Virus record (IMG/VR): IMGVR_UViG_3300031951_000001
Span: 1-64,000 of that record
Reading direction: 5' to 3' (one strand)
DNA length: 64,000 nt
How positions within the stretch are numbered: position 1 is the first letter of the stretch; every line of letters begins with the position of its first letter. Positions 1-64,000 of the stretch are shown here, in pieces. The notes under the pieces were generated by a model, which did not search any database, had not been told where the DNA came from, and was given only the letters and a program-made list of their open reading frames with translations. Both the position numbers and the translations under genes were made by a program.

Positions 1-1032
1 GAGGAGAGAAGCTTCAATAAGGAGTGGGATATCGATAATCCTGATATTACTGAACTAGGTGAAAAGGCAAATGCTCTATATGATATGTTGGTTAAAGATA
101 GAGAAATCGAAGAACCTGATGAAGAACAACTTGATGAATTAAAGAATCTTGAAAATGAAATCAGGAGAGTTACTAATGAGATGGAACAGAGTGAGGACGA
201 AGAAAGGGCTAAACAGTTATACAACACTTTATCTGAATTACAAGACAGAGTCGAAGAATTAAGAGGTGAAATGGTAACAGTATATAACCTAATACCACTA
301 TACTACGATTATCATGGACTCCAACAATTTGAAGTTATTAGTAGTGACGCGGAAGGTAGAGAATATGCGGTTGGTGATGAAGATGAAATGGATGATGCGG
401 CATTTGAATACGCTAAAAATTATATTGATGAGGTTGGGGTTGAAGGTTTTAGAATGCATTTTTTAGAAAATTATTTGGACACTGACTCCATTGAAGATTA
501 TTTCAGAGATGTTTTTTACGATGATGTAAGACAGAATCCTGAAGTATATTTTGATGAAAGTGAAATGCCGACCACCGAAGAACAGGATAGACGTAGAGAA
601 GAACTGGAAGAATATATTGAAAATGTTAAAGGTGTCATTGAAAAGTTAAAAAGAAAACAAGATGACCTTAACAATACGATTGAAGACTTTGATGAATATA
701 AAAAACAATGGGATGAAATTGAAGAAAAGATAAGGATAATTCAAGGACATATTGATGACTCACAAGAAGAAATTGATAATATGGTTCCTGAAGGTGAAGT
801 TACAACTCAAATGGTGGAAGACAAAGTTGAATATTTGGTCTCTGAAAAAATGGCAGACCCAAGGGCGTCATTGGACGAATTTGGTATGAGTATAGAAGAT
901 TATATCGATAAGGATGCTTTAGCTCGAGGTTTAGTAGAAAGTGATGGATATGCTATTATGGGTTCATATGACGGTGCTGTTGATACGGAAAAAGTTAATG
1001 GTACGCATTACTATATCATGAGAATTAATTAA
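1..1032 (+). CDS. Acidic coiled-coil hypothetical protein, 5'-partial
   Basis: Frame of ORF 85..1032 is open back to base 1; very D/E-rich with heptad-like segments. Confidence 0.7.
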   Translation, partial: EERSFNKEWDIDNPDITELGEKANALYDMLVKDREIEEPDEEQLDELKNLENEIRRVTNEMEQSEDEERAKQLYNTLSELQDRVEELRGEMVTVYNLIPLYYDYHGLQQFEVISSDAEGREYAVGDEDEMDDAAFEYAKNYIDEVGVEGFRMHFLENYLDTDSIEDYFRDVFYDDVRQNPEVYFDESEMPTTEEQDRRREELEEYIENVKGVIEKLKRKQDDLNNTIEDFDEYKKQWDEIEEKIRIIQGHIDDSQEEIDNMVPEGEVTTQMVEDKVEYLVSEKMADPRASLDEFGMSIEDYIDKDALARGLVESDGYAIMGSYDGAVDTEKVNGTHYYIMRIN

Positions 1033-1055
1033 ATCTTTTTTTTATCATTTTTATT

Positions 1056-1859
1056 TTGTATATTTTCTGTAGTATGAATAAGACCCAGAAAATAAAGTTT
1101 GCCATGGACCCCGAATGGATTATTACGGGGTCAATCGATGCTGAACAAAAAGAATACAAGTTGATGGCTTATTTTCAGAAAATGAATGTTTTCTTGGAAG
1201 AAATTAAGTTATACCCAATGTTCATTGAGGTTTCCGTTCATTTGGGTAACATCCAAACAATCATCAATCAAAATAGAATTTTAAAAACCAAAAAAAAGTT
1301 TTTATCTCACGATGACGAACTGGTGGTTACTGATTTAGTTGTACATGACTTACCGGTAATGTCAGATGAAGAACAGGTAGAATTCAAAAAAATATTAAAA
1401 AATGTCCAACCAAAGTTATTTGATTACTTCAATATGGTTAAAGCTATATGGACTTTAGTATATGATTCTTTGACTGTTAATATCAAAAGAAATAGAAACA
1501 ATCTTAAATCTAAATCAGGGTTTTTTTATTACAGAGATGAGGGTATGACTTATGTTTGGAGATATGATATTCGGAGAGTTAGGAATTCTTTTAATCTAAC
1601 AAAGACACATGTTAAAATGATGTATAATGGTGATGGAGAGGATTTGACTATAACACAATTAATCTCTAAATTTTCTAAAACCTATAAAACCAAGAAAGAA
1701 AAAAGTTTTCCGGTGTTTGAAATTTTATCCACACAAAAATTTCCAATTGCTGAAACTTTGGTTCCGATTGCTAAAAGAAAGATAGTATCTTTGATTAATC
1801 AAAGTGCGAAGATTGAAAGGTTAGAGAGAGAAAAAAAACTAATAACAAATGGGGTTTAA
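1056..1859 (+). CDS. Hypothetical protein
   Basis: 267-aa ORF in a run of tightly coupled genes; no recognised motif. Confidence 0.7.
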   Translation: MYIFCSMNKTQKIKFAMDPEWIITGSIDAEQKEYKLMAYFQKMNVFLEEIKLYPMFIEVSVHLGNIQTIINQNRILKTKKKFLSHDDELVVTDLVVHDLPVMSDEEQVEFKKILKNVQPKLFDYFNMVKAIWTLVYDSLTVNIKRNRNNLKSKSGFFYYRDEGMTYVWRYDIRRVRNSFNLTKTHVKMMYNGDGEDLTITQLISKFSKTYKTKKEKSFPVFEILSTQKFPIAETLVPIAKRKIVSLINQSAKIERLEREKKLITNGV

Positions 1860-2049
1860 TAAAAGATTCATATCGGAGGAAACGATTTCTAATACATTAA
1901 AAAATGGAGATTCGTTAAAAAGATTATTTTCCGCCGATGCGTTGTTATTTATGGATAATAAAGCTAGTGAAGTGTATCAACTTTATCAACAAGGATTAAG
2001 TGATACTAATATTAAACTTTTTATCGATGGAAAAAAACACAATAATTGA
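1849..2049 (+). CDS. Hypothetical protein
   Basis: 66-aa ORF overlapping both neighbours. Confidence 0.55.
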   Translation: MGFNKRFISEETISNTLKNGDSLKRLFSADALLFMDNKASEVYQLYQQGLSDTNIKLFIDGKKHNN

Positions 2050-2218
2050 AAAACTCCTGTCTAAATTAAGACAACCTGTGCATATTACTTACATATCTAA
2101 ACATTTGTTGAGAACATCAATGACTGAAACCGAAAGATTGATTAGTGAAATGATAGAGGAAGGATTGATTGAGGAGAGTAAGTATGGAAAGGGGTATTAC
2201 GTTGTAAAAAGTAAATAA
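2027..2218 (+). CDS. Small winged-helix-like protein
   Basis: Pattern ISKHL..SMTETERLISEMIEEGLIEE..GKGYYVV; start moved to ATG 2027. Confidence 0.5.
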   Translation: MEKNTIIEKLLSKLRQPVHITYISKHLLRTSMTETERLISEMIEEGLIEESKYGKGYYVVKSK

Positions 2219-2220
2219 TT

Positions 2221-2445
2221 ATGTCAAAAGAAATGGTTAATCATCCTGACCACTATGGTGGGGAGGAAAATGCGTATGAGGTTGTAAAGGTTGCGGAAGC
2301 ATGGGGACTTGACCATGACGCATATCTATTCAATGTGGTTAAATATGTGGCTCGTGCCGGTAAAAAGGACCCAAGTAAAGAACTACAAGATTTAAAAAAG
2401 GCTTTATGGTATTTGGACAGAAAAATTCAAAATTTAGAAAAATGA
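2221..2445 (+). CDS. DUF3310 family protein
   Basis: VNHPDHY...NVVKYVARAGKK...DLKKALWYL signature. Confidence 0.85.
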   Translation: MSKEMVNHPDHYGGEENAYEVVKVAEAWGLDHDAYLFNVVKYVARAGKKDPSKELQDLKKALWYLDRKIQNLEK

Positions 2446-3284
2446 TAGAAAATTATATAAATAAAGTAATCAACGGTGATTGTGTTGAAGTAATGAGAGA
2501 GATGCCCGATTCATTCGTTGACTTGATTGTCACCTCACCACCTTACGGAGTAAACATTAAATATGATGTCCACGATGATGATATGGAGATAAGTCAATAT
2601 TTGGATTTTACTCGTAACTGGATGGCCGAAGCCTACAAGGTATTAAAGGATGATGGTCGTATTGCTGTTAATATTCCATATGAAATTAATCGTCAAGAAA
2701 AGGGTGGAAGAATCTTTTTGGTGTCTGAAGTTTATCAGGTGATGAAAGAAATTGGATTTAAGTTTTTCGGTATTGTAGATTTGGAAGAAGATAGTCCACA
2801 CCGCAGTAAGACAACCGCTTGGGGAAGTTGGATGAGTCCATCAAGTCCTTATATCTATAACCCAAAGGAGTGTGTAATTCTTGCTTATAAGAAACATCAT
2901 ATTAAGAAAGTGAAGGGAGAGCCACAATGGAAAGGAGAACCAATTCAAACCGAGGAAGGTAAAACTAAAATGTTGTATACTGAACAGGATAAGAAAGAAT
3001 TTATGGAATTGGTGTTCGGTCAATGGAAGTACCTCAACGATAGTAGACCAATGACAAAGGCGACATTTTCAATGGATATCCCAACAAAGGCAATTAAGAT
3101 ATTGAGTTATAAAAATGACGTTATTCTTGACCCATTCAACGGGAGCGGTACAAGTTGTGTGGCGGCAGAAACTTTAGATAGAAGATGGATAGGAATTGAG
3201 TTAAGTCATAATTATGCTGAAATATCTCGAGAACGAATACAATCGTTTATCAATCTAAAAAAACAACAAGAAATAGAATTTTAA
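2442..3284 (+). CDS. DNA N4-cytosine/N6-adenine methyltransferase, beta class
   Basis: Motif IV TSPPY near the N-terminus, motif I ILDPFNGSGT near the C-terminus; ATG 2442 overlaps the upstream stop. Confidence 0.9.
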   Translation: MIENYINKVINGDCVEVMREMPDSFVDLIVTSPPYGVNIKYDVHDDDMEISQYLDFTRNWMAEAYKVLKDDGRIAVNIPYEINRQEKGGRIFLVSEVYQVMKEIGFKFFGIVDLEEDSPHRSKTTAWGSWMSPSSPYIYNPKECVILAYKKHHIKKVKGEPQWKGEPIQTEEGKTKMLYTEQDKKEFMELVFGQWKYLNDSRPMTKATFSMDIPTKAIKILSYKNDVILDPFNGSGTSCVAAETLDRRWIGIELSHNYAEISRERIQSFINLKKQQEIEF

Positions 3285-3288
3285 TATT

Positions 3289-3317
3289 GGGGTCACATTT
3301 TGTGACCTCTTTTTTTT
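3289..3317 (+). terminator. Intrinsic terminator
   Basis: GGGGTCACA-TTT-TGTGACCTC hairpin followed by a T-run. Confidence 0.75.
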
Positions 3318-3344
3318 GTTTAGATATTTATAATAAAAAATCCT

Positions 3345-4469
3345 ATGTCGAAAACACTTAACGAATCAGAGTTACAGGAAAAAATGGTTCAAATCTACAA
3401 AGAAGAACAAAAAAAAGTTATTGAAGAAAAATGGCAAAAATTGTCAAATAAAGATAAAAAAATGGTATTGGAGATGTTAAAAATCCAATATCCTGAAAAA
3501 TCAATTTTAATTAGCGAATCAAAGTGGTACAATACTTTGGGGGATATTGTTGGCATATTTGACCCAACTGGTGTGGTTGATTTAATTAACGGTATTAGTT
3601 ATTGGAGACAAGGTGATAAGTTATTTGCCGTTTTGTCATGGATTTCCGTATTACCTTATGTAGGTGACTTAATTGCTAAACCAGTTATTGGTTTGTTTAA
3701 GATGGGAGGGGCTTCAGCGAAAGCATTCAAAGCCGCATCATTGGCCGGTGATGCCACTAAGATGGCTCAAATTGCTAAAAAAGGAGGACCGTTAGCAGGT
3801 CTTCTTACTAAAGTTAATACTTGGGCACCAAAAGTACTTGAACCTTTGGCAAAAGGAGTTAAAAAGATACCAGGTGTAGGACCGGGTTTTGTTAAAGGTG
3901 TTGAGGATTATATCAAATTATTTAAAGATGCTAATAATACTATGTCAGCAGGTGCAAAAACTGCGACAAGGCTTACTGCAAAATCAAGTAAGTTGGCGAA
4001 ACAAGGTTCAAAATTAAGTGCTGCTGAGGCAAAACAATTAAAAGCCGCATTGGATTCGGCGACGACATATAGAGGGTTTAGAGACTTCAAAGGGGGACAA
4101 AGTTGGTTAAAATACATGAAGTCAGACGCTACTTTATCATCTAAAATATCTGCCGGAGTTCCTAGATTGTGGGGAAATCCAGCAACAAGAGCTTTGATGA
4201 GAAAAACCAAATGGTATTTGGGATTGTTAGATTTTTTAGGTGTTGCTAATTTTGTTGGTCCTGATGAACTTGAAAATAAAATTGAAGATTTGGATTCTAA
4301 AATGGCCGAATACAATAATACGCCAGAGGCTCAACAAAATTGGAATGAAGATATCCAAACTACAGAACAACCGTCTCCCGAATATTCTCAGGAAGTTTCG
4401 GCGCCTGAACCACCAAAAGAAACAAATAATAAAAGTGGCGATGATATCTTTGGATTTTTATTTACATGA
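3345..4469 (+). CDS. Leader-bearing protein with pre-toxin-like helical hairpin and A/K-rich region
   Basis: TATTTAT upstream; TLNE and LISE sites; DIVGIFDPTGVVDLINGISYWRQGD..AVLSWISVLPYVGD motif. Confidence 0.55.
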   Translation: MSKTLNESELQEKMVQIYKEEQKKVIEEKWQKLSNKDKKMVLEMLKIQYPEKSILISESKWYNTLGDIVGIFDPTGVVDLINGISYWRQGDKLFAVLSWISVLPYVGDLIAKPVIGLFKMGGASAKAFKAASLAGDATKMAQIAKKGGPLAGLLTKVNTWAPKVLEPLAKGVKKIPGVGPGFVKGVEDYIKLFKDANNTMSAGAKTATRLTAKSSKLAKQGSKLSAAEAKQLKAALDSATTYRGFRDFKGGQSWLKYMKSDATLSSKISAGVPRLWGNPATRALMRKTKWYLGLLDFLGVANFVGPDELENKIEDLDSKMAEYNNTPEAQQNWNEDIQTTEQPSPEYSQEVSAPEPPKETNNKSGDDIFGFLFT

Positions 4470-5872
4470 AAAAATTAATTAACGAAAGTGGTATTAGGGA
4501 TATTAATAAATTAGCCCAAAGGTACCCAAAAGCAGAAATATACTTTCACCAAGATTTGGATGGTGTAACAACGGCAATCGCCATGAAGAACTATTTGGAA
4601 CAACATGGTATTAAGGTTGTTGATGCTCACGTAATACAATATGGTGATAAAGAATTCTCCGTTAAGAAGAACGACGCTCAAGGAGATACGATGCCTGTAT
4701 TGGTAGATTTCGCACACGGAAAACCAATGTTCGTTATTCATACAGACCACCACGATAGACAAGCGGGCGCCGAAGATACGAAATCAACATCGTTTAGACA
4801 GTCAAGGTCAAACGTTGAAACCATATCACAAATAGTTTCACCAAAAGAAGTATTCCCCAGTGAAGACATACTTCTGATTTCAACTGTGGATTCGGCAAAT
4901 TTCGCATCTCAAAATATCTCAATTGATGATGTGATTAATTATGTTTTTCGTTTAGATAAAGATAATTCCTTAAAACGGAATAAAATGATGTTAGGACTTG
5001 TTACTAACAAATTGTTATTAGCATTCAAAAACAAACCAGGGTTTCTTGAGGAATTGGTTATGGTGTGTAAACCATCTATAATGAGTATTCTTCAAAACAT
5101 TAAAAGAATAATGGTTGAGAAGGGATATGCTAAAATACCTGAATTGGAGAAGAACAAAGAGATGTATTTTCAACAGATGAAAGACTCACCAAATGTTAAA
5201 ATCGACGGAAACATAATTGTACAATATGGTGGTGATAGTATGGTGAAACCAGGTTCTTATGATAGATACACACCTTTTAAAAATAATCCTGATAAGGATT
5301 TCTTAGTTATTGCTTGGCCAATGGGATTAGTACAAGCATCATGTAATCCTTTTAAGAAAGAAAGGGCGTTAAAAGGAATCGATTTAGGAAAAATCAAAGA
5401 TGAGGTATTATCTAAATGGGAAAGCCAACTCAAGGAGAGAGAAATACCAATCTCAACAATTAAATGGATTTCTGAAAATACGAAAGGATTTGGTCCTGAG
5501 TCGGTAGGTTTTACATTTAAGGATTTTGTGGCATTGTATGGTAAGAATTATAAGACCAAAGAAAACGGTAGAGAAGAATTGGTCCACATTGGTGAGATGA
5601 TGGAAGTACCTTTTAGTGAATTACCTGAAGAACATAGAGAGATGTTAGATAAGGTAACTGTAAACGCTTGGGATTTAATTGACGCGAGTTCAGGGGGTCA
5701 TAAATGTATAACTAACATATCAGGTCTTAATTATTTGGGTAGAAGTAATAGACCACCAAAAGGTAAGTACAAGTATGACCCTGATAAGGATGATAGTCCA
5801 TATGTTAAATTTACAAAAATGATACAGAATGAGTTTGTTAGACTGTTAAAAGAAAAGATAACAAATTCTTAA
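4466..5872 (+). CDS. DHH-family phosphoesterase
   Basis: HQDLDG, LVDF and TDHHD motifs; C-terminal SGGH as in DHHA1. Confidence 0.75.
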   Translation: MKKLINESGIRDINKLAQRYPKAEIYFHQDLDGVTTAIAMKNYLEQHGIKVVDAHVIQYGDKEFSVKKNDAQGDTMPVLVDFAHGKPMFVIHTDHHDRQAGAEDTKSTSFRQSRSNVETISQIVSPKEVFPSEDILLISTVDSANFASQNISIDDVINYVFRLDKDNSLKRNKMMLGLVTNKLLLAFKNKPGFLEELVMVCKPSIMSILQNIKRIMVEKGYAKIPELEKNKEMYFQQMKDSPNVKIDGNIIVQYGGDSMVKPGSYDRYTPFKNNPDKDFLVIAWPMGLVQASCNPFKKERALKGIDLGKIKDEVLSKWESQLKEREIPISTIKWISENTKGFGPESVGFTFKDFVALYGKNYKTKENGREELVHIGEMMEVPFSELPEEHREMLDKVTVNAWDLIDASSGGHKCITNISGLNYLGRSNRPPKGKYKYDPDKDDSPYVKFTKMIQNEFVRLLKEKITNS

Positions 5873-6210
5873 AACTCAACGAAGTCACCTTCAGATATAT
5901 TCATCCTTTTACAACTACCGCCCCTCAATTCTAAAATAGTATCGCCCTCGCTACAGTAGTTTTTACAGTCATCACCTTTACATGGGGGACAACTGTGAAA
6001 TATTTTTGTGATTTGGTTATCTTTAATGAATACTATATCTAAATCGATTACACAGTTTTTCATCCAAAAACAATTTTCAGAATTATCCATTAAAAATAAC
6101 ATTCCGTTAAAATCAGGACCGAATTTTCTACCCATCATTCCCTTTTGAGTGTGTTCAGGAGTGAAAACAGTTTTGACTTTGAATTTTCGATTATTTATAC
6201 TTATAATCAT
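5869..6210 (-). CDS. DUF192 family protein
   Basis: QKGMMGR..GMLF..FWMKNCVIDLDIVFI..ILELRGG; start set at ATG 6210. Confidence 0.85.
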   Translation of the reverse strand: MIISINNRKFKVKTVFTPEHTQKGMMGRKFGPDFNGMLFLMDNSENCFWMKNCVIDLDIVFIKDNQITKIFHSCPPCKGDDCKNYCSEGDTILELRGGSCKRMNISEGDFVEF

Positions 6211-6234
6211 AAACATAAATATAACGAAAACTGA

Positions 6235-6660
6235 ATGGAGAACATAAAAAGGTACGCTGGGATAATTGTTAAGCACAAAGATGAAGTTTTATTGTGTAAA
6301 AGAAACGCTGATAATGATTTACCTGGTGTTTGGTCCATACCTGCCGGAAGATTAGAAGATGATGAAAACCCTACTTTGGGGGCTAAAAGAGAATTTCATG
6401 AAGAGACAAATGTTAAAGTAAAAGATAAGATTGAGCTTTGTGGGTTTATTAATAGAACAACTCGTGACGGTAAAAAAGTAAAAGGGTTGATGTATGTGTT
6501 TTTATGGGAGGTAAATAAGAAAGTAAAACCTGATTTGGAAAACGCTATTGACGGAGACGAACATACTGAATGTGGGTATTTTGGTATAGATAATTTACCC
6601 GAACACGATGAAAATGATAAATTGATGTCGTTAATCAAAAATATTTTGAAAAAATCGTGA
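6235..6660 (+). CDS. NUDIX hydrolase
   Basis: Nudix box GRLEDDENPTLGAKREFHEETN. Confidence 0.9.
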   Translation: MENIKRYAGIIVKHKDEVLLCKRNADNDLPGVWSIPAGRLEDDENPTLGAKREFHEETNVKVKDKIELCGFINRTTRDGKKVKGLMYVFLWEVNKKVKPDLENAIDGDEHTECGYFGIDNLPEHDENDKLMSLIKNILKKS

Positions 6661-6732
6661 ATTTTTCAAAATTACAATATATTTATCTTTCACAAACGCC
6701 CAACAACCCTTTCTTTATAGTTGGTAATATTG

Positions 6733-6780
6733 AACCCTAACATTTTTTTGAAAGAAAAACTGTTAGGGTTTTTCTTTTTT
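6733..6780 (+). terminator. Terminator-like hairpin upstream of smpB
   Basis: AACCCTAACA/TGTTAGGGTT 10-bp stem followed by a T-run. Confidence 0.7.
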
Positions 6781-6783
6781 GAT

Positions 6784-6791
6784 TATCTTTG
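6784..6791 (+). promoter_or_regulatory. Bacteroidota-type -7 promoter element TATCTTTG
   Basis: Matches TAnnTTTG, 8 nt before ATG 6799; same element precedes ATGs 7249, 13623(-), 15220, 22063(-), 24275(-), 47058(-) and 56389. Confidence 0.75.
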
Positions 6792-6798
6792 TCACATT

Positions 6799-7215
6799 AT
6801 GAAAAATTTCGAAGTAAAATTACAGAAAGTTAAGTTTGAATATGACTTCATCGAGACCTATGATGCGGGAATAGTACTTAAAGGAATTGAGGTGAAGGAA
6901 ATAAAGAAAAGGCATTTTTCGTTTATTGATGGATATTGTTATTTCAAAGACGGAGAACTTTTTGTTAAAAATGTCATAATAAATAACGCCGAAGAACCTA
7001 ACAGAGACAAAAAACTTTTGTTAAAAAAACATGAATTAACAAAATTGGAAAAAGAATTAACAAAAGGTTTGACAATGGTACCTTTCAGTTTCTTTACTAA
7101 TGATAGAGGTAGTATTAAATGTACGATAGTTTTGGGACGTAGAAACAAAAGTTACGAAAAGAAACAAAAACTAAAAGAAAAAGATTTAGAAAGAGAAAAA
7201 AAGTTGGAGGATTAA
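6799..7215 (+). CDS. smpB: SsrA-binding protein SmpB (divergent)
   Basis: YDAGIVLKGIEVK..GYCYFKDGELFV..RDKKLLLKKHEL..GLTMVP..KSYEKKQKLKEKD; true start ATG 6799. Confidence 0.85.
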   Translation: MKNFEVKLQKVKFEYDFIETYDAGIVLKGIEVKEIKKRHFSFIDGYCYFKDGELFVKNVIINNAEEPNRDKKLLLKKHELTKLEKELTKGLTMVPFSFFTNDRGSIKCTIVLGRRNKSYEKKQKLKEKDLEREKKLED

Positions 7216-7248
7216 GTTTTTTGACTATCTTTGTAAAAATTATCACTG

Positions 7249-7524
7249 ATGACAACAATAACCCACACCGTAAAAATTCAGAACGAAAAGTTTGGCACAA
7301 TCCTCAACGAGAATTTTGTTGACCCAATACAATTCAAGTTATTCTTAAAGATGATACAAGGTTGTATTGAGCTCAAGAATGATTTGTCATTCTTTAATGG
7401 AGTTGAGTTTTTGGTACATATTCCTCACAGAATTTTAGTTGATTCTATTATTACAACTTCAATTGAAACTCTTGGAGTGTCAGATATTGTAAAAAGTAAA
7501 ATTGAAGCACTCGTAACACGATGA
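7249..7524 (+). CDS. Hypothetical protein
   Basis: ORF preceded by a TATCTTTG element. Confidence 0.7.
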   Translation: MTTITHTVKIQNEKFGTILNENFVDPIQFKLFLKMIQGCIELKNDLSFFNGVEFLVHIPHRILVDSIITTSIETLGVSDIVKSKIEALVTR

Positions 7525-7793
7525 TATTAGATTCAAATACATTTGGATGGTTATTGGCAACGGGGATTGCTGTCTTCATCATAACTAAACATTGGAAACG
7601 TCTTATCAAACTTTTGATATTCGCAGGTGCTACTATGTTTGTATTGTTTGTTGTACAAATTAAAACAATGTATGATGCGGTTGTACTGGGTGAACCAAAA
7701 GAAAAACCAAAGGATGAAATAGAAATTAAGGCAGAATTGGATACTTTGAATAAAACTATCCACATTAAAGACGTACAGGTTAAACATAAATAA
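7521..7793 (+). CDS. Small membrane protein
   Basis: Two hydrophobic helices; coupled to upstream gene. Confidence 0.65.
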   Translation: MILDSNTFGWLLATGIAVFIITKHWKRLIKLLIFAGATMFVLFVVQIKTMYDAVVLGEPKEKPKDEIEIKAELDTLNKTIHIKDVQVKHK

Positions 7794-7896
7794 TGGTTTC
7801 TTGATTTGTCCTAAAATTAAGTGGTGGACCCAAAGGAACGGGCTCAAAAAAAGGAGAGAAATCTCCTTTTTTTTATATTTATAATAAAAGAACACA

Positions 7897-8202
7897 ATGA
7901 AAAATATCCTGATTACCCAAGAACAATTAAATAAGTTAGTTAATATCGTGAAGGAAAATCACGAAGGTGAAGATTCTATAACTAAAAAACAATTATTCAC
8001 AATTGCCACGTTGGCTTATAAAATGTGGGAATCGATGGATGATAATGAACAGTTGGAAGACTGGGAAGAAAGTAAGATTGCTCAATGTGAGCAGAGTATC
8101 ATTGCTGTGGTGAAGAATTATATGTATGATGAATTTGTTGATGACAATCAAACAACAGGGATGGATAAACTTAATTATGATGAGTTGGTGATAGGTAAAT
8201 GA
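7897..8202 (+). CDS. Leader-bearing hypothetical protein
   Basis: MKNILITQEQL leader, VKE site, TATTTAT upstream. Confidence 0.7.
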   Translation: MKNILITQEQLNKLVNIVKENHEGEDSITKKQLFTIATLAYKMWESMDDNEQLEDWEESKIAQCEQSIIAVVKNYMYDEFVDDNQTTGMDKLNYDELVIGK

Positions 8203-8209
8203 TAACCTT

Positions 8210-8906
8210 ATGGACACTAAAAGTTTGAAGTTGATAAAGATACAGTATGCGCTTGGAATAGAGGCGTTAGACAAACTATTGTATCAAAAGATGACGGAGG
8301 AAGAAAAGAAATGGACAAGAGAGTTGTCTGAAAAAGTGCCAAATGAAAGCATTATAGATGATTATGACGTTGTTCATGATATTCTACTGGTGGATGAAGA
8401 AAACAAAAAGAAAGTAGAAAAAATGCTTAATAGATTGGAGTTAATCTTTGATATCTATGATATTTCTGATGTATATTTCAAATATCCCGAATTAATCGGA
8501 AAAAAGTTATTTGAAGATATTGATAGTTTCGTTAAAAGTAATATTTTTTTAGATGATGTGTTAGACCATATCAATGAAGTTGGTCTTGATAACATCAATG
8601 AATTCGAAAAAAGATACTTGGCGATAACAGATGGAGATGATTCTAAAAATACACAGTAAAAACCCAATCGTTATACCTTTACCAAAAGGTGAAACAATAG
8701 AGGTTTTTTTGGATTATTACGAAAAAGATAACACTGACACAATCTTACCAACTTACCATAAATTCAAAGGGTTTTATTACGATAAACCATCTCTCGGTTA
8801 CCTCACAGACAAAATCATAAATTACTACGTTTATAAGTTTTTCAAGAGCCACGTAAGATTTTTCTCAATCGAAGGTGATGTTGCCCTGAAATTAGACAAA
8901 AGGTAA
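8210..8906 (+). CDS. Two hypothetical proteins (8210..8659, 8631..8906)
   Basis: Consecutive co-oriented ORFs. Confidence 0.6.
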
Positions 8907-8927
8907 TATTTATAGTAAAATATTCAA

Positions 8928-9383
8928 ATGAAAGACGAATCTAAATTAAAACAAGCCCTCCTCGAAGAAGTTAAGAAGAGAGGATTGTTAGAACAGGAAG
9001 AAAAACCATCAGGAGGAATGAAAGACATTATATCGGCGGCATTACACTCCAGAACTCAAGTACATATTTTTCATCTTCAAACGGACTCACAATCATCATT
9101 TGCTGAACATATGGCGTTAGGTGGATACTACGATGGTATAGGTGACTTGATTGACGGTTTAGTTGAAAGTTACCAAGGAAAACACGGAATTATCAAAGGA
9201 TATAGTATCGATAAGACACAAGATTATGAGAACGTAAAACAAGTTATATCTTATCTTGAGAAGGTTGATTCGATTATTGAGAAATCACGTAAATCAGTTA
9301 AAGAATCATACCTACAAAATCAAATAGATACCGTTCAGGAGTTAATCTATTCGACATTATACAAACTTAAGTTTTTGAAGTAA
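8928..9383 (+). CDS. Ferritin-like four-helix-bundle protein (DUF5856-like)
   Basis: HIFHLQT..SFAEHMALGGYYD..DGLVESYQG..QNQIDTVQELIYSTLYKL; N-terminal LLEE/LLEQ leader. Confidence 0.7.
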   Translation: MKDESKLKQALLEEVKKRGLLEQEEKPSGGMKDIISAALHSRTQVHIFHLQTDSQSSFAEHMALGGYYDGIGDLIDGLVESYQGKHGIIKGYSIDKTQDYENVKQVISYLEKVDSIIEKSRKSVKESYLQNQIDTVQELIYSTLYKLKFLK

Positions 9384-9452
9384 AACAATTATTCTTATCT
9401 TTGACCCTCACTTAACAGTGGGGGTTTATTTTTTAATGATATTTATAAACAA

Positions 9453-9998
9453 ATGAACAGATTAGATAATTCAGTACTATCATACATTTCTACCGTTTCA
9501 GACGTTTCTGATTGCGATTTGAAAATCGAAGAACATGATGGGCAGAAGTTTTTGATTCTATACGTTGATGTCCCAAAAATTGACTACAATAATCCTAGTT
9601 TTGATACGAATTATCGTCGAAAAATTTTAGGGACTGACCTTAGAATGGCTCACCGAATACCAGGATTGGTTTCCTCAAGAGTATTTTTAAATCGTATGGT
9701 GAATGAAGCAAAAAAGTTTTTTGGAGATGAAATAAAGTATGAAACGGCTTTCTTTCCAAAGAATTACGAGTATTTAGATGAATATGAAAAGGAAATAGAA
9801 AAAATTGCTAAGGAAGTTGAACCACAAATGGATATTGAGATTGTTTGGGACCAAGATTATGCTGTACCTATTTTGAAATTTTATTTCAATGGTAAGATGG
9901 ATATTGAAACAAAAGACAAACTTTCGAAAAAAATAAAAGAAAGAATTAATTTAGATACTTTCAGAACAATTTTGGTTCACAACCCAAAAAAATCTTAA
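9453..9998 (+). CDS. Hypothetical protein
   Basis: 181-aa ORF with TATTTAT upstream. Confidence 0.65.
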   Translation: MNRLDNSVLSYISTVSDVSDCDLKIEEHDGQKFLILYVDVPKIDYNNPSFDTNYRRKILGTDLRMAHRIPGLVSSRVFLNRMVNEAKKFFGDEIKYETAFFPKNYEYLDEYEKEIEKIAKEVEPQMDIEIVWDQDYAVPILKFYFNGKMDIETKDKLSKKIKERINLDTFRTILVHNPKKS

Positions 9999-10669
9999 AA
10001 CTCAACGTAACCAACTGTTCCATCACTTAATTCATCCTCAACGTTTTCTTCATAGTCCAATTCGATTGTTCTTTCTTTAGAATTTATAATGAATTTACCT
10101 TGAGAACCCTCATTAATTTCCCAACCACCTGGTAATTTGTCGTAACACCAATCTTCTAAAGAGGCGGGAACTGGTTTATTACCAACACCGAAAACTTCCA
10201 TGTGGTCGCCAATATAACCTGAATCACCACCACCGTTGAATTCTAATTTTGCGGTATCACCACCCAATTCATTAAATACATCATCCATAACACCCTCGAA
10301 ATCACCTTCCTCATCGGACCATTCATATTTAGAGTCGTTAGTAGAATATTCTTTGTGATATCCATCAATCTTCAATTTACGTTCATTTACATCTATTTCG
10401 AATATTAATGTTCCATTTCCTTCATAATCGTAATAATCTAACATTTCTGTGCCACGAATAATATATTCTATCAAATCACTAATCTTATCGTAAGTGTCGA
10501 TTCTTGTGCCACTATCTGAATACCAATAGTTATCTACGTAGTCTATAGTACCATATTCGGCTAGATAAACATACCCGAAGGCGGTTTTAGCTCCGTGACT
10601 ACCACAATAATATGAGAACAATTTAAGTGTTTTTAATTGTTCAGGACTTAAGTTCAAATTTTTTACCAT
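9995..10669 (-). CDS. DUF6878-like protein
   Basis: FNGGGDSGYI...GWEINEGSQGKFII...IELDYEE; a second degenerate copy in the N-terminal half. Confidence 0.65.
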   Translation of the reverse strand: MVKNLNLSPEQLKTLKLFSYYCGSHGAKTAFGYVYLAEYGTIDYVDNYWYSDSGTRIDTYDKISDLIEYIIRGTEMLDYYDYEGNGTLIFEIDVNERKLKIDGYHKEYSTNDSKYEWSDEEGDFEGVMDDVFNELGGDTAKLEFNGGGDSGYIGDHMEVFGVGNKPVPASLEDWCYDKLPGGWEINEGSQGKFIINSKERTIELDYEENVEDELSDGTVGYVEF

Positions 10670-10682
10670 ACCAATAAATATT

Positions 10683-11033
10683 CTAATCTAAATTTAAGTC
10701 CAATGTTCGTAACATCCACATTGGTTTTTCTTTGGATTCTATGGCTTGTATCCATTCACGAGCCGATGGTATATGATTATAACAATCCTCCTTAACGTGT
10801 TGCTCCCCAACGTAACGAGTATATACAGTTTTACCGTCACTATTTACGAATGACATACCAAACTTCTTTTCACACTCAAATATTCCTTCAGAGTGGTGTC
10901 TCATTATTCTATGATATGAACTACCAATCCATGCTTTGGTTTCATCGAACCAATTGTGAATATCTATGTAATCTTCTACCTTACCACCAAACTTTTTGAC
11001 TGAAGATTTTGCGTGTTGTAATGGGTGAGCCAT
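10683..11033 (-). CDS. DUF6915-like His-rich protein
   Basis: MAHPLQHAKSSVKKFGG..IHNWFDETK..HRIMRHHSEGIF..EQHVKED. Confidence 0.75.
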   Translation of the reverse strand: MAHPLQHAKSSVKKFGGKVEDYIDIHNWFDETKAWIGSSYHRIMRHHSEGIFECEKKFGMSFVNSDGKTVYTRYVGEQHVKEDCYNHIPSAREWIQAIESKEKPMWMLRTLDLNLD

Positions 11034-11068
11034 ACCTAAAAATAGTAATTACGATTATATTTATCAAT

Positions 11069-11608
11069 ATGAAGTTTATTATTAACGAACGCCAATATAA
11101 AATCATAAATGAACAGTTAGGATATTCTTCAGGAGGTTATCCTGAAGTTATGAAAACTAGTCAAAAAGAATTTGAAAAGCAATATCCTACTTTAACAAAT
11201 TTTTTAAGAGATTTATCCTTATGGTTTGTTCCATATATCGGTCCGTATTTGGTGGCGGCCAAAGGTACTTATGAAGGTATTGAATCCATAAAAAAAGGAG
11301 ATAATTTTATGGGTATGGTACAATTAATAACCAGCCCTTTGGCATTAGGAAAATATTTGAGGTTTGCCAAATTATACGGAATGGAACAAAATGAATTTAT
11401 GAAAATGTTAGAAATGATATATAAAAGTGGACTACCTGTTTTAAAAAATGAAGGGGTAGAGCAATTTTTTAGGTGGGGACAACAAAATTTCGGAACGACC
11501 AAATTTAATGCTTTTGTCGAAAACATAAAAGATACAACACAATTACAGAGTTTTTTAAACAGTTTAAATGATGAAGAAAAGAAAAAAATTGAAATTAAAA
11601 AAACATAA
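11069..11608 (+). CDS. Leader-bearing protein with hydrophobic hairpin
   Basis: MKFIINERQY..IINE leader; WFVPYIGPYL motif; start ATG 11069 after TATTTAT. Confidence 0.65.
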   Translation: MKFIINERQYKIINEQLGYSSGGYPEVMKTSQKEFEKQYPTLTNFLRDLSLWFVPYIGPYLVAAKGTYEGIESIKKGDNFMGMVQLITSPLALGKYLRFAKLYGMEQNEFMKMLEMIYKSGLPVLKNEGVEQFFRWGQQNFGTTKFNAFVENIKDTTQLQSFLNSLNDEEKKKIEIKKT

Positions 11609-11610
11609 TT

Positions 11611-12162
11611 ATGAAGTTTATAATCACTGAAGAACAACAAGATAGATTAAGTGCTTACGACAAAGCTCAAAAAATGTTTTTTAAGTATTGGGATAAGAAT
11701 GGACCCAAAGTTGACGATATGTTTTTTAAGTTGTTTGGTTTTACCAATTTTGGTTTAGAAATAGGTGGAAATGTCTTGAGGAGGGGTAATATCTATAGAA
11801 TGTTAATAAATTGGTATGGAGGTAAAAATGCGAAATTAAAGGCGATTGAAATGTTGAAAGAAAAAAACTTCACCGTTAATTATTGTGGTGGTTATAACTT
11901 TGATTTTAGTGTTATTGATTATACGGTTGAGGAAGATACGGGTGAAATTTATGTAACTGCCAAACCTGACATTGAAAACGGCACTGTAATATTAATCATG
12001 GTAGGAGGTGAGAGTCAATCATTAAAAGATGCTTTGAATAACGAAGAGTATGGATGGGAGATAGAAGGAGAAATAGCCGATTGTATCTATGAATTATTAC
12101 ATCAAAAAATCACAGAAACAACCGGCTATGAGATAGGAGTTGAAAAATTAATTATCGATTAA
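11611..12162 (+). CDS. Leader-bearing hypothetical protein
   Basis: MKFIITEEQQ leader. Confidence 0.7.
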   Translation: MKFIITEEQQDRLSAYDKAQKMFFKYWDKNGPKVDDMFFKLFGFTNFGLEIGGNVLRRGNIYRMLINWYGGKNAKLKAIEMLKEKNFTVNYCGGYNFDFSVIDYTVEEDTGEIYVTAKPDIENGTVILIMVGGESQSLKDALNNEEYGWEIEGEIADCIYELLHQKITETTGYEIGVEKLIID

Positions 12163-12767
12163 GAAATATCAGTCGATTCCAACAAAGTGTATGAGAATTT
12201 GTTACCGTGAATTTTAGCGGCTTTTCTACAAATTGACATAAACGCATCAAAATCCTTTACTCTTTTGAATACTTGACAACCTTCAGACCAGTTTTCAACC
12301 CACTGAGAGTCTTGACCTGCTTTGTGAATATTAATACCGAATACACCAGTATCGGTAACTTTTTCTTCAAAAATTAAATCTTTGTTAGCGTCTCTCCAAA
12401 CGGTAACTTCACCTAATCTTTGGCAAAGAGCCTCATATTTTCCCTGATGTTTGTCTATTTTCCAAACACCTCTGTATTGGTTAGGAACCAATCTAGCAAC
12501 ACCTTTTTTATTGTGGAATTGTTGAACCCCTTTCTTACCTGGGTCAGTCGTTGCGTTCCAACAGTAAAACTGCCAGTTTCCTGATTCATCTTTGTATGAG
12601 ATTGTAAGACAATCATCAAATACATTTGTAACTTTGTTTTTAATTGATGGATGACTATTTCTAACACCAACAATGTTAACATCATAACCTTGATTATCTG
12701 CGTCTTCAAACCATTTGTAATTCTTTGATTTTACCGCTCTTTCAATTTGTTCTCTTGTGTAGCACAT
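12159..12767 (-). CDS. Putative peptidoglycan-acting enzyme, YkuD/L,D-transpeptidase-like
   Basis: GINIH...WSEGCQV His/Ser/Cys motif; TTDPG motif. Confidence 0.55.
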   Translation of the reverse strand: MCYTREQIERAVKSKNYKWFEDADNQGYDVNIVGVRNSHPSIKNKVTNVFDDCLTISYKDESGNWQFYCWNATTDPGKKGVQQFHNKKGVARLVPNQYRGVWKIDKHQGKYEALCQRLGEVTVWRDANKDLIFEEKVTDTGVFGINIHKAGQDSQWVENWSEGCQVFKRVKDFDAFMSICRKAAKIHGNKFSYTLLESTDIS

Positions 12768-12822
12768 AATAATTATTTTTTTGTTTTATTTAACGATAAA
12801 TATTTATTAAAATATAAAGTGA

Positions 12823-13218
12823 ATGAGAAAAATCAGACAAATAATATTAGAAACGGCAGCTGAAAGGTTAATTGAGTTAATTAAAGATGACTTAAAAGGT
12901 AACAAAGAATATAAAGGTCGTTATAGTTTACCTTACTCTGATTCTAATGATGACATGGTTGATTTTATTATCACTTATCATGTCACCAAAGTTAAACTTT
13001 GGAAAACATTGACCCCACAATTTAGTTGTGCTTTTGAAGGCACCGTTTATATATCGGTCGACAACGTTTCAGTTGGTTTTGAAGGAACTGAGGATTGGGA
13101 AACCGCACATATACACGACTTACCAAGTTGGGTGGAGGAAGATTTCCAATATTCAATAGAAGAAAGATTAAAAATGTATCCAATCTGTGTAGATGTTGAT
13201 TATGATACTCAAAAATAA
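12823..13218 (+). CDS. Leader-bearing hypothetical protein
   Basis: MRKIRQIILE leader; TATTTAT upstream. Confidence 0.65.
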   Translation: MRKIRQIILETAAERLIELIKDDLKGNKEYKGRYSLPYSDSNDDMVDFIITYHVTKVKLWKTLTPQFSCAFEGTVYISVDNVSVGFEGTEDWETAHIHDLPSWVEEDFQYSIEERLKMYPICVDVDYDTQK

Positions 13219-13221
13219 AAA

Positions 13222-13250
13222 AACCCCTCGTTTCGGAGGGGTTAATTTTT
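13222..13250. terminator. Bidirectional terminator between convergent genes
   Basis: AACCCCTC-GTTTCG-GAGGGGTT with flanking A and T runs. Confidence 0.75.
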
Positions 13251-13263
13251 TTAGTCTATCAGT

Positions 13264-13623
13264 TTAGGCCTTAATTTTATAAGTCCTCAAACAATGTGCT
13301 GACCAAGCCAACAGACCGATTAAAATCGGCATGAAGACACCGTAACCTTTCAGATAAGAAAGGTGTAGAGCTACCGCTCCTGACATCATTGCGGTAATTC
13401 CAATTGCTCCAAAGATGGACGTTCTTGGATAAACCAAGAGAGCTAATGATGTCAATTCAAAAGCACCAATCCATGTCATGTGAGGAACCAACCAAAATAA
13501 AGTTAGATTCATTGTCATTTCCTCTGTGTGAGCAATTTTACCAAAACCGCTCATCCCAAGCATAAACACCACAACTGCGGTGATAAGCCATCCTAAATTT
13601 TTAAGTGTTAGATATTTTTTCAT
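13264..13623 (-). CDS. DoxX-like membrane protein
   Basis: Four TM helices, SGFGKI..GAFEL..PRTSIFG..MSGAVALHL; start ATG 13623 after TATATTTG. Confidence 0.75.
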   Translation of the reverse strand: MKKYLTLKNLGWLITAVVVFMLGMSGFGKIAHTEEMTMNLTLFWLVPHMTWIGAFELTSLALLVYPRTSIFGAIGITAMMSGAVALHLSYLKGYGVFMPILIGLLAWSAHCLRTYKIKA

Positions 13624-13669
13624 ACGGCAAATATACACAACAAATGTTATTATGTCAATATTTATGAAT

Positions 13670-14791
13670 ATGAGTTTGAAAATGTACGAACAAGAAGAAC
13701 CAAAGAAATCATCAAAAGATGAAGCATTGTTAAGTTTAATTGATGACTTCAATAATAACGAACTTGATTTAGAATTTTTGGATAATTTCATGGGTGGTTT
13801 GGAAAACTTCATATCACTTTTACAAAAGAAAGGTTGGTTAGATTTATTAGACCCTTTTGCTGAAGGGGCTCAATATATTCAAAATTCGTTATTATATTCT
13901 TTCTATAAAAATGACCCTGACTTTATATATGAAATTATAGAACATTACTTATCTGATATTACAAAAGTCGGAGAAGAATATTATTATGACGCTGATTATT
14001 CCGAACTCGCAAGCATGTTTCAAAGAGGTAATAGAGACATCGGTGAAAAAACAATTGAAGATATTTTGAGCGGTGAATATGATATCTATCAACATGGAGG
14101 TTATGATTCGGATGATGAATATAGAGACGTGTATGATAATTTGGACCACTACGCGAAAAGTGTGGTTGATGAGTTTATTGTAAATGAACTCAAAGCTATG
14201 GGAGTTCTGAAATTTTCTATATATAAAAGAACACCTGAATCATTAAAAGAAATTGCCGAGGAACAAGGTAGTGAAAATGAAATAAAATTGACCGATGAAA
14301 TAATCACCCGTTTGATGTCAGATGACGAGTGTCTTGAATATTTGATTAATAAAGAATTGGATGAGGTGAGAAGTAATTTGAATATGATATTTTCAAGTTG
14401 TTATGGAGATGGTTTGGTTGATTCGTGGTATAAAAGTTTATGGTATGAATTAGAAGGTGTTGTTGTTGATAATAAAGAAGGGGAGGTTTACACTTATAAA
14501 AAATATGGTTGGTCTAAAAATAATACAAGAGAAACCATCACGGCTTACGGTAAAAGATTTAAGGTAACCAAATGTGTTTATGATGTTGTTAAGGGTTGGT
14601 TGGATAGGAATAAAGGTAGAGATGGATACAGCGATAATACAATTGAATATTTTGCTACCTACACTAATCTACTTAAAGATTCTATGGATTACGGACCCAT
14701 GAATTGGTTGAGAGTACCACATTTAGCTGAATGGCCTGACAATAGAGAGTTTGAGAAGTGTATGAATAATAGTGTTGAAAGTTATTTTTAA
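13670..14791 (+). CDS. Acidic hypothetical protein
   Basis: Start ATG 13670 after TATTTAT; no recognised domain. Confidence 0.7.
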   Translation: MSLKMYEQEEPKKSSKDEALLSLIDDFNNNELDLEFLDNFMGGLENFISLLQKKGWLDLLDPFAEGAQYIQNSLLYSFYKNDPDFIYEIIEHYLSDITKVGEEYYYDADYSELASMFQRGNRDIGEKTIEDILSGEYDIYQHGGYDSDDEYRDVYDNLDHYAKSVVDEFIVNELKAMGVLKFSIYKRTPESLKEIAEEQGSENEIKLTDEIITRLMSDDECLEYLINKELDEVRSNLNMIFSSCYGDGLVDSWYKSLWYELEGVVVDNKEGEVYTYKKYGWSKNNTRETITAYGKRFKVTKCVYDVVKGWLDRNKGRDGYSDNTIEYFATYTNLLKDSMDYGPMNWLRVPHLAEWPDNREFEKCMNNSVESYF

Positions 14792-15189
14792 TGGAATACA
14801 AAATTGAAGAAAATAGAATCAATAATTTAGTTTTCGATTTCTTGGAAGACTATTTTAAGAGTGATGAGATTCATTACCATAATCCATACGACCAATATAG
14901 AGATGAGTGGGGAGATGAGGTTGAGGGCGAAAACCCCAATGTAATTGAATATTATATAGGTGATTACTATGAAGACGATTTATTATTCAGATTATACTTC
15001 AAAGATTATTGGACTGGTACAAACTCAACTGCCGACAAGAGAAGAAGTGAATCGCCATTATTAACAATAGCGGATAATGATTTAGAAGATTCATTGAATG
15101 GAATGTTCAGCGAACAGAAAGTTTGGGAAGAAGGATTCAAAGTTTGGTTTACTCACAAATTTGATTTGAAAATAAACAGAATTAGATAA
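14791..15189 (+). CDS. Distant member of the 31.6-34.2 kb paralogue family
   Basis: INNLVFDFL N-terminal helix and LNGMFS...VWFTHKFDLKI C-terminus. Confidence 0.55.
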   Translation: MEYKIEENRINNLVFDFLEDYFKSDEIHYHNPYDQYRDEWGDEVEGENPNVIEYYIGDYYEDDLLFRLYFKDYWTGTNSTADKRRSESPLLTIADNDLEDSLNGMFSEQKVWEEGFKVWFTHKFDLKINRIR

Positions 15190-15219
15190 ATTTGTATATA
15201 TTTGTAAAAAAAATCAAAA

Positions 15220-15603
15220 ATGAAGAATTTTATAATCACAATCCTGTTTTCACTTCTCACACTAATTTCTTTTTCACAAGATACAAGATTTGGTAGAGCT
15301 TATATGTATTACACTGGTTACAATGATGGTACCGAAGTAGTATGGAATCAATACCCAACCAAGTGTGATGTACTAGTACAGATAGAACCTGCTGAAATAA
15401 ACATTTACAGCGAAATACCGCAAACGTACCACATCATTCAAATTGATGTGAGAGAAGAAAATATGGCACGATGGACCGCAGTTAATAAAGATGGTGTCCG
15501 TTGTTATGTATATATGGGAAAATATGGTGAGTCAAATGAATTGGGTCTTACCATAGAGTTTAACGATTACGCTTGGACTTACGTTGTGGTATCTACTGAT
15601 TAA
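15220..15603 (+). CDS. Secreted protein with SPI signal peptide
   Basis: MKNFIITILFSLLTLISFS|Q; TATATTTG upstream. Confidence 0.7.
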   Translation: MKNFIITILFSLLTLISFSQDTRFGRAYMYYTGYNDGTEVVWNQYPTKCDVLVQIEPAEINIYSEIPQTYHIIQIDVREENMARWTAVNKDGVRCYVYMGKYGESNELGLTIEFNDYAWTYVVVSTD

Positions 15604-16382
15604 CTTAAATGTCTTGAAAGACAAATCGCAGCTTCTCTAGCATCCTTCCAATCTTTAATAACCTTTTTACCACGTTTATTAAACGGGATAACAGATTTGA
15701 TACCATCAGAAATCATCCACTTCTTATCAAATGGGTCTGCCTTATCCAATGAATTCTGATAATCGTAATAGAATTTATCCCATTCTTGTTGAGTGTAATC
15801 ACTTCTGTTTGGTAAATAATAGTTATCGAAAACTCTGTCACCTATTTTGAACAACGCACCACTACGGTGGGTATAACCAAAATAACCCTCAACATTATCG
15901 TTTTCAATTTGCTCGGTCACAAAATGCTCATACTCATCAAGTATATAATTTTTTAATCTAATGTTTGGGGTATATGTTTTCAATTTCAAAGCAACACCGG
16001 AAGGGTATTCCTGACAAACATAAAACTTGTTGTTGTAATACCACCAACCTGTTTTAATATCACCGATATACACCCCATTACTTGACATAAATGAATTTGG
16101 AAGTTGATTTTCCCCATCTCGGGAAGTATAAGTTCCAATCTTACCACCAGTATATTTGGTAATTAACTTAATACATTCACTATTAACAATCCATCCTTCC
16201 TCATTACGATAAGGTATCATACGGCTAACTAATTTGGTAAAACCAAGATTGAGATGTATTTTATTCAATAAACCACCACTACCACCTATGTAATGTGGGT
16301 ATTTTTCAAATTTTAGCTTTATATTTCCTACGTATGGTGTGTGGTTCTTTATCATACGCAAAATATAATCAAATCTGAACAT
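15600..16382 (-). CDS. Hypothetical protein
   Basis: 260-aa ORF. Confidence 0.65.
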   Translation of the reverse strand: MFRFDYILRMIKNHTPYVGNIKLKFEKYPHYIGGSGGLLNKIHLNLGFTKLVSRMIPYRNEEGWIVNSECIKLITKYTGGKIGTYTSRDGENQLPNSFMSSNGVYIGDIKTGWWYYNNKFYVCQEYPSGVALKLKTYTPNIRLKNYILDEYEHFVTEQIENDNVEGYFGYTHRSGALFKIGDRVFDNYYLPNRSDYTQQEWDKFYYDYQNSLDKADPFDKKWMISDGIKSVIPFNKRGKKVIKDWKDAREAAICLSRHLS

Positions 16383-16412
16383 AAAATCAAACCTTAATAT
16401 TTATATTATACA

Positions 16413-16862
16413 ATGGAAAATCCCGAATTACCCGAAAATATTAGAAAAGGAGTTGATTTATCTGTAAAGGCCCTCAAAAAAGTATATCCCTTTATTCTTG
16501 GTTGGGAATTGAGTGATACTTGGTATCAGTATAATACAACATTATATATTGAGTTAATAATGGATTTTGAAAAACTATCAGAAATTTTTACTTGGGAACC
16601 CTCACGGTATTTTATGAATAGAGTAGAAAGGGGTGAAGAAGTAAAATCCCCCGCAACACTGGTACCATTTGAATGGGGTGAGTATGGTTCTGAAGAATTT
16701 GAAACAAAATCGGAAATATCACATAAGTTGGGTAAAGACATTCGTAAAGCTCTAAATCAAGCTTATGATTTCTTACCTGATGGATATAAGAAAACTTGGG
16801 AAACTAGCTTCGGGAAAAGTCAATCAGAACTCGGAGTTGATTATTACATATTCAAACCCTGA
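16413..16862 (+). CDS. Hypothetical protein
   Basis: TATTTAT upstream. Confidence 0.65.
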   Translation: MENPELPENIRKGVDLSVKALKKVYPFILGWELSDTWYQYNTTLYIELIMDFEKLSEIFTWEPSRYFMNRVERGEEVKSPATLVPFEWGEYGSEEFETKSEISHKLGKDIRKALNQAYDFLPDGYKKTWETSFGKSQSELGVDYYIFKP

Positions 16863-17221
16863 TTTTCGTGTAACCATTTAATGGTGATATCACCAATACC
16901 GTTCTTATCATTTATAAATGACATCATAGATTTTACCTCCTTTTCAATAATAACCCTGAGTTGTTTATTGGCCACTATTTTACCCCTTCTAAATCCTTTA
17001 GGGGGTGAATGCCAAACGTTAGATATGGACCACCACTGACATTCGTTTAAATTAACGGTAATGTCGTATTTGGTGTCATATCGACTATAATAATCCTCAA
17101 CTACATACTTAAGTTTTTTTTCTTTGACTTTAACCAAAGTAAATTTTCCTTTGAATATTTGAGTTCTAAAAACAAATTCTTGACCCAAGATATATTTTTT
17201 GAAATTGCTAATGTTACTCAT
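16844..17221 (-). CDS. Hypothetical protein
   Basis: TATCTTTG upstream on the minus strand. Confidence 0.6.
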   Translation of the reverse strand: MSNISNFKKYILGQEFVFRTQIFKGKFTLVKVKEKKLKYVVEDYYSRYDTKYDITVNLNECQWWSISNVWHSPPKGFRRGKIVANKQLRVIIEKEVKSMMSFINDKNGIGDITIKWLHENQGLNM

Positions 17222-17267
17222 GAGGCAAAGATATGAAAAAATATTTTATACTTTATATTTATAGACA

Positions 17268-17942
17268 ATGAAACTTCAGAAATTTTTTAAATTATTACCT
17301 GACTTTATTAAAGATATTAATGTAGAAGGTATTATTATTAAACATACTGGTGAGTTTATCACCACCCCATACTCACGAAGATATGAAGTTGAAGTTCCGG
17401 TATATACGATAGAAAATCCTAATGATTTACCATATACCAAGGAATCTTTGACCACATGGCTGGCGGAAGAGTATTTAGGGTTTCAAAGATTTGTGAATAT
17501 TTTAGCCGGAGGACCAATAACGTACTTCGTTGAATTTGACAATTCGGTTAAGGATATATACATACCAAAACAAATTAAGGAAGAAATTGATAATTGTTTA
17601 GAATCTAAAAATTTCAATAAAGTGGCTTGGAGAAATCCTGAAAGTATCAGAGTTATTGGTGAATTCAAACGGTATAACACATTTGATACTGAAGACGATA
17701 GAATTATATGGCAAGTTGATTTTAAACCTCATAGAATTGAAATTGTTGATGAATCCGGAGTATTCAAAAAAGAAGTTAGTAAATCGGACTATGATTACAT
17801 TTTTGAAACATTGAGAGAGGATATAGAATTTTTCGAAAACAATATCTGGTCTTGTATTCAATATAAATTGGCCAATAGAAAGACATTCATAGATTTTGAT
17901 TGGATGAGTTGGTATACCCACGTAGATAACGTAAATTACTAA
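17268..17942 (+). CDS. Hypothetical protein
   Basis: TATTTAT upstream; 224 aa. Confidence 0.65.
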   Translation: MKLQKFFKLLPDFIKDINVEGIIIKHTGEFITTPYSRRYEVEVPVYTIENPNDLPYTKESLTTWLAEEYLGFQRFVNILAGGPITYFVEFDNSVKDIYIPKQIKEEIDNCLESKNFNKVAWRNPESIRVIGEFKRYNTFDTEDDRIIWQVDFKPHRIEIVDESGVFKKEVSKSDYDYIFETLREDIEFFENNIWSCIQYKLANRKTFIDFDWMSWYTHVDNVNY

Positions 17943-18061
17943 CCTTTTCCTTCAACCCTACCCAATCTTTCCCTGATGACATCATTCATTGTCAAATCAG
18001 TTTGATTCATAATTTTTTGTAATTCTTGTTCAGTCAATCCTGATAAAATATCTTTCATACC

Positions 18062-18562
18062 TTATTTCTTTCCACCAAAAGTTTTGATTGTAAAATACCA
18101 ACTTGGTTTTATGTGTTTTGGGTCTTCTATAACCACATAGATTCTACCTGTTTCTAACCCTGTATTATCATCAGAAACCGCATCTTTACCAACGGCAACT
18201 GTCCAAATATATCCCTCTTCATCCTTTACCATACTTTGGATATACATTGAGTAACGGCTAAACCATTTCTCAACAATAAATCCATTGTTAGGTAATCCCT
18301 CTGAACTAAGTGTAAGTTTAGATGGATATTTGATACCAATCAAGGTTCCCTTGTTAGAAATATCAACATAAATCGCATGTTTCCCAGCCTTTACCTTCTT
18401 CTGTTCCCAATTTATTGAAATGGTGTCAGGAGGAATAAATGTTCCTTCTTCAAATGTTTGAACTACCCACAAATCTGATTTAAAAGACACCGGGTCTTTG
18501 TAAGTTTGTGAGAATGCGTTAAGCGTTACTATGGTGAATAGTAATAAAAATACGTGTTTCAT
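18062..18562 (-). CDS. Secreted protein with SPI signal peptide
   Basis: MKHVFLLLFTIVTLNAFS|Q. Confidence 0.7.
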   Translation of the reverse strand: MKHVFLLLFTIVTLNAFSQTYKDPVSFKSDLWVVQTFEEGTFIPPDTISINWEQKKVKAGKHAIYVDISNKGTLIGIKYPSKLTLSSEGLPNNGFIVEKWFSRYSMYIQSMVKDEEGYIWTVAVGKDAVSDDNTGLETGRIYVVIEDPKHIKPSWYFTIKTFGGKK

Positions 18563-18629
18563 TTATTAGGTTTTATAGTAAATATCTTAAACAAAACGCG
18601 AGTTAAGATAGACTATAATTTTTTAGTTG

Positions 18630-18701
18630 TAGTCGGTAGGGGATTCGAACCCCTATGACAAGAATGAAAATCTTGTATCCTAACCCTTAGATGAACCGAC
18701 C
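18630..18701 (-). tRNA. trnE: tRNA-Glu(TTC)
   Basis: Cloverleaf: GGTCGGT/ACCGACT acceptor, CAAGA-TTTTCAT-TCTTG anticodon arm, AGGGG-TTCGAAT-CCCCT T arm; CCA not encoded. Confidence 0.92.
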
Positions 18702-18704
18702 ATA

Positions 18705-18915
18705 TGTTAACACCCTCCTTTATCCAACTAACAGGTGTTGTGGCTGTCCTCAATTACTTGAGTTAGGAATAAACTGTCTTGCTCCCCTTCGTGATGGGTC
18801 TTACCGACCTTAGTAGTCAACTAGAAGGTAATATATATACAAACCTTCAACTCTTCCCTATGGCTATCACACCATTTCTCATCGTATGGGACATACTATC
18901 CGATGATTAGTCGGA
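18705..18915 (-). ncRNA. Candidate structured ncRNA of unknown class
   Basis: Non-coding, GC-richer, six or more hairpins between tRNA-like element A and tRNA-Glu. Confidence 0.45.
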
Positions 18916-18920
18916 ACGTG

Positions 18921-19038
18921 TAGTCAGAACAGGATTCGAACCTGTATTTACACTTTACTTGTATTAGCTGTGTCCGATGGATTGGGTATCAATACATTTC
19001 CCTCACCACCTGCTCTTAACCATTAGAGCTACCTGACT
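18921..19038 (-). ncRNA. tRNA-like element A (118 nt, expanded core)
   Basis: AGTCAGG/TCTGACT acceptor + A73, GCTC/GAGC D stem, ACAGG-TTCGAAT-CCTGT T arm; 65-nt core with no 7-nt anticodon loop. Confidence 0.7.
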
Positions 19039-19093
19039 AACGAGAGTTATTAAGATTTTTGAATAGGTCTTTACTCTCAAATAAACCTACGAG

Positions 19094-19188
19094 TAGTCAG
19101 GACAGGAATCGAACCTGTATGATAACACGCCCTTTTATATTAACGATTGTTATCTACGTATAGCGTCTACCAATTCCGCCACCTGACT
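19094..19188 (-). ncRNA. tRNA-like element B (95 nt)
   Basis: AGTCAGG/CCTGACT acceptor + A73, Leu-type D arm GGCGGAATTGGTAGACGC, canonical T arm; no canonical anticodon arm. Confidence 0.7.
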
Positions 19189-19195
19189 ATATTTT

Positions 19196-19294
19196 TTACT
19201 TCGCTCTGCCGTAAATTAAATACCTTTCATATTCACCTTCGGCCAACACTACATACTGACCTGCAATTTTTACTACATACATTCTTTCTTTCAT
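19196..19294 (-). CDS. 32-aa small ORF (MKERMYVVKIAGQYVVLAEGEYERYLIYGRAK)
   Basis: Read by hand; AT-rich upstream; lies between tRNA-like elements B and C. Confidence 0.45.
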   Translation of the reverse strand: MKERMYVVKIAGQYVVLAEGEYERYLIYGRAK

Positions 19295-19310
19295 AACATT
19301 TTATTTTTTG

Positions 19311-19408
19311 TAGTCAGGACAGGAATCGAACCTGATATCGCCCATTTGGATGCCTACTCCACCATAAGTGTCTCGGACTTGGTGCGTATGCCAACACGCC
19401 ACCTGACT
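19311..19408 (-). ncRNA. tRNA-like element C (98 nt), possibly a degenerate tRNA-Leu(GAG)
   Basis: AGTCAGG/CCTGACT acceptor, GCGT/ACGC D stem, bulged stem closing loop CCGAGAC, enlarged variable region, T arm. Confidence 0.65.
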
Positions 19409-19484
19409 ATATCTTATTTCAAATAACTTCTACAAATATATGGTGGATTTTCTATCCCACCAAATCTAATTTGTTAAATTTTTG

Positions 19485-19605
19485 TGGCCAGGGTGAGACT
19501 CGAACTCACAACGATGCAACCCTATTACTTCTCGTGTCCAAATGGTTATGGACCGTGGTGTCTTTGGGATGTGATAGCCGTTTCCACATTACGCATTACC
19601 TGACC
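19485..19605 (-). ncRNA. tRNA-like element D (121 nt)
   Basis: GGTCAGG/CCTGGCC acceptor + A73, GTGAG-TTCGAGT-CTCAC T arm, about 90-nt multi-hairpin core. Confidence 0.65.
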
Positions 19606-19702
19606 AATTTGGGTGGGTTAATGAGTGGTTTCCCCCACCTCTTTTTACTCTGTATCAATCTACTTGCGAAGTAGTATCAACCTGCGCCACTCTGTGAATT
19701 TT

Positions 19703-19786
19703 GAGGATGAGAATCCCTCTGTGTTGTAGTGATGACTCTAGTGTCACTAAGCTCTACTCCTTTCCTTTCTCAAGGGAACAACACAC
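19703..19786 (-). ncRNA. Candidate structured ncRNA (multi-way junction)
   Basis: GTGTTGT/ACAACAC stem enclosing TTCC/GGAA and AGTGA/TCACT hairpins, then a GAGG/CCTC hairpin. Confidence 0.45.
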
Positions 19787-19922
19787 AAGTATAGGATAAG
19801 TAGAAGATGGGGGAGTGGACATCTACTTTTACGATTGGCGTTTCTCGCTATTGTGCTAGCCCCAAAATCCCAATCAACCTTTTAGTATCTCAAAGAACTT
19901 CTACAAATATAAGGAGAATCTT

Positions 19923-20231
19923 TTATTCTACCAAATCTTTTTCAATTACTTCATCCCAATCCTCAACCACAAACTTCAAACTAATCCACTCAACATCATC
20001 TTTGTTATTGTATGTGGCGTAAAATCCGCCTATTGCAATTGACATCTTTTCCTTAACGGCTTGTGTCAATAATCTTCTTGCCTCCGTGCGAATTTCACAT
20101 TCATCGGGAACCCTCATACCGTCATCAATACTTATCCATTTCCAATCGAGAGCTACCATTACCTTATGAACTCGACCAAAGTCAAAGTAGTCCATAACTT
20201 TACCAATTGCGTTAAATTCTTTTTCTTTCAT
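19923..20231 (-). CDS. Hypothetical protein
   Basis: TATATTTG upstream; MDYFDFGRVHKVMVALDWKW. Confidence 0.65.
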   Translation of the reverse strand: MKEKEFNAIGKVMDYFDFGRVHKVMVALDWKWISIDDGMRVPDECEIRTEARRLLTQAVKEKMSIAIGGFYATYNNKDDVEWISLKFVVEDWDEVIEKDLVE

Positions 20232-20466
20232 TTGACAAATATATGGTGACTTTTTTAGATGACCAAATCTTTTTTTGTGATTTTACTAAACTCGTAACCT
20301 TCGTGAAACATTCTATCAAGAAGCTCAACAGTGATTTCATCAAGGTCAATCATACCAATCATTTTGCTTTTTTTGTAAACGCCAACGTACTCCATAGTTT
20401 TTATTTTTAAGTAGGCAAATATACAACAAAATAGGTTACGGTAACATTAAGTTATTGACAAATTAA

Positions 20467-20895
20467 TTAAAATTTGTAGTCGAATGTTAGGCCATCATGG
20501 CATACAATATTCTTATCAACGATATCCCTCAATTTATCGGTAGGATAAGGACCCATTAATCTTTTTTTACATTCTTCTACATTATCTTCCATTAGGTCAA
20601 CACCATATGTGGTGGATAATGCTTCTTCTAATGAACATCCACTTCTTTCCATCTTTCGTATAACAATCTCACCCAAAAACTCACCATCACCGCAGCTGTT
20701 ATCAATGAATGTTTTGGTTGGGTCAGTGAATAATGACGGCTCTTGTTCTTCTAACTTATCAATCATTTCAATAACTAAATGATTGGGAGTAAAAACCTCG
20801 GCAGTTTGCTTAATCCTAAGTTTGTCCCTATCAACACCGGACATATAAGTTCGGTTTCTAATGTGATTAATATAATCATTTAACATTATTTTCAA
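20467..20895 (-). CDS. SAM-binding half of an adenine methyltransferase, no catalytic NPPY
   Basis: AEVFTP and IDNSCGDGEFL and YGVDL motifs; ends at IVCHDGL before motif IV. Confidence 0.7.
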   Translation of the reverse strand: MKIMLNDYINHIRNRTYMSGVDRDKLRIKQTAEVFTPNHLVIEMIDKLEEQEPSLFTDPTKTFIDNSCGDGEFLGEIVIRKMERSGCSLEEALSTTYGVDLMEDNVEECKKRLMGPYPTDKLRDIVDKNIVCHDGLTFDYKF

Positions 20896-22063
20896 TATAT
20901 TGAATTTCTAAGTCAGTTAATTCAAATTTTTTGTATAAATCATAATCACTATAATTTGTGTCACTTGATATTTTTGGTATATTTTTGAGTACTTCACCGT
21001 GAAAAAATCCTGAAAACTTACTCAAATTTAAACAATGTTTATATAGTTTTGTATTTAGCAATTTAATCAAAAATTCCGCATCCGCTTTGGAGTCAAATAT
21101 GTGAAAAAAACTGTGTTGAGTTGTATTACAATTAGTATCTATTATAGGATTTAGATATCCACTGTCACTAATTACTACTTTTAATTTGGGATAATTTTCA
21201 GTCATAAAGCTTGAGTAGATTATTTTGCTGGCGTGATATGTTTTATATTTAAAAACATCATCTTTAGTAACCGATAACAAATGTTTTTTGTTAGTTTTAT
21301 GTAATTGACTATTACTTTCAAAGGTATACTTTTCTTTTTTGGAAAAAAATTTATTAAAAATTGAAAAATCAATCGGGTTAGATGAGTTAGGTAATATTTT
21401 ATCTTTAAGACTTATGGATTCTCCACCAATTTTACACAATCCATCATAATTTTTAGACCAATAATAATAACAAGCTTGAGTACCCACACCAATAAAAGGG
21501 GATTCATCGAATATTTTTAGTAATTTTAAACCTCCACTTTCATACATTTTTTTCAAAACTAAGTGATTTGGTGATAAAAAACTTGGTGGAGTTATAAAAA
21601 AAACATTATCGGAAATTTCCATAGATTTTATAATAAATTTGGACCAAAGGTTATTAGCACCGCCTTTACCACCACCCTTACTTTTACCGTTATTATCAAC
21701 TTCTTGATATGGAGGGTTACCAATCACAACATCAAATTTCATTTTAATTTTATCACTTAAAAAATCTTTATGATGGATATTAACATAACCTCTTCTTTTG
21801 AGTTTGTTAATGTATTTTATACGGATTTCATAACCGTAAACTCTAGATTTAGCGTCCAACTCACTATATCCATAAATATCAACCAAACGTCTCACAATCT
21901 CAGAAAGGAATGTCCCTGTGCCCATGCAAGGGTCTAAAAAGTTTGATTTTGAATTTAACCATACATCTGAAGGAATCTCATCTAAAATAAGATTAACCAA
22001 TTCGATAGGGGTAAATACTTCACCTTTAGAAGGGTCTGGCTTCCATTTTTTTAAGTTGTCCAT
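20876..22063 (-). CDS. Eco57I-like (gamma class) N6-adenine DNA methyltransferase with target-recognition region
   Basis: GEVFTP, FLDPCMGTGTF and DVVIGNPPY motifs. Confidence 0.88.
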   Translation of the reverse strand: MDNLKKWKPDPSKGEVFTPIELVNLILDEIPSDVWLNSKSNFLDPCMGTGTFLSEIVRRLVDIYGYSELDAKSRVYGYEIRIKYINKLKRRGYVNIHHKDFLSDKIKMKFDVVIGNPPYQEVDNNGKSKGGGKGGANNLWSKFIIKSMEISDNVFFITPPSFLSPNHLVLKKMYESGGLKLLKIFDESPFIGVGTQACYYYWSKNYDGLCKIGGESISLKDKILPNSSNPIDFSIFNKFFSKKEKYTFESNSQLHKTNKKHLLSVTKDDVFKYKTYHASKIIYSSFMTENYPKLKVVISDSGYLNPIIDTNCNTTQHSFFHIFDSKADAEFLIKLLNTKLYKHCLNLSKFSGFFHGEVLKNIPKISSDTNYSDYDLYKKFELTDLEIQYIENNVK

Positions 22064-22064
22064 C

Positions 22065-24275
22065 TTACAAAGATAAAGTGTTTTCTTGTTTGTTGTAGGA
22101 CGTAATAATAGTGTTCAATAGTTTCTCAGACAAGGCTCCACCGAGGATGAGTTTTTTAACCGTATAAGAGTTAACACCAACTTCATAAATAAGCTCCTCA
22201 CCTAACTTCTTATCCTCAATCATATCAAGTACTTCAATAATGTTGTTTGATTCACAGTTGTTAATTTCAGATATCTCAACAATGTTTTTAACTATATTTG
22301 ATAATACTTCTTTCAGTTTAATTCTGAGGTTATCAATTACAACAGTATTTTGAGAAGAATTGTTTTCAGTCTCTTCATCTACTGACCTTTTAACTTTAGA
22401 TGAATCAATACCTTCAATTTTATCTTTTGATGAGTTATCACTAATCTCAACACCTGTCAATACTTTTACCATTTCTGAATCATTTATAACGGAATCGACA
22501 TTAACTGATTCTGAACCGATACGAATAAGTGAAGTAGAGTTAACTAATTTGTCGGCATATTCATCTAGAACAATCGGAGACATAACACCATTATCATTAA
22601 CAAATATATTTACAGAACGAAGGACTCGTAAAATGCCATCGGTTAATTCTTGAACCTGAACTCGTTCACCTTCATATACCAAATATTCATCAATCGGACT
22701 AATCTCTTCTCTATTAGGGTCAAGTGACAATGATATAACGTTACCAATGGTTTTAGGTTCACCATTATAAGTTAAACCTGGTGTTAATACCCTTGAAACT
22801 TTTTGGGCAACTGACGAATATGAGCCTCTATCAAACATTAACATTACCGTATCGATTTCAGGTATAGAGAAACTTCTTGAAGCCATGTCCTTACTTATGA
22901 AAACAACTTTCTTTCCTTGTCGTTTAGCAATTGCCACAATCTCCTTCGCCTCCTTCTCCGATTCGCGGTTAGAGGTTTCATCGCTATTAAACAATTTAAC
23001 CATATATTGAGGTCCTAATGTATCTTGAACTAGTTTATAAAACTTATTCTGTTCCTTACGATTAGGAGTACTGGCGAAAATCATTGTAACGTCTTTAGGA
23101 GATAACTCATCGGTATTTAAATCAACCAAATAAGTCATTCTACCATTATATGCACCAAATAATGATTTAATCAAATCAGTAAGAATACCTTTAGATTTTG
23201 AAACATCCATTAAAAGTTTATTCCAATCTGTACGGTACTCTTCAGGTATAGAATTAAATCTATCAATAATACCACCAATTGATAACTTTAAAAACTGAGG
23301 AGTTACGATACCACTTACCGATGATATGGATTCAGTTTTATTAGACAAATTGGCTTGTGACGGATGTAACCCATTCTTAACCATAAGCATGTCGGTATAC
23401 GACCAATGGATTATGTTATCACGAAGATTTGTAAGAGGGGCTGATACTTTCTCAAGACCGGTACCTGACATGTAAATATTCAAGTGGCAATCCAAGTACT
23501 CAATCTTATCTAAACTATTAATCCTGTGAGCTCCGAAGTCGGCTTCATCTATAATTGACATCTTTTCATTTGACGGAATATTTCTTAATGTTTCTAGCTT
23601 AGACTGATGTTCGGTCATGTGAAGAGAGGCGGCGACCACAATCATCTTATCACCGTAGTAATCATTGATTGATTCTTCTAAATCAGTAATATCGTCAACG
23701 AATACCATTGAGTCCGAAAACCCTTTAAATTTATAAAAATCAACTTCAAATGACGAGATTGCGGTCAGAACGTAGCTAGGAATAATACAAACCTTAATAC
23801 CTTTTTCAAGATATAAATTTTTAATCAGATTTAAAGACCATAATGTTTTACCGAATCTTGGTGCTAACTCTAAAGCAAAATCAATTTTTTTATATCCCGA
23901 TTGAATTTCTGAGTTGTATTTGTTTAGAAACAAATCACTTACAAAAGATTGAAAAAAACGAGTTTTAAATTCTACACGAGTATCTGAACCTGATTCAGAT
24001 ATTATTTTACTAACAGATGCCACGACTTCATCGTCAGATTTGAATCCACCAACCCATTCACGGGTTACTTTATGATAACCTAAAAGACGCAATGATTGTC
24101 TTACTTCATGGTCTGATAATGTAGTTTCACATTCAAAAATTGTTATAAATTCTTCAGATGAGCCGGTTTTTTGTTGACCAATTCTTTTTTTGGCGGTTTG
24201 TTTTCTAGACTCACCAATTTTGTATCGACCAAGTGACCTGTTGTATTCAGTGGTATAAATGTAGATTGTATTCAT
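22065..24275 (-). CDS. T5orf172/GIY-YIG-like nuclease fused to a superfamily-2 helicase/ATPase (restriction-subunit-like)
   Basis: N-terminal IYIY..YKIG..RIGQQ..REW; Walker A APRFGKT; IIDEAD; MSGT; QKVSR. Confidence 0.75.
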   Translation of the reverse strand: MNTIYIYTTEYNRSLGRYKIGESRKQTAKKRIGQQKTGSSEEFITIFECETTLSDHEVRQSLRLLGYHKVTREWVGGFKSDDEVVASVSKIISESGSDTRVEFKTRFFQSFVSDLFLNKYNSEIQSGYKKIDFALELAPRFGKTLWSLNLIKNLYLEKGIKVCIIPSYVLTAISSFEVDFYKFKGFSDSMVFVDDITDLEESINDYYGDKMIVVAASLHMTEHQSKLETLRNIPSNEKMSIIDEADFGAHRINSLDKIEYLDCHLNIYMSGTGLEKVSAPLTNLRDNIIHWSYTDMLMVKNGLHPSQANLSNKTESISSVSGIVTPQFLKLSIGGIIDRFNSIPEEYRTDWNKLLMDVSKSKGILTDLIKSLFGAYNGRMTYLVDLNTDELSPKDVTMIFASTPNRKEQNKFYKLVQDTLGPQYMVKLFNSDETSNRESEKEAKEIVAIAKRQGKKVVFISKDMASRSFSIPEIDTVMLMFDRGSYSSVAQKVSRVLTPGLTYNGEPKTIGNVISLSLDPNREEISPIDEYLVYEGERVQVQELTDGILRVLRSVNIFVNDNGVMSPIVLDEYADKLVNSTSLIRIGSESVNVDSVINDSEMVKVLTGVEISDNSSKDKIEGIDSSKVKRSVDEETENNSSQNTVVIDNLRIKLKEVLSNIVKNIVEISEINNCESNNIIEVLDMIEDKKLGEELIYEVGVNSYTVKKLILGGALSEKLLNTIITSYNKQENTLSL

Positions 24276-24303
24276 GATACAAATGTAATGGTAAAAAAGT
24301 TAA

Positions 24304-25283
24304 CTAAAGTAAATCCCTCAAATGACGCTGAAGTGTAAAGTATTTTACTCTCCACTCATTTGCTTCATCCATATACTTCTTCATCATAATAGAATCGTTA
24401 TAACGAAGATTTTCGATTCTATCAATTATTTCATTAGAAAGATTAAACTCTTTAAGGTTTCTTTCCCAATGGCTACTCAATGGTAGTCTTTCTTCTGTAA
24501 TGTTTTCCATACCTCAAATATACTTGTTAAACAAATTTTCTAAAGTATCAATGTCATCAACTGACATTTGATGATATTTTTGAGAAAGTGATGTTAATTT
24601 CTCAACAAACTTTTCTTCCTGTGAGGTCATTTTAGTTTCATCAGGAACACCAAATTTACTCAAATAACCCTGATTAGAAAGGTACTTCAAAAGATTTTCA
24701 ATATCTCTTGTACTACAAGAATCAACAAATTCATCAATTTCTATGTCAACATCAATGTCGACTGTGGTGTAAATGGACGCCATAATTATTTATTTTTTTC
24801 GGTTTTGATTGTTATTACTAAAACTAGGAACAAATATACGTAAAAAGATATAATTGCCAAAGCAAGATATAAATTTTCATTCGTTGTCATCGAACAAACT
24901 TAAATAAAAAAAACCGAATGGTCAAATTACTGTGGAATAATATCAGAACAAGTTTCTAACAATTGAATCAAACCAATGTTGATATCTTCTGACTCTAACT
25001 TCTTGATGATTCTTTTTAAACTTAAACCAACGATGAAGTGGTCCACACCACCTGCAGTGATTAAACCTATGAAGGCGAATGCCCATATTGCCAAAGGCCA
25101 CGATTGACCCATTATTGCTATAGATAAGACCGCAATAAAACTAATACCAAATGAAGTTTTTATTACGTTTTTATTTCTCTCCATCCATCTTAAGATTCCT
25201 AAATCAAAGTATTCCTCACTGAATACTTTTTTTACTCTGTTAATTTCTAATTGTGTCATAACTTTAATCTTATTTATATTCAT
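24304..25283 (-). CDS. Three hypothetical proteins (24304..24510, 24514..24783, 24927..25283; the last has TM helices)
   Basis: Co-oriented ORFs. Confidence 0.6.
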
Positions 25284-25785
25284 CAGGTATTATTCTCAAA
25301 ACTTCTTCATCACTAACTCCACCCTTAATGTATTCAAAACTTTTACCATTTATTGATTCGGCATATATCCAAACCATTTTATCGTTTAACTTATTATCAT
25401 TGAATGAACCTACGGCAACTTCACCACCCATATCTGACAGGTAATCATCCAACCAAGTTAATAACATTTGCATGAGTGCTGGTGATTTTTGAATTTCAGG
25501 TATTATAACATCAACCGTGGCGTTATAATGATTAAAATCGTCTACATCTATTGCTTCTAAATCAGTCAATATAAAATTCAAAGAAAACATAACCATTTCT
25601 CCGTCCTCACCCTCGGCGGAACAATCCATAGAACCACCAAGTTTGGTCTGTATCATCGCATATAAATAAGGATATTTTTTTGTTACATTCAATAACTCAT
25701 GAACACTACCAAAGAATTTGGCAACATCAAAAACACTTTGACCCTTGTCTAACATTGATATTATGTTTTCGGCAACTCTGCTCAT
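25270..25785 (-). CDS. Hypothetical protein
   Basis: TATTTAT upstream on the minus strand. Confidence 0.65.
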   Translation of the reverse strand: MSRVAENIISMLDKGQSVFDVAKFFGSVHELLNVTKKYPYLYAMIQTKLGGSMDCSAEGEDGEMVMFSLNFILTDLEAIDVDDFNHYNATVDVIIPEIQKSPALMQMLLTWLDDYLSDMGGEVAVGSFNDNKLNDKMVWIYAESINGKSFEYIKGGVSDEEVLRIIPDEYK

Positions 25786-25997
25786 ACCGTATAAATATCC
25801 CCAAGTATTATTTAGGTTTTTTCAATATTTATATTAAACGTATTTAGAATGGCAAAAGCAAGAAAAGAAACAAAGAAAAAAGGTAACCGTGTGAATATCG
25901 TTAAAAATCTGAAAAGGATTGAAGAAAACGATAGAGTGTTGAAAATGTTGGTTGAGAAGATGGTGACCAAAAAATAAACCACTTAAAAAACAAAAAA

Positions 25998-26656
25998 ATG
26001 GATTTTCCTTTATTGTGGGCATGTATTTGGAAAACTTGGAAGTATCATCTTTCAGGTTGTATGTTTATTTTAACAATGTATATCTTTAATGAATGTGGAG
26101 TTTGGGAAGATGAGTTCAGTCTTTGGTATGTTTATGGACCTGTAAGTTTACTTATTCCACTTATCGTTGTGGTACCAGCCATTCTAATGGTCAGAGATTC
26201 ATATAAACATTACTTGGACATAAAAAAATACTATCCCAACGGATATAAAAACAGAGAAAAGAAATGAATCTAATACATGTAATTCTATGTTTGATTGGTG
26301 CGGGATATGCTAAAGGTAGATTGGACCATATCGCTGACACAGGACAAAAGGGTGATGATTGGAAGAACAAATATAAACAAAAGGACGGACAACTCGTACC
26401 TTCAGGAAATCATTGGTGGTACTTTGGTTTATATAAACCAAACTTTCAAGAAAGGTTTCCATTCAGTTCAACTGTTATGGTTTTCGTAACTGATAGATGG
26501 CATTGGTGGCAATTTGCTATGTTGAGGTATTTTTATTTGGCGATTGCTTATGGCGTTGCGGATAACTTTATACATCAGATGTTATTGACATTTGTGGTAT
26601 TCCCCATTGTTCTTGGAGTGACATTCGAGTTAGTATATAAGTGTAAGAAGAAATGA
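25998..26656 (+). CDS. Two membrane proteins (25998..26267, 26264..26656)
   Basis: Hydrophobic helices; overlapping stop/start. Confidence 0.65.
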
Positions 26657-27373
26657 AATTTTTAATCACCGAACAACAAAATGAAAAGATAGTTGAGTTT
26701 GTGCTTAACAAAGAAATGCCCAAAAAGTTTGATTGGTGGAAAGGACTCAAAGTAGTTGACTTTAAAAGAATGATGACCCTAAGACCCAAGCTTGTTAAAT
26801 TGGAAGGGGTTTTAACGGTTGATTCAGAATGGGCGGATAAACAGTGGCCAAGATTTAATCGTGATAAAGAACCATCTTTCGGTGATATAGAACACCCTAC
26901 GTTGTTATCTGAAATTGTTTCAGTTGGAGAGGCGGATGACGTTAGAGATGCTATTAGTGATGTTCTTACTTATACGTTGGGTGAAGAAACATTTACACCA
27001 TCATTAAACCATATAGAAATTAAGTTACAATACTCTGATGATACTGACAAATAAGTTATTAGATAAGTTATTAAATAGTGATTTAATCAAACAGGTATAT
27101 CCTATGGTTGACAATATTAAAACCAGAGTGCTTTGGGATGGGGATGAAGAACTTCCTTTTTATGATATTGCTGTAAAAATATACGTTAATGATGAGGATA
27201 TGACCACGTTCAATATGTTTGAAAAAGGGTTGGACCCTCATTATTTAATTGACTTTTATATGATAGATTTACTTAAATTTGTTAATGTATCAAGAAGAGA
27301 ACTTAATCAAGTATATATTAGAGTGCTCGGCCCAAATGGGGAATCAATCTATGGTGAAATTGGTATAGTTTAA
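26653..27373 (+). CDS. Two hypothetical proteins (26653..27054 with MKFLITEQQ leader; 27038..27373)
   Basis: Coupled ORFs. Confidence 0.65.
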
Positions 27374-27377
27374 TAAT

Positions 27378-28193
27378 ATGAATCTGAAAGAAACAATAAA
27401 AAAAATATTAAGGGAAGAGATGAGACCTTATAAAGCAATGAGAAGAACTAGCTTAATTGATAGTGAAATCGTAAGGTTATTAGATATAGTATATTATGAT
27501 AAAAGAATTTGTGGAAGGTATGAGGACGCGGACATGTTTGTTCGTGTTGTAACTGAGGCTGTGGTCGAGAACCTATACTTCAATACATTTTATATGATGG
27601 ATGATACGTCAGAAGAATGGGAGAAATCAGTTGATTTTATATATGATTATATCAAAGATAGCCACGGAAAAAATCTAAAAGATTACTTCAATAATATGTG
27701 TAATGAACGGGTTGAGATAGATGAATCACTAGTAACGGAACAAATCGAAGATTTTGGAGAAAAAACCAAATTAGAAAAATCAGTAATGAGATTTATTAAT
27801 GCGTATCTTAAAGGTAAAGAACTACCTGAAAACTTTTATGGTGTTGTTGCCGACACATTTGGTGGAAAATACGGAGAAGGTTGTACCATCACATTTTTAA
27901 TGAAAAAACCATTCAAAGTACAAGACTCGGATGATTTACAAGAATTGGGGTTAGATGTAAAAAAATTAATCAAAGATTTTTTTTCAGATGAATTTAGATA
28001 TGGTATTAATATATCAACAACTACCGTCGAACACTATAAAGAATTAAAAAATCGTTTCTTTAATAAACAGAAGGGTGAGTTTACTGAAGGCGAAATAACA
28101 GAAAAGTGCTGGCCAGGTTATACACAAAAAGGAATGAAGACAATGTTTGGTAAAAGATACCCAAACTGCGTAAAGAAAACAAAGAAGAATTAA
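27378..28193 (+). CDS. Modular leader-bearing protein with C-terminal CW..Y....K...G...PNCV motif
   Basis: MNLKETIKKILREE leader; internal LVTE and ITE sites; KCWPGYTQKGMKTMFGKRYPNCVKK tail. Confidence 0.7.
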   Translation: MNLKETIKKILREEMRPYKAMRRTSLIDSEIVRLLDIVYYDKRICGRYEDADMFVRVVTEAVVENLYFNTFYMMDDTSEEWEKSVDFIYDYIKDSHGKNLKDYFNNMCNERVEIDESLVTEQIEDFGEKTKLEKSVMRFINAYLKGKELPENFYGVVADTFGGKYGEGCTITFLMKKPFKVQDSDDLQELGLDVKKLIKDFFSDEFRYGINISTTTVEHYKELKNRFFNKQKGEFTEGEITEKCWPGYTQKGMKTMFGKRYPNCVKKTKKN

Positions 28194-28588
28194 TAAACAG
28201 GAGGTTTGTCTCGTTTGGGATAAATTGATACCTCATCAATATCAACTCCAAACTTTTCGCTAACCCAATCGGCAACTATATCTATTACTTTTGTTTCCCT
28301 AATCAAAATCATCTGACGCATTGTGTCGATAATATTAGGATGTACTTGTAACAGTCCATGACCGTAATGTTTTGTCCCTTCACCACCTGGACCCCAATCG
28401 TCGTATTCACCAGTCCCGAAGAAGTAATATGCGATTTTTTCAGAACCTGTATTGGCGAACAATTCAATTCTATATGCGTCAGGATTGTGGGCATTTACAA
28501 TTTTTTTACCATCTGATTCTGAAAACTTCTCATCTAAATAATTGTAGATGATTGAATGTAATTGACCTTGTGTAATAAAGTATCTCAT
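28190..28588 (-). CDS. Paralogue-family member with leader
   Basis: MRYFITQGQLHSIIYNYLD...IVADWVSEKFGVDI. Confidence 0.65.
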   Translation of the reverse strand: MRYFITQGQLHSIIYNYLDEKFSESDGKKIVNAHNPDAYRIELFANTGSEKIAYYFFGTGEYDDWGPGGEGTKHYGHGLLQVHPNIIDTMRQMILIRETKVIDIVADWVSEKFGVDIDEVSIYPKRDKPPVY

Positions 28589-28682
28589 ATAATATAAATA
28601 CAAAGATAAATCATTTCCGTTTTATGACAAAAATGGGAATAAAAGGAAATAAAAAACCCCACTCATGAGGTGGGGTTTAATT

Positions 28683-28988
28683 TTATTGTTTTCTTAATTT
28701 GGCTCGTTTGATTGTAGGGGAGTTCTTGGAATAGAACTTTTTATACATAGGGTCGATAACATCATCATCTACATCCCTAGTAGAGATGTTCTCAATATCA
28801 AGTTCATCATCTGAATATTCTTCGGGTTCACCCTGATTCATAAAAGAATTTTTATACCACTTTCCACTACCCATAGATGATGGGTCATGGTAGAGATAAT
28901 CATTATCCTGTTCTTCTTCACTTTCTTTTATAATTCTTTTAACGAGTTTAATCAAATCAGATTCAGTTAATCTTACAACTTTTTTCAT
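28683..28988 (-). CDS. Leader-bearing acidic protein
   Basis: MKKVVRLTESDLIKLVKRIIKE. Confidence 0.7.
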   Translation of the reverse strand: MKKVVRLTESDLIKLVKRIIKESEEEQDNDYLYHDPSSMGSGKWYKNSFMNQGEPEEYSDDELDIENISTRDVDDDVIDPMYKKFYSKNSPTIKRAKLRKQ

Positions 28989-29081
28989 AGCATAATTTTT
29001 ATATATAAATATACCCACCTTTACTTAAATACCATTTTCAACTATCCTTACCACAGAAAATAAAAGTTAAACAATAATACA

Positions 29082-29711
29082 ATGGAATTATTAAAGTCAT
29101 TACAGTGGAGATATGCCACAAAGAAAATGAATGGGGAGAAAATCCCCCAAGATAAGTTAGACCGAATTTTAGAAGCAACACGACTTGCTCCAAGTTCATA
29201 CGGTCTAACACCATACCAAATCATTGTGGTGGAGAATCAAGAACTAAAGGAGCAACTTGTGCCGGCTTGCTATGGTCAAACACAACTGGCCGACTCATCT
29301 GCGGTATTGGTATTTGCAACATGGGACACAATCACGGAATCATCTGTGGATAAGTACATGAATGAAATCGCTACACAGAGAAACATCAGCGTTGATATGT
29401 TGGGAGATTTCAGTGGTATGGTTAAAGGTACGGTTAATAGTTTGACCGAAGAACAGAAAATCACATGGGCTCAAAAACAGGCATACATCGGACTTGGATT
29501 TGCTTTGGTTGCTGCGGCAACGGAAGAAGTTGACTCAACACCAATGGAGGGATTTGTTCCGACAAAGGTGGATGAGGTATTGGGTCTTAATGAAATGGGT
29601 CTGAAGTCATGTGTTATTCTTACATTGGGTTACAGAGATTCGGACAATGATTATCTATCGGCTCTGAAGAAAGTAAGATGGGATAGCGAGAGTTTGTTTT
29701 TGCGTAAGTAA
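29082..29711 (+). CDS. Nitroreductase family NAD(P)H-dependent oxidoreductase
   Basis: WRYATKK..LAPSSYGL..STPMEGF..LTLGY..KVR. Confidence 0.92.
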   Translation: MELLKSLQWRYATKKMNGEKIPQDKLDRILEATRLAPSSYGLTPYQIIVVENQELKEQLVPACYGQTQLADSSAVLVFATWDTITESSVDKYMNEIATQRNISVDMLGDFSGMVKGTVNSLTEEQKITWAQKQAYIGLGFALVAAATEEVDSTPMEGFVPTKVDEVLGLNEMGLKSCVILTLGYRDSDNDYLSALKKVRWDSESLFLRK

Positions 29712-29787
29712 TTTAACAAGAACATTAATAAGAATGGGGACTCAATTTGGGTCCCCTTTTTTCTGTATATTAGGTATTTATTATAGT

Positions 29788-31644
29788 ATGAATCTCAAAG
29801 AATCAATTAAAAGAATATTAAGGGAAGAAACCGATATACCACTTAAAATTAGAAGGAGGATTTTACCCAAACTAATTGAAAATGCGTTTCAAACGGCATT
29901 GGACGGTAATACAATGTTGAAAACCAAGCCAGGTTCCATGTTACACAAAGCTTCTTTTATAACGTTCGCAAATTTCGTTATTGATGATATGGTTGAGTAT
30001 ATGGAGGACCAAATAAACATGGATGGAAATTCATATTATTATGGTAATGACGATGCTTATATCGAAGAAGTGAGAAACCCGCTCCTTAAACATTATGGTG
30101 ATAGAATAAAAAAGAGATATGATGATATTGTTGGGGGGGATGTTTTTGAATCAGTATTAGAAGAAACAAATATACCACTCCAAGTTAAAAGGAGGATTAA
30201 TGGTGACTCATTGGCCGAATTAATACATGATATTAAAAGTTTAATTGATTCTGGCTACGATGAGTCAGATGCGATATACGATACGGTAAGACAATTTATC
30301 GCTTCAAAACAATTCAAACTTAACAATGATTCAGAACAATCTTATTGGGATTCATACATTGAAGTGGAAGAACCATTAGTTGATTATCTGAAAAGTAAAT
30401 TGAATATACGAGAGTCCGTATTAAGGGAAGAAACCGAAGAATATAAAGTAAAATTGGTTACAAATATAATCTATACTTTATATGATAATATATCATTTAT
30501 AAAACAATCAACTTTCAACGGAAAACCTTTACTTATAATTTATTTTGACTCTGATGATACTGCAGCAAACATTGAGTCGTGGTTTGATGAAAAAATATCA
30601 AGAGATATTGAGGAATGGACTTCAGGAAATATTGTTGTTTGTCCAGATTGGATATTTAATTGGGATTCGAGAAAGAAAAATGCTGATGTGTTTATAAACA
30701 CTGAACTTATAAAATATGATAACTTGGGGAATGTTGTTAATGAGTCAATATTAAGGGAAGAAATGAGCTCAATGATGAGAAGAATATTCAGAAGGGTTGA
30801 CCCCGAAAAGATGGACGGAATATTCGGAGAAGGTCTTGATACAATGACAACAAGATACATTCAGAACCAACATAATTGGCACGCAATGAACTTAGATAAG
30901 TTTAAGTCAGGTATTGTATCATATGTTATTGTTGATTTATGTATGAAATACTCTGACGTATGTTTTGGAGCTGGGGATTTTTACAACCAAGTATGGGAAT
31001 TCTTATTGAGTCATTATTCGGATGTAATGGAAGAAAGATGGAATGAGATTATGTCGGGAGAGGTTAATGAATCGGTATTAAAGGAAGATAGAAAGGCAAA
31101 AGAAACTATAAGTGATTTGGTTAAAGAGTTTGGTTTGATTAAAACTTCAGATATGGTTGGGTTGTCGATATCACAAATTGTTAAAGTAACTAATATACCG
31201 ATTGATTCAGATACCGCCAACCAAATTTTGGTCGAAATGATGAATAACGATGAATTGAAAACCAAATACAAAGATTTTAATATTCACGCAAGTTCAAATG
31301 ACGTGTTTTATTGGGAAGCAATGGTAAAAACAGGACATTTCCATGATGATATGATTGAAAACATAACAGTTGCGGCAACACCATTTTGGGATGGAGTCAA
31401 ATATACACCTGTTGAAATAGAATGGTATACATTACTTAATTATTATGGGGTAACTGTTTATGAAACATCAGGTGAAGGAAATTTTTATAAAGAACTTAAA
31501 CATCAAACAAATTTTGAAAGTGTTGATGAGTTATTGAATTGGTATGAGGAATTCTATTTACCTGAAGTGTATAATATGGTAATGAATACGTTATTACCAA
31601 AAATGCATAAGTTGGTTGATTACGAAATAAAACAAAGAGGTTAG
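29788..31644 (+). CDS. Five-module leader-punctuated protein (polyprotein-like)
   Basis: Start ATG 29788 after TATTTAT; ILREE then four internal ES(V/I)L(E/R/K)E(E/D) junctions. Confidence 0.7.
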   Translation: MNLKESIKRILREETDIPLKIRRRILPKLIENAFQTALDGNTMLKTKPGSMLHKASFITFANFVIDDMVEYMEDQINMDGNSYYYGNDDAYIEEVRNPLLKHYGDRIKKRYDDIVGGDVFESVLEETNIPLQVKRRINGDSLAELIHDIKSLIDSGYDESDAIYDTVRQFIASKQFKLNNDSEQSYWDSYIEVEEPLVDYLKSKLNIRESVLREETEEYKVKLVTNIIYTLYDNISFIKQSTFNGKPLLIIYFDSDDTAANIESWFDEKISRDIEEWTSGNIVVCPDWIFNWDSRKKNADVFINTELIKYDNLGNVVNESILREEMSSMMRRIFRRVDPEKMDGIFGEGLDTMTTRYIQNQHNWHAMNLDKFKSGIVSYVIVDLCMKYSDVCFGAGDFYNQVWEFLLSHYSDVMEERWNEIMSGEVNESVLKEDRKAKETISDLVKEFGLIKTSDMVGLSISQIVKVTNIPIDSDTANQILVEMMNNDELKTKYKDFNIHASSNDVFYWEAMVKTGHFHDDMIENITVAATPFWDGVKYTPVEIEWYTLLNYYGVTVYETSGEGNFYKELKHQTNFESVDELLNWYEEFYLPEVYNMVMNTLLPKMHKLVDYEIKQRG

Positions 31645-32024
31645 ACGATACGTCCGCTTCTTACATCAAAGACCTTATAGTCGGGGAGCATAGATTCAAA
31701 AGCATCAGAGATAAAGTATTTACCATTGGTCATCCAAACAGGGTGAGGTAACATCTCCTCAAAAAACCCATCATACTTATGGCTGTAGTATAAATCACCC
31801 GTTTTACCATCACTAAAAATAGAAAACATCATCATAGGATTACCGGCTGAATCGTATAGGACAATTCTATTACTATCCTCACTATATGATTCAATCTCAT
31901 CAACAATATAAGGAACGATGATATGTTTAAACTTATTGTATAGGTCCTCATACTCAAAATCCATCCAATGACGTTCAAGTTCGGATATAAGATTAAGTTG
32001 TGATTCGGTGATAAGGTATTTCAT
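31641..32024 (-). CDS. Paralogue array member 1
   Basis: MKYLITESQL leader; own TATTTAT. Confidence 0.75.
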   Translation of the reverse strand: MKYLITESQLNLISELERHWMDFEYEDLYNKFKHIIVPYIVDEIESYSEDSNRIVLYDSAGNPMMMFSIFSDGKTGDLYYSHKYDGFFEEMLPHPVWMTNGKYFISDAFESMLPDYKVFDVRSGRIV

Positions 32025-32036
32025 ATAAGATAAATA

Positions 32037-32372
32037 TTACATTGATAGTTCGGCGTCACCTATCAGACCACCGTATACTTTGACATCCGAAGGTTCAATC
32101 TTACCGGAGTTAGAGTTTTCCTCAACAAAATGGGTGAGAATTAATTCGGCCTCATCCTTATCAATAGAAAAGAATTCACATACACTGTTTATAAAATCTT
32201 CGGATATTATTAAAGTACCTGACCTTCTTCTATACCTCATAACGGCGTGTGTATCGTCTAAAGAATAAACAAAACTTATATAACTTGTCCAATAAACCGC
32301 CTCAAGATTTAGTGAATTAATATAATTAAAAATAATACTGTTTAATTTAGATTCGGTGATTAGGAATTTCAT
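32037..32372 (-). CDS. Paralogue array member 2
   Basis: MKFLITESKLNSIIFNYI. Confidence 0.75.
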   Translation of the reverse strand: MKFLITESKLNSIIFNYINSLNLEAVYWTSYISFVYSLDDTHAVMRYRRRSGTLIISEDFINSVCEFFSIDKDEAELILTHFVEENSNSGKIEPSDVKVYGGLIGDAELSM

Positions 32373-32387
32373 ATAAGATAAATATAA

Positions 32388-32699
32388 TTAATACCCAACA
32401 ATCGGACTGGCAACTTCCACATTAATAGATTTTATTCCGAGTTTATTTTCAATCCATTTATTAATTACATTAATGGAGTCCCCATAATCTAAAGAAAAGA
32501 ATTTGCTAACTTCGTCGACCAAGTCGTAGTGTATTGTACACCAGCGGTCTTTCGGATGATATCTAACTTGAGCATATTCATCATCTTCAGAGTTGACATA
32601 GTATAATCTATTCCCCATTTTAATTACAACGAAGTCCTGATTGTCAAGATACTTAAAAACTATACTATCAAATTTAGATTCGGTGATAAGATATTTCAT
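32388..32699 (-). CDS. Paralogue array member 3
   Basis: MKYLITESKFDSIVFKYLDNQDF. Confidence 0.75.
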   Translation of the reverse strand: MKYLITESKFDSIVFKYLDNQDFVVIKMGNRLYYVNSEDDEYAQVRYHPKDRWCTIHYDLVDEVSKFFSLDYGDSINVINKWIENKLGIKSINVEVASPIVGY

Positions 32700-32731
32700 A
32701 TAAGATAAATATATGTAATATTTATTATCAT

Positions 32732-33157
32732 ATGAGTATTAAAGAATCCATAAGAAGAATATTAAGGGAAGAAACTTTACTTAAAACCAATATAAAAGAC
32801 ATGATTTCCAAACATGGATTTTATATAACGTCCAAAATGTTAGGTGGAGTTGATATTATGAATAGTATTCTTAATATAAAAGGTTCACAGGAAGAAATGA
32901 TTTTCATTGTTAAAGCCATAATGGAACATGATGTTGAAGTTTTGGGTAATGTATGTAACTATCAAATAGTTCCGACCATGTACTCATTTAAACTATATGT
33001 AGAAATACCAAAATATTATCCCAACCATTCCGATGATTATTACCCAAACAAACAAAAAACATTTGAGGCGAGAGATTATATATCTGACTTAATAAAAAAG
33101 TTTGGAAATGAAAAGGTGAGAGGATATAATATATACGTTCAGGTAGGAAATTGTTAA
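32732..33157 (+). CDS. Leader-bearing hypothetical protein
   Basis: MSIKESIRRILREE; TATTTAT upstream. Confidence 0.7.
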   Translation: MSIKESIRRILREETLLKTNIKDMISKHGFYITSKMLGGVDIMNSILNIKGSQEEMIFIVKAIMEHDVEVLGNVCNYQIVPTMYSFKLYVEIPKYYPNHSDDYYPNKQKTFEARDYISDLIKKFGNEKVRGYNIYVQVGNC

Positions 33158-33158
33158 A

Positions 33159-33476
33159 TTAGTCAGCTCCGTAATCAGAGAAGATATAGTCAAAATCAAA
33201 ATCAATTTTGGTTTTAATCCATTCACCAATAATATTCAAAGCGGTCTCCAAGTCCAAACTAAAGAATGATGCGACCTCAACAACTAAATCTGAACTTACA
33301 AAACATTCTTTATTAACACGATTTGTGTTGATTGATATATATCCACCACTTTCCCAACTCTCCTTAGAGTCCCAAAAGACATAACCAGAGTGATACTTCA
33401 TTTTATAAAAGTCCTGGTTATTTAAGTAGTCAAAGACAAGATTAGTAAGTTTAGATTCGGTGATAAGGAATTTCAT
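33159..33476 (-). CDS. Paralogue array member 4
   Basis: MKFLITESKLTNLVFDYLNNQDF. Confidence 0.75.
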   Translation of the reverse strand: MKFLITESKLTNLVFDYLNNQDFYKMKYHSGYVFWDSKESWESGGYISINTNRVNKECFVSSDLVVEVASFFSLDLETALNIIGEWIKTKIDFDFDYIFSDYGAD

Positions 33477-33838
33477 TCGGTTTTAACAATTAATCTGTGA
33501 GAAGACCCACTGTTGATAGTGTTTTCTATTTTACCAACCTTAATACCCAAAGTATCACTAACCCATACTTTTATTATCTCTAAACAATCCAAATCATCAA
33601 TAGAGAAGAAATCAGATAATTCCTTAATTAAATCATAATTCACATATACCCAATTCCTAACAAAACCAAAAGAGTTTATGTGATAAACACTAATCTGAGC
33701 GTAAAGGTCGGACTCATTGTTTAAGAAGTATATGTAGTTGTCAAATTTCTTCTTGTTGTCATATACTATAAAATCCTGATTATCCAAATACATAGACACT
33801 GTATTATACAATTTAGATTCTGTGATTAAGTATTTCAT
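33473..33838 (-). CDS. Paralogue array member 5
   Basis: MKYLITESKLYNTVSMYLDNQDF. Confidence 0.75.
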   Translation of the reverse strand: MKYLITESKLYNTVSMYLDNQDFIVYDNKKKFDNYIYFLNNESDLYAQISVYHINSFGFVRNWVYVNYDLIKELSDFFSIDDLDCLEIIKVWVSDTLGIKVGKIENTINSGSSHRLIVKTE

Positions 33839-33855
33839 ATGATAATAAATATGAT

Positions 33856-34179
33856 TTAGTTAGGTATTACCAACGCATAACCTGAACTCGGAGCAACACC
33901 GATGCTTTCGACCTCCATTTTTATGATATTCTCAACCCATTTAACAATAACTTTATCAAAGTCAGAATCTTGTAAAGAAAAGAACATAGAAATTTCATTA
34001 TATAAATCGTAAGATACGTAACACCGACCATCTTTGTCAAATCTTATTTGAGCATATTCATCTGATTCAGAATTGACAAAGTATATGCTTTCTCTATTTT
34101 TAAACCGAATAAAGTCCTGATTGTCCAAATACTGAAGGATAATACTATCCAATTTAGATTCGGTGATTAGGTATTTCAT
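33856..34179 (-). CDS. Paralogue array member 6
   Basis: MKYLITESKLDSIILQYLDNQDF. Confidence 0.75.
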   Translation of the reverse strand: MKYLITESKLDSIILQYLDNQDFIRFKNRESIYFVNSESDEYAQIRFDKDGRCYVSYDLYNEISMFFSLQDSDFDKVIVKWVENIIKMEVESIGVAPSSGYALVIPN

Positions 34180-35244
34180 ATGATAATAAATATAAAGAAA
34201 TTACGAACTAAACAAACTCACTCATTCATCCCCCACTTTGTGGGTCGTTCCGTTCCACTAGCGTTTCACTCCACTGATGTATTCGTTCATTTGTTTATTT
34301 CCTAATTTCTCCCCCATTAATTAAGGACACATATGAGGGGACAATATATTATACCTTATGGTATAATACTGAAAGGTATAAAAGAATACCCTATCGGGTA
34401 TTAATTTGTGGTATACATGTGGTATTATACCTTATCGGGTATAGAGTAACCCACAACCCACACTATATTGTGATTTATATGTAACATTGTAATGTTATGA
34501 TAACAAACTATGGTAAATCCATATTATAGTGTGATTTTAACAGGGTTATATAGTTGTCCCCATATAAGGTGTCAGTGTTGAAGGGGAATATAATACCCCA
34601 CTAAAGTGGTCTCGTTGAAGAATTATTAATGGTCTATTTAGGGTCTATCCTAACACACTACGTGTTTCCCCGCTCCACATACTATAACTTACATTTTTTG
34701 CTGGGGTTTATATACATATAAAAAACTGGTCCTTACGACCCCTACAGAGGGGAAAAATCCCCATTCTAATACCCTACATGACCAATAGTGGTGGTAAATT
34801 GTGGTAAGACATGGTGGTAAAAGGTGGGAGAAAAGTGTCAGAGGGGATTATCCCCATCGTCAAGTGAGACTGACATTTTGACAAAATCAAGTTTTTTAAC
34901 ATAATTAACAAAGAAAAATTACACCTGACATGATGTCATCCCCAACCTGATTGACTTTTTACTACATGTTATTATGTTTAGTTATATGTACCTTAATAAC
35001 TTTAGAACCGATGTTACAAGACACGGGGATGACTACATCGTTAATTATGAGGGTGATGACTCATATGGACATTGTATATACAAACAGTTAGACCTTACGG
35101 GGAGTAACAAACCTATACGACAGAATGTGATGTTATTAACACACTGTCAGATGGGGGGAATAATAGATAACATAAATAAAAAGTCCCCACTCAAAGAGGG
35201 GGACCATGACAACCTGTCCAAAGAGATTAGGGAACACTCGTTAT

Positions 35245-35646
35245 CTATTTTGACATCTTACCTCGAAGGTCAGACAGAAGATAACGATTAAGTTTCTTCT
35301 CCATCTTTCGAGCTTCCACTTCAAAGGGGTTGTTCCAATAACCAAACTCTGCGTTGGCCGAAGCATACTTGGTGGTGACAGGTTGTAAGTAGTGAGTATA
35401 TTCATGAATGAAGGTGGAGGTCAAACGTCCAACTGTCTTACACTCATTCACACATATGCGAATGTGATTAACGTATGGACAATAGAAACCATAGAACCCT
35501 TCCCCATCATTACCATAAGAATATGTTAGGTCGCTACGCTTTCTGTTATTAACCCCCATATTCTCATGACACCATTTAGCACAGAACCGAAGAACTTTCT
35601 TTACTTGTTTCTTGGATAAGGTTGAGGTTTTTGTGTTGCTGTACAT
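35245..35646 (-). CDS. Putative zinc metallopeptidase-like protein
   Basis: FIHEYTHYLQ (HExxH) and NPFEVEAR. Confidence 0.65.
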   Translation of the reverse strand: MYSNTKTSTLSKKQVKKVLRFCAKWCHENMGVNNRKRSDLTYSYGNDGEGFYGFYCPYVNHIRICVNECKTVGRLTSTFIHEYTHYLQPVTTKYASANAEFGYWNNPFEVEARKMEKKLNRYLLSDLRGKMSK

Positions 35647-35998
35647 TGGTTTTCTTTTTATAGGTTATCTTTCCGAGTTTCGATGAGTGGATATTGTAGA
35701 ACTTTAATAAGGTATGAAGGAGGGTATTGTTATATGACCAATAGATATCGTTGTTCCTTCTACGGGTGATGAGAGCTTGACTACGTCCCCACTGTTTATA
35801 GTTGATACACATCTTGGAGTCCTCAATGATATCAACTTCAACATTGACAACACCCCAACTATAACCTTCCCCATAGTTATATGCTAGCTCCCTAATGGAA
35901 ACGAAGCGAAAGGTTCCCTTCATAGTTCCATACTCAAAGGGGAAGGTCTGCTTACCGAGTCCCTTCTTAATAATCTTGGTGAGTTGTTTGTTATCCAT
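35576..35998 (-). CDS. Hypothetical protein
   Basis: TATATTTG directly upstream (36002-36009). Confidence 0.65.
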   Translation of the reverse strand: MDNKQLTKIIKKGLGKQTFPFEYGTMKGTFRFVSIRELAYNYGEGYSWGVVNVEVDIIEDSKMCINYKQWGRSQALITRRRNNDIYWSYNNTLLHTLLKFYNIHSSKLGKITYKKKTNVQQHKNLNLIQETSKESSSVLC

Positions 35999-36065
35999 GA
36001 CACAAATATACGGCGAAACTCTTCTCCCACAATGGAATAGTCAAGTAGTTATCAACAAATAAAAA

Positions 36066-36190
36066 TGTTAAATCTCTTGGTTGGTATTCATTCCCGCCGT
36101 AACTTTGGTTGATGCTTTTCTGTGTGGGGGAAACAATAAAGCATCATGCTAAGTTACGGCCCCCAAGGTTATCCACCAAACAATTTAACA
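36066..36190. repeat. Long imperfect inverted repeat (125-nt hairpin)
   Basis: Nested stems TGTTAAAT/ATTTAACA, GCCGTAACTT/AAGTTACGGC and TGATGCTTT/AAAGCATCA. Confidence 0.8.
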
Positions 36191-36499
36191 TATAAACTTC
36201 GTTCCTCAGGTCGAGAAGTTATTAACAATGCTTGTATATGTCCCCATTCTGACATGACATCATTAGAGACCATTACAGACAGGGGGGACCTATTCTGTCA
36301 GACTGTCATAACGGTAGGGGGACTCCCTCATTTACCCCCTATACACGGGGGATACCCCTCCCCTCCCCGTATCCTCCCCCCATATATGACATTTTGACGG
36401 TCAAAAAGGGGGGGATAATCCCCTAATCAAAGTATGTATATAAAAAAACTTCCAGAAAAATTTTTGGAAAATTTTGGGTATTTATTATAAAACACTAAT

Positions 36500-36877
36500 A
36501 TGAAAAAAACAGTTAGACTTACAGAATCAGATTTAGTTAATTTGATTAAGAGAATTATAAAAGAAGAAGAGGGAACGGACTTATCTAATGTTAGAGCCGA
36601 GTTTATAGATTTAATAAAGAGTATGAATTGGGAGTTTAATCCAAATCATAACATGTCAGGGTTTGCGTTTGTCCCTAAAAAAGGGGACATTGGATATAGT
36701 GGGTTTAAGCAAGACAGTTTCAATATGTATATTGGCAAACCATTAATCTTTAATGGTAGTGATGATAATGAATATTGTTATTTAGATAAGAATAATAATT
36801 TTGTTCTCAAGAGATTTGGTAAAAAGTCAACCTCCCCTTTATCATCAGGGATTGGTGGTATTAAGAATTTATTGTGA
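36500..36877 (+). CDS. Leader-bearing protein
   Basis: MKKTVRLTESDLVNLIKRIIKE; TATTTAT upstream. Confidence 0.75.
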   Translation: MKKTVRLTESDLVNLIKRIIKEEEGTDLSNVRAEFIDLIKSMNWEFNPNHNMSGFAFVPKKGDIGYSGFKQDSFNMYIGKPLIFNGSDDNEYCYLDKNNNFVLKRFGKKSTSPLSSGIGGIKNLL

Positions 36878-37246
36878 GATATTAACCCCTCCGATGATAG
36901 TATTGTCGGACCGACCCCTCCCACAAAGAGGGGTTTTTTATTTTCCCGTATATTGACCCCCCATTCTATAAAGGTCCCATATACTGAAAAAAAATTTCTG
37001 GAAAAAATTTGATAAATTGGGAACTGTGTATTATCCTTATACTCTATGAAAAATTTCTTTATTAAATATAAGAAACCTATTGTGGTAACATTGTCTATAA
37101 CCATCCTTCAACTGCTTTTTGGGTTTGACCCCAAGTTTACATTGATTAATATTATTTGGTTATTTCTATAATTTTTTCCCTTCGGGTTGTCAATCCCCCT
37201 ACCCCCTTTTTTGTTTTATGATATATTTATATATAAAATTAATAAT

Positions 37247-37621
37247 ATGAAAAAAGTTATAAGATTAACCGAATCGGATTTAGTTCGTTTAGTAAAACAA
37301 GTTATAAATGAGCAATCTATTCCTGAACCCGAAAAGATTTCCGCTGACCATGCTAAATTTGAGGAATATGTAAAGACAAAATGGGGTTGGAAGGAAGACC
37401 CTTATGCTTCAATTGACTTTGAAGGAGGTGATAACAAGTTTACAATATGTGATGGTCCGTGTGGTTCACTTATTCCTGGTACAGATGTTAATAGTGTTAC
37501 ATGGGATGGAAAAACTAAAACGGTATATGGAACCGTATCATTTGGAGTTGACCCCAAACCAATTTCATGGAGTTATAAATTTAACCAAATGAAAACATGG
37601 TTTGATTCTTCTTTCGGATAA
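37247..37621 (+). CDS. Leader-bearing protein
   Basis: MKKVIRLTESDL..VINE; start ATG 37247. Confidence 0.75.
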   Translation: MKKVIRLTESDLVRLVKQVINEQSIPEPEKISADHAKFEEYVKTKWGWKEDPYASIDFEGGDNKFTICDGPCGSLIPGTDVNSVTWDGKTKTVYGTVSFGVDPKPISWSYKFNQMKTWFDSSFG

Positions 37622-37724
37622 ATCAAATATGATTCATTAAAAATACACCCCCTATTCAATGAGTAGGGGTTTTTTGTTTTCTATAACACGACCCCCTTTT
37701 TTATTCTGATATATTTATTCTTAT

Positions 37725-39036
37725 ATGAGATATATTATAACGGAAGAACAAAATAATATTATTCGTGTCCTACGAAGAATTGACCAAGACCATGATTTGA
37801 TTCAGGATATTGTTGTTGAGGGAATGGAAATGTATTTGTGTGATTATGACCCCTTTAATTATTTTTATGAATTTTTATGTCGGAACTCAGCATTTACTTA
37901 TCTTTTAAATTATTTTGATAACCCACGTCAAGAAGGGTTCATGAAAATGGAAGATTATATGACTGATTATATTAAGGAAAACTTTAAGGAAATGATTGTT
38001 ACCTATTGGGAAGATAATAAGGAATATTGTTAAAAAATTTTTTTCCGTTCCGATTCCCCCTACCCCCTTTTTTATTTTGATGTATTTATTGTTATATGAA
38101 TCTCACAGAATTATCACATGTTTTAACGAAGGTGTATAACAAACTTGGAAACAAGTATCTTGTTGATAATTATATTACCGAGCCGTTTGAGTTTGAGGTT
38201 AAGGTAAAATATGGTGACCCATATGAATATTATAAGTATTATGCCGAGGTTTATAGTATTCCTGATATGCCACATGATTTTAGGTATAGACCTGAAGTTA
38301 GAAAAGAAAAAAAGAAGTATGCCGTTGGAGCCGATATTAGCGTTGTTGGGAGTGATTTTAAAAGTATGATTGAATATGTTGACCCTGAAAAGAAACAGTC
38401 CATTGGTGTTAACTTTATGAATGTTAAAAAATAATTTTTTCCCTTCGGGTTTGTAATCCCCCTACCCCCTTTTTTGTTTGAGATATATTTATCTATATGA
38501 AATACATTCTTACGGAGTCACAGTATGCTGGGCTGATGAAACTAATTAAAAAACAAGAAGAGGATTTGAGTTTTTTGAAAAGTAGTGTGGTCTCTACAAT
38601 CGAACATGACGTAACAGATTTTTTAAACTCCAAGTTTCAAGGTAGATTTGGACACTATGGTTATACGCAATATCCCGTATTTTTTATTTATCCTGATAAA
38701 TTAACCTCTGAACTTACAAAATATAATAGGAGAGAACCGGCTTTGGTTATTGCTTATAATATAAAAAAATCTACAGGCAAAGTTGAAATTAATATTTTTT
38801 GGAATACTAAAGTGAGTTTTAATTATAAAACAGAAGATGGTAAATGGAAAAGAAATAAGTATCCCCAAAATACCATTAAGTGGGATTATATGAATAACCC
38901 TGACGGAGAAGAGGAATTCTTATCTAAATTGGAAAAGACCATTAACGGAAGAATAAGTGAAAGGGCTCAAAACAAAATTATTGATGATTTTGAAAAACTT
39001 TATAGAGAAGAATATCAAACTAGTATATTAAATTAA
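37725..39036 (+). CDS. Three hypothetical proteins (37725..38033, 38096..38434, 38497..39036)
   Basis: Each has its own TATTTAT; leaders MRYIITEEQ, MNLTE and MKYILTESQ. Confidence 0.7.
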
Positions 39037-39106
39037 TTTTCTAAAATTTTTTCCTTCGGGCCGGCAATCCCATACCCACTTTTTTATTTCCGATATATTT
39101 ATATAT

Positions 39107-40325
39107 ATGAAAAAGATAATTAGACTTACCGAATCCGAACTAATCAAAGTTGTAAAACGTATTATTAACGAACAGCATTTTGATGAATTTATGACATCAT
39201 CTGAAACATCTTCAGTCTCTAATGTCGTACAAAATCTTGAAAGAGAAATGGGTGATTACAAAAATAAAATGGATGGATTTTTATCCGATTTGAAATCATC
39301 AGGTGATATTGATTGGAATAGATTCTTGAAGCAAGTTAGAAATCAAACAAGTGAAATATTTCATAAGTATGATGATGAATCTTTATCTAGGGAGGACTCA
39401 TTAAACCTCTTCAATACATTCTCCCAACTCCAATCAAACCTTCTTAATCATTATAAAGGACAATACAGAAATTCTTAATTAATATAATATTATGAAAAAG
39501 ATAATTAGACTTACAGAATCAGATTTAACAAGAATTGTTAAACGTGCTATTAACGAATCGGACCGAGCTTATGGTCATGAAGAAATAGGTAAACTATATT
39601 CTAAATTGGGAGACGATGAGGATGTTGAATTGAGTGACGAGTCTGGCGAATTGTCAGGTGGGATTGTTAAGAAGATTGACTATGTAAAGAATATGCTGAG
39701 AAAAGCCATAAAGAATGAGGATTGGGAAATGGTTAATAGAGCCATGAGTTATCTTAACATGAAATTATAAAAAATAGTTTTTTCATTATATTTATAATAA
39801 AACAATTATAATGGGAAAAAAAATTCGATTGACCGAATCTGAGTTAACCAAATTAATAAAGAAAATGATTTCGGAAGACTTGGAAATGATGGACGTTTCC
39901 TCAGATTCTGATTATTATAAAGCAAGAAAACGAGAAGTATCCATACCCAAAGACGATTTGGCGTTACTAGGTCATATGGCCACAAGGTATTGTGAAAGAA
40001 AAGAAAATCTACCAGATTGTCAAAGAGTTCAGGATTTGTATTCCCGTTATCAATTATTTATGTAAAATTAAAGAAAATGAAAAAACCTATTAGATTAACC
40101 GAATCCGACCTTAATAGAATTGTTAAAAAAACAATTATGGAAATGGGAGGTATGACCAATTCAATTGAGATGTATGACTTCAATAAAAGAAAAATGATAA
40201 ATGGATTACATCAATTGAAATCCTCCATAGATAGTGGAGATAATGAAACTGCATCACATATTGTACAAGTTTTACTTTTAACATTAAACGAACTTGATTC
40301 TTATGTTGATGAAATGAAAAGATAA
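39107..40325 (+). CDS. Four RLTE(S)(D/E)L leader proteins (39107..39478, 39492..39770, 39811..40065, 40077..40325)
   Basis: Shared N-terminal 20 aa, unrelated C-termini. Confidence 0.75.
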
Positions 40326-40329
40326 CATT

Positions 40330-41223
40330 ATGAAAAATTTATATTTTTTAGACAACTCAGAAAGAGAAAGAATTCTCAATCTACATGAATCGGCAACCAA
40401 GAATCAATATTTGATTAACGAACAATCGGCAGATAAAGATATTGCCGGTAGAATATATAAAGCATCGTATGGACCTGGTACAGGTAGTGATTTTTTAACC
40501 GCAATACAAGCAATATCTAGTTTACAACAATTGAAAAATGTTGATGCTCTTTTGAAGAGTGGTTATGGTCAACTTGGTCTACAAGGTCAAATTAACGATG
40601 AATTTAACCCACAAGAAGCAACCGATAGAGCAAGCTTAAAGGCGTTTCAGAGTCACTTGGCTAAACTTGGTGCTACGATGACATTCGACCAAAATAGAAA
40701 CGAAAGTGTTGTTATTAATTACCAATCAACCGTTCAAGCTCAACCTGAGACACAAAAAACAGAAGAGCAACAAGTGGCTGATTGGTCACAAAAATTCCCA
40801 TGTGTTGTAAACTATCCCGGAGCCCAAAAAATTGCCAATCCCCGTACCGATACTAATGTTTCAGGCACTGTTGCTTATAAAATAGGTGAATTTACTTATT
40901 TTATTGATGGTAACCAATATGGTAAAGGAAGTTATAGTACCTACACATGTGATGATGCATTTTTCAAAAATTCGTCAAGAGTACAAGCCAATCCAGAACA
41001 AAAGGGAGGTAAGACAAGTGGTGCTCCACAACCTTACAAACATGCTCAACATGTAACAAATGTTCAGAACAAATTAAAGGAGATTGACCCGGCCTTCGCT
41101 GGTGGAGTTACAAAAACAGGTCAAATGGACCAAGCTACTATAAACAAGCTCATGGAAATACTTATGTCAAAAAAGATGCCTGAGACTAAAGTTGAGACAC
41201 CGGCTCCTGAAGCTGAAGGTTAA
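40330..41223 (+). CDS. Leader-bearing protein with possible C-terminal peptidoglycan-binding-like helices
   Basis: MKNLYFLDNSERERILNLHE leader; VQNKL..TGQMDQATI. Confidence 0.55.
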   Translation: MKNLYFLDNSERERILNLHESATKNQYLINEQSADKDIAGRIYKASYGPGTGSDFLTAIQAISSLQQLKNVDALLKSGYGQLGLQGQINDEFNPQEATDRASLKAFQSHLAKLGATMTFDQNRNESVVINYQSTVQAQPETQKTEEQQVADWSQKFPCVVNYPGAQKIANPRTDTNVSGTVAYKIGEFTYFIDGNQYGKGSYSTYTCDDAFFKNSSRVQANPEQKGGKTSGAPQPYKHAQHVTNVQNKLKEIDPAFAGGVTKTGQMDQATINKLMEILMSKKMPETKVETPAPEAEG

Positions 41224-41237
41224 AAAAGATACCAATT

Positions 41238-42449
41238 ATGAAATTTATAATTACCGAAGAGGAAAAAAAATATATTAAGGGACTCTATGGGTTGATAACT
41301 GAACAGACCAATGTTTCTAATGTTGTCATACCCGACAATATTTTGGAATATTCATATGACGAATGGGTAAAATGGTATAATGAAAATATAAAACCATTCA
41401 ACTCTACAACTCTAAGGAAAATAGTAAAAAATCGTATACCCGATAACCCTGATTTATTATTATCAGATGGTATAAGAAGCATCACTAAAACTCCGGATGA
41501 TAGAAGTAAATTCAATGGATTATTGAAAAAGTTTAACACTCCTCTATCTTCAAGTGCGACTATTTCAGAAAGAGATTCATTAATTTCAGCCTTCGAGCTA
41601 GCTCAAAATCTTGTTAATGAAGTTTATGAAAAATGGAATGATAGTTTGAAAAAAAATATGGTATTAACCATAACAGAAACAACAGAAACCGTTCCTGGCG
41701 AATCTATCGGTGGTACGGTAGAATTCCCAATTGAATGGAATCCTGATACCAATATTCAGTTATATGTTAATAATGAGTGGGAGTTGTCTCCAGAAGCCAT
41801 TGAATCTTATAATCAAAATATTCTAAGTAAAGTAAATATTGCGAAAGAACAATTCCCAAATGCGATAATATCATTGAAGTCATTGGATATTCAAACTTCT
41901 GCATCAAGATATAGAAATACCGGGCGGGCATCCGATTTAACTTTTCAAGAGCTATCAGGATATAGAAACAATTCTGCCAAAGATTATATAATTAATTCAT
42001 TAAAAGAAAATGGTGTCACCGAGACGGATACCGTAACCCCAACTCAACAATATTTAGGAAGTAATGGTGATGGTACCACAGGACCTAATCCTCCTGAGCC
42101 AAATGCTTATGTTAATGGAGGTAATGTTAAAATGAATACAACATCTACCGAACCAAGAAACCAATTTGGAGAACCTCACGCAACACCTGAAGAATATAAC
42201 CAATACAAATATTTAAAAGTGAAAATTGTTTTAGCCGCCACGATAGAGACAGAGGAAACCACACAGTCACCTGTTGAAGTTTTCAATTACTCATTGGATA
42301 TTGACGGTAAAATTATACCACCACCAACTCCGGTTAAAAGACCAAAACCAAAAGGTAAGTCATCCTCATTTAATTTCAGGGATAAATTAGCAGGATTTTT
42401 GAGTATAAATCCTAAATTATGTGCCGCTTATCAATCAGGAGGAAACTAA
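41238..42449 (+). CDS. Leader-bearing protein with possible OmpA-like region
   Basis: MKFIITEEEK..LITE leader; IQTSAS..LSGYRNNSAKDYI pattern. Confidence 0.45.
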   Translation: MKFIITEEEKKYIKGLYGLITEQTNVSNVVIPDNILEYSYDEWVKWYNENIKPFNSTTLRKIVKNRIPDNPDLLLSDGIRSITKTPDDRSKFNGLLKKFNTPLSSSATISERDSLISAFELAQNLVNEVYEKWNDSLKKNMVLTITETTETVPGESIGGTVEFPIEWNPDTNIQLYVNNEWELSPEAIESYNQNILSKVNIAKEQFPNAIISLKSLDIQTSASRYRNTGRASDLTFQELSGYRNNSAKDYIINSLKENGVTETDTVTPTQQYLGSNGDGTTGPNPPEPNAYVNGGNVKMNTTSTEPRNQFGEPHATPEEYNQYKYLKVKIVLAATIETEETTQSPVEVFNYSLDIDGKIIPPPTPVKRPKPKGKSSSFNFRDKLAGFLSINPKLCAAYQSGGN

Positions 42450-43028
42450 TACAAAACAAGCGACCATTTCGTTTTCTTTATTGTATGAGATGCCCACTGC
42501 AAAAGTTTGACCATCACTCAATAATGTGTCATTATGACCAGGACTTAATATCCAGCATTTTAACACTACCAAACTCAAACAGTCATAATAATTCATTCCT
42601 TCTTCATAAACAATAAGGACGGGATAAATCATGTGACCCATCATTAGGTTTTCACGAACGTCAACATAATTAACACCATACAAATCGCATCTCTCATCAA
42701 CGTCTTCTTTTGAAGATGTAGGTTGTTTGTGGTCCAAGTAACCATTCTTCAAACAGTAAGAAGATTGTTCAGTTGCAACCTTTACGATTGATTTATCGTA
42801 TGAAACAAATTCTAAACCTTTTGATTTACGGTATTTATTGTAATTTTTTTCAAAATACACATTGAATGAATCAATCGAGAACGTCTTTACGTTCGGTTTA
42901 ATAACCAACATAGTTTTTTCTAATTCGTCAACTGTCATTACTTTATTGCCCAAAGTTTTTTCTGTGGATTGACAGTATGAAAAAATGTTCAGGGACAAAA
43001 AAAGTGAGGTAATTAATAGTGGTTTCAT
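42435..43028 (-). CDS. Secreted CAP/SCP-domain protein
   Basis: Signal peptide ending YC|Q; NKYRKSKGL..LDH..ENL..WILSPGHND. Confidence 0.8.
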   Translation of the reverse strand: MKPLLITSLFLSLNIFSYCQSTEKTLGNKVMTVDELEKTMLVIKPNVKTFSIDSFNVYFEKNYNKYRKSKGLEFVSYDKSIVKVATEQSSYCLKNGYLDHKQPTSSKEDVDERCDLYGVNYVDVRENLMMGHMIYPVLIVYEEGMNYYDCLSLVVLKCWILSPGHNDTLLSDGQTFAVGISYNKENEMVACFVLVSS

Positions 43029-43405
43029 TTTGTTATATGATATTCTAAAGTATCTAAAATTTGTACAACACCTACAGTATTATAATCCCAAAATTCACTC
43101 CCAACAGGAATGGTTTGTTCGTATGTTAAATTATTACGCAAATCTAATACCAAAAAACGATTTTTGGGTAAGGTGTCGATAAAAATACTATCTACGATAA
43201 TAAATTCTACATCAACATTTGTGTTCTCAAGAAGTTTTACATCATCTTCAGTTACTTCTGACAAACTTTGTTCAAATGAATTATCAATAATACGTTCGTA
43301 TTTTTTTTTACTAATACGAGAACCGTCAGACAACTGAACATTCTTTCTTGTTACACAAGATGATGTTAGTAGAATTACTATGATATATGTGAATATATTT
43401 TTCAT
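43025..43405 (-). CDS. Lipoprotein
   Basis: Lipobox LTSS|C. Confidence 0.65.
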   Translation of the reverse strand: MKNIFTYIIVILLTSSCVTRKNVQLSDGSRISKKKYERIIDNSFEQSLSEVTEDDVKLLENTNVDVEFIIVDSIFIDTLPKNRFLVLDLRNNLTYEQTIPVGSEFWDYNTVGVVQILDTLEYHITK

Positions 43406-43477
43406 TATTTCCTACAAATATACTAAATTTTTTCATATCCAATTTTTTTTCTTAAAATTTTTTCCTATAATTAATTT

Positions 43478-44732
43478 ATGAATATAAATTTTGAAACCCC
43501 CCAACTAATGTTTAAACTCACCAAGTATTTTGGTGAAATGGAAGATGGACGAACATTTGCTATAGTTGTTCGTTCAGGAGATGATTATGATTCAGTGGAA
43601 GATATTGAAACTGATGACGATGAATTCACACAAGAAGAGCTTGATGCTATTGAAAAAAGTTTTTATGATTCTTTATAATTTATAACTATGAAAAAAGAAA
43701 AAGCAAAAATGGCCGCGCCAAAGAAAGAAAAAAAGAAAAAGGTTGCCGAAAAAACAATTGTAACCGCTCCGAAAACAATTTCAGTTAAAATGGTAGAGTA
43801 TTATAATACCATGGTTGTACACGAACCAATTGAAATCAATGTTGAGGATTATCCCGAACTAAACGGGATGTCAGAGGAACAAATTAAGGATTACATTAAA
43901 GAGAATTGGTCTGACATGAAATCAACGAATGAGGAATGGTACGAATCCCTTTATGACGAATGTAGTCAATCCGACGTAATGAGAGAAAAGATTACAGGTG
44001 AAGAACAAGAATGTTACTTCGATTAATTGAATTATAGTACTATTTATAAGTAATAAACCATTAACAAAAAAATAGTACTATGAAAAACGGTGGTGGTTGT
44101 GGTTGTGGAAAATAATTTCCCAAACACGTTAAACAGAACAAAGGGAAGAGTAATCTTCCCTTTTTTTTCATATAAACTATAATTATTTTTATGACAAACG
44201 AACAAAAAGCACAACAATACGGAGAGTTATTGAACGAACACACAAGATTGGGTAATCAGATTAACGAAATTAAAGGACAAAGTATTGATTTGAATCAAAA
44301 TCAGTTGAGTCAAATCGGAAGACTGGAAACCCAACAAATTCGAATTATGAATTACATTAATAGACTGCTCTCACAGTAATCATCTATTGTATATTTATAT
44401 ACATGAAGATTGTATTAACAGAATCTCAAATGGAAAAGTTGATTGATGAGCAATTGACTAAACCTAAAGAGACCGAGGATTTTTCAGAGTATATCAGAAA
44501 ATTTAACACGATTAAACTTAATAATAAGACATTTACTCCTGACGATTTTTTATCGAAGTTAAATAATTCACCAATCCAACTTAATTTATTCCATATTCAA
44601 ACAGATGGGTATAATATCGGAACGGGAGCTTTATCTGCTAAAGGTAAAATTGGTAATCTCAATTTGATATTGAGTGTGAAACCGGTAGGAGATTTCAAAA
44701 CAGGTTTGGTTACAATAACAAAAACGATATAA
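43478..44732 (+). CDS. Four hypothetical proteins (43478..43678, 43688..44026, 44191..44379, 44403..44732)
   Basis: Co-oriented ORFs; the last has an MKIVLTESQM..LIDE leader. Confidence 0.6.
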
Positions 44733-44760
44733 ACCTTATATTTATTATAAAACAAAAGAT

Positions 44761-45174
44761 ATGAAACATTTATTGAATGACTTATCCGAAGAGGAAAAAA
44801 ATAGAATTCGTGAGCAACACACTGGCGGTAAGAAACTTGTAATCGAAAATTTCGATAAACTTGTTAATACCAAACTTGGTGATGTTAAACCATTGTTGCG
44901 GGAACAAACTGAGGAAGCAAATATTACAAAATCTATTCAGTGTTTTTTAAATAAAAGAATGAATGCGGGTTTAGTAGTTGATGGTTTAGCCGGTGATAAT
45001 ACAAGTAAAGCCGTTGAAAAATACCAAAGTAACATTGGAGTTTTTCCTACTGATGGGATATTGGGCCCCGATACAAAAGATAAAATGCCACAATCTGACG
45101 TTAAAATATTAGAGGAATGTATAAATGAACATTCGGATATTATTGATAAAGTATTAAGGTGGTTTGGATTTTAA
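44761..45174 (+). CDS. Leader-bearing peptidoglycan-binding (PGBD-like) protein
   Basis: MKHLLNDLSEEEKNRIREQH..LLRE leader; IQCFLN..VDGLAGDNTSKAVEKYQ..DGILGPDT. Confidence 0.75.
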   Translation: MKHLLNDLSEEEKNRIREQHTGGKKLVIENFDKLVNTKLGDVKPLLREQTEEANITKSIQCFLNKRMNAGLVVDGLAGDNTSKAVEKYQSNIGVFPTDGILGPDTKDKMPQSDVKILEECINEHSDIIDKVLRWFGF

Positions 45175-45204
45175 AACTATAAAAGGGGTCTTATGACCCC
45201 TTTT

Positions 45205-45405
45205 TTAATGACGGTTACACGGAGCTTTGAAATGAACCAAGTCGTTTCCTTTATTCATTTTCTGAACTTTCTTTGAATGCTTTTGTCCTCGTTTTGCATG
45301 TGCCGAATAATTGTAACCACGTTGAGGTGATGAACAAGAACCGAGAAACAGGATTGACAAAATGATTGTTGCGAACAGAACAAATGCTTTGAATGGGTTT
45401 TTCAT
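45205..45405 (-). CDS. Small basic lipoprotein
   Basis: Lipobox LGS|C. Confidence 0.6.
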   Translation of the reverse strand: MKNPFKAFVLFATIILSILFLGSCSSPQRGYNYSAHAKRGQKHSKKVQKMNKGNDLVHFKAPCNRH

Positions 45406-45482
45406 AATTGTATGGGTTTAAAATTGTGGTACAAATATACTTCACTTTTTTAAATCTACAAATATTTTTTATAAAAAAACTT

Positions 45483-46154
45483 ATGAACATAGTACATAGT
45501 CCAGGAGGACCGGTGGTTAAAGAACTTGATGATTTTTTGAGGAGTGATAGATGTCCTGTCTCCGAATACCCAATACAAGTAAGACATTCTCATGGGGATG
45601 AAAAACACATAACTTTTATGATTGAACAATTAACCGAAGATATTGTGAAAGACCCTATGGTATTAGGCCCACTACATAGGGATGCGGTCCATGAAGTTTG
45701 GACATTTAGCGAATACAACATTCATCTAATGAATCAAGCGGGGATTACTAAAGCGAGATTGATTAAATTAGAACCTACCGATGAGTATAGGGCGGAAATT
45801 CTTTCATACAATCCTGACAACACTTATGACTATGATGTATCTTTCTTTGGTTGGATGAGTGAAAGAAGATACAATATGATGTACCAATTACAAAGTAGAG
45901 GATTGAGGGTTATGTATGGACAGGATGGTTGGGGTGAGCATAGAGACAGAATTATTGCTAAAAGCAAAGTTATGGTTAACGTACATTATGCGGAAGATTT
46001 TAAATGTTTTGAACAAATCAGATGTTTTCCTTGGATGTGTACCGGTAAAATAGTTGTGAGTGAAACTAGTTATGATACGGACGAAAGAGTAATATTCGCC
46101 GATTATGACAAATTAGCCGATACTGTTGCCGAAGTAATTAGAACAAGATTTTAA
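45483..46154 (+). CDS. GT-B glycosyltransferase-like protein
   Basis: DVSFFG..ERR..IIAKSKVMVNVH..FEQIR..KIVVSE; start ATG 45483. Confidence 0.7.
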   Translation: MNIVHSPGGPVVKELDDFLRSDRCPVSEYPIQVRHSHGDEKHITFMIEQLTEDIVKDPMVLGPLHRDAVHEVWTFSEYNIHLMNQAGITKARLIKLEPTDEYRAEILSYNPDNTYDYDVSFFGWMSERRYNMMYQLQSRGLRVMYGQDGWGEHRDRIIAKSKVMVNVHYAEDFKCFEQIRCFPWMCTGKIVVSETSYDTDERVIFADYDKLADTVAEVIRTRF

Positions 46155-46184
46155 AAAAAACAATATTTATTATAAAATAATATT

Positions 46185-46604
46185 GTGATTAACTTAAATG
46201 AAGAAGTAAGAAAGTTTGGATACCTTTCATTGTATAAAAGAGGTGTGGTTATTTCCGAACAAACAACAGGCACAACTAGTACTAGCGGTGTAACTTCAGG
46301 TTTAACTACAGTAGAAACTACCTTACTCGGTTTTCTAAATGACGTTGTTCAAAAAAGTTTAACCCAAGACCCATCAAATGTTTCTTTCAGTGGATTAACC
46401 GATGATGTCGAGAAAAGAAAACAAATGACTGATTTGAGTAATCAATTAATACAAAAAAGAGATACTGGTTCGGTAGATGTAAATCAAAGTAATTTTCAAT
46501 TATATCTCAATACGATGAACAGTATGTTTCCTAATACGGAAGACAAACTCCCATTTTATCAATTGGGGTTAGGTGTTAAAAAGATGGAACAGAAAACCAT
46601 TTAG
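46185..46604 (+). CDS. Leader-bearing protein
   Basis: (M)INLNEE..VISEQ; TATTTAT upstream. Confidence 0.6.
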   Translation: MINLNEEVRKFGYLSLYKRGVVISEQTTGTTSTSGVTSGLTTVETTLLGFLNDVVQKSLTQDPSNVSFSGLTDDVEKRKQMTDLSNQLIQKRDTGSVDVNQSNFQLYLNTMNSMFPNTEDKLPFYQLGLGVKKMEQKTI

Positions 46605-47058
46605 GTACTAATCCATGTTTCCATACCGCGAAACTTGATTTCGCACCACGGTAATAATTCCTATATGACTCCACAACATCGGATACTTTATATTCATCAG
46701 GCATTGCCTTTGGTGGTTCAGTAAATCCAACATCATTAATTGTTGGTTTATTTGACAAACACCACTCAATAACATCCTGTGATTTATGACGTTTTTCGTA
46801 ACGACTGGTGTATTCTTTACAAAGGGCGAGTCCAAGTTCGCAAAGATAAAGATAGTTCGATAATGAGGACCTGGTCCATATAGAACAGGGGTGATTCTTG
46901 TGGGATAACTTATACGGTACTTGGTCGGTCGGTTGGTCGGTCATGTAATGTGCCGAACAAAGTAGTTGAGCCGTCTCAAGAATCATTTTGACCACATGTT
47001 TATCACAATGGTCTTTAGCACATTTTTCTACATCCCAATCTAAAAAGAAAATATTCAT
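46576..47058 (-). CDS. Pyrimidine-dimer DNA glycosylase / endonuclease V-like family
   Basis: MNIFFLD..DKHVVKMILETAQLL..HKNHPCSIW..EYTSRYEKRHKS. Confidence 0.8.
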   Translation of the reverse strand: MNIFFLDWDVEKCAKDHCDKHVVKMILETAQLLCSAHYMTDQPTDQVPYKLSHKNHPCSIWTRSSLSNYLYLCELGLALCKEYTSRYEKRHKSQDVIEWCLSNKPTINDVGFTEPPKAMPDEYKVSDVVESYRNYYRGAKSSFAVWKHGLVPKWFSVPSF

Positions 47059-47089
47059 AGTACAAAGATATTTATAAAAAAACAAAGAT

Positions 47090-48110
47090 ATGAAAAAGTC
47101 ATTAGTTATGTTATCACTATTCTCATTTTTATTTGCTGGTTGTACATTGACCATTGGAGATGGATGTAAATGTGGTGAGAATGGATGTAGTAAGCCTGCG
47201 CAAATTCAAATAATTGAAAAAGAACCTCAAGTTGAGGAAACAACAGATTTTCCATCTGACGAATTCCATGTAGTTGAGGACACCACAGAAAATTTCTAAA
47301 AAATGGTTTTTACAATAACTGAAAAGAAAAAACAGGCTTTATTGTCGGTCCTACAATCATTCTTCGATGGTAAGCTAGAAGAATATAGGGATTTGGATGA
47401 TGCCGGTGAATTGGAATATTTTACCGGAGCATTTGTAAATAACATAGATAAAATAGAGATTGCTGACATCAGAAGGTCCGAAGGTATATGGTCCGTTGAT
47501 TTGATATTCCATATGAATAGAATTTACTCATATGCTGATGAAGATTTGATTTATGATTTATCTTCAGGATTAACCGATTATATTGGTGAAAACGATATAA
47601 ACGTATCACAACAAGAAGCGGAATATGGCATCTGAATTAGAAAGACTGTCTGATAAAGTATTGTTTCAAATTATAAAACAAATCGATGAAAATTGTGAGT
47701 CTAATAGTATTTCGTTAGAATCTGAATTTGGTGATGAAATTATCACTGTTATTGACCAAACTCTCAAAATTTTTGGAATAATTGATAATCCAAAATATAT
47801 TGATGATGAATTCTTATGGACAGTATTGAAAATGAACATGAATAAATTATCTGATGATAGATTGGTGGGAAATTTAGAACGGCCAGAAATTAAGGAATAT
47901 GAATTTGATATTGATGTAAGTGAGACGGTTTATCAGACAAGTTCATGGACACATCGAATAGAATCATATGGAAATCCATATAGAATAGCGAGAGCCATGG
48001 AATATAACGGAGATTTAGATTATTGGGAGGGAAGACAAGGTTATACCGATATTAACGACTCAGAAACTAATGAGATAAGAATAGATAAAAGAAGTTTCAA
48101 AGAGATTTAA
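47090..48110 (+). CDS. Lipoprotein (47090..47299) and two hypothetical proteins (47303..47635, 47625..48110)
   Basis: Lipobox FAG|C; coupled ORFs. Confidence 0.6.
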
Positions 48111-48874
48111 TCCAACTCTCCCAAGTTATCCACATTTATTCTACCGTTCAATCTTTTTCCAAACTTTGGTTCATCTATCGCTTCGTAAAAATACGTATCG
48201 TCTTTCTCTAATGTTTGATTCATAGGCTCTACAATAGGTGTTTGGACTCTCATTAAACTTATAGTTTTATTGTTTGGGTATATTGAGTCAGGTGCCATTT
48301 CATCCCATTCATCTAACTCCATAAATTCATTCATTAACTCTGTATCATATGAGGCATAAAACCACTGACTAATCTCTCTTTTATCATAATCGTCGTAAGT
48401 TCCACTACCACCACATTCATTACAATTTACTTGTCCATCGCCTGCACAGTAATCACAATCTAAATCACCATCGCCATCACAAAGCCCGCAAGTATCATCT
48501 TCCTCATCTCGTCCACTACCACTACAATCACTACATTCTTCGCGGCCAGTACCATCACAGTAATCACAATTTTCATATCCATCACCATCACATTGAGGAC
48601 ATTGGGTCTCTGAATAATCCAAATCTATTTCAATTAATGAGTAGGCAAATAAATTATTAACTATTTCATCATACTTTTTATCTAAAACTTCGGGAGTATC
48701 TACGAGCGGTAAAAGAAAAGAAGAAATTATAATATCTTTAGCCGTCATTCCCTCTGCTAATTTATTATAAGGGAAAGTAGAATGAAAGTAGGTATAGATG
48801 TCTGTGGGTTGTATGTTGCTGAAATTAGGTTGATGTATTTTTTTTACAACCGAAATTAATTTATTTTTTTCCAT
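48107..48874 (-). CDS. DnaJ-type zinc-finger protein without J domain
   Basis: Six CxxCxGxG repeats; start ATG 48874 after TATTTAT. Confidence 0.8.
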   Translation of the reverse strand: MEKNKLISVVKKIHQPNFSNIQPTDIYTYFHSTFPYNKLAEGMTAKDIIISSFLLPLVDTPEVLDKKYDEIVNNLFAYSLIEIDLDYSETQCPQCDGDGYENCDYCDGTGREECSDCSGSGRDEEDDTCGLCDGDGDLDCDYCAGDGQVNCNECGGSGTYDDYDKREISQWFYASYDTELMNEFMELDEWDEMAPDSIYPNNKTISLMRVQTPIVEPMNQTLEKDDTYFYEAIDEPKFGKRLNGRINVDNLGELD

Positions 48875-48936
48875 ATTAATAAATAGTCTATGGGCACGCT
48901 TGTTGATATTTATACAATAATATACAAACAAAAAAA

Positions 48937-49269
48937 ATGAAAAAGATAATTACTTTGGTTTTTTTGATGATGTCCATTATGTCTTTTGGACAAAAATTTA
49001 ATGCCGAGTATAATTTGGTTATTGATTACAATGGTAAGGAAAGACTTGAAAAAAATCATTCAGGAGTTTGGACCGTATCCGACTCAACCTTGTATCAGTT
49101 TTATGATAACGACACTTTAGAATATAAAATTTCAGAAATAAAAGGTAGAAATGTTTTTCATGTAAATGATTTTGGAGAAACAGTTAAATTTTTATTTAAC
49201 GCAAATGGAGATGTTGTAAGAACTAATATGACAAGACCAAATCAATATCTTATTTACAGAAAAAGATAA
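48937..49269 (+). CDS. Secreted protein
   Basis: MKKIITLVFLMMSIMSFG|Q. Confidence 0.7.
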   Translation: MKKIITLVFLMMSIMSFGQKFNAEYNLVIDYNGKERLEKNHSGVWTVSDSTLYQFYDNDTLEYKISEIKGRNVFHVNDFGETVKFLFNANGDVVRTNMTRPNQYLIYRKR

Positions 49270-49285
49270 TTTTGTATTTATTAGT

Positions 49286-49987
49286 ATGGAAAATCTTGAT
49301 TACTTGAAACTTCAAAAGAAAATCGTCAATTCTGAAAATTTAGATGAGTTAAAGGACGCGGTAAAAGAAGTTAATCAATTTGTCAAAGATAAAAAAATAA
49401 AATCAGGTTCTGACGAGTTTAAAAAACTACAGGAAAGAATCAACATAGTATTAATCAAATTGAGAAAGAAATTAAAAACAGAACAAAAAACTATTGTTGT
49501 TACAGAGCAACAATTAAGTAGAATAGTTAAATTATTGTCGGAAGTTGATTCAACGTCACAGGACATTATTGATAGAATTCTTGACCAAATTTCAAAACAC
49601 GGGGAAGAATCATTGTCTCCATCACAAAAGAAAAAGTTACAAGATTTTAGTTCGGGTAAATCATTAGAATATGATAAACCAAAATTCAGAGATAGACCAG
49701 GTGTAACATTTGAATCACAAGAAGAACCCACTGTTTCATTTACATTACTTGAAACAATTGAAACTGAAGATGGTCATGAATACTTGGGTGAAGTTGTGTT
49801 TATGGAAAATGAATACACCGGATTTGTAACTACCGATGAGAATGAAGAACTCACATCAATTGAGTTTGAAAACTTAAATACACAAAAAGATTTATTAGAA
49901 GACGCGGGAGACAATGTCCCCCACATCGTAAGTTTTTTCGAAGGTGTGGTAATGGGATTAGCCGATGAGGACAATCCTTACGATTGA
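49286..49987 (+). CDS. Modular protein with internal leader
   Basis: Internal KTIVVTEQQLSRIVKLLSE; TATTTAT upstream. Confidence 0.65.
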   Translation: MENLDYLKLQKKIVNSENLDELKDAVKEVNQFVKDKKIKSGSDEFKKLQERINIVLIKLRKKLKTEQKTIVVTEQQLSRIVKLLSEVDSTSQDIIDRILDQISKHGEESLSPSQKKKLQDFSSGKSLEYDKPKFRDRPGVTFESQEEPTVSFTLLETIETEDGHEYLGEVVFMENEYTGFVTTDENEELTSIEFENLNTQKDLLEDAGDNVPHIVSFFEGVVMGLADEDNPYD

Positions 49988-50469
49988 GTTTTTGGTTTTC
50001 TACCCCTTTTCTTTTTTTCAGGTACTGGAGTTGGCGTCGGGGCGTTAATAGATAATTCAGTTAATTCAACACCATCCTCATCATCCTTGTGAAGTTTTTT
50101 GTAATTTTTCCAAGAAATTAGAAAACCAATAAAAATTAGTGAGATAAAGATTAAGATAGTTATTAGCATAGTTTTTCAGATAAATATATAAAAAAACCCC
50201 TTTTAGTAGGGGTTTTTAATTATTTGGTTAATTTAATTTTATCGTTTCTTCTCCAAGACGTGAGCTCGTTCGATTGCCATTTCTTGAGTTTTAAATCCTT
50301 TTTCTACCAATTTCTTGGCGTGATAGATTTGAAAGTCAGTTGATGCTACTTCGGGACCCATGTGTTTGGATGACCCATCTTTTTTTGGACGGAATGAATC
50401 TTTACCATAAATGTCGTAGTGACCTACTTTGGTCATATAACGACCTCGTGAATTACCTTTTGTTGCCAT
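49978..50469 (-). CDS. Two small proteins (49978..50169 membrane-anchored with basic tail; 50239..50469)
   Basis: ORFs separated by a terminator at about 50192-50218. Confidence 0.6.
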
Positions 50470-50555
50470 GTTTATATAAAATTATTAATTTTGTTTGATG
50501 GTACAAATATATGAAACAAATCGATTGAAAACAGAAAAAAAATAAAAAATATTTT

Positions 50556-51334
50556 TTGATACCATATATTTTTTCACTTACATTTGTTCAAATGAAAATA
50601 CAATTAAACCCTTTCTCGCAAGTATTGTTGAGTGAATCTCACAAAGAAATTGTTTTGTTACCCTCACCCCAATTACATTATTACGATAAAGTAATGGGGA
50701 AAAACGATTGGACTATCGTCTTATCTATTAAGTTTATTATATGGGAAGTAGGATTGGCTATGGTTAAACCTGCGGAAATTATTAATACCAATAAAAATCA
50801 AGAACTGTAATGAGTAAAATATTAAGTAATTTTAAGAACATACATTTCTTGTGGTTAGTAGGTGTAATTTGTTTTTTGTCATTCTACATTCCTGTTGCTT
50901 GTTTTACAACATATTCAGATTATGTTCCCGAATGGACTCTACCGATATTTGTTTTTTCAACCATGATTCCACTTTGGTTTCATGAGTTTTTATGGAGGAC
51001 CGCTCAAATAGGGTCGGCTTCATATTTGGGGTTTCATGAGTTACATTTTGAGGATAGAAAATGGAAAAAGAAAACTTGTAATCCATTTTACTTTTTGTTT
51101 CACTATTTTTGGTGGTTAAGAAGAAAACCAATATTTTGGTTAATGACTTTAGCAATTATCGGGAGTCTTATTTACGGATATGTTGCTCCCTACGATGAGG
51201 ATGGGATTCACCCATTCACTCCTTTCCACGGTATAAATGCTATTTGGTGGCTTGGAATTATAAAAGATTTTGTTATATTTAGAAACGACGCTAAAGAAGG
51301 ATTAATTAGACATTATAGACACAATTACGAATGA
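50556..51334 (+). CDS. Hypothetical protein (about 50592..50810) and polytopic membrane protein (50810..51334)
   Basis: TACATTTG upstream; several TM helices. Confidence 0.6.
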
Positions 51335-53145
51335 AACATTTAATTTTATTACTATCAATTTTACTATCGTCTCTAACTTCATTTTCACAATGTGGTGGAG
51401 CTCTTACATTTGATTTAAGTACCCCACCAGCCGCTGACGGAACATACCCCCCCAACACAACCATAGAACTTTGTGTTACAATGACCGGATGGAATGGTAA
51501 TGCCCAAGGGTCTAATTGGATGGAAGGTTTCGGATTAACATTGGGAGCGGGATGGGTAGTTGTGAATCCAACACTTCCTCCTGACGATGCTGACGCAGAT
51601 GCAAGCGGAACTTGGTTATGGATGAATACTGTAACTTCTGATGCCACAGGTTTGGTGGCAGGTCCTGGTTATTTCTTTGAAGGTCCGACAGGCCCAACAG
51701 ATGGTAACCCCGGTAATGACTGGGGTGACTATTGTATGAATGGAGATTGTGTTTGGACTTTCTGTGTCGAACTTACTTCATCGGGTAATAGTGGTGACCC
51801 TTTAAATATTGAGGTACAAAACTTTTCTGATGGTACTATGGGGAGTTGGGGTAATGCCGATTGTGTAGGTCAAGACCCACCTGTTAGTATTTTTATTGGA
51901 GAGGTTGGATGTAACACATATGGATGTACAAACGCTGCGGCTTGTAACTATGATGCCAACGCGGCTTGTGATGATGGTAGTTGTATTTTACCAGGTTGTA
52001 CCGACCCACTTGCCTGTAACTTTGATTTAAACGCACCCTGTGATGACGGTAGTTGTACTTATGGTGGATGTACCGACCCAATTGCCTGTAACTTCAATCC
52101 ACTTGCGGGATGTGATGACGGAACTTGTAACTATTTCAGTATGGGGGACATAACCCATAATTTTATCCCATGTCCTGACACAACTTGTACTGGTTCAGAG
52201 GTAATGTATTCAGTTACAGGAAATATTACTTCCACATATGATTGGCAAGTTTCAGGTGGAGGACTTGTAACTACTGACCTCACAAAAGATTGTGAAATTA
52301 TTTGGGGGGACATTCCTGGAACATATACAATTACGGTACAAGAAACTACGGAGGAAGGATGTGTCGGAGTAATTAAAACTTGTGAAGTTGAACTTATCAT
52401 ACCCGATATTATATTCAATCATAACTCATTTTCAATGTGCTTAAATTCGTCGGATGAGATTATACCGTTTCCGCAAGGTGGAAGTTGGTCTTCAGAGTTT
52501 ATGAATGGAAACACATTTGTTGGAACCAAACCTGGAACATATCATCCATCCTACCTTACTAATATTCACGGATGTGACATCCAAGAAGAAGTTGAGGTTG
52601 TTGTTAAAAGAAAATACGAAGCTCCAAATATTATTTATAGTGCCGAGTTAATTGACCTTTGTTTTGATTCGGGAGTTCAAACATATATTGCTGAAGATAC
52701 AGTTGGTGTAACATACGGATGGTTTATCGACGAAGTTAAACAATTATCGAACGAAAATAATATGACAATCGAATGGTATGATACTACACGAACTTATATT
52801 GTTAAGGTGATTGCTTACGACGAGATTGGTTGTGAAAGTGAACCAAAATTAATATCCGTAAAAACCGAATCCTGTCAGAGATTTTTCGCACCAAACTCAT
52901 TTACGCCTAATGGTGATGGAACAAACGACATTTTTGAAGTCAGAGGATTGTCAGTTTATAGACCAATGATGAGAGTATTCAATAGGTGGGGTGTGGTAGT
53001 TTATGAATCATCAAATCTTTGGTGGACTGGTGATAGTGGAAGTGGTTACTATTGTGACAATGGAATCTATAATTGGATAATTGAATATAAAGATAAATTC
53101 GGACAGAATAAACAAGAGTCCGGTTATGTAACACTTATTAGGTAA
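51331..53145 (+). CDS. Secreted Cys-rich repeat protein with T9SS type-B (gliding-motility-associated, CHU_C-like) C-terminal domain
   Basis: Signal peptide SFS|Q; three GCT(N/D)..ACN..A.CDDG(S/T)C repeats; FAPNSFTPNGDGTNDIF..FNRWG..GYVTLIR. Confidence 0.88.
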   Translation: MKHLILLLSILLSSLTSFSQCGGALTFDLSTPPAADGTYPPNTTIELCVTMTGWNGNAQGSNWMEGFGLTLGAGWVVVNPTLPPDDADADASGTWLWMNTVTSDATGLVAGPGYFFEGPTGPTDGNPGNDWGDYCMNGDCVWTFCVELTSSGNSGDPLNIEVQNFSDGTMGSWGNADCVGQDPPVSIFIGEVGCNTYGCTNAAACNYDANAACDDGSCILPGCTDPLACNFDLNAPCDDGSCTYGGCTDPIACNFNPLAGCDDGTCNYFSMGDITHNFIPCPDTTCTGSEVMYSVTGNITSTYDWQVSGGGLVTTDLTKDCEIIWGDIPGTYTITVQETTEEGCVGVIKTCEVELIIPDIIFNHNSFSMCLNSSDEIIPFPQGGSWSSEFMNGNTFVGTKPGTYHPSYLTNIHGCDIQEEVEVVVKRKYEAPNIIYSAELIDLCFDSGVQTYIAEDTVGVTYGWFIDEVKQLSNENNMTIEWYDTTRTYIVKVIAYDEIGCESEPKLISVKTESCQRFFAPNSFTPNGDGTNDIFEVRGLSVYRPMMRVFNRWGVVVYESSNLWWTGDSGSGYYCDNGIYNWIIEYKDKFGQNKQESGYVTLIR

Positions 53146-53399
53146 TGTACGATAGAAAAGTTATGTTAAGATTATTTTGGTCCATTGTTTTCATTATATT
53201 GTTATGTATAATGACATTATTGGTCGGATGTACGAGTAGAGAAAAACAAAAAGAAATTAGTGTATATGATGTTGATACATTAGATACAGAATACTCCGTT
53301 TATATAATTGATAGTTGTGAGTATATAATTTTTTACGGAGGTAGTTCGACTTGGGGAAGTCATAAAGGAAATTGTAGTAATCCGATTCACAATAGATAA
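53145..53399 (+). CDS. Small lipoprotein
   Basis: LLVG|C; HKGNCSNPIH tail. Confidence 0.6.
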   Translation: MYDRKVMLRLFWSIVFIILLCIMTLLVGCTSREKQKEISVYDVDTLDTEYSVYIIDSCEYIIFYGGSSTWGSHKGNCSNPIHNR

Positions 53400-53418
53400 T
53401 TTGCCGTATATTCGCGGT

Positions 53419-54480
53419 ATGAATGAGGTTTTGAATAGATATTATGAGGAAGGATTGGTGTATAAACAAGTACATCCGACCCTTCCTTTGACTATTTGGA
53501 ATTATTCTGAAAAGGTTCAGTATGATAATTTATGGGATGATATAACTTTACAAACTCGAGGTCTTGTAACTGATGACGAGGGTAATATAATCGCAAGACC
53601 ATTTCGTAAATTTTTCAATGACACTGAAGGAAGACATACTCCGACAGAAGAATTTGATGTTTATGAAAAAATGGACGGTTCTTTAGGTATCCTATTTAAT
53701 TATCAAGGTGAATGGGTTATGGCTACCCGAGGGTCATTTGTATCTGAACAAGCAATCAAAGGTTTTGAGATTCTCAAGAATTATGATTATGAAAAACTTC
53801 ACAAGAATTACACTTACCTGTTTGAGATAATCTATAAGGAAAACAGAATAGTGGTTCAGTATGATTATGATGACTTAATCCTTATTGGTGTGATAGAAAC
53901 CAAAACCGGATACGAAGTTGATTTACATGATGGAGAAAATGATATCAGGTTGAGGAATATGATACATAATCTTGGGTTTAAATTGGTAAAAAAATACGAC
54001 CAACTTAAAAATTTTTCTCACTTGAAAGATTTTATACCCGACAATAAAGAAGGGTATGTTATAAAATTTTCTAACGGCGAAAGAATAAAAATCAAAGGTG
54101 AAGAATACTTAAGATTACATAAACTGATGACAAATGTCTCAACAACTGCGGTTTGGGAAATGTTAAGTGAGGGTCGTGATGTCTTGGAAATACTGAAAGA
54201 TGTTCCTGATGAATTCTATAAAAGAATAAAGATGTATGTTTTAGATTTGAGATATTCTTATTTATCTTATAGTGAATACGCGGGAAAAATGCATGACAAA
54301 TTCCGTTACGGTAAATTTAACGATAGATATCCCGAGCCGACCAAAAAAGAATTTGCGGAATTTTTGACATTGAATAATATTGACCCGAAGGTGAAAGCAT
54401 TATGCTTTGCGATATGGGACAATAAGAATTATGATAAAATGATATGGAAATATATAAAACCTGAATTTAAAAGATTATGA
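53419..54480 (+). CDS. T4 Rnl1-like RNA ligase
   Basis: ARPFRKFFN, EKMDGS (motif I), ATRGSF, FEII, EGYVI and RIKIKGEEY; start ATG 53419. Confidence 0.9.
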   Translation: MNEVLNRYYEEGLVYKQVHPTLPLTIWNYSEKVQYDNLWDDITLQTRGLVTDDEGNIIARPFRKFFNDTEGRHTPTEEFDVYEKMDGSLGILFNYQGEWVMATRGSFVSEQAIKGFEILKNYDYEKLHKNYTYLFEIIYKENRIVVQYDYDDLILIGVIETKTGYEVDLHDGENDIRLRNMIHNLGFKLVKKYDQLKNFSHLKDFIPDNKEGYVIKFSNGERIKIKGEEYLRLHKLMTNVSTTAVWEMLSEGRDVLEILKDVPDEFYKRIKMYVLDLRYSYLSYSEYAGKMHDKFRYGKFNDRYPEPTKKEFAEFLTLNNIDPKVKALCFAIWDNKNYDKMIWKYIKPEFKRL

Positions 54481-55151
54481 ACATTTTAATTAAATACCCC
54501 TCGAGAGGAAGACCCGAGTTGTTTAAACAAACAACACAAAAATTTATAGATAAATTATCAGCTAAACACGATGTTAAATTTGTTTTTTCTCTTGATATAG
54601 ATGATAAAACTATGAATAATTCTGAAATTATTGAGTTTATGATGTCATTACCCATCAAGAAGAAGATAAATTTTAGAAATAATAAAAGTAAAGTAGATGC
54701 GATAAACACAGATTTGGACGATGAAAAATTTGATATTTTAATCTATATACAGGATGATTTGACACCAATTATTCATGGGTATGATGATTTGATTGCAAAC
54801 CAATTTGAAAAATCGGAGTATGGTCTGGATTGTATGATACATTTTCAGACCCCAAGATGGTCCGATTCTTTGGACATATATTGTGTGATGGGTAAAAAAT
54901 ATTATGATAGATTTGGATATGTATATCATCCGTCTTATAAGGCTCTTTTTTGTGATGACGAATACACCGAAGTTTCTAAATTATTAGGTAGAAATGTTTT
55001 TGTACCCGGCATTGACCCATTTCATCATAATCATGGTTTAATACAAGGGGATGAAGTTGAAATGACAAATAGGTCTCATGGAAATGAGGATTGGGCTCTT
55101 TTACAGCAAAGAAGAGAGAATAATTTTTATTTGGATTTATCATCAAATTAA
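54477..55151 (+). CDS. GT-A (GT2-like) glycosyltransferase
   Basis: IKYPSRGRP..DILIYIQDD..YHPSYKALFCDDE. Confidence 0.75.
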   Translation: MNILIKYPSRGRPELFKQTTQKFIDKLSAKHDVKFVFSLDIDDKTMNNSEIIEFMMSLPIKKKINFRNNKSKVDAINTDLDDEKFDILIYIQDDLTPIIHGYDDLIANQFEKSEYGLDCMIHFQTPRWSDSLDIYCVMGKKYYDRFGYVYHPSYKALFCDDEYTEVSKLLGRNVFVPGIDPFHHNHGLIQGDEVEMTNRSHGNEDWALLQQRRENNFYLDLSSN

Positions 55152-55168
55152 CAATAATTTTTTTTAAT

Positions 55169-55873
55169 ATGAAAGCGATTGTGTTAGGAAAAGGGAAGTT
55201 GGGAAGTGAAATTGTTAAACAAACGGGATGGGACTACTTGTGTAGGGCTGAACATGAAATTACAATTGATAATTTCGATGAGTGGAAAAATAAAATGGAC
55301 GATTACGATGTGGTTGTTAATTGTATTGCAAACACCGATACGTATTCGGATGACAAGGACAAACATTGGAAAGCCAATTACGAGTTAGTAACTTACTTGG
55401 CGGAGTATTGTGATGACTACGGAAAGAAGTTGGTTCATATATCGACCGATTACCTTTATCAAAATTCGGTAACAGAAGCAACCGAAGAAGACGAACCATT
55501 GTTTGACCATACTTGGTATATGTTCACTAAATTATTGGCTGATGAATATTTGAAAGAACATGCGAAAAATTATTTGATTTGTAGATTGTCACATAAACCA
55601 TATCCATTTCCTTATCATAGTGCTTGGACTGATGTGATGACAAACGCCGATTATACACCAGTAATTTCTGATTTAGTTATTAAATTAATTGAAGGAGGTG
55701 CTAGTGGTTTGTATAATGTTGGTACAGAAAAAAAGTCAATTTACCAACTGGCCAAAAGAACCAAAGAAGATGTTAAAGAAATATTTTCACCACCACACGT
55801 ACCAAAAGATATTTCGATGAATTTGTCAAAAATGGAAAAATTCTTATTAAATTTGTATCAAGTATCGGAGTAA
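55169..55873 (+). CDS. RmlD-like NAD-dependent sugar-nucleotide reductase
   Basis: VLGKGKLG, VVNCIANT, HISTDY, YMFTK and GLYNVG motifs. Confidence 0.8.
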   Translation: MKAIVLGKGKLGSEIVKQTGWDYLCRAEHEITIDNFDEWKNKMDDYDVVVNCIANTDTYSDDKDKHWKANYELVTYLAEYCDDYGKKLVHISTDYLYQNSVTEATEEDEPLFDHTWYMFTKLLADEYLKEHAKNYLICRLSHKPYPFPYHSAWTDVMTNADYTPVISDLVIKLIEGGASGLYNVGTEKKSIYQLAKRTKEDVKEIFSPPHVPKDISMNLSKMEKFLLNLYQVSE

Positions 55874-55879
55874 ATTATT

Positions 55880-57089
55880 ATGGATAAAAAATTATATGTT
55901 ATAAAACTAAAACATAATTTGACCGACATTGTTTTGGGTGAAAAAATTATTATACCACAAGGGGAAATTATTTTAAATAATATCAGCAGTGATACTTTAT
56001 CTCTGATTGATTTTCCCCTTGTGGTGAGAGAATACGGAAACGGTATTAAGACATTCGCACAAAAAACTGACTGTACAATTGAAGAGATATGAAGATTAGA
56101 TTAGTTGAAACGGATACACCATCGAGAGTTAGCTTCATGGGTAAAAAATTATCTTTTTATTCCAAAGATGTTTATCACAGAACTAAAATCTCGAACCCAC
56201 AACATATAATTGTTGTTGATGAGAATGAAAAAATGATTTCATCTAGCTCGTCAGAACTAACTCCGGATTTTATAATATCAGATGATGATATTAAGTCAAT
56301 CGTTGAATTTCACAACAGAACAGGTAATTTACCTGACTTTTATTTGTTTGAAAAGGATGTTTGATATATCTTTGTAAAATTATTAGAAATGGATAAAGAT
56401 TTTATATCGGATGAGCTGAAAATTCGGCTCATAGAATATGGGTTTGATATACCCGATGTTGATGATGTTTTGTATCAACAAGCATTTAGATGGTTTAGAG
56501 AAAACAAAAATTTATTTGGGTTTGTAGAACAAATAACTAAACACACATATAAATTTTTTGTAAAAGATTTTAGTGAAAATAAAGGATTGGTATTTTCTAG
56601 TTATGTTTATGATAACTATGAGGAAGCTCAATTGGAATGTCTAAAGAAACTATTTGAAATTTAATTATATGACAAGGTTAGAACGCAAAAGCAATTTTCA
56701 AGAACAGGACAGTATGGACGCAGGTCGCGGGGTATTTGGTCTCATGGATGGAGTTATGATGAAAGTTTTTCGGATTAATGATGATGAACTTGATAAGATT
56801 TGTGAATTGGCAACCGACGATGAGTTGGAACTTTTTACAAAGGAGGATAGAACAATCAGTGAGTCAAAACAATTACTAATGTTTCTAAAAGAAAAAATTT
56901 ACATCAATGGAAAATAAATGGTTTAACTTCAAGACAAAGGTCATCCAAAAAATTGCTCAAATTTTTGGAGTAAAGGTTCATGTCTTCCAAAGTTTGTCTA
57001 ACATAAAAACAATAGACACTGACGACATCGAATCTCCTAACGATTACAAACAACCAACAAGCGTACCCGAGCGCCAAATCGGAGATTAA
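55880..57089 (+). CDS. Run of five small hypothetical proteins
   Basis: 55880..56092, 56089..56364, 56389..56664, 56654..56917 and 56907..57089; coupled. Confidence 0.6.
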
Positions 57090-57090
57090 A

Positions 57091-58179
57091 ATGTTATCAG
57101 ATAAAATTAAAAATATAATATTCGAATATCTTTTAGATGAAATCTATAAAGTTGAGATAATCTATTATCGCGACAGTGTATGGTTTATTGACAGAGAGAA
57201 TCGGTATTGGTATTTTGAATATCACAAAGTGGACAAACACCTTTGGTGGAGATGGTCTCATTTTACCACGGCTCTAACAATGTTTTCAATGGAGGCTGAA
57301 AAGGAACAGTATTTATTAGGTGAACTGGTTAATATGATTTTAACCAAGAAACAAAAACTTGAATCAAAGTATCCAAACAAGATATTCAAGACCGTTGGAA
57401 GTGTTATGAATTTTGGGGATAAGGTGGACGAGGTATTAAATAGCGAGGTAGAAACAACTCTTCATCGAAGGTTAGACCGTCGTTATCAGGTGGATGAGGT
57501 CCTAAATAACGAGGTAGAAACAACTGATGGTTATGGATGGAAACCAAGATTTGTGGTGGATGAGGTATTAAATAACGAGATAGAAACAACGGAAATGCAT
57601 CTCACCCCAAGGCAGTGGAAGGTGGACGATGTATTAAATAACGAGGTGGAAACAACATCCGGGTCTGACATAGCAATATCGCAAGGGTTGGGTGAGGTCC
57701 TAAATAACGAGGCGAAAACAACCGACAAAGTAGGTTCTCAATTCTGCGTAGAGGCGGATGCTGTCATAACTTTTGAGGTTGAAAAAACTAGTCATGGGAC
57801 ACTGATTGATGAAGATAAAATAATAGATGAGGTATTATCAGTTGACATTGAAACAATTGGATATTCAAAAACGCATAGGCTTCGTCCTGTAACAGGAGCA
57901 CTTGATTACAATGATAATCCGATTGAAATAAAATCAATTAGAAAATTAAAAGGTGAAAGTCCCCTCCAAGATGTTATCGTCAGTCAAATTCTTGATGAAT
58001 CAGATAAGGTGACCGACAAGCTCAAGATTAAAGAGGATGATTATGTTAAAACATATAGTCACGATGTTTATATGTGTGACCACCTTGTTCAGAATGTTTT
58101 AGATGTTGGTGTTAATTCAATACATTATGATGCTGAATCACACACTCCACTTATTGACGGAATACTAAAAAAGGCTTAA
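57091..58179 (+). CDS. Paralogue-family domain followed by 22-aa repeats (12 conserved + 10 variable residues)
   Basis: VDEVLNNEVETT repeated; N-terminal domain aligns with the 33856..34179 protein. Confidence 0.8.
   Translation: MLSDKIKNIIFEYLLDEIYKVEIIYYRDSVWFIDRENRYWYFEYHKVDKHLWWRWSHFTTALTMFSMEAEKEQYLLGELVNMILTKKQKLESKYPNKIFKTVGSVMNFGDKVDEVLNSEVETTLHRRLDRRYQVDEVLNNEVETTDGYGWKPRFVVDEVLNNEIETTEMHLTPRQWKVDDVLNNEVETTSGSDIAISQGLGEVLNNEAKTTDKVGSQFCVEADAVITFEVEKTSHGTLIDEDKIIDEVLSVDIETIGYSKTHRLRPVTGALDYNDNPIEIKSIRKLKGESPLQDVIVSQILDESDKVTDKLKIKEDDYVKTYSHDVYMCDHLVQNVLDVGVNSIHYDAESHTPLIDGILKKA
57423..57857 (+). repeat. In-frame CRISPR-like array: 36-nt repeats with 30-nt unrelated spacers
   Basis: Repeats start at 57423, 57489, 57555, 57621 and 57687, with degenerate copies at 57753 and 57822; consensus GGTGGATGAGGTATTAAATAACGAGGTAGAAACAAC. 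Confidence 0.9.
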
Positions 58180-58188
58180 ATTTGTAAA

Positions 58189-59805
58189 ATGAAAGATATT
58201 AACGACCTTCACCAAGAACTTGATGATTTGACTTACCTTAACGCAAAGATGAGAGATGAGGGATTTGATTATTGTTTCCGTCATTATTCATCATTTGAAG
58301 AAATTAAGGATGAGAAGTTTCACGAACTCAGGTTGAAGTACATTCAAATTGCCGAGGAACTTGAGAACTATGTGAACACTCAATATGAATTGAAACAAGA
58401 CGAAATTGATAACTACGAAGAAAAAGATGAAAATTAATATGAATATAACTCGGCATTTTTTTTATGTCTTGTTAACGGTTTTTATTTTATCTGGTTGTGG
58501 AGAATCAGTCAATGAAAAAAACTTTGATATAAGTATGCAGAAAATAAATGGTGAATGGATACGCGAATCACATTCATTACCTGAAGACGCAGATTTTTTC
58601 ATTGACACTTTCAATGGCAGTTATTCATTACGATATATTAGAGGTGAAGGTAATTGTTTTTCCAAAAGAGAGAAACTTGTGAGAAACGGGATTATTGATT
58701 ATAGGATTAATAACTAATAATTACGAATATGAAAATAACATTTGGCGACCTCAAAACAGGGGACAGAATTAAGACAAGATACTCAGGTATGGCAACGGTA
58801 GTTGAAACTGGTTGTTATAAAGGAACAATGGTTAAACTGAAATGTGATACCCCAAAGTGGTGCTGTCCTTATTTTTATGAACACGAATTAGAATTAATAT
58901 GAATAATACAGAAATAACACCGGTACCTGAAATCACCGCCGACACCACAAGAGTATGTGAAATCAGATTTGATTGTTTGGTTACAATGCATGATGTGGGA
59001 TATAGAAAATATGAAGGGATGTGGGGTCAGGAGAAACAATCAAAGACACCACAATGGTTCAGAGCGAATCATAAAATAACACTTGAAAGCGTTAAACACG
59101 CTGACCCATATGAACTTGGGATGAGAATAAAACAAATGTTTCACGAATTAGAAAATACAATTAAAAAATATGAAAACGGAACAACCTATCAAAGTCATGA
59201 ATAAAGAACAACAACAGATTATTGATGAGGTGTATGAGAGATATTGGAGTAGTATTGAAACTTCAGAATATGATGGGATTGGTCCTACATCAATTAAGTT
59301 ACCAACACTAATGAAAGAAGAGTTCATCAACAAATGTAAAACAGACCCAGAGTTCTCTGAAAAGTGGGGGTTGAAGATTTATACCAAAGTAGATGGTGAT
59401 AAGGTTTGGATGGGAATGGTTTATAATGATAATGCTGTTGAAATTAGATTAAAATAGAAAGTTATGAATGAAATACGTAGGCTAATTAAAAAAATTGAAT
59501 ACACACATTATATAGAGTATAAGGGAAAACAATATACTAGAAAAGAAGTTATTATACCAAAGGCTTTTTCTTGGGAAGGTACACCTGATAAACTTGAGGA
59601 TATACATACTATTTCGTGGCAAGATTATGATTATGAGGTTTATCAAAATAATGGAAATATTCATTATTTTAGTTGTGACCACGGATGGGCTAAAAATGGC
59701 GTGATGGATAAATCAAATCCTGTGCCTAAAATAGAAAAATGTTTCAAAAAAACTATTGGTAAAGATTTAATATATTTCAACGAAACAATAGAAAGTTATG
59801 AGTAA
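58189..59805 (+). CDS. Run of hypothetical proteins (58189..58437, lipoprotein 58427..58717, 58899..59204, 59170..59457, 59464..59805)
   Basis: Coupled ORFs; lipobox LSG|C in the second. Confidence 0.6.
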
Positions 59806-61102
59806 AATACAAGTAACACAACCAACATTTCTAATCAATTTAGATAATCCGACAGAAGTTAGTTATGTGCCAATGGAAGGTAATTGGAAATCAATTATAG
59901 TTGAAACATATCAACATGGGTTTCCTGAAATACAAGATGATGAAATTCTTTATGTCTATAAAGAAAATAGAGGTTATATTAAAAAACAAGTTATGACTAA
60001 TACATTAGACAAACAATACCAAGACCTACTCCAAACAATTTTGGATTTTGGTTGTACGAAGAGTGACAGGACTGGAACTGGAACCAAATCAATTTTTGGT
60101 TACACCATCCGTCATAATATGAAAAACGGATTCCCACTTCTTACAACAAAGAAGATGGCGTTTAAAACAATGGTAACCGAGTTGTTATGGTTCTTGAGAG
60201 GTGATACTAACATCAAATACCTTGTTGACAATAATTGTCATATCTGGGACGGAGACGCTTTCAAAAACTACATCAGTAAAACTAATGAATTCAAAGGTGA
60301 TTGGCCGGACACAATGGAAGAATTCATCAACAAAATAAAAACGGATGATGGGTTTGCTAAAAAATATGGGGAATTGGGTTCCATCTATGGGAAACAATGG
60401 AGAAGATGGACTAAAAAGAAAATGTATCTATCAACAGATGGTTCATATGAAAACATTTATGATGAGGCAGACCAAACAGTTATAGACCAAATAGCAATCC
60501 TCATTAACGAACTCAAAACAAACCCAGACTCAAGACGACTAATGGTTTCAGCTTGGAATGTAGGTGAATTAGACCAAATGGTTCTTCCACCTTGTCATTA
60601 TGGATTTCAAGTTTATACAAGAGAGTTGAGTTATGATGAAAAAAGAAACATTTATAATTCAGACCCAATGAGTTATGGAGGTACAGCGTCTCCATTACCA
60701 CCAAATTCTGAAGAAATTAAATTTGACCCCCATCACGCAGAGAAAGATTGGGACAATAATTACGCAAGTAAAAAGATTCCAACCAGAGCAATCTCATTAA
60801 TGTGGAATCAACGTTCCGTCGACACATTATTGGGGCTCCCATTCAATATAGCATCATACGGATTACTATTAACAATAATTGCCAAAGAAGTTAATATGGT
60901 ACCTGATGAATTGATTGGAAATTTGGGTGATACCCATTTATACCTCAACCATATTGAACAAGCAAAAGAACAGATTGGTAGAGAACCATTTGAATTACCA
61001 AATTTAGTAATAGAACATAGTAGTTTAGAGCCGGTTGAATTGGTTTATAAGTTAGAAAACTATCAATCACATCCAGCAATTAAGGCACCACTATCCAACT
61101 AA
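59798..61102 (+). CDS. thyA: Thymidylate synthase with N-terminal extension and insertions
   Basis: DRTGTGT, FPLLTTKK, ELLWFLRG, LPPCH, QRSVD and PFNIASY; core could start at ATG 59993. Confidence 0.95.
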   Translation: MSKIQVTQPTFLINLDNPTEVSYVPMEGNWKSIIVETYQHGFPEIQDDEILYVYKENRGYIKKQVMTNTLDKQYQDLLQTILDFGCTKSDRTGTGTKSIFGYTIRHNMKNGFPLLTTKKMAFKTMVTELLWFLRGDTNIKYLVDNNCHIWDGDAFKNYISKTNEFKGDWPDTMEEFINKIKTDDGFAKKYGELGSIYGKQWRRWTKKKMYLSTDGSYENIYDEADQTVIDQIAILINELKTNPDSRRLMVSAWNVGELDQMVLPPCHYGFQVYTRELSYDEKRNIYNSDPMSYGGTASPLPPNSEEIKFDPHHAEKDWDNNYASKKIPTRAISLMWNQRSVDTLLGLPFNIASYGLLLTIIAKEVNMVPDELIGNLGDTHLYLNHIEQAKEQIGREPFELPNLVIEHSSLEPVELVYKLENYQSHPAIKAPLSN

Positions 61103-61641
61103 TGAATAAAATTATTATAATATTTTTTATATTATTGAGTTTGGTTTCACATTCTCAAAAATATATTGTCTCACAAAATAACACAAAATCTAATGAGTGG
61201 GTAATTGTTTGGGGTGGAAAACCAAGCACTAGTTATGGTGCGGAATACATGGTTGATAAGGCCTCATTGCACCTAAATTGTAATAATGTTATTTACGCCG
61301 ATTACCAATTATCAAGACAAAAGTGTGATGAAATTATAAAAAAGGTTTCACCAAATGGGGTTGTTACTGAAGTTTATGGATTTTCAAGGGGTGGATATAA
61401 CGCCTTTATGGAAATAGGAAAAGTTAAATATGTTTGGTTAATTGACCCCCTTATACCACAAAAATATGATACCCCATTTGGTATTACAAATGTCTTTATG
61501 ATTTACAATCCATCGGTATGGGATGGGGGTAATAGCTCAAGATTAAAAAACTTTTCAACCAAATTAAAACCTGTCAACTCGGTAAGGGTTGATATGTCTC
61601 ACCTTAAAATACCGAACTATTTTTTTAATACTTACCGATAA
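61102..61641 (+). CDS. Secreted protein, possibly alpha/beta-hydrolase-like
   Basis: Signal peptide SHS|Q; VYGFSRGG (GxSxG) and LIDP. Confidence 0.5.
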   Translation: MNKIIIIFFILLSLVSHSQKYIVSQNNTKSNEWVIVWGGKPSTSYGAEYMVDKASLHLNCNNVIYADYQLSRQKCDEIIKKVSPNGVVTEVYGFSRGGYNAFMEIGKVKYVWLIDPLIPQKYDTPFGITNVFMIYNPSVWDGGNSSRLKNFSTKLKPVNSVRVDMSHLKIPNYFFNTYR

Positions 61642-61644
61642 CAA

Positions 61645-62100
61645 ATGGAAGATGACCTGTGGTGTAATTATTCTGACCTACCAAGTGTAATGAGTTACGA
61701 ACAACCAAAAAAGAAATATCCCGACAATGTTGTATGGAGTGAAGAGCGTGGATATTATGCTCACCTACTACCATATGCGACAAACATCGGAGCTCCGGTC
61801 ATTAAACCCGACAATGTATCAACTTGGAAGAACGAGAAGATACTAAAGACAAACCATTACTTCAATAGAAAATACGAGGAGATAAAAGAACAATACCAAA
61901 AACTCATTGAGGAGTTTGAATGGAACAATATTGTTTATAACGCAACTTATAATTTTCAACCAATAATCGGTCAAAATTACTTTCTCTATCGTAGAAATAG
62001 TGGAGAATATTTCTTATCTTTAATAAAACCAACCGAATGGAAACAAGAATTCATTGGTGAGTTTGAACTTGATTCAGATAATAAATGGAAAAAAATATAA
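61645..62100 (+). CDS. DUF2452-like protein
   Basis: EEIKEQYQKL..VYNATYNFQPIIGQNYFLY..FLSLIKPTEW. Confidence 0.75.
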   Translation: MEDDLWCNYSDLPSVMSYEQPKKKYPDNVVWSEERGYYAHLLPYATNIGAPVIKPDNVSTWKNEKILKTNHYFNRKYEEIKEQYQKLIEEFEWNNIVYNATYNFQPIIGQNYFLYRRNSGEYFLSLIKPTEWKQEFIGEFELDSDNKWKKI

Positions 62101-62103
62101 ATT

Positions 62104-62857
62104 ATGGAAAATCTATTATTAAAATCAGAACCAGTGGACGCACCTTCTTTTACATTTAGTCTAGAAGAAAAGACAATCATTGTTATTGACTCAAAAGGAT
62201 TTAGTTATAAAGGAGAGTTAATTGAAGATGCCGGAGAAGTGTATAATTTATTTAAAAGTTTTTTGGAACAATCATTAAATAACTACTAAAAATAAAACCA
62301 ATGGCACGCTATAGAGTATTAGAAATCACAGATAAGTTAATTTATAACGGAAGACCATATTGGGTTATTGAAAAAAAAATACTAGGTCTATGGTGGACTC
62401 AGTATTTTGAAGAACATTCAGAGTGGGGAGCAACCTATTATGAAAAAGATAAGGCGATGACCTGGTATGAATATCACTGCGATAATGACTCAAGAATAAA
62501 AACCAAAGTAATTGCTCAAAACAAATGATGGAAGACCTCAAACATAGATGGGAACAAATTGACGAGGACGATTATGTTGCCAAATATCGTGATATGATGC
62601 TCCGAGTTGAAAAGATGGAGGAGCAACAATGGTGGTGGGCGGTTTATAGAGGAAAAGAAGAACTATGTCCCGAGAAACCATTTGCGAGAAAGAAAGATTA
62701 TGCGATGAAGATGGCAGAGGAATGTGCCGAGGAAAACATTGAACCATATGTTTCAGATGATTTTCAGATTGGACCGGATGGTGCGTTTGAATATACTGAC
62801 GATGAAATATCAGAGTGGGACGGAACATTAATGGACGGACTTGAAGAAGAGGAATAA
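62104..62857 (+). CDS. Three hypothetical proteins (62104..62289, 62301..62528, 62525..62857)
   Basis: Coupled ORFs. Confidence 0.6.
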
Positions 62858-63998
62858 GAATATTATTTGGTTAATAATTCTCACATTAAGTGGATTGGTG
62901 TCGCTCGCCCAATGTCCTAACGCAAATTTTGAATTTGGTACCTTTACTAACTGGACTGGTAAGAGAGGAACTTGTTGTCCGATTAATCTACCATTTGTAG
63001 GTATATTGGCAGGTAGACAAACAATTGTAAGTGCCGGACTTGACCCCCATTCTTGTGGGGGACTAAACAGAGTATATCAAGGTAATTTTTCGGCAAGATT
63101 GGGTAATGACCAAAACAATTCAAGAGCCGAAGGGTTGTATTATACATTTACCGTAAGCCCCGCAACAACGTTAGTTCAGTATGCTTATGCTGTTGTTTTA
63201 CAAGACCCTGGACATAATGACGGAGCTCAACCAAGATTCCAATCAAGGGTTAGATTATCTAATGGTAGTATTATACCTTGCACAGAATATGTTGTAACTG
63301 CGGGACCTAACCTTCCTGGTTATAATTATTGTATGGAAAATGATATTTTTGGAAATCCAGTACAGGTTGCTTATAGTGATTGGAGGGTTATTTCAATTGA
63401 TTTATCTTCTTATGTTGGACAAAGTGTTACACTTGAATTTGAGACAGGTGATTGTGATTTAGGTGCTCACTATGGTTACGCATATATTGACGCAATATCT
63501 TGTGGACCAATTGAGACAGAAATTTATTATTGTCAAGCAAGTGACTCTATTTTGATTGAGGGACCTGAAGGTTTTGCAACATATGAGTGGGTTGAAACTG
63601 GTGACACAACAAGGGTTATAACAATTCCCCCATTAGTTTATGATACGTTAAATTTAAATGTTACAACTGTTACTGGATGTGAATTAACTCTCCAAATTAT
63701 TTTGGACCCAATTCCACTTCTTGCAAATATTATTTGTGAGGATGTTTGTTTTCCTGATTCTAATAATTTTATTAATCTTACTCCTACCATAGAAGGATAT
63801 AATGTAAAATTTTTATGGGATTTTGACGACGGAAATATATCTGATGATATATCACCAACTCACCAGTACTTGTCACCAGGTGTTTATAATGTAACAATGA
63901 CCGCAAATGTATTAAATACAAACTGCACGGATATTGTAAATTGCGAGGTTGAGGTCTTCGATATTCCTGTAATTCCTGGAATTATTAGTCACGATTAG
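62841..63998 (+). CDS. Secreted Bacteroidota-type beta-sandwich protein with C-terminal PKD domain
   Basis: Signal peptide SLA|Q; NANFE.GTFTNW, SARLGN and YAVVLQDPGH; WDFDDG..SPTHQY..PGVYNVTMT PKD motif. Confidence 0.8.
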   Translation: MKKRNKNIIWLIILTLSGLVSLAQCPNANFEFGTFTNWTGKRGTCCPINLPFVGILAGRQTIVSAGLDPHSCGGLNRVYQGNFSARLGNDQNNSRAEGLYYTFTVSPATTLVQYAYAVVLQDPGHNDGAQPRFQSRVRLSNGSIIPCTEYVVTAGPNLPGYNYCMENDIFGNPVQVAYSDWRVISIDLSSYVGQSVTLEFETGDCDLGAHYGYAYIDAISCGPIETEIYYCQASDSILIEGPEGFATYEWVETGDTTRVITIPPLVYDTLNLNVTTVTGCELTLQIILDPIPLLANIICEDVCFPDSNNFINLTPTIEGYNVKFLWDFDDGNISDDISPTHQYLSPGVYNVTMTANVLNTNCTDIVNCEVEVFDIPVIPGIISHD

Positions 63999-64000
63999 TC

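What the first reader, a model, noticed from the sequence alone, without database searches (positions are those of the whole stretch)
3345..49987. About 30 unrelated proteins share short N-terminal leaders ending in L/I-x-E: a candidate capsid-targeting cargo system
Seen: four leader types recur on otherwise unrelated proteins. MKK(V/I)RLTESDL..IIKE/INE at 28988, 36500, 37247, 39107, 39492, 39811, 40077. MK(F/Y)(L/I)ITE(S/E)(Q/K) at 7897, 11069, 11611, 26653, 28588, the six array genes, 37725, 38497, 41238, 44403. M.(L/I)KE(S/T)I..ILREE at 27378, 29788, 32732. L...E(K/R).RI...H at 40330, 44761. Most carry TATTTAT just upstream. Established: T4 internal head proteins carry a ~10-aa capsid-targeting leader that the prohead protease gp21 removes after Glu at (I/L)-x-E. 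Inference: this phage packages a large, modular set of proteins into its head, probably for ejection into the host, by attaching a portable promoter-plus-leader to diverse payloads.
Basis: partly seen in the sequence, partly recalled or inferred. Interest (0 to 1): 0.75.

Follow-up and report, generated by a model that had tools for sequence, protein, structure and literature searches.

The report
Shared N-terminal leaders, likely capsid-targeting propeptides
A 322-kb T4-like freshwater jumbo phage puts one family of short N-terminal leaders, built around Leu/Ile-x-Glu sites, on about 40 otherwise unrelated proteins; this looks like a much enlarged version of phage T4's system for loading proteins into the capsid, but packaging and cleavage are not yet shown.

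Summary
Types A to D are variants of one motif: Met, 2-6 residues, [L/I]-x-E, an amphipathic helix, and usually a second [L/I/V]-x-E near residue 22. The motif sits at the first Met in 34 of 353 genes. It occurs in only 1 of 2585 internal segments.

The phage is T4-like. It has a gp21-type prohead protease, and its capsid protein carries I-N-E|A exactly where T4 gp23 is cut at L-T-E|A.

Leader genes use the stand-alone TATTTAT promoter-like element that also precedes the sheath, adaptor, terminase and protease genes. They almost never use the host-like TAnnTTTG element. Synonymous sites in the leader are saturated, so selection acts on the peptide, not on a mobile DNA cassette.

AlphaFold2 places the leader outside or at the edge of two different payload folds.

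The best reading (about 0.55) is a T4-style capsid-targeting and cleavage propeptide with an unusually large cargo set. It would be a new variant of a known kind. Packaging and cleavage remain untested.

The parts
28683..28988 (-). Type A leader gene, 101 aa (MKKVVRLTESDL...IIKE)
36500..36877 (+). Type A leader gene, 125 aa; TATTTAT upstream
37247..37621 (+). Type A leader gene, 124 aa; terminator-like sequence and TATTTAT upstream
39107..39478 (+). Type A leader gene, 123 aa. AF2 model: leader residues 1-23, disordered linker 24-35, three-helix-bundle payload
39492..39770 (+). Type A leader gene, 92 aa; a family widespread in metagenomes
39811..40065 (+). Type A leader gene, 84 aa
40077..40325 (+). 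Type A leader gene, 82 aa
7897..8202 (+). Type B leader gene, 101 aa; variant with I-T-Q instead of I-T-E
11069..11608 (+). Type B leader gene, 179 aa (MKFIINE...IINEQ)
11611..12162 (+). Type B leader gene, 183 aa
26653..27054 (+). Type B leader gene, 133 aa
28190..28588 (-). Type B leader gene, 132 aa; variant with I-T-Q
31641..32024 (-). Type B leader gene in the array, 127 aa; its payload is not related to the other five by BLASTP
32037..32372 (-). Array paralogue, type B leader, 111 aa
32388..32699 (-). Array paralogue, type B leader, 103 aa
33159..33476 (-). Array paralogue, type B leader, 105 aa
33473..33838 (-). Array paralogue, type B leader, 121 aa
33856..34179 (-). Array paralogue, type B leader, 107 aa. 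AF2 pLDDT 93; residues 1-6 form a flexible tail; the fold has no PDB match
37725..38033 (+). Type B leader gene, 102 aa
38497..39036 (+). Type B leader gene, 179 aa
41238..42449 (+). Type B/D leader gene, 403 aa (MKFIITEEEKK...LITEQ)
44403..44732 (+). Type B leader gene, 109 aa
27378..28193 (+). Type C leader gene, 271 aa (MNLKETI..ILREE)
29788..31644 (+). Type C leader gene, 618 aa; terminator-like sequence and TATTTAT upstream
32732..33157 (+). Type C leader gene, 141 aa, lying inside the array on the opposite strand
40330..41223 (+). Type D leader gene, 297 aa (..SERERILNLHE..LINEQ)
44761..45174 (+). Type D leader gene, 137 aa; the payload holds a PG_binding_1 domain

Best explanation
The leaders are most likely T4-style prohead-targeting propeptides.

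Proposed mechanism (inferred, not shown):
1. Late in infection, about 40 unrelated proteins are made from TATTTAT promoters, together with the head proteins.
2. The N-terminal module (Met, 2-6 residues, [L/I]-x-E, an amphipathic helix, and often a second [L/I/V]-x-E followed by Gln or Ser) docks them to the scaffolding core inside the assembling prohead.
3. The gp21-type serine protease then cuts after the conserved Glu residues. This frees the payloads inside the capsid, probably for delivery with the DNA.

Shown: the motif, its strict N-terminal position, its conservation at the peptide level, the protease gene, the conserved capsid-protein cleavage site, the shared promoter class, and the modular structure.

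Inferred: targeting, cleavage, packaging and ejection.
For: 1. The phage is T4-like. It has a Peptidase_S77 protease at genome 117086-117811. The protease is 34% identical to T4 gp21, and the segments ELNHP and SSRG align with their T4 counterparts. The Gp23-type capsid gene is at 120692-122545. The gene order is terminase, portal, protease, an unannotated 506-aa gene in the position of T4 gene 22, then the capsid gene.

2. The protease's specificity is probably conserved. The capsid protein has I-N-E60|A aligned with T4 gp23 L-T-E65|A. That Glu column is invariant across T4, Flavobacterium phage immuto, Microcystis phage Mel-JY01 and six members of this clade.

3. In the leader alignment only Met1 and the Glu of the first [L/I]-x-E are invariant. 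In 116 type A homologues the second site reads I/V/L, a free position, then an invariant Glu. That is the pattern expected of a P3-x-P1 cleavage motif.

4. Position is strictly N-terminal.

5. [L/I]-x-E is enriched near the N-terminus across the genome. With Glu at residues 6-8 there are 43 genes against 10 expected, and with Glu at 21-23 there are 26. A second, independent gene call gives 72 genes with a site in the first 10 residues against 26 expected (2.8-fold). In T4, where the system is proven, the ratio is 1.65, and the hits include ipII, ipIII, gp67, gp68, gp21, gp22, gp24 and Alt. In immuto it is 1.28.

6. T4's own processed proteins start in the same style, for example Alt MELITE and gp24 MAKINELLRE.

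7. Leader genes carry TATTTAT (odds ratio 11) and avoid the host-like TAnnTTTG (1 of 41 against 44 of 312). TATTTAT also precedes the sheath, head-tail adaptor, terminase and protease genes.

8. In the 123-aa family the leader is followed by a hypervariable, indel-rich linker that AF2 models as disordered, ahead of a confident payload fold. In the array family residues 1-6 are a flexible tail before the fold.

9. Five complete relatives each have the protease and 15-25 leader ORFs.

10. The T4 precedent for a capsid-targeting sequence (CTS) and L/I-x-E cleavage is described in PMC9026906 and PMC3012670.
Against: - There is no proteomic or biochemical evidence of packaging or cleavage for any member.
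- No cultured relative carries the leader.
- [L/I]-x-E is a low-information motif: about 9% of N-termini would have one by chance.
- The leader is far more conserved (R-L-T-E-S-D-L) than cleavage alone needs, and it does not resemble the T4 CTS.
- About 12% of all genes would be capsid cargo, which is more than in any known CTS system.
- Payloads are mostly acidic (median pI 5.2). From memory, the T4 internal proteins are basic.
- Three payloads are directed at peptidoglycan: GH19, and PG_binding_1 twice. They could equally be lysis proteins.
- The expression time of the TATTTAT class is inferred from gene content only. A gp41-like helicase gene also carries it.
- The S77-bearing relatives immuto, Mel-JY01 and two huge uncultured phages lack the leader.
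- Eight of 120 homologues carry a second, internal copy.
Confidence: 0.55

Rival explanations
1. The leader is a shared docking helix for a partner other than the prohead and is not cleaved. One candidate partner is the phage's own Hsp70 (a client tag); another is some host or phage hub protein.
For: The conserved part is a 15-residue amphipathic helix, much more constrained than a cleavage site needs. The genome encodes a full-length Hsp70. The basic-hydrophobic start (MKKVIR-L) resembles, from memory, DnaK-binding cores. Internal copies exist in 8 of 120 homologues. One leader gene lies in a bacterial chromosome with no phage context.
Against: This does not explain why Glu is the only invariant residue. 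It does not explain why P2 of the second site is free while P3 and P1 are fixed, or why the motif must sit at the very N-terminus. It also leaves the parallel with T4's processed proteins unexplained.
Confidence: 0.2
2. The leader targets proteins to the virion but not to the head interior. Examples would be tail or baseplate accessory proteins, or surface-attached lysins.
For: The genes are in the late-type promoter class. Three payloads bind or cut peptidoglycan, which is typical of tail-associated lysins.
Against: The [L/I]-x-E logic, the similar [L/I]-x-E-bearing N-termini of the capsid protein and of the protein in the scaffold position, and the leader-like gene between the protease gene and that gene all point to the prohead.
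Confidence: 0.08
3. The genes are one old paralogue family whose C-terminal parts have diverged beyond recognition. The N-terminus is simply the slowest-evolving remnant and has no targeting role.
For: Tandem arrays and clustering of leader genes. Synonymous saturation shows great age.
Against: The payloads have different architectures: a three-helix bundle, an alpha/beta fold, GH19 and PG_binding_1. Lengths run from 52 to 618 aa. Disordered linkers separate leader and payload.
Confidence: 0.07
4. The conservation acts on the nucleic acid, either as a translation-initiation or mRNA element or as a mobile promoter cassette of the PeSL type.
For: The distance from TATTTAT to the ATG falls in two tight classes, -11 to -13 and -21 to -23. 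The predicted 5' leaders are very short and lack a Shine-Dalgarno sequence. Terminator-like sites are enriched (25 against 10.2).
Against: Codons in the leader vary freely at synonymous sites. Leu uses four codons at each of its two invariant positions, Thr three and Ser four. Third-position identity is 0.555 against 0.49 expected.
Confidence: 0.03

Closest known systems
T4 internal proteins IPI/IPII/IPIII and Alt with their capsid targeting sequence (CTS), processed by prohead protease gp21
   Same: A T4-type protease and capsid protein. A short N-terminal tag ending in L/I-x-E on otherwise unrelated proteins. A tag of 7-22 residues, against 10-19 in T4 (PMC9026906). T4 Alt starts MELITE, and type B leaders start MK(F/Y)(L/I)ITE.
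   Different: There is no sequence similarity to MKTYQEFIAE. Type A and D leaders are longer, contain a conserved helix and have two sites. There are about 40 carriers instead of a handful. Payloads are mostly acidic. Nothing has been shown experimentally.
Polymorphic internal-protein (ip) loci of T-even phages: diverse proteins that share only the CTS (cited in PMC3012670 and PMC9026906)
   Same: The same principle: a hyperplastic region holds unrelated, fast-turning-over genes united only by the targeting leader. In T-evens they are thought to be anti-defence cargo.
   Different: The scale is about ten times larger. The leader family, the host phylum (probably Bacteroidota) and the phage clade (260-330 kb) are all different.
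Inner-body and ejection proteins of phiKZ, 201phi2-1 and SPN3US, processed at S/A-x-E by gp175/gp245 (PMC9026906, PMC10052503)
   Same: A jumbo phage with dozens of head-internal proteins cleaved after Glu by a gp21-related protease. Propeptides there also carry redundant sites.
   Different: Those propeptides are long and are not a shared, recognisable leader. The motif there has a small residue at P3, not Leu or Ile. Those phages are not T4-like.
PeSL (promoter-early stem-loop) mobile regulatory cassettes of T4-type phages (recalled from memory, Arbiol et al. 2010)
   Same: Small genes are individually flanked by a terminator-like stem-loop and a promoter in a plastic genome region.
   Different: PeSLs are conserved at the DNA level and mediate shuffling. 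Here the DNA is saturated at synonymous sites and the conservation is in the peptide. The promoter is of the late type, not the early type.

Membership tests
T4-type CTS / gp21-processed prohead proteins | The phage encodes a gp21-type (Peptidase S77) prohead protease | tested here: met
   PF03420 at 87 bits, genome 117245-117670; 34% identity to T4 gp21
T4-type CTS / gp21-processed prohead proteins | A short N-terminal propeptide ending in L/I-x-E | tested here: met
   37 of 41 leaders have the site within the first 11 residues. 30 of 41 have a second [L/I/V]-x-E at residues 14-36, against 37% of other genes
T4-type CTS / gp21-processed prohead proteins | Sequence similarity to the T4 CTS MKTYQEFIAE | tested here: not met
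   The leader profile finds nothing significant in T4 (best E = 0.05, at an unrelated place). ipII and ipIII start MKTYQEFIAE
T4-type CTS / gp21-processed prohead proteins | Only the leader is shared; the mature parts are unrelated | tested here: met
   BLASTP of the payloads; two different AF2 folds; different Pfam domains
T4-type CTS / gp21-processed prohead proteins | The same protease specificity acts on the major capsid protein | tested here: inconclusive
   I-N-E|A aligns with the T4 gp23 L-T-E|A site and the Glu is invariant. Cleavage itself was not observed
T4-type CTS / gp21-processed prohead proteins | Expression at the time of head assembly | tested here: inconclusive
   Leader genes share the TATTTAT class with the sheath, adaptor, terminase and protease genes and avoid host-like promoters. 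No expression data could be used: RNA runs hold only 7% of the sampled words of window 36400-42400, and only as contigs
T4-type CTS / gp21-processed prohead proteins | The protein is present inside the prohead or virion | not testable with these tools
   No cultured member and no proteome
T4-type CTS / gp21-processed prohead proteins | The propeptide is removed, leaving a new N-terminus after Glu | not testable with these tools
   Needs mass spectrometry or an in vitro cleavage assay
T4-type CTS / gp21-processed prohead proteins | The leader alone is sufficient to encapsidate a foreign protein | not testable with these tools
   Needs genetics in a cultured host-phage pair
Sec or lipoprotein signal peptides | A hydrophobic core of about 10-15 residues after a basic N-terminus | tested here: not met
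   The leaders are charged and amphipathic. True signal peptides in the same genome form a separate N-terminal cluster
PeSL-type mobile regulatory cassette | DNA-level conservation of the repeated unit | tested here: not met
   Third-position identity is 0.555 against 0.49 expected

The most novel reading that the evidence does not exclude
A widespread clade of 260-330-kb T4-like freshwater phages, with probable Bacteroidota hosts, uses one conserved bipartite propeptide to load 15-40 or more unrelated, fast-turning-over proteins into each capsid. The propeptide is a flexible tag with [L/I]-T-E, a docking helix, and a second [L/I/V]-x-E followed by Gln or Ser. The cargo includes peptidoglycan-binding and peptidoglycan-cutting proteins and new folds. 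This would be by far the largest CTS-type cargo repertoire known, and a natural modular protein-delivery system.
Probability: 0.45. Interest if true: 0.72.

Novelty: new variant of a known kind. Interest (0 to 1): 0.6.

Why it matters
If true, T4's capsid-targeting principle is not a T-even curiosity. It would be an expandable cargo system that one abundant environmental phage clade has scaled to about a tenth of its genes.

The leader would then act as a sequence label for dozens of otherwise unannotatable genes, marking them as candidate ejected proteins: anti-defence, host takeover or cell-wall attack.

It would also offer a defined tag for packaging foreign proteins in phages of Bacteroidota. 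The prediction is sharp and cheap to test: new N-termini directly after L-T-E or I-x-E.

Tried and rejected
- Pfam and PHROGs on 20 leader proteins. Most have no family. Only GH19, PG_binding_1 (twice) and weak hits were found. My visual guesses of an SLT domain in 316370-317395 and a PG-binding domain in 126638-127321 were not confirmed by Pfam and are dropped.\n- ESM Atlas search on the 92-aa protein: uninformative.\n- tblastn against cultured phages: no carrier of the leader. The crAss-like hit was a chance match inside a giant protein.\n- Literature search for the motif strings: nothing relevant. The Far-T4 paper does not mention it.\n- BLASTP of T4 replication proteins, to define an early gene class: only gp41 and gp61 were found. 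The timing of the promoter class therefore rests on structural genes only.\n- Sigma-70 consensus scan: no enrichment (99 found against 98.7 expected).\n- Sequencing runs: DNA holders are lake and freshwater metagenomes.

Full report
WHAT THE WINDOW IS. The window is the first 64 kb of a 322,372-bp virus record with 34% G+C. The phage is T4-like. Pfam Peptidase_S77, the family of T4 gp21 prohead protease, matches genome 117245-117670 at 87 bits. Pfam Gp23, the major capsid protein, matches the ORF at 120692-122545. The surrounding gene order is large terminase, portal, two small unannotated genes, protease, a 318-aa gene, a 506-aa acidic gene in the position of T4 gene 22 (PHROGs found no family for it), then the capsid gene. 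The protease is 34% identical to T4 gp21, and the segments ELNHP and SSRG align with their T4 counterparts. DNA of this phage is present in many lake and freshwater metagenomes.

THE OBSERVATION. All 21 individually listed coordinates, plus the six array genes, are start codons with the stated N-termini. 28988 and 28588 are starts on the minus strand. Without presupposing any motif, comparing residues 2-16 of all 353 called genes gives 100 pairs scoring at least 30, against 3-15 pairs for windows taken at residues 20-50. Types A and B fuse into one component of 28 genes. A profile built from them and searched against all six-frame ORFs finds 28 strong hits, every one beginning at the first Met of its ORF. 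After iteration, 34 of 353 N-termini match, against 1 of 2585 internal 32-residue segments. With type C, one more type D gene and two borderline genes, the genome has about 41 carriers, 27 of them in the window. Outside the window they include a gene between the protease gene and the 506-aa gene (118104-119060) and others at 66, 75, 79, 80, 83, 85, 103, 126-130, 216 and 315-317 kb.

ONE MOTIF, NOT FOUR. An alignment of 26 leaders has only two invariant columns, Met1 and the Glu of the first [L/I]-x-E. The residue before that Glu is nearly always Thr, and the one before that is always Leu or Ile. Types A, C and D differ in the helix that follows: SDLxRIVKRII, SIKRILREE and EEKxxIxxLH. Most end in a second site, typically I-x-E followed by Gln or Ser, near residue 22. 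Across 116 metagenomic type A homologues the second site reads I/V/L, then a free position (N, K, S, R, E or M), then Glu in 116 of 116. That is the signature of a P3-x-P1 protease site.

PEPTIDE, NOT DNA. Within the leader, invariant residues use several codons: Leu uses four at each of its two invariant positions, Thr three and Ser four. Third-position identity at identical residues is 0.555, against 0.49 expected from the genome's codon usage. The leaders are therefore old and are held by selection on the peptide. This removes the mRNA-signal explanation and the idea of a recently spreading promoter-plus-leader cassette.

PAYLOADS. By BLASTP, only five of the six array genes are related to each other. 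Most payloads have no Pfam or PHROG family. The exceptions are a GH19 lysozyme/chitinase-type domain (66050-66868) and PG_binding_1 domains (314821-315891, and window 44761-45174). AlphaFold2 on the 123-aa family gives a coil at residues 1-8, a helix at 9-23 with pLDDT about 65, a disordered linker at 24-35 with pLDDT below 50, and a confident three-helix bundle. The alignment shows the same pattern: a conserved leader ending in invariant Glu-Gln, a hypervariable indel-rich linker, then a conserved domain. The array family folds with pLDDT 93 into an alpha/beta domain that has no PDB match. There only residues 1-6 (MKYLIT) are a flexible tail, and I-T-E is invariant. So the module ranges from a 7-residue tag to a 22-residue bipartite propeptide, on different folds.

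LINK TO THE PROTEASE. T4 gp21 cuts after Glu in L/I-x-E. The internal proteins carry 10-19-residue N-terminal targeting sequences that are removed in this way (PMC9026906; PMC3012670). This phage's capsid protein has I-N-E60|A aligned with the T4 gp23 segment L-T-E65|A. T4's cut at that point is recalled from memory. The Glu column is invariant across T4, immuto, Mel-JY01 and six clade members. T4's own processed proteins, read from its record, begin in the same style: gp67 MEGLIE, gp68 MLLIPE, gp21 ..LLIE, gp22 MLKEQLIAE, gp24 MAKINELLRE, Alt MELITE, and IPII/IPIII MKTYQEFIAE. The protease here also keeps an invariant L-I-E near its N-terminus. As a calibrated test, I counted genes with [L/I]-x-E in the first 10 residues. 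This phage has 72 against 26 expected (2.8-fold). T4 has 30 against 18 (1.65-fold), and the hits include the known processed proteins. The T4-like Flavobacterium phage immuto has 18 against 14. A separate gene call that kept shorter genes gave 81 against 30. Positionally, the excess sits at Glu 6-11 and 21-29.

PROMOTERS. TATTTAT is the most enriched 7-mer upstream of genes: 108 occurrences against 5.3 expected, before 108 of the 173 genes with an upstream gap of at least 25 nt. No -35-like element accompanies it. A second class resembles the Bacteroidota -7 element TAnnTTTG; that consensus is recalled from memory. TATTTAT precedes the tail sheath, head-tail adaptor, large terminase, prohead protease, the 506-aa gene, a lysin/peptidase-domain gene and several giant ORFs. 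I therefore read it as the late-type promoter, which is an inference. A gp41-like helicase gene also carries it. Leader genes carry TATTTAT in 32 of 41 cases, against 75 of 312 for other genes (p = 2e-11). They carry the host-like element in 1 of 41 cases, against 44 of 312.

DISTRIBUTION. The type A profile finds 2092 proteins in public data. Most match only the leader, and none carries an informative name. IMG/VR holds at least 588 exact pattern matches. Of 25 long records carrying the leader, 15 have the S77 protease, including all five that are at least 90% complete. Those five have 15-25 leader ORFs each, and tandem arrays of the array family were seen in the three I examined. The nearest other T4-like lineages have no significant leader match: immuto (160 kb), Mel-JY01 and two 484-595-kb uncultured phages, where the best E-value was 0.02. 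No cultured phage carries it. Among 185,579 species genomes only four loci match, all in Bacteroidota MAGs. One is a 34%-G+C single-gene island between a large signal-peptide ORF and a murF-like gene in a 56%-G+C scaffold (my reading of the ORF translations; no search was run), with CTATTTATA upstream.

INTERPRETATION. The data fit a T4-style targeting and cleavage propeptide (confidence about 0.55). The main rival is a shared docking helix for another partner, with the phage's own Hsp70 as a concrete candidate. That rival does not explain the invariant Glu, the free P2 position or the strict N-terminal placement.

Points that weaken the favoured reading:
- There is no proteomic evidence.
- [L/I]-x-E carries little information.
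- The number of carriers is very large.
- The payloads are acidic.
- The peptidoglycan-directed payloads could be lysis proteins.
- Eight of 120 homologues have an internal second copy.
- Two window leaders have Gln in place of Glu. By T4 precedent, where Asp at that position blocks processing but not targeting (PMC9026906), these would be targeted but not cut.

NOVELTY. The principle is known: T4 has the CTS, and T-even ip loci hold diverse proteins that share only the CTS. New here would be the leader family, its bipartite form, the scale (about 12% of genes), the clade and the payloads.

Noticed in passing
genome 76658-78523 (L004:12658-14520): The phage encodes a full-length Hsp70/DnaK homologue (Pfam HSP70, 855 bits).
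   Followed up: partly
window 18563-19922 and 34180-34973: Two ORF-poor stretches with higher G+C. The first holds the window's only tRNA, tRNA-Glu(ttc), at 18629-18701 (-). No other Rfam family reaches threshold anywhere in the window.
   Followed up: partly
whole genome; examples at window 35999-36020, 43406-43440 and 50470-50500: A second promoter-like class, TAnnTTTG (often TATATTTG), resembles the Bacteroidota -7 element. It precedes a different set of genes (methylase-like, signal-peptide proteins) from those preceded by TATTTAT.
   Followed up: partly
window 32037-34179 (-); also L099, L100, L101: The array family is a confident AF2 alpha/beta fold (pLDDT 93) with no PDB match. It is kept as tandem arrays of about 4-7 copies in three relatives.
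   Followed up: partly
L110:2001-2387: A type A leader gene sits as a 34%-G+C single-gene island in a 56%-G+C rumen Bacteroidales scaffold, with CTATTTATA upstream. By my reading of the ORF translations its neighbours are a large signal-peptide ORF and a murF-like gene. It looks like a phage-to-host transfer and hints at the host phylum.
   Followed up: partly
genome 171004-177834, 189391-200505, 200579-204820: Giant ORFs of 2276, 3704 and 1413 aa. The last two share the N-terminus MEFxIxKxATLPLLK. All carry TATTTAT upstream.
   Followed up: no
window 49286-49987: A DUF6576 protein carries the genome's only internal leader-like stretch that passes the profile (TIVVTEQQLSRIVKLLSE, from about residue 68).
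   Followed up: no
window 3345-4469, 4466-5872, 12823-13218, 38096-38434, 47303-47635: Further genes with [L/I]-x-E in the first 10 residues that do not match the leader profile (for example MSKTLNESEL and MKKLINESGI). They are possible weaker members. 4466-5872 has a sub-threshold DHH match.
   Followed up: no
P0058, P0062, P0066, P0070, P0071, P0083, P0095, P0109: Metagenomic homologues with two leader copies in one ORF, the second after an acidic linker. They are either gene fusions or polyprotein-like cargo.
   Followed up: partly
window 26000-45500: Intrinsic-terminator-like hairpins are enriched (25 found against 10.2 expected). Many leader genes are insulated single-gene units with a terminator-like site and then a promoter-like site.
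   Followed up: partly

What the first reader, a model, noticed from the sequence alone, without database searches (positions are those of the whole stretch)
20467..24275. Phage-encoded nuclease-helicase plus methyltransferase module with unusual architecture
Seen: three abutting genes: a T5orf172/GIY-YIG-like domain fused N-terminally to an SF2 ATPase (APRFGKT, DEAD), a full NPPY methyltransferase with recognition region, and a half methyltransferase. Host-type promoters precede the first two. Established: type I, III and ISP restriction systems pair an SF2 translocase with an m6A methyltransferase, usually with a PD-(D/E)xK or PLD nuclease. Inference: an ATP-dependent restriction system carried by a lytic phage, aimed at competing phages or host DNA, with a GIY-YIG-type cutter.
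Basis: partly seen in the sequence, partly recalled or inferred. Interest (0 to 1): 0.6.

Follow-up and report, generated by a model that had tools for sequence, protein, structure and literature searches.

The report
Phage nuclease-motor-methylase cassette, restriction-like
A freshwater jumbo phage carries a three-gene cassette, so far seen only in viruses (a GIY-YIG-like nuclease fused to a DNA motor, an adenine methylase with a swappable recognition domain, and a very conserved half-methylase), that is built like an ATP-dependent restriction-modification enzyme, though no activity has been tested.

Summary
The three abutting minus-strand genes are real. A (24275..22065, 736 aa) is a T5orf172/GIY-YIG-like domain joined to an SF2 ATPase and a family-specific C-terminal domain. 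B (22063..20876, 395 aa) is an Eco57I-type NPPY adenine methylase with a C-terminal recognition domain. C (20895..20467, 142 aa) is the SAM-binding half of such a methylase and stops just before NPPY. The claimed host-type promoters are no more than chance; the genes look co-transcribed.

The cassette is a conserved unit. The order A-B-C recurs in most related viral contigs, down to 25-30% helicase identity, and in the cultured cyanophage S-CAM7, where every gene is annotated "hypothetical". Its parts are variously fused (A+B, half of A+B, C+B) or split. Pattern scans of 185,579 prokaryote species genomes found no relative of A. C is the best conserved part. B's recognition domain is hypervariable, even between near-identical strains.

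The domain order matches Type ISP enzymes, with a GIY-YIG-like nuclease in place of Mrr. I read it as a phage-borne ATP-dependent restriction-modification machine (confidence 0.45). A DarB-like self-protecting methylase-motor is the main rival (0.25). The role of the half-methylase is unexplained. I class it as a new variant of a known kind.

The parts
22065..24275 (-). Gene A, 736 aa: T5orf172/GIY-YIG-like domain, SF2 ATPase and a family-specific C-terminal domain
   Evidence: ORF. About 400 metagenomic relatives in the word search and 777 in a profile search of 1.84 billion representatives. AF2 model with pLDDT 79 and pTM 0.76.
23991..24275 (-). A residues 1-95: T5orf172/MUG113 (GIY-YIG clan)-like putative nuclease domain. 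Conserved residues are Y5, K19, G21, R31, E73 and W74.
   Evidence: Conserved columns. Pfam hits in relatives. Domain model with pLDDT 87; its top PDB matches are At-HIGLE and Slx1, Z 4.6-5.3. PADLOC PDC-S57 matches this domain only, and only in relatives.
22596..23978 (-). A residues about 100-560: SF2 ATPase core with two RecA-like domains. Walker A (APRFGKT) is at 23844-23864 and DEAD at 23538-23549.
   Evidence: Invariant motifs. ResIII in 15 of 31 and Helicase_C in 18 of 31 relatives. Structural matches RadD Z 19.3, Snf2h Z 17.7, LlaBIII Z 16.8 and Foldseek LlaBIII E 2.6e-9.
22068..22595 (-). A residues 561-736: family-specific, mostly helical C-terminal domain that runs straight into the methylase in fused relatives (linker or coupler position)
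   Evidence: Conserved EISEINNCES and LSEKLLNTIITSYNK blocks. Profile hits extend to position about 725-735 in most relatives. Fusion junction seen in P0067.
21554..22063 (-). B residues 1-170: gamma-class N6-adenine methylase catalytic half. It has motif X (GEVFTP), motif I (LDPCMGTGTF), and NPPY at 21707-21718.
   Evidence: Pfam Eco57I E 1.4e-13 and N6_Mtase E 1.3e-9. PADLOC MTase_II E 8.7e-21. 55-65% identical in close relatives. Closest solved sequences are 7lni/8cxz (a site-specific adenine methylase), TaqI, BseCI and BrxX.
20876..21553 (-). B residues 171-395: hypervariable target-recognition domain
   Evidence: Only 17-36% identical where the catalytic half is 55-65%. tblastn finds no match in L002, L003 and L007-L009. 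Related strains in runs X19 and X20 cover the flanks but give zero depth over 20970-21551. Variant contigs in X16 break at 20908, 20915, 21265 and 21734.
20467..20895 (-). Gene C, 142 aa: stand-alone N-terminal (SAM-binding) half of a gamma-methylase. It has motif X (EVFTP) and motif I (DNSCGDGEF, 20677-20703) and ends where NPPY would start.
   Evidence: 33% identical to B residues 14-91. PHROGs 11371, 4376 and 21201, E 1e-15 to 1e-18. 2573 relatives of about 140 aa. 55-82% identical across loci where the helicase is 26-65%. ESM Atlas model pTM 0.81, with methylase N-terminal halves as structural neighbours. Aligns to residues 14-159 of the methylase in 8cxz.

Best explanation
A, B and C form one phage-borne ATP-dependent restriction-modification machine that works like a Type ISP or Type I enzyme.

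Proposed mechanism, all inferred:
- B reads a short DNA site through its exchangeable C-terminal recognition domain and methylates an adenine. Phage DNA therefore carries the mark.
- On unmarked sites, the SF2 motor of A, docked to B through its C-terminal domain, translocates along double-stranded DNA using ATP.
- The N-terminal GIY-YIG-like domain of A then nicks or cuts.
- The targets would be the host chromosome and, above all, co-infecting related phages with a different specificity. That would explain the hypervariable recognition domain.
- C, a SAM-binding half-methylase without a catalytic loop, is an obligatory accessory subunit. My guess is that it pairs with the methylase as a non-catalytic partner, or couples SAM or methylation status to the motor-nuclease.

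What is shown: the domain content, the fusions, the conserved gene order, the distribution of relatives, the conservation of nuclease and ATPase hallmark residues, and the variability of the recognition domain. Cleavage, translocation, methylation, complex formation, the targets and the role of C are all inferred.
For: - Domain set and order. A GIY-YIG-like domain, SF2 ATPase, linker, gamma N6A methylase and recognition domain are encoded by abutting genes and as one polypeptide of 1070-1158 aa in relatives. Type ISP enzymes are defined by the order nuclease, SF2 helicase, gamma-methylase, recognition domain (PMC3553950). That paper already mentions related enzymes with helicases and GIY-YIG nucleases.
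- Foldseek's top whole-protein hits are ATP-dependent restriction enzymes: LlaBIII E 2.6e-9, SauUSI and EcoR124I HsdR.
- GIY-YIG hallmark positions (Tyr5, Gly21, Arg31, Glu73) and the Walker A, Walker B and motif VI residues are invariant or nearly so among 31 relatives of 51-89% identity.
- Evidence for one complex: A+B fusions; the C-terminal half of A fused to B (L008); C fused to B (L010). The order A-B-C is kept in most related contigs down to 25-30% helicase identity, while the window's flanking ORFs have no match in any fetched locus.
- The recognition domain is 17-36% identical against 55-65% for the catalytic half, and it is replaced between strains that are otherwise 90-99% alike.
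- The genome also has two ordinary orphan methylases, so this methylase is not needed merely as 'a methylase'.
Against: - No biochemical, methylome or expression evidence exists. The two runs labelled RNA-Seq are probably DNA.
- No relative of A was found in one genome for each of 185,579 prokaryote species. That is odd for an effective restriction system and fits a counter-defence function. The scan rested on two peptide patterns, so it is not exhaustive.
- The window's own N-terminal domain fails Pfam thresholds, and the structural matches to GIY-YIG nucleases are weak (Z about 5).
- The second-look alignment puts RadD (Z 19.3) and Snf2 motors level with or above LlaBIII (Z 16.8).
- PADLOC has no model that matches A. 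Relatives match only a candidate family over the nuclease-like domain.
- The model gives no reason why C should be the best conserved part, or why it also occurs without A (S-SKS1, P-SSM2).
Confidence: 0.45

Rival explanations
1. Counter-defence by motor-driven self-methylation, working like the DarB-type methylase-helicase dyad. The SF2 motor carries the methylase along incoming or replicating phage DNA, so its sites are methylated before host restriction enzymes act. The T5orf172-like domain would serve DNA binding, loading or nicking rather than restriction.
For: No relative of A was found in prokaryote genomes, and all contexts examined are phage. This matches methylase-helicase dyads, which are confined to phages, plasmids and conjugative elements. 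P1 DarB protects DNA in cis against type I enzymes (PMC5512222). The motor resembles Snf2-type double-strand translocases (Z 16-18). Variable recognition domains could track the host's restriction specificities.
Against: DarB-type dyads have the order methylase then SWI2/SNF2 helicase, with an N-terminal LPD36 domain, inside giant virion-packaged polyvalent proteins (PMC5512222). Here the order is reversed and the proteins are small. Conservation of the GIY-YIG hallmark residues has no role in this model. The genome already has two orphan methylases of the usual protective kind.
Confidence: 0.25
2. A selfish mobile cassette. The GIY-YIG-like domain acts as a homing-type endonuclease that cuts cassette-free genomes of co-infecting relatives. 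The methylase protects the carrier, and repair copies the cassette in. Spread, not benefit to the phage, explains its presence.
For: Only A-B-C are shared with other loci; the window's flanking ORFs have no match in any fetched locus. One contig in run X19 joins 20227 to 24415, which would be a variant without the cassette (weak: depth 2, 21 letters on the shorter side). GIY-YIG homing endonucleases are common in large phages, and a SegE-type gene lies just upstream in L035.
Against: Homing endonucleases need neither a 450-aa ATPase motor nor a methylase with exchangeable specificity. The cassette keeps the same position in related phages L002 and L003. The joint evidence is below the tool's own reliability limits. 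In mechanism this largely overlaps the restriction-modification reading.
Confidence: 0.1
3. A DNA repair, recombination or replication-restart helicase-nuclease of the phage, with the neighbouring methylases marking parental strands or regulating gene expression.
For: The best second-look structural match of the ATPase is the repair helicase RadD (Z 19.3, rmsd 3.9, 322 residues aligned). The top matches of the N-terminal domain are junction-resolving GIY-YIG nucleases, At-HIGLE and Slx1. A Holliday-junction-resolvase-like role for T5orf172 proteins in jumbo phages has been proposed (PMC7824862).
Against: A repair helicase has no reason to be fused to a site-specific methylase with a hypervariable recognition domain. 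Identity to RadD is 16-18%, and the Z scores of unrelated SF2 groups are tied. The cassette is absent from most relatives of the phages that carry it: only 2 of 50,697 phage records match A.
Confidence: 0.1

Closest known systems
Type ISP restriction-modification enzymes (LlaGI, LlaBIII)
   Same: The domain order is the same: nuclease, SF2 ATPase, linker, gamma-class N6A methylase, C-terminal recognition domain. Fused relatives carry this in a single polypeptide. LlaBIII is the top Foldseek hit for A (PMC3553950).
   Different: The nuclease is T5orf172/GIY-YIG-like, not Mrr/PD-(D/E)xK. In the window the enzyme is split into two genes. It is about 1130 aa in all, against about 1570 aa. There is an extra obligatory half-methylase gene. 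The known distribution is viral only. There is no detectable sequence similarity to LlaGI or LlaBIII.
Type I HsdR and Type III Res/Mod systems, and SauUSI
   Same: A nuclease domain on an SF2 motor that works with an adenine methylase. HsdR and SauUSI are among the top Foldseek hits. ResIII Pfam hits occur in 15 of 31 relatives.
   Different: There is no HsdS subunit; the recognition domain is part of the methylase. The methylase is gamma-class with a C-terminal recognition domain, not a Mod-type enzyme with an internal one. The nuclease has a different fold and is N-terminal. No PADLOC type I or type III model matches A.
DarB-type methylase-helicase dyad of phage and plasmid polyvalent proteins (PMC5512222)
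   Same: A TaqI/EcoKI-like gamma adenine methylase coupled to an SF2 double-strand DNA motor, confined to mobile elements.
   Different: The order is reversed (motor then methylase). There is no LPD36 domain and no giant polyvalent protein. A nuclease-like domain and a half-methylase are present.
T5orf172 / MUG113 (GIY-YIG clan) domain proteins, including the PADLOC candidate PDC-S57
   Same: The N-terminal 85-95 residues of relatives match these models: PF10544 E 4.4e-10 and PDC-S57 E 1.6e-10.
   Different: The similarity is at domain level only. PDC-S57 models are 212-245 positions long and match nothing beyond the first 85-170 residues, mostly the first 85-105.
Orphan and type II gamma-methylases (the adenine methylase of PDB 7lni/8cxz, M.TaqI, M.BseCI) and BREX BrxX/PglX
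   Same: These are the closest solved sequences to B and to the half-methylase C.
   Different: None is known to work with a stand-alone half-methylase or with a GIY-YIG-like motor protein.

Membership tests
Type ISP restriction-modification | All activities in one polypeptide | tested here: not met
   In the window, A and B are separate ORFs in different frames, with a TAA stop, one base, then ATG. Relatives of 1070-1158 aa are fused.
Type ISP restriction-modification | N-terminal Mrr-family PD-(D/E)xK nuclease | tested here: not met
   The N-terminal domain is T5orf172/MUG113-like in relatives. Its structural top hits are GIY-YIG nucleases.
Type ISP restriction-modification | SF2 helicase-like ATPase followed by a gamma N6A methylase and a C-terminal recognition domain | tested here: met
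   Walker A, DEAD and motif VI are conserved. Eco57I and N6_Mtase with NPPY, plus a variable C-terminal 225 aa.
Type ISP restriction-modification | ATP-driven one-way translocation and cleavage that needs head-to-head sites; methylation of one strand | not testable with these tools
   Needs enzyme assays and a methylome.
Type I restriction-modification | Separate HsdS specificity subunit with HsdM and HsdR | tested here: not met
   No HsdS-like gene lies in or beside the cassette. Recognition is part of B.
Type III restriction-modification | Res with a C-terminal PD-(D/E)xK nuclease; Mod with an internal recognition domain | tested here: not met
   The nuclease-like domain is N-terminal and GIY-YIG-like. 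The methylase motif order is X, I, IV with a C-terminal recognition domain.
DarB-type methylase-helicase dyad | LPD36, then methylase, then SWI2/SNF2 helicase, in a polyvalent protein | tested here: not met
   The order here is motor then methylase. The proteins are 736 and 395 aa. The definition is from PMC5512222.
T5orf172 (PF10544) / GIY-YIG clan | Match to the family model over its cut-off | tested here: inconclusive
   The window's protein gives no hit at E<=1 in the protein scan or at E<=0.1 in the genome scan. Homologues 36-50% identical over the domain do hit.
T5orf172 (PF10544) / GIY-YIG clan | Conserved Tyr (strand 1), Gly of the second strand motif, Arg (helix 1) and metal-binding Glu | tested here: met
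   Y5, G21, R31 and E73 are invariant or at least 90% conserved in 31 relatives. I matched these residues to the canonical catalytic positions by eye from memory of the GIY-YIG motif, not by a structural superposition.
Eco57I-type gamma N6A methylase (PF07669 / PF02384) | Score over the curated cut-off, plus motif I and NPPY | tested here: met
   B scores 51.7 bits (cut-off 25.3) and 38.3 bits (cut-off 20.4). NPPY is invariant. C matches only the first about 90 profile positions and lacks NPPY.

The most novel reading that the evidence does not exclude
The roughly 140-aa half-methylase defines a new class of non-catalytic, SAM-binding accessory subunit used by phage DNA methylases. It is widespread in T4-like cyanophages, Aeromonas phages and Lak megaphages, and it also occurs fused to a full methylase. 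With the GIY-YIG-like motor protein and an exchangeable recognition domain, it makes a restriction-modification type known only from viruses, whose main use is warfare between co-infecting phages.
Probability: 0.2. Interest if true: 0.8.

Novelty: new variant of a known kind. Interest (0 to 1): 0.62.

Why it matters
If the cassette restricts DNA, it would be an ATP-dependent restriction-modification architecture with a GIY-YIG-type nuclease and a third, non-catalytic methylase-like subunit. It would be maintained by large environmental phages rather than by bacteria. That would be evidence that phages use self/non-self DNA marking against their hosts or against each other.

It would also give names to genes now annotated "hypothetical" in cultured cyanophages (S-CAM7 carries the whole cassette; ACG-2014f, P-SSM2, P-SSM5 and S-SKS1 carry the half-methylase). 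S-CAM7 and its host Synechococcus WH7803 offer a tractable system for testing it.

The family's naturally exchangeable recognition domains could become a source of new methylation or cleavage specificities.

If the cassette instead protects phage DNA, it would be a compact second form of the methylase-motor counter-defence known from P1 DarB.

Tried and rejected
- Complex prediction of B with C returned 'no answer' (score 0.00). It is evidence neither for nor against binding.
- Near-identity DNA search of phage records found nothing. A protein search with A found only S-CAM7 and one uncultured phage.
- A profile of the A family against PDB sequences gave no meaningful hit.
- I looked for a split-methylase partner for C, that is, a C-terminal half beginning at NPPY. 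No second Eco57I-like gene exists in the 322-kb genome, so I dropped that idea for this phage.
- P-SSM2 gp035 (1147 aa, upstream of its half-methylase) looked by size like a fused A+B. Profile comparison shows no relation. The N-terminal part of Aeh1p090 is also unrelated to A.
- Two bacterial loci carry C-like short proteins (Geodermatophilus and an alphaproteobacterial MAG). One lies near a Schlafen-type helicase, the other near a transposase. I drew no conclusion from them.
- Rfam scan of 17500-26000 found only the tRNA-Glu.
- The runs labelled RNA-Seq (X19, X20) are probably DNA and are held only as contigs, so they say nothing on expression.
- Literature searches for this architecture found no description of it.
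- I did not test recognition-site avoidance or strand bias, because the recognition site is unknown.


Full report
**1. What is in the sequence**

The window is the first 64 kb of a 322,372-bp IMG/VR virus record that CheckV rates complete. Its G+C content is about 32%. Near-identical DNA occurs in freshwater and lake metagenomes from about 15 studies, and in three other IMG/VR contigs.

Three abutting ORFs lie on the minus strand:
- A: 24275..22065, 736 aa.
- B: 22063..20876, 395 aa.
- C: 20895..20467, 142 aa from a TTG start; an ATG lies three codons in.

A ends with TAA, and one base later comes the ATG of B. B and C overlap by 20 nt. A starts 28 nt after the stop of an upstream 68-aa ORF.

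Sigma-70-like sites are no more frequent than in shuffled sequence: 23 against 27.6 +/- 5.0. The two sites near the starts score 9 of 12.

**2. The three proteins**

*Protein A.* On its own it gives only weak Pfam hits: Helicase_C E 1.3e-3 and ResIII E 0.018. It matches nothing in PADLOC. It has about 400 metagenomic relatives.

In an alignment of 31 relatives, 51-89% identical, the following are invariant or nearly so:
- Walker A (ELAPRFGKT);
- Walker B (IIDEADFG);
- a TGT motif;
- QKxSRxLTPG;
- a family-specific C-terminal region (EISEINNCES, LSEKLLNTIITSYNK).

The same holds for Y5, K19, G21, R31, E73 and W74 in the first 95 residues.

The N-terminal domain does not reach the Pfam models in the window's own protein. 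It does in relatives: MUG113 in 13 of 31 and T5orf172 in 3 of 31, best E 4.4e-10. It also does in distant relatives (L010: T5orf172 E 7.7e-7 and GIY-YIG E 5.9e-3; L015: E 1.7e-3).

A model of the domain (pLDDT 87) was searched against 48,161 PDB chains. It finds three GIY-YIG nucleases first: At-HIGLE Z 5.3, and Slx1 Z 5.0 and 4.6. These scores are weak by the tool's own standard.

For the whole-protein model (pLDDT 79), Foldseek ranks LlaBIII (Type ISP), SauUSI and EcoR124I HsdR first. The second-look aligner ranks RadD (Z 19.3), Snf2h (17.7) and LlaBIII (16.8) as near ties. The motor is therefore an SF2 ATPase of the double-strand-translocase kind, without a clear subfamily.

*Protein B.* It is a gamma-class adenine methylase: Eco57I at 51.7 bits, N6_Mtase at 38.3 bits, and PADLOC MTase_II E 8.7e-21. 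It has motif X (GEVFTP), motif I, and NPPY.

*Protein C.* It is 33% identical to B residues 14-91. It has motifs X and I and ends exactly where NPPY would follow. Its Atlas model (pTM 0.81) superposes on the N-terminal halves of methylases. The closest solved sequence to both B and C is the 577-aa adenine methylase of PDB 7lni/8cxz.

**3. The three genes are one conserved cassette**

tblastn of the parts against all fetched loci shows the order helicase, methylase, half-methylase in every close relative. It also appears in most distant viral contigs where the helicase is only 25-34% identical. In three distant groups (L015-L017, L019, L022) tblastn found no C-like gene, and L018 ends before it. 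Two further distant family members from the profile search have the same layout in T4-like and other phage contexts.

The window's flanking ORFs have no match in any of these loci.

The parts are variously joined and split:
- A+B are fused in proteins of 1070-1158 aa.
- A is split between its two RecA-like domains in many loci and in S-CAM7.
- The C-terminal half of A is fused to B in L008.
- C is fused to the N terminus of B in L010.

These fusions argue that the three products act together.

The cultured cyanophage S-CAM7 has the whole cassette, genes CC030809_00053 to 00056, all annotated "hypothetical".

A profile of the A family finds only 777 proteins at E<=1e-3 among 1.84 billion representatives. 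It is therefore a small, self-contained family and not a generic helicase profile.

Pattern scans of one genome for each of 185,579 prokaryote species found no relative of A and only two short C-like genes. All contexts I examined were phage. The absence rests on two peptide patterns per scan, so it is strong for close relatives and weaker for remote ones.

**4. Uneven conservation**

Across loci, C is the best conserved part: 55-82% identity where the helicase is 26-65%. It is also the most widespread. The word search finds 2573 relatives of about 140 aa.

Relatives 30-40% identical occur in the cyanophages ACG-2014f, P-SSM2, P-SSM5, S-SKS1 and Bellamy, in about 30 Aeromonas phage records, and in Lak megaphages.

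C also occurs in other arrangements:
- with a methylase but no helicase, in S-SKS1;
- with neither detectable, in P-SSM2;
- as the C-terminal domain of a 415-aa protein, in Aeh1.

By contrast, the C-terminal 225 residues of B are 17-36% identical in relatives whose catalytic half is 55-65% identical.

In two runs holding strains 90-99% like the window, contigs cover A, the catalytic half of B, and C, but give zero depth over 20970-21551, which is the recognition domain. In another run, variant contigs leave the reference at 20908 and 21265, and one contig joins 20915 to 21734. So the recognition domain is exchanged between otherwise near-identical phages.

One weak joint (20227 to 24415; depth 2, 21 letters on the shorter side) may be a variant without the cassette. 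It is below the tool's reliability limits.

**5. Interpretation**

The domain set and order equal those of Type ISP enzymes, which run Mrr nuclease, SF2 helicase, gamma-methylase, recognition domain (PMC3553950). The difference is a GIY-YIG-like nuclease. That paper's discussion already notes related enzymes with helicases and GIY-YIG nucleases.

The hallmark residues of nuclease and motor are conserved. The fusions and the exchangeable recognition domain fit a machine that marks its own DNA and attacks unmarked DNA. For a phage, the plausible targets are the host chromosome and co-infecting relatives of other specificity. The latter would drive diversification of the recognition domain. I rate this at 0.45.

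The main rival, at 0.25, is a counter-defence methylase-motor that works like the DarB dyad (PMC5512222). It explains the viral-only distribution well. It gives no role to the nuclease-like domain, and this genome already has two orphan methylases.

A homing-type selfish cassette and a repair or recombination helicase-nuclease are less likely, at 0.1 each. The RadD and Slx1/HIGLE similarities and the proposal in PMC7824862 support the repair reading.

None of these explains why C is the most constrained part. In the distant branch, the full methylase lacks the N-terminal GEVFTP motif while C keeps it, and C there carries a short acidic-hydrophobic C-terminal tail. In this methylase family the TP motif contacts the Asn of NPPY (PMC5512222). 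This hints at a structural partnership between C and B, but it is only a lead. The co-fold of B with C gave no answer.

**6. Membership and novelty**

The cassette is not a member of Type ISP: it has a different nuclease fold, it is split in the window, and it shows no sequence similarity. It is not Type I (no HsdS), nor Type III (different methylase class and nuclease position), nor the DarB dyad (reversed order, no LPD36).

It works most like Type ISP. I found no description of this architecture in the literature searches, and PADLOC holds only a candidate family that shares the N-terminal domain. I class it as a new variant of a known kind.

Everything about activity is inference. The decisive tests are a methylome, restriction assays with motor and nuclease mutants, and deletion of C, most readily in S-CAM7 or by heterologous expression.

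Noticed in passing
window 18702-19660, minus strand: An ORF-free stretch of higher G+C downstream of the tRNA-Glu (18629-18701) holds three or four repeated tRNA-like units of 96-119 nt. They share an acceptor stem GUCAGGU and a T-arm GGUUCGAUUCCUGUCCUGACUAC. ARAGORN reports them only with its intron option (about 18920-19038, 19093-19188 and 19310-19408), and Rfam reports none. They may be interrupted or otherwise unusual tRNA genes.
   Followed up: partly
window 2406-3284 (+) and G000:C1:311395-312123 (+): The phage has two further stand-alone DNA methylases: an N6_N4_Mtase (PF01555, E 7.7e-37) and a Dam-like MethyltransfD12 (E 7.3e-19). No C5 methylase was found.
   Followed up: partly
window 59798-61102 (+) and 53401-54480 (+): The first is a thymidylate-synthase homologue of 434 aa with an N-terminal extension of about 60 aa (phrog_160, E 1.3e-104). 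The second is an RNA ligase (phrog_562). Eight of ten large ORFs tested have no PHROG match at 1e-5, so this phage is very poorly charted.
   Followed up: no
L032 (Aeromonas phage Aeh1) 4227-5474; L033 (Synechococcus phage S-SKS1) 3650-5387; L029 (P-SSM2) 6363-6761: The half-methylase also occurs outside the cassette. In Aeh1p090 (415 aa) it is the C-terminal domain, after about 280 residues of unknown nature. In S-SKS1 it follows a weak Eco57I-like gene, with no helicase. In P-SSM2 (PSSM2_037) it stands alone. One Atlas structural neighbour is a 641-aa C5-methylase family protein.
   Followed up: partly
L013, L019, L020, L022-L024 and L011 (methylase genes); L011, L013, L020, L023, L024 and L035 (half-methylase genes; L034 ends differently): In the distant branch the full methylase starts at ML.R[IM]K and lacks the GEVFTP motif, while the half-methylase keeps TGEVFTP. 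The half-methylase there also carries a variable linker and then a short C-terminal tail such as NLFEMEE, QLFEI, NLFELVT or SLLDLF, which looks like a docking peptide.
   Followed up: no
window 18062-18562, minus strand: A 166-aa ORF whose N terminus looks like a signal peptide (MKHVFLLLFTIVTLNAFSQ). It may be a secreted or lipoprotein-like phage product.
   Followed up: no
L010 (IMGVR_UViG_GVMAG-M-3300013132-70_000001, 5.6 kb): A contig labelled as a giant-virus MAG carries the cassette in a variant form: a T5orf172 plus first RecA-like domain gene, a second RecA-like domain gene, and a half-methylase fused to the full methylase. Either the binning is wrong, or the cassette reaches beyond tailed phages.
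   Followed up: no

What the first reader, a model, noticed from the sequence alone, without database searches (positions are those of the whole stretch)
29788..31644. Polyprotein-like gene: five modules joined by repeated ES(V/I)L(R/K/E)E sites with a conserved DNA box
Seen: junctions ILREE, ESVLEE, ESVLREE, ESILREE and ESVLKED. At the DNA level (A/G)TATTAAGGGAAGA recurs at 29815, 30418 and 30748, and in separate genes at 27405 and 32759. Modules 1 and 2 both begin ET.IPL..(R/K)RR. Module 5 resembles the stand-alone 32732 protein, and modules 1 and 4 resemble domains in 27378 and 37725. Inference: cargo genes are concatenated by recombination at the leader-coding box and separated again by the head protease, a way of shuffling payloads.
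Basis: partly seen in the sequence, partly recalled or inferred. Interest (0 to 1): 0.7.

Follow-up and report, generated by a model that had tools for sequence, protein, structure and literature searches.

The report
Leader-linked cargo polyprotein in jumbo phage
A freshwater T4-like jumbo phage joins five small proteins, each of which also occurs elsewhere as a free-standing gene, into one reading frame through kept copies of a shared 14-residue N-terminal leader, and related phages shuffle these modules at the leader-coding DNA box; cleavage by the head protease is likely but untested.

Summary
ORF 29788-31644 (618 aa) has an N-terminal leader (MNLKESIKRILREE) and four internal junctions, ES(V/I)L(R/K)E(E/D). 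The 14-nt DNA box occurs five times where 0.09 is expected.

The junctions are shortened copies of the leader. Every module exists elsewhere as a stand-alone gene, usually carrying that leader. Among 327 homologues, module number and order vary. In two syntenic relatives, module gains and losses break exactly at the boxes.

The 42-nt leader box is conserved at synonymous sites, using rare codons, across dozens of jumbo-phage contigs whose capsid protein is only about 78% identical to this phage's.

The genome is a 322-kb distant T4-like myovirus with a gp21-type (S77) prohead protease. Every leader and junction carries two hydrophobic-x-Glu motifs, which is that protease's known specificity, and they sit in low-confidence linkers between confidently folded domains.

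I therefore read the gene as a concatenated set of capsid-targeted internal ("ejected") proteins. This is a polyprotein variant of the T4 capsid-targeting-sequence system. Fusion and recombination at the box are shown. Packaging and cleavage are inferred.

Similarity to 32732 covers only the leader plus about 25 residues. Payload functions remain unknown.

The parts
29788..31644 (+). Five-module fusion gene, 618 aa. The upstream ATG at 29734 is probably not the start.
   Evidence: Uninterrupted ORF. It is 100% identical in three other IMG/VR contigs. There are 327 homologues.
29788..29829 (+). N-terminal A-type leader box, 42 nt, encoding MNLKESIKRILREE with two hydrophobic-x-Glu motifs (LKE|S and LRE|E).
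   Evidence: Lake-metagenome contig depth rises 20-35x over this bin, and loose ends fall at 29787 and 29828-29830.
29830..30147 (+). Module 1 (family A, paralogue of module 4).
   Evidence: Profile i-E 2e-39, and 7e-28 to M4. Stand-alone homologues P0168 and P0178.
30148..30165 (+). Junction 1, ESVLEE (preceded by VF).
   Evidence: pLDDT is below 50 in the model of aa 112-330.
30166..30411 (+). Module 2 (helical). It is the first module, carrying a full N-terminal leader, in relatives P0005, P0008 and P0009.
   Evidence: Stand-alone homologues P0110 and P0137.
30412..30432 (+). Junction 2, ESVLREE (preceded by IR), carrying the DNA box.
   Evidence: It is a recombination breakpoint against L004 and L005. 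pLDDT is below 50.
30433..30741 (+). Module 3 (small alpha/beta domain). It is absent in the syntenic relatives L004 and L005.
   Evidence: Stand-alone homologue P0111.
30742..30762 (+). Junction 3, ESILREE (preceded by VN), carrying the DNA box.
   Evidence: Low pLDDT (51-73) in both models.
30763..31068 (+). Module 4 (all-alpha, family A).
   Evidence: Stand-alone homologue P0072.
31069..31089 (+). Junction 4, ESVLKED (preceded by VN). The box has one substitution here (AGG to AAG).
   Evidence: Block pLDDT about 71 between two domains above 90.
31090..31644 (+). Module 5 (helical N-part, beta sheet and a long C-terminal helix). It is the usual terminal module.
   Evidence: About 60 stand-alone homologues of 175-200 aa.
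27378..28193 (+). Separate gene with the same A-type leader and DNA box.
32732..33157 (+). Separate gene with the A-type leader and box. It shares a further ~25 residues with module 5.
31641..34179 (-). Six tandem small genes with the related leader MK(Y/F)LITES(K/Q).
36500..40325 (+). Cluster of small genes, six of them with the related long leader MKK.(I/V)RLTES(D/E)L..(I/L/V)(V/I)K(R/K/Q).I.E: 36500, 37247, 39107, 39492, 39811 and 40077. A seventh lies at 28683-28988 on the - strand.
   Evidence: Synonymous sites vary freely, so selection acts on the peptide.

Best explanation
The gene is an in-frame chain of five small 'cargo' proteins.

Each module elsewhere exists as its own gene, usually headed by a 14-residue leader, MNL(Q/K)ES-I(R/K)(R/K)(I/V)L(R/K)EE. 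In the fusion the first leader is kept whole. The four internal junctions are copies of the same leader shortened by three residues (ESIRRILREE becomes ES(I/V)LREE).

Shown:
- The modules are separable and shuffled among related phages.
- Gains and losses of modules break inside the leader-coding box.
- The 42-nt box is kept almost identical as DNA across a clade of 270-320 kb freshwater T4-like phages. It therefore serves as a portable patch of homology for in-frame recombination.

Inferred:
- The leader acts like the T4 capsid targeting sequence. It would bring the protein into the assembling prohead core, and the phage's gp21-type prohead protease would then cut after Glu in the two hydrophobic-x-Glu motifs that every leader and junction carries.
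- The polyprotein would thus be resolved into five internal proteins that leave the capsid with the DNA.
- Because cleavage would restore the separate proteins, fusions and module swaps would cost little. That would explain why so many architectures coexist.
For: Fusion and modularity:
- 327 homologues. Each module occurs alone, with its match starting at residue 1-10 of the stand-alone protein, i.e. at or just behind its leader.
- Architectures vary widely: A-A-C-A-B, A-C-A-B, D-A-A-A-B, A-A-B, C-A-D and others.
- 31 internal full-length leaders were found. Two still carry the Met (P0023, P0034).
- 68 short junctions were found, and none lies in the first 30 aa.

Recombination at the box:
- The syntenic loci L004 and L005 (nitroreductase, fusion gene, 127-aa gene) differ from the window by loss of M1 and M3. 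The alignment blocks overlap within the boxes.
- Metagenome contigs join J1 to J4 and place M4 before M3. Contig depth piles up 20-35x over the bin that holds 29788-29830.

DNA-level conservation:
- In 58 copies retrieved with a codon-neutral pattern, Ser is TCC in 50/58 and the last Arg is AGG in 54/58. Genome-wide these codons are used 6% and 13% of the time.
- 87 further copies not selected by the pattern show the same bias.
- Conservation stops at the ATG and at +30.
- The same-codon fraction at identical residues is 0.79-0.85 in the leader against 0.59-0.65 in the body.

Protease reading:
- Peptidase_S77 is present at genome position 117086-117811, beside T4-like portal, scaffold-like and capsid genes.
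- S77 is also present in 5 of 5 near-complete relatives that carry the box.
- In the junction logo both Glu are invariant (56/56), with I/V/L two residues before the first and L/I/M before the second.
- The capsid protein's N-terminal 60 aa end in a conserved LINE|A.
- Junctions fall in low-pLDDT linkers between domains with pLDDT of about 80-95.
- [LIV][TKQ]ES is 19-fold enriched at residues 2-10 of this phage's proteins.
- The related MKK..RLTESDL and MKYLITES leaders are conserved as peptides while their codons vary freely.

T4 precedent:
- A 10-residue targeting sequence on otherwise unrelated internal proteins is removed by gp21 and can carry fused foreign proteins into the head (PMC9026906, PMC3012670).
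Against: - There is no direct evidence that any of these proteins is in the virion or is cleaved.
- Hydrophobic-x-Glu is a short motif and common by chance.
- About 34 leader-type genes (roughly 10% of genes) is a large number to package.
- The gene lies about 85 kb from the head genes.
- The payload folds match nothing known, so an 'effector' role is not shown.
- The strong synonymous-site conservation of the A-type box is not required by a purely peptide signal and is only partly explained by recombination.
- The leaders gave no tblastn match in cultured phages.
Confidence: 0.55

Rival explanations
1. It is an ordinary multidomain protein that stays uncut. The leader or junction would be a conserved amphipathic helix that serves as a linker, or as a docking tag for a common partner such as a chaperone, adaptor or regulator, with no link to the capsid.
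For: The junctions are predicted helical. Nothing shows cleavage. The payloads are unknown. The gene lies in a hyperplastic region far from the head genes.
Against: Passive linkers are not normally the best-conserved part of a protein. Here both Glu are invariant in 56 distinct junctions while the flanking modules differ. The same peptide sits at the extreme N-terminus of many unrelated small proteins. That pattern suits a signal better than a structural element. A docking-tag version overlaps with the main explanation.
Confidence: 0.22
2. The box is chiefly a nucleic-acid element and the peptide is secondary. It could be a binding site on mRNA for a translational regulator of a gene set, or a DNA site for a dedicated recombination enzyme.
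For: Rare codons (TCC, AAC, AGG, ATA) are fixed across diverged phages. Conservation has sharp edges at the ATG and at +30. Same-codon excess is higher in the leader than in the gene body.
Against: The sister leader families are conserved only as peptides. Internal copies are always in frame. Amino-acid variants keep the hydrophobic-x-Glu pattern. No recombinase was recognised next to the locus. Frequent homologous exchange between copies could by itself homogenise the DNA.
Confidence: 0.12
3. The polyprotein is cleaved, but by another protease. One candidate is the small HExxH protein at 35248-35646 inside the same gene cluster. A host enzyme is another. Cleavage need not be linked to head assembly.
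For: That ORF carries an HEYTH motif and gives a weak match to a putative metallopeptidase family (DUF6782, E 0.0024, below the cut-off). Zincin peptidases process injected polyvalent proteins in other phages (PMC5512222).
Against: The match is sub-threshold. The junction motif fits the Glu-specific S77 class, which is present in every complete relative tested.
Confidence: 0.08
4. It is an assembly or gene-calling artefact, such as collapsed tandem genes or a missed stop codon.
For: The leader box is a repeat, and repeats can confuse assemblers.
Against: The identical ORF appears in three other IMG/VR contigs and in many lake metagenome runs. Contigs span the junctions without differences (table 8). 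Dozens of independent homologues show the same kind of fusion.
Confidence: 0.02

Closest known systems
T4 internal proteins (IPI, IPII, IPIII, Alt) with the capsid targeting sequence, processed by the gp21 prohead protease
   Same: A T4-like head gene set including an S77 protease. A short N-terminal leader is shared by otherwise unrelated small proteins clustered in a variable region. The leader ends in hydrophobic-x-Glu. In T4, fusion behind such a leader carries cargo into the head (PMC9026906, PMC3012670).
   Different: The leader here is longer (14-22 aa) and has two candidate sites. It is reused internally to chain up to five modules into one polypeptide. There are about 34 leader-type genes. 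The A-type leader is also conserved as DNA. Packaging and cleavage are unproven.
PeSL mobile regulatory cassettes of T4-type phages (Arbiol et al. 2010, PMC2839356; PMC4122927)
   Same: Short repeated sequence cassettes in hyperplastic regions whose mutual recombination produces insertions, deletions and replacements of small accessory genes.
   Different: PeSLs are intergenic promoter-plus-terminator units. This box is coding and in frame, with no conserved sequence upstream. Exchanges therefore remodel a protein rather than a gene order.
Polyvalent proteins of phages and conjugative elements (Iyer et al. 2017, PMC5512222)
   Same: Several unrelated domains are strung in one polypeptide in variable architectures. 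These proteins are proposed to be delivered with the DNA and sometimes released by proteolysis.
   Different: None of the hallmark enzymatic domains is present. The modules are small and of unknown fold. Separation would rely on repeated leader-derived sites and a head protease rather than on an embedded peptidase.
Inner-body and ejection proteins of phiKZ-like and SPN3US-like giant phages
   Same: Many head-internal proteins are cut after Glu at short motifs by a gp21-related protease, and their propeptides hold redundant sites (PMC9026906).
   Different: This is a different phage lineage, with a true gp23-type capsid protein. The site motif differs, and those phages have no reported chaining of cargo through repeated leaders.

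Membership tests
T4-type capsid-targeted internal proteins | The phage encodes a gp21-type (Peptidase_S77) prohead protease with a T4-like portal and major capsid protein. | tested here: met
   PF03420 at 87 bits at genome 117245-117670. PHROG head maturation protease, portal and major head protein. The capsid protein matches T4-superfamily phages.
T4-type capsid-targeted internal proteins | A short N-terminal propeptide shared by otherwise unrelated small proteins and ending in (L/I)-x-Glu. | tested here: met
   N-terminal leader logo from 52 sequences, with L-x-E-S and L-x-E-E. The leader is attached to non-homologous modules. The motif is 19-fold enriched at N-termini.
T4-type capsid-targeted internal proteins | Sequence similarity of the leader to the T4 targeting sequence itself. 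| not tested
   No T4 leader sequence was fetched. The leaders gave no tblastn match in 50,697 cultured-phage records at E <= 1.
T4-type capsid-targeted internal proteins | The protein is found inside the capsid with its propeptide removed. | not testable with these tools
   There is no isolate and no proteome. The complex prediction gave no verdict.
Polyvalent proteins (Iyer et al. 2017) | Two to 15 domains of disparate, mostly enzymatic activity, including hallmark domains such as the zincin peptidase, ART, methylase-helicase or ParB. | tested here: not met
   Five modules, but no Pfam or PHROG family above threshold. No clear structural match, with best Z 7.5 and 6.8.
Polyvalent proteins (Iyer et al. 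2017) | Variable domain architectures among relatives. | tested here: met
PeSL regulatory cassettes | An intergenic promoter plus stem-loop terminator unit. | tested here: not met
   Conservation starts at the ATG and ends 42 nt later, with nothing conserved upstream.
PeSL regulatory cassettes | Indels between close relatives have their breakpoints in the repeated cassette. | tested here: met
   blastn blocks overlap within the boxes in L004 and L005. Joints are seen in metagenome contigs.
Viral polyprotein | One ORF cleaved at repeated conserved sites by a virus-encoded protease into separate functional proteins. | tested here: inconclusive
   The repeated sites, the protease and the linker location are present. 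Cleavage was not observed.

The most novel reading that the evidence does not exclude
A 42-nt coding box would do three jobs at once in a clade of freshwater jumbo phages. It would be a patch of DNA homology that lets cargo modules be fused, swapped and deleted in frame. It would be a capsid-targeting signal. It would also be a double cleavage site for the head protease. Together these would form a self-resolving 'cassette polyprotein' system for rapid turnover of ejected proteins, with the box under selection as DNA as well as peptide.
Probability: 0.3. Interest if true: 0.8.

Novelty: new variant of a known kind. Interest (0 to 1): 0.62.

Why it matters
If the leaders are capsid-targeting and cleavage signals, this clade shows how a large phage can enlarge and reshuffle the set of proteins it delivers with its DNA. 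Fusing genes would not lose the individual proteins, because the protease would undo the fusion.

The finding also yields a simple sequence tag that marks about 10% of the genes of these uncultured phages as candidate ejected proteins. That makes hundreds of unknown small proteins sortable for tests such as anti-defence screens.

The leader could also be tried as a natural multi-cargo packaging tag, in the way the T4 targeting sequence has been used.

The nucleotide-level conservation of a coding box across diverged genomes is unusual in itself and would need an explanation.

Tried and rejected
- Complex prediction of the S77 protease with the junction-4 segment gave no verdict (score 0.24, mark 0.34). 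It is not evidence either way.
- Foldseek against PDB, and VIA-align wide, on both models found nothing above background. BFVD returned only an uncharacterised phage homologue of module 5.
- Pfam and PHROGs found nothing for the fusion protein or the leader genes. Pfam on 50 leader-bearing ORFs of relatives named only a few domains: cyanophycin-synthase-like N domain x3, DUF2237 x2, GNAT x1 and AAT x1. This is too little to define a functional theme.
- tblastn of both leader types against cultured phages gave no match.
- A full-text search for the motif strings found nothing relevant.
- The whole-protein alignment A1 placed many single-module segments wrongly and was not used for folding.
- The search for related loci with alignment A2 found no stretch conserved enough to search with. 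With the single protein it found only identical copies.
- An internal Shine-Dalgarno or internal start inside the box was considered. It was dropped because an ATG follows the box only in M4-type modules and in the 27378 gene.
- A promoter inside or upstream of the box was rejected because nothing is conserved upstream.
- The promoter-like motif RTATTTAT is enriched upstream of leader genes (21/34 against 62/320). It also precedes the terminase, protease, scaffold-like, sheath and baseplate genes, but it precedes a DnaB-like helicase too. It therefore cannot be called a late promoter.

Full report
**What the window is.** The 64-kb window is the first fifth of a 322,372-bp IMG/VR virus record rated complete. 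The record carries a T4-type head gene block:
- large terminase (111959-113719)
- portal (113785-115584)
- a Peptidase_S77 / gp21-type prohead protease (117086-117811; PF03420, 87 bits)
- an acidic scaffold-like protein (119143-120663)
- a gp23-type major capsid protein (120692-122545)

The nearest cultured capsid proteins are only about 40% identical (Microcystis phage Mel-JY01 and Flavobacterium phage immuto). The DNA is found in many lake-water metagenomes. The phage is therefore a distant T4-like freshwater jumbo myovirus. By eye, the signal peptides and C-terminal sorting domains suggest a Bacteroidota host, but I did not test this.

ORF 29788-31644 encodes 618 aa. The motifs sit at these positions:
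- ESIKRILREE at aa 5
- ESVLEE at aa 121
- ESVLREE at aa 209
- ESILREE at aa 319
- ESVLKED at aa 428

The chance expectation is 0.09. In all six frames of the whole genome, the short junction motif occurs only inside this ORF. The ORF is identical in three other viral contigs, and metagenome contigs span its junctions. It is therefore not an assembly artefact.

**The junctions are leaders.** An exhaustive protein search found 327 homologues, and a second search gave 42 longer ones. Each of the five modules exists elsewhere as a free-standing protein:
- M1: P0168 and P0178
- M2: P0110 and P0137
- M3: P0111
- M4: P0072
- M5: about 60 proteins of 175-200 aa

Most of these begin MNL(Q/K)ES-I(R/K)(R/K)(I/V)L(R/K)EE. 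The match to the window's module starts at residue 1-10 of the stand-alone protein, i.e. at or just behind its leader.

In multi-module relatives the full leader occurs internally 31 times. Two of these still carry the initiator Met (P0023, P0034). The short form ES(V/I)L(R/K)EE occurs 68 times and never within the first 30 residues. A profile alignment shows that the short form is the leader minus three residues. M2 is internal here, but it is the first module, with a full N-terminal leader, in P0005, P0008 and P0009.

**Modules are shuffled, and the breaks are in the box.** Clustering the segments gives many architectures:
- A-A-C-A-B (this gene)
- A-C-A-B
- D-A-A-A-B
- A-A-A-B
- A-C-B
- D-A-B
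- C-A-D
- C-I-F-A-D
- and others

The M5 type usually comes last. Two relatives keep the same neighbours (nitroreductase upstream, a 127-aa gene downstream) but encode 512-aa and 413-aa versions. The flanks are 95% identical at the DNA level and the modules 86-89%.

The alignment blocks jump from the N-terminal box straight to M2, and from junction 2 straight to junction 3. At each jump the relative's sequence aligns to both boxes of the window. Lake-metagenome contigs add a join of junction 1 to junction 4 and an M4-before-M3 arrangement. Contig depth rises 20-35-fold over the bin that holds 29788-29830, with loose ends at 29787 and 29828-29830. These contigs were laid at 85% likeness, so some belong to related phages.

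**The box is conserved as DNA.** I scanned IMG/VR with a pattern that back-translates ESIRRILRE(E/D). The pattern leaves the Ile, Arg, Leu and Glu codons free and restricts Ser to TCN. It returned 57 loci holding 58 distinct copies. Codon choice in them is almost fixed: GAA TCC ATA AGA AGA ATA TTA AGG GAA. TCC is used in 50/58 and AGG in 54/58, although these make up 6% of Ser codons and 13% of Arg codons in this genome.

Conservation begins at the ATG and ends 42 nt later, with nothing conserved on either side. Another 87 copies in the same loci were not selected by the pattern, and they show the same bias:
- TCC 27/35
- AAC 26/31
- ATA 75/86
- AGG 36/50

For gene pairs whose bodies are 35-70% identical, the same-codon fraction at identical residues is 0.79-0.85 in the leader and 0.59-0.65 in the body. 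Five near-complete carriers (269-309 kb) have capsid proteins only 77-79% identical to this one, so the copies are not recent clones.

The related leaders MKK..RLTES(D/E)L... and MK(Y/F)LITES... vary freely at synonymous sites. That difference shows that the peptide itself is under selection. The A-type box carries an extra DNA-level constraint or is homogenised by exchange.

**Why the head protease is the best candidate.** The junction logo from 56 distinct short junctions reads [I/V/L]-x-E-S-[V/I]-[L/I/M]-x-E-E, and both Glu are invariant. The N-terminal leader reads M-N-L-x-E-S-I-R-R-I-L-R-E-E. [quoted passage not shown] The L/I preference at P3 is from my own knowledge of the field.

In T4, a 10-residue N-terminal targeting sequence is the only part shared by otherwise unrelated internal proteins. 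It directs them into the scaffolding core, is removed by gp21, and can carry fused foreign proteins into the head (PMC9026906, PMC3012670).

Further points fit this reading:
- The S77 protease is present here and in 5 of 5 complete box-carrying relatives.
- The capsid protein's conserved 60-residue N-terminus ends in LINE followed by Ala, in the position expected for a gp23-type maturation site. This is an inference.
- [LIV][TKQ]ES is 19-fold enriched at residues 2-10 of this phage's proteins.
- About 34 genes carry such N-termini, and two thirds of them lie at 26-45 kb of the window.

**Structure.** AlphaFold models built with module-level alignments cover aa 310-618 (mean pLDDT 90.6) and aa 112-330 (mean pLDDT 78.1). 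They show separate, confidently folded domains:
- M2: helical
- M3: alpha/beta
- M4: all-alpha
- M5: helical N-part, then a beta sheet, then a long helix

In both models the lowest-confidence stretches outside the chain ends are the junctions. That is where a protease could reach. No fold search gave a match above background, so the payload functions are unknown.

**What is not supported.** With the leaders removed, only M1 and M4 are paralogous. No module has another paralogue in the genome. The 32732 protein shares only the leader and about 25 further residues with M5. The similarity to 27378 is the leader alone, and 37725 is not significantly similar. Cleavage and packaging are unobserved, and the complex prediction gave no verdict.

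**Rivals.**
- An uncut multidomain protein with a conserved docking helix.
- A box that is mainly an RNA or DNA element.
- Cleavage by another protease, for example the small HExxH protein at 35248-35646.

The first two leave observations unexplained: the invariant Glu pattern, the N-terminal position of the leader, and the peptide-only conservation of the sister leaders.

**Verdict.** The architecture and its recombinational origin are solid. The capsid-targeting and cleavage mechanism is the best-supported inference, at about even odds. The closest known things are the T4 targeting-sequence internal proteins, the PeSL shuffling cassettes (PMC2839356) and polyvalent proteins (PMC5512222). This case differs from all three: a coding leader box is reused in frame to chain and reshuffle cargo, and the box is kept as DNA across a clade. 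I class it as a new variant of a known kind.

Noticed in passing
window 6721-7212 (+): The phage encodes an SmpB (tmRNA-binding protein) homologue (PF01668, E 1.6e-32). ARAGORN finds no tmRNA gene anywhere in the 322-kb genome.
   Followed up: partly
window 28101-28190 (C-terminus of the 27378 gene): A Cys-flanked motif, CW.GY..KG.K..FGK..PNC, matches proteins of many T4-like cyanophages at 70-88% identity over about 30 aa. In S-SCSM1 it lies inside a gene annotated 'virion protein'.
   Followed up: partly
window 35248-35646 (-): A small ORF with an HEYTH (HExxH) motif gives a sub-threshold match to a putative metallopeptidase family (DUF6782). It sits in the middle of the leader-gene cluster and is conserved in the syntenic relative L004.
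   Followed up: partly
upstream of many genes, e.g. window 29771-29780, 32715-32724; genome 111935, 117066, 119100: The promoter-like motif RTATTTAT lies 12-40 nt upstream of 83 of 354 genes. It precedes 21 of 34 leader genes, and also the terminase, protease, scaffold-like, sheath and baseplate-wedge genes and a DnaB-like helicase.
   Followed up: partly
window 40330, 41238, 44761; genome 66050, 126638: By eye, a second recurrent N-terminal motif of the form E(E/R)E(K/R)..I..L(H/Y)....EQ appears in several larger proteins. Some of these also have the IITEE-type N-terminus.
   Followed up: no
window 18629-18701; genome 90379, 94254, 94344, 98942: The phage carries five tRNAs: Glu-TTC, Arg-TCT, Leu-TAA and two with anticodon CAT. 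They read GAA, AGA, TTA and ATG (or ATA if one is an Ile-lysidine type), which are the codons that make up most of the leader box.
   Followed up: no
relative G002 (IMG/VR record holding L014), 31291-34973 and 233494-237944: This 269-kb relative has two S77 proteases and two major capsid genes. The second capsid gene is only 36% identical to the window phage's.
   Followed up: no
window 31912-32100: Lake-metagenome contig depth rises about 5-fold over the 5' end of the MKYLITES-type gene and the 3' end of its neighbour. That leader region is therefore also repeated at the DNA level in the community.
   Followed up: no
window 51331-53145 and 62841-63998 (+): Large secreted-looking proteins with Bacteroidota-style signal peptides. 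By eye, the first has a C-terminal gliding-motility / type 9 secretion sorting domain, which hints at the host phylum.
   Followed up: no
window 20467-24275 (-): A 736-aa protein with a weak helicase C-terminal match lies next to two ORFs that look, by eye only, like DNA methyltransferases. All sit just upstream of the leader-gene region.
   Followed up: no

What the first reader, a model, noticed from the sequence alone, without database searches (positions are those of the whole stretch)
31641..34193. Tandem cassette array of six paralogues with near-identical 5' blocks and divergent bodies
Seen: six 100-130-aa minus-strand genes start MK(Y/F)LITES(K/Q)(L/F), four continuing to YL(D/N)NQDF. 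They share a ~40-nt DNA block (promoter, start codon, leader), keep a pattern such as DL..E(V/I)S.FFSL...II..W(V/I), and diverge freely elsewhere, most at the C-terminal tip. More distant members lie at 14791, 28190 and 57091. Inference: a gene accordion under diversifying selection, typical of host-interaction or anti-defence proteins, with the repeats as recombination points.
Basis: partly seen in the sequence, partly recalled or inferred. Interest (0 to 1): 0.62.

Follow-up and report, generated by a model that had tools for sequence, protein, structure and literature searches.

The report
Leader-tagged small-protein array in jumbo phage
A 322-kb T4-like phage of freshwater Bacteroidota carries a tandem array of six old paralogous genes that all start with the same short peptide tag, which most likely sends the proteins into the phage head to be injected with the DNA, although no virion data exist to prove it.

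Summary
Six minus-strand genes (31641-34179) encode 103-127-aa acidic proteins that all start MK[YF]LITES and share a block of promoter, ATG and leader codons.

It is not a recent gene accordion.
- Each copy has its closest relative in another phage.
- Orthologue dN/dS is 0.1-0.5.
- Identical arrays occur in independent samples.
- Copy number does range from 1 to 14 among related phages, and the 5' blocks show recombination mosaics.

The leader is a separable protein tag.
- Residues 1-6 are unstructured in a confident model (pLDDT 92) with no match among known folds.
- Its amino acids are fixed while its codons vary (pN/pS 0.01).
- Family members lacking it exist.
- 32 of about 360 genes carry a related leader; 1.9 are expected.

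The fixed Ile5 and Glu7 with a free residue 6 match the I/L-x-E cut site of T4's gp21 protease, and this phage encodes a gp21-type protease. Leader-bearing genes use the phage promoter class that also precedes terminase, sheath and scaffold genes. Leaderless twins use host-type promoters.

Best reading (about 0.45): T4-internal-protein-like cargo, targeted to the prohead, trimmed after Glu7 and injected. The biochemical function is unknown.

The parts
33856..34179 (-). Array member 1, 107 aa, MKYLITESKL..., pI 4.45
   Evidence: AlphaFold model with pLDDT 91.9: residues 1-6 coil, helix 7-19, four strands, two helices, one strand.
33473..33838 (-). Array member 2, 121 aa
   Evidence: Orthologues in L007, L021, L023 and L017.
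33159..33476 (-). Array member 3, 105 aa. Its start overlaps the stop of member 2 (ATGA) and it has no promoter box of its own.
32732..33157 (+). Embedded opposite-strand gene, 141 aa, class C leader MSIKESIRRILREE, own ATATTTAT box at 32718-32725. A 141-aa opposite-strand gene sits in the same place in a relative's array.
32388..32699 (-). Array member 4, 103 aa
   Evidence: Orthologue L037 2658-2969, 82-83% aa identity, dN/dS 0.25.
32037..32372 (-). Array member 5, 111 aa
31641..32024 (-). Array member 6, 127 aa, the most divergent. Its 3' end overlaps by 4 nt the end of the convergent 636-aa ORF.
34186..34193 (-). ATATTTAT promoter-like box 5 nt upstream of the ATG of member 1. Equivalent boxes lie at 33845-33852, 32705-32712, 32378-32385 and 32030-32037.
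   Evidence: The same box precedes 67 genes genome-wide, including terminase, sheath and scaffold genes.
28190..28588 (-). Dispersed family member, 132 aa, with a degenerate leader MRYFITQG (Glu7 replaced by Gln) behind a host-type TAnnTTTG promoter
26653..27054 (+). Dispersed family member, 133 aa, MKFLITEQQ
   Evidence: E 1e-5, full length
57100..57357 (+). Family domain without leader at the N-terminus of the 362-aa ORF 57091-58179
   Evidence: E 1e-9, residues 4-89
29734..31644 (+). Neighbouring 636-aa ORF made of five modules, each preceded by a class C leader-like motif (..ES[IV]L[RK]E[ED])
   Evidence: Two of the modules occur in L037 as separate genes starting MNL[KQ]ESI[RK]R[IV]LREE, and in the opposite order.

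Best explanation
The array is an old multigene family of small (about 100 aa), acidic alpha/beta proteins. It sits in the variable region of a 322-kb T4-like myophage, probably of freshwater Bacteroidota.

Each cassette consists of a phage-type promoter box (ATATTTAT, 5-6 nt before the ATG, so the mRNA is probably leaderless), an invariant unstructured N-terminal heptapeptide M-K-[Y/F]-[L/I]-I-x-E, and a body that diverges under moderate purifying selection.

I propose that the heptapeptide works like the capsid-targeting sequence of T4 internal proteins. It would bind the protein to the scaffolding core while the prohead assembles. The phage's gp21-type protease would then cut it off after Glu7 at the I/L-x-E motif. 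The mature protein would stay in the head and be injected with the DNA, where it acts on the host at time zero in takeover or counter-defence. That target is unknown.

The shared promoter-plus-leader block also gives about 45-75 nt of homology, through which cassettes are exchanged, gained and lost between co-infecting relatives.

Shown: the family, its age, variable copy number, recombination mosaics, protein-level constraint on the tag, the tag's separability from the fold, its genome-wide spread, the T4-type protease, and the link between leader and promoter class.

Inferred: targeting, cleavage, packaging, injection and function.
For: (1) The phage has a T4-type head module: Peptidase_S77 (gp21) at genome 117086-117811, a Gp23 major capsid protein and a T4-type terminase. 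BLASTP aligns its capsid protein's ...HLINE|ATS with T4 gp23's ...FLTE|AEI maturation site at Glu65.

(2) In 208 leader-bearing homologues, position 5 is I (201) or L (7) and position 7 is E in 203. Position 6 varies (T, S, K, N, A). That is P3 and P1 fixed with P2 free. In the T4 IPIII capsid-targeting sequence, residues 8 and 10 (I-x-E) govern processing and residues 4 and 7 (Tyr, Phe) govern targeting (PMC9026906).

(3) Real T4 N-termini read from the T4 record: IPI ...STITE|A, Alt MELITE|L, gp24 ...LLRE|S, IPII/III MKTYQEFIAE|A.

(4) The constraint is on the protein, not the DNA. Across 99 distinct 5' regions the amino acids are fixed while the codons vary (Tyr TAC 52/TAT 42; Ile ATC 61/ATA 22/ATT 16; Thr ACC 54/ACA 37; Ser TCA 59/TCT 37). 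pN/pS is 0.01 for codons 1-8 against 0.38-0.49 for the body.

(5) The tag is not part of the fold.
- Mean pLDDT of residues 1-10 is 66 against 92-97 elsewhere, and helix 1 starts at residue 7.
- The 57091 domain lacks it.
- The second domains of four out of five two-domain fusions lack it, and a leaderless subfamily exists.

(6) Related leaders head unrelated bodies. 32 of about 360 genes have [LIV][TS]E[SEQ] in the first 10 residues, with 1.9 expected. They include a GH19 muralytic protein and a PG_binding_1 protein, and an ORF lying between the protease and scaffold genes.

(7) Leader-bearing genes use the phage promoter class that also precedes virion genes.
- 17 of 32 have ATATTTAT, against 50 of 328 other genes; only 1 of 32 has the host-type TAnnTTTG box, and that one has lost Glu7.
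- Among family members in related loci, 62 of 90 leader-bearing copies have TATTTAT. The 13 truly leaderless copies have it in 0 cases and the host-type box in 8. Both kinds lie side by side in L053.

(8) Precedents. [quoted passage not shown] SPN3US head paralogues gp53 and gp54 have identical N-terminal propeptides containing the cleavage motif but diverged bodies, and head paralogue families range from 2 to 20 members between phages (PMC5694885).
Against: - There are no virion proteomics, no cultured relative and no RNA data.
- I/L-x-E is a short motif. 83 genes have one in the first 10 residues against 40 expected, so the motif alone is weak evidence.
- The ATATTTAT box also lies upstream of a DnaB-like helicase gene, so it is not proven to be a late promoter.
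- About 30 leader-bearing genes would be a very large set of packaged proteins.
- T4's IPII and IPIII are described as basic proteins (PMC9026906), while these are acidic (pI 4.4-5.3).
- There is no sequence similarity to T4 IPI beyond the cut site.
- The complex prediction of protease plus array protein gave no verdict.
- ITESxL could partly be a helix N-cap with a hydrophobic staple (Ile5-Leu10). That would explain some of the conservation without any targeting role.
Confidence: 0.45

Rival explanations
1. The proteins stay in the infected cell and are not packaged. They are middle-gene products, and the invariant N-terminal heptapeptide is a short linear motif for some other partner. Candidates are a phage or host chaperone, a protease that sets half-life, a localisation factor, or simply a strong helix-start motif inherited from a common ancestor.
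For: - The genes sit in a mixed-strand variable region with many small ORFs of unknown function.
- The ATATTTAT box is not restricted to virion genes.
- The phage encodes its own sigma-70 family factor behind a host-type promoter, so ATATTTAT could mark a middle class.
- T6 as N-cap with Ile5 and Leu10 fits a hydrophobic-staple helix start, and helix 1 begins at residue 7.
Against: - Residues 2-5 precede the helix, are modelled with low confidence, and yet are invariant.
- The domain folds and persists without the leader in fusions and leaderless variants.
- The pattern of fixed P3 and P1 with a free P2 is what a gp21-type site predicts, not what a helix cap predicts.
- Class C leaders recur between the modules of multi-module proteins, as processing sites would.
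Confidence: 0.3
2. One reading: a gene accordion, meaning recent tandem amplification and contraction of one gene under diversifying selection in an arms race.
For: - Copy number is 1-14 in related loci.
- A few within-genome sister pairs exist (L012 copies 4 and 6; L002 copies 2 and 6).
- Two orthologue pairs have dN/dS above 1, but at very low dS.
Against: - The window's copies are 21-54% identical and are never sisters.
- Orthologous lineages are shared across phages.
- dN/dS is mostly 0.1-0.5.
- The array is identical in three other IMG/VR contigs, and other runs hold it without any difference in the contigs laid.
Confidence: 0.1
3. The shared block is conserved only at the nucleic-acid level, as promoter, start of a leaderless mRNA, translation signal or recombination site. 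On this view the peptide has no function of its own.
For: - The block includes a genome-wide promoter box placed 5-6 nt from the ATG.
- Metagenome contig depth spikes at the leader blocks, so the DNA block is highly repeated in the community.
- Recombination mosaics end there.
Against: - Synonymous sites of the leader vary freely while the amino acids are fixed. pS in codons 1-8 is 0.26, higher than in the body, with pN of 0.003.
- Member 3 keeps the peptide without the promoter.
- Related leaders are written in different codons on other genes, with the promoter at -23 instead of -13.
Confidence: 0.07

Closest known systems
T4 internal proteins IPI, IPII, IPIII and Alt with their capsid-targeting sequence (CTS)
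   Same: - Small, non-conserved proteins in the variable region of a T4-type genome.
- A short conserved N-terminal peptide (MK, an aromatic residue, ... I-x-E) on otherwise diverged bodies.
- A gp21-type protease is present.
- The T4 sites ITE|A (IPI) and LITE|L (Alt) are nearly the same as LITE|S here (PMC9026906, PMC3012670).
   Different: - No sequence or detected fold relation to IPI.
- The leader is 7 residues here, against 10-19 in T4.
- Six tandem paralogues, and about 30 leader-bearing genes in three leader classes, against about five in T4.
- The proteins are acidic.
- Packaging and cleavage have not been shown.
Head paralogue families of giant phages (SPN3US families A and B; phiKZ/201phi2-1 inner-body proteins)
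   Same: - Tandem families of head or ejection proteins whose number differs widely between related phages (2 to 20).
- Paralogues gp53 and gp54 share an identical N-terminal propeptide carrying the protease motif while the rest has diverged (PMC5694885).
   Different: - A different phage lineage, and a different cleavage motif (A/S/G-x-E there).
- No hit to pfam12699 or any other Pfam family.
- The SPN3US families are proven by mass spectrometry; this one is not.
[quoted passage not shown]
   Same: - A short conserved promoter-containing motif flanks each small non-essential ORF.
- Close relatives differ by replacement, insertion and deletion of ORFs at these motifs (PMC2839356, PMC4122927).
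   Different: - Here the homology block extends into the coding leader.
- Within the array there is no room for a stem-loop, since the gaps are only 12-17 nt.
- GC-rich stem plus T-run elements do precede the box at other leader genes.
Gene accordions (recent tandem amplification, e.g. T4 counter-defence amplification, bioRxiv 10.1101/2022.04.14.488369)
   Same: Tandem same-strand copies of a small accessory gene in a phage.
   Different: The copies are old (21-54% identity), orthologous lineages are shared between phages, and no within-population copy-number variation was seen.

Membership tests
T4-type CTS-bearing internal (ejected) head proteins | The phage assembles heads with a gp21-type (Peptidase_S77) prohead protease and a scaffolding core | tested here: met
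   PF03420 at 87 bits at genome 117086-117811. It is flanked by portal-side genes, an acidic 506-aa scaffold-like ORF and a Gp23 capsid protein.
T4-type CTS-bearing internal (ejected) head proteins | A short N-terminal peptide conserved among otherwise diverged or unrelated proteins | tested here: met
   MK[YF][LI]I.E in 208 of 270 homologues. 32 of 360 genes carry a related leader against 1.9 expected. pN/pS is 0.01.
T4-type CTS-bearing internal (ejected) head proteins | The peptide ends in the protease motif I/L-x-E, with P3 and P1 required and P2 free | tested here: met
   Position 5 is I or L in 100%, position 7 is E in 98%, position 6 is variable. T4 sites were read from the T4 record.
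T4-type CTS-bearing internal (ejected) head proteins | The protein is present in the mature virion in processed form and is ejected | not testable with these tools
   No cultured relative and no proteome. tblastn against 50,697 phage records found nothing.
T4-type CTS-bearing internal (ejected) head proteins | The leader suffices to target a foreign protein into the head | not testable with these tools
   This needs an experiment. The protease-substrate complex prediction gave no verdict.
T4 IPI/IPII/IPIII protein families (homology) | Sequence or fold similarity to T4 IPI | tested here: not met
   hhalign probability 0.1%, with only ITES aligned to ITEA. No PDB match with Foldseek E below 0.1 or VIA Z above 4.2.
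Giant-phage inner-body / head paralogue family A (pfam12699) | Match to pfam12699 or to another named virion family | tested here: not met
   No Pfam or PHROG family reached significance for any of the six proteins or for the 123 aligned homologues.
Gene accordion | Near-identical tandem units that form one clade within the genome | tested here: not met
   21-54% identity. On the tree the window's six copies need six changes, meaning none are sisters.
Gene accordion | Copy-number polymorphism within the phage population | tested here: not met
   L004-L006 carry all six cassettes plus 28190 with the same coordinates and scores as the window. Contigs of three runs match with no differences, and the only joints have short sides at the repeats. 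Only assembled contigs were available, so rare variants could be missed.
PeSL-like modular shuffling cassettes | A conserved promoter motif flanks the ORFs, and close relatives show mosaic exchange at it | tested here: met
PeSL-like modular shuffling cassettes | A stem-loop terminator joined to the promoter | tested here: inconclusive
   The gaps within the array are 12-17 nt, with no room for one. GC-rich segments plus T-runs directly precede the box at 37725, 38497, 39107 and 118104. They were not folded.

The most novel reading that the evidence does not exclude
This phage clade uses an N-terminal 'address code'. About 9% of its genes carry one of three related leaders: MK[YF][LI]ITE.., MKK.[IV]RLTESDL..IVK..I.E, and M.LKESI[RK]RILREE.

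The leaders would route a large, exchangeable cargo into the capsid. The cargo includes muralytic proteins and multi-module polyproteins cut at internal leaders. The same effector domain also exists in leaderless copies behind host-type early promoters. The phage would therefore deliver one activity by two routes: pre-made and injected, or made early in the infected cell.
Probability: 0.25. Interest if true: 0.75.

Novelty: new variant of a known kind. Interest (0 to 1): 0.55.

Why it matters
If the leader is a capsid-targeting and processing tag, it gives a sequence-only way to read the injected-protein repertoire of an uncultured, widespread group of freshwater jumbo phages. The family has 654 clusters at 50% identity, and near-identical DNA turns up in lake and freshwater metagenomes from about 15 studies.

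It would extend the T4 capsid-targeting principle to a distant T4-like lineage on Bacteroidota and to a much larger cargo set. It would also provide a 7-residue tag for loading foreign proteins into such capsids.

The ~100-aa domain is modelled with high confidence yet has no match among solved structures. Its paired leader-bearing and leaderless forms would be good candidates for new host-takeover or counter-defence activities.

Independently of function, the locus is a clear case of cassette shuffling at a block made of promoter plus coding leader.

Tried and rejected
- **Pfam and PHROGs** on the six proteins, the embedded gene and the 636-aa ORF: nothing above threshold. In a Pfam scan of 123 homologues, 60 hit Ig_NUP210_9th weakly (best E 6e-5). 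I take this as one chance similarity repeated among homologues, not as a relationship.
- **PDB by sequence:** only AcrIIA13 at E 0.44, not significant.
- **Fold searches:** PDB with Foldseek (best E 0.14), VIA-align wide (best Z 4.2), BFVD (only paralogues from one uncultured phage) and the ESM Atlas by features and by shape (only the protein's own family).
- **tblastn against 50,697 phage records:** an array member, a class B protein, the class C gene and a 25-aa class B leader gave no match.
- **Complex prediction of the prohead protease with array member 1:** no verdict (score 0.00). This is not evidence either way.
- **Possible likeness of the class B leader to the scaffold N-terminus** (LVK..[IL]NEQ): not supported by a leader HMM, so dropped.
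- **Read laying:** only assembled contigs were available and no RNA holder is on record. The many 'joints' have sides of 21-40 nt at the conserved blocks, so I read them as other cassettes or relatives, not as chimeras.
- **14791-15189 as a family member:** rejected (E 0.44).
- **ATATTTAT as a strictly late promoter:** not sustained, because it also lies upstream of a DnaB-like helicase gene.
- **Secretion signal or lipoprotein reading of the leader:** rejected from the sequence, which is charged and has no hydrophobic stretch.
- **No alternative genetic code** was needed; all frames are open under table 11.

Full report
**Setting.** The window is the first 64 kb of a 322,372-bp IMG/VR virus record that CheckV rates as complete. 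The genome encodes:
- a T4-type prohead protease (Peptidase_S77, 87 bits);
- a Gp23-family major capsid protein;
- a T4-type large terminase and a tail sheath;
- its own sigma-70 family factor.

The nearest capsid proteins in deposited phage records are from Microcystis phage Mel-JY01, an uncultured phage and Flavobacterium phage 'immuto', at about 40-45% identity. Many ORFs start with Bacteroidota-style signal peptides. Near-identical DNA is held by lake and freshwater metagenomes from about 15 studies. It is therefore an uncultured T4-like jumbo myophage, probably of freshwater Bacteroidota.

**The observation.** Six minus-strand ORFs of 103-127 aa between 31641 and 34179 all begin MK[YF]LITES[KQ].
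- They are 21-54% identical to each other.
- They share one repeat family whose core is ATATTTAT, 5-6 nt of spacer, ATG and the leader codons.
- One copy (33159-33476) overlaps its upstream neighbour and keeps only the coding leader.
- A plus-strand gene, 32732-33157 (141 aa, MSIKESIRRILREE), interrupts the array. A 141-aa opposite-strand gene sits at the same place in a relative's array.
- Of the 'distant members', 28190 and the N-terminal domain of 57091 are confirmed, 26653 is an additional member, and 14791 is not supported.

**How large and how known is the family?**
- The word-based search found 506 clusters at 90% identity, all 'hypothetical'.
- The exhaustive profile search found 654 clusters at 50% identity.
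- No Pfam, PHROG or PDB sequence match is significant, and no deposited phage has a member.
- An AlphaFold model built on 123 sequences is confident (pLDDT 91.9, pTM 0.82). It runs coil 1-6, helix 7-19, four strands, two helices and a final strand.
- Neither Foldseek nor VIA-align finds a solved relative (best E 0.14, best Z 4.2). BFVD and the Atlas return only the protein's own family.
- The proteins are acidic, with pI 4.4-5.3.

**Accordion or old family?**
- Related contigs hold 1 to 14 members.
- A close relative (L037, first member 88-89% identical) has five cassettes of partly different kinds.
- On a maximum-likelihood tree of 72 members, none of the window's six copies are sisters. Each groups with orthologues from other phages, and only a few within-genome pairs exist elsewhere.
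- Three other IMG/VR contigs carry all six cassettes plus 28190 with the same coordinates and scores as the window.
- Contigs from three further runs match without a single difference.

The family is therefore old. Its composition differs between phage lineages, but it is stable within this phage. It is not a recent amplification.

**Selection.** Nei-Gojobori dN/dS for best orthologue pairs is mostly 0.1-0.5. Pooled over 17 pairs, the values are:

| Codons | pN/pS | pS |
|---|---|---|
| 1-8 | 0.01 | 0.26 |
| 9-20 | 0.23 | 0.36 |
| Four body bins, including the C-terminal tip | 0.38-0.49 | 0.09-0.15 |

The body is thus under moderate purifying selection. There is no sign of pervasive diversifying selection, although site-level tests were not run.

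**Recombination.** The two- to four-fold excess of synonymous divergence in the first 20 codons shows that 5' ends and bodies have different histories. A direct example is the pair formed by the window's 33856 gene and L037's 2004 gene.
- They differ at a single base across roughly 260 nt of the gene body.
- They are diverged in codons about 8-30, upstream of the promoter block, and in the next cassette.
- blastn of L037 against the window shows a patchwork of 67-97% segments.

It resembles the PeSL-mediated modular shuffling described for T4-type hyperplastic regions (PMC2839356).

**The leader is a protein tag.**
- Across 99 distinct 5' regions the amino acids M1, K2, I5 and E7 are invariant while the codons vary synonymously.
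- In 208 leader-bearing homologues, position 5 is I or L, position 7 is E in 203, and position 6 is free (T, S, K, N, A).
- The tag lies outside the fold: the first ten residues have a mean pLDDT of 66, and helix 1 starts at residue 7.
- The domain exists without it in three settings. These are the 57091 protein, the second domain of four out of five two-domain fusions, and a leaderless subfamily starting M(I/K)N..KIIFKYLD.
- Genome-wide, 32 of about 360 genes have [LIV][TS]E[SEQ] within the first ten residues, against 1.9 expected from the internal rate.

The leaders fall into three related classes:
- class A: MK[YF][LI]ITE[SE];
- class B: MKK.[IV]RLTESDL..[IL]VK..I.E, in 11 genes, seven of them clustered at 36500-40325;
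- class C: M.[LI]KESI[RK][RK]ILREE.

Class A-like leaders head a GH19 muralytic protein and a PG_binding_1 protein. A related leader heads an ORF lying between the protease and scaffold genes.

Class C motifs also recur between modules. The neighbouring 636-aa ORF is five modules, each preceded by ..ES[IV]L[RK]E[ED]. In L037 two of these modules are separate genes starting MNL[KQ]ESI[RK]R[IV]LREE, in the opposite order. Further internal copies occur in relatives.

**Why a capsid-targeting and processing tag is the best reading.** In T4, internal proteins and Alt join the scaffolding core through a short N-terminal capsid-targeting sequence, which gp21 then removes (PMC5694885, PMC9026906). In IPIII, residues 4 and 7 matter for targeting and residues 8 and 10 (I-x-E) for processing (PMC9026906).

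N-termini read from the T4 record:
- IPI ends its 19-residue propeptide in ITE|A. The length follows from 95 aa in full against the 76-residue mature form reported in PMC3012670.
- Alt begins MELITE|L.
- gp24 begins MAKINELLRE|S.
- gp23 is cut at FLTE|A.

This phage's capsid protein aligns HLINE|A with that gp23 site. The array's LITE|S, class B's RLTE|S ... I.E, and class C's LKE|S ... LRE|E all fit this rule. So does the pattern of fixed P3 and P1 with a free P2.

The closest precedent for 'identical leader, diverged body, variable number' is in giant phage SPN3US. Its head paralogues gp53 and gp54 share an identical N-terminal propeptide carrying the cleavage motif, and head paralogue families range from 2 to 20 members between phages (PMC5694885).

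**Promoter classes.** Two upstream motifs divide the genome.
- The Bacteroidota host-type box TAnnTTTG, often with TTTG about 20 nt upstream, precedes 35 genes. None of them lies in the 140-300 kb structural block. One is the gene immediately upstream of the phage sigma factor gene.
- ATATTTAT precedes 67 genes, including terminase, scaffold and sheath genes.
- Leader-bearing genes have ATATTTAT in 17 of 32 cases, against 50 of 328 other genes. They have the host-type box in 1 of 32 cases, and that single gene (28190) has Gln in place of Glu7.
- Among family members in related loci, 62 of 90 leader-bearing copies have TATTTAT. The 13 truly leaderless copies have it in 0 cases and the host-type box in 8.
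- Both kinds lie side by side on contig L053.

This fits proteins that are made with the virion parts and carry the tag, alongside early-made twins that do not need it. The number of independent events is small. ATATTTAT also lies upstream of a DnaB-like helicase gene, so its timing is not established.

**What remains open.**
- Nothing shows that the proteins are in virions or are cleaved.
- The complex prediction gave no verdict.
- No RNA run holds the locus.
- The biochemical function of the domain is unknown. Anti-defence or takeover is an analogy with T4 IPI*, not a result.
- Part of the conservation of ITESxL could reflect a helix N-cap with a hydrophobic staple.

I put the targeting-and-processing model at about 0.45. 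An intracellular role with another partner for the motif stands at about 0.3, the accordion reading as the main explanation at about 0.1, and a purely nucleic-acid explanation at under 0.1.

**Novelty.** The protein family and its fold are undescribed. The leader system is a new variant of a known kind (T4 capsid-targeting cargo, giant-phage head paralogue families, PeSL-like shuffling). It is notable for its scale, its three leader classes, the internal leaders in fused modules, and the paired leader-bearing and leaderless forms.

Noticed in passing
window 29734-31644 (+); L037 3680-4623 (-): The 636-aa ORF is a fusion of five modules, each preceded by a class C leader-like motif (ES[IV]L[RK]E[ED]). 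Modules 0, 1 and 3 are paralogous (E 4e-9 and 1e-4). In the close relative L037, modules 3 and 4 are separate genes with full MNL[KQ]ESI[RK]R[IV]LREE leaders, in swapped order. The ORF looks like a polyprotein or a record of cassette fusion and fission.
   Followed up: partly
window 36500-40325 (+), also 28683-28988 (-): Cluster of seven small genes (82-125 aa) that all start MKK.[IV]RLTESDL..[IL]VK..I.E (class B leader, with two I/L-x-E motifs 15 residues apart). Several are preceded by a GC-rich segment plus T-run directly upstream of the ATATTTAT box, resembling terminator-promoter cassettes.
   Followed up: partly
window 34200-34970: An ORF-free stretch of about 780 nt upstream of the array, richer in G+C (0.37). 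It holds several short palindromes of the type TATACC.TAT.GGTATA and direct repeats GGTGGTAAA..GTGG. It is 73-80% conserved in L037, L007 and L009, and metagenome contig depth spikes at 34604-34911. It could be a regulatory region or an origin; there is no Rfam match.
   Followed up: no
whole genome G000; sigma gene at 301298-302098: There are two upstream motif classes. The host-type TTTG..TAnnTTTG box precedes 35 genes, none of them in the 140-300 kb structural block. The phage-type ATATTTAT box lies at -12/-14 or -22/-24 before 67 genes. The phage's sigma-70 family gene lies directly behind a gene with a host-type promoter, which suggests a cascade from host RNA polymerase to phage sigma to ATATTTAT promoters.
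   Followed up: partly
proteins P0133, P0135, P0143, P0222, P0200, P0261; loci L053, L054: Leaderless family variants often carry 2-5 tandem repeats of the last helix-end and strand motif (VENTLQM[RK]VT[ND]T) at the C-terminus. Leader-bearing members have this motif only once.
   Followed up: no
genome 118104-119060 (L034 8104-9060): A 318-aa ORF with a leader-like start (MKITISEGQYKIL) and an ATATTTAT box at -13. It lies between the prohead protease and scaffold-like genes, has no Pfam match, and is a candidate prohead core or packaged protein.
   Followed up: partly
genome 66050-66868 (-) and 314821-315891 (-): Class A-like leaders (MRKLLITEEEK.., MLKKLLISEEEQ..) head a Glyco_hydro_19 domain protein and a PG_binding_1 protein. 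A further recurring motif, [ST]E.[ED][KR]..IL.L[HY], follows the leader in several genes (40330, 44761, 126638).
   Followed up: partly
genome 120692-122545 (L034 10692-12545): The major capsid protein is 617 aa against T4's 521 aa. It has a long unaligned middle region between the conserved N- and C-terminal parts, followed by a Cys-rich stretch (CPTCPTCGSD).
   Followed up: no
window 18629-18701 (-): A single tRNA-Glu (anticodon TTC), found by both ARAGORN and Rfam. About 1.2 kb around it has no ORF of 90 aa or more.
   Followed up: no
genome 117086-117811 (L034 7086-7811): The prohead protease has ILIE at residues 15-18. T4 gp21 is reported to have a site conforming to its own cleavage logo near its N-terminus (LIE-9, PMC9026906), so this may be a self-processing site.
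   Followed up: no
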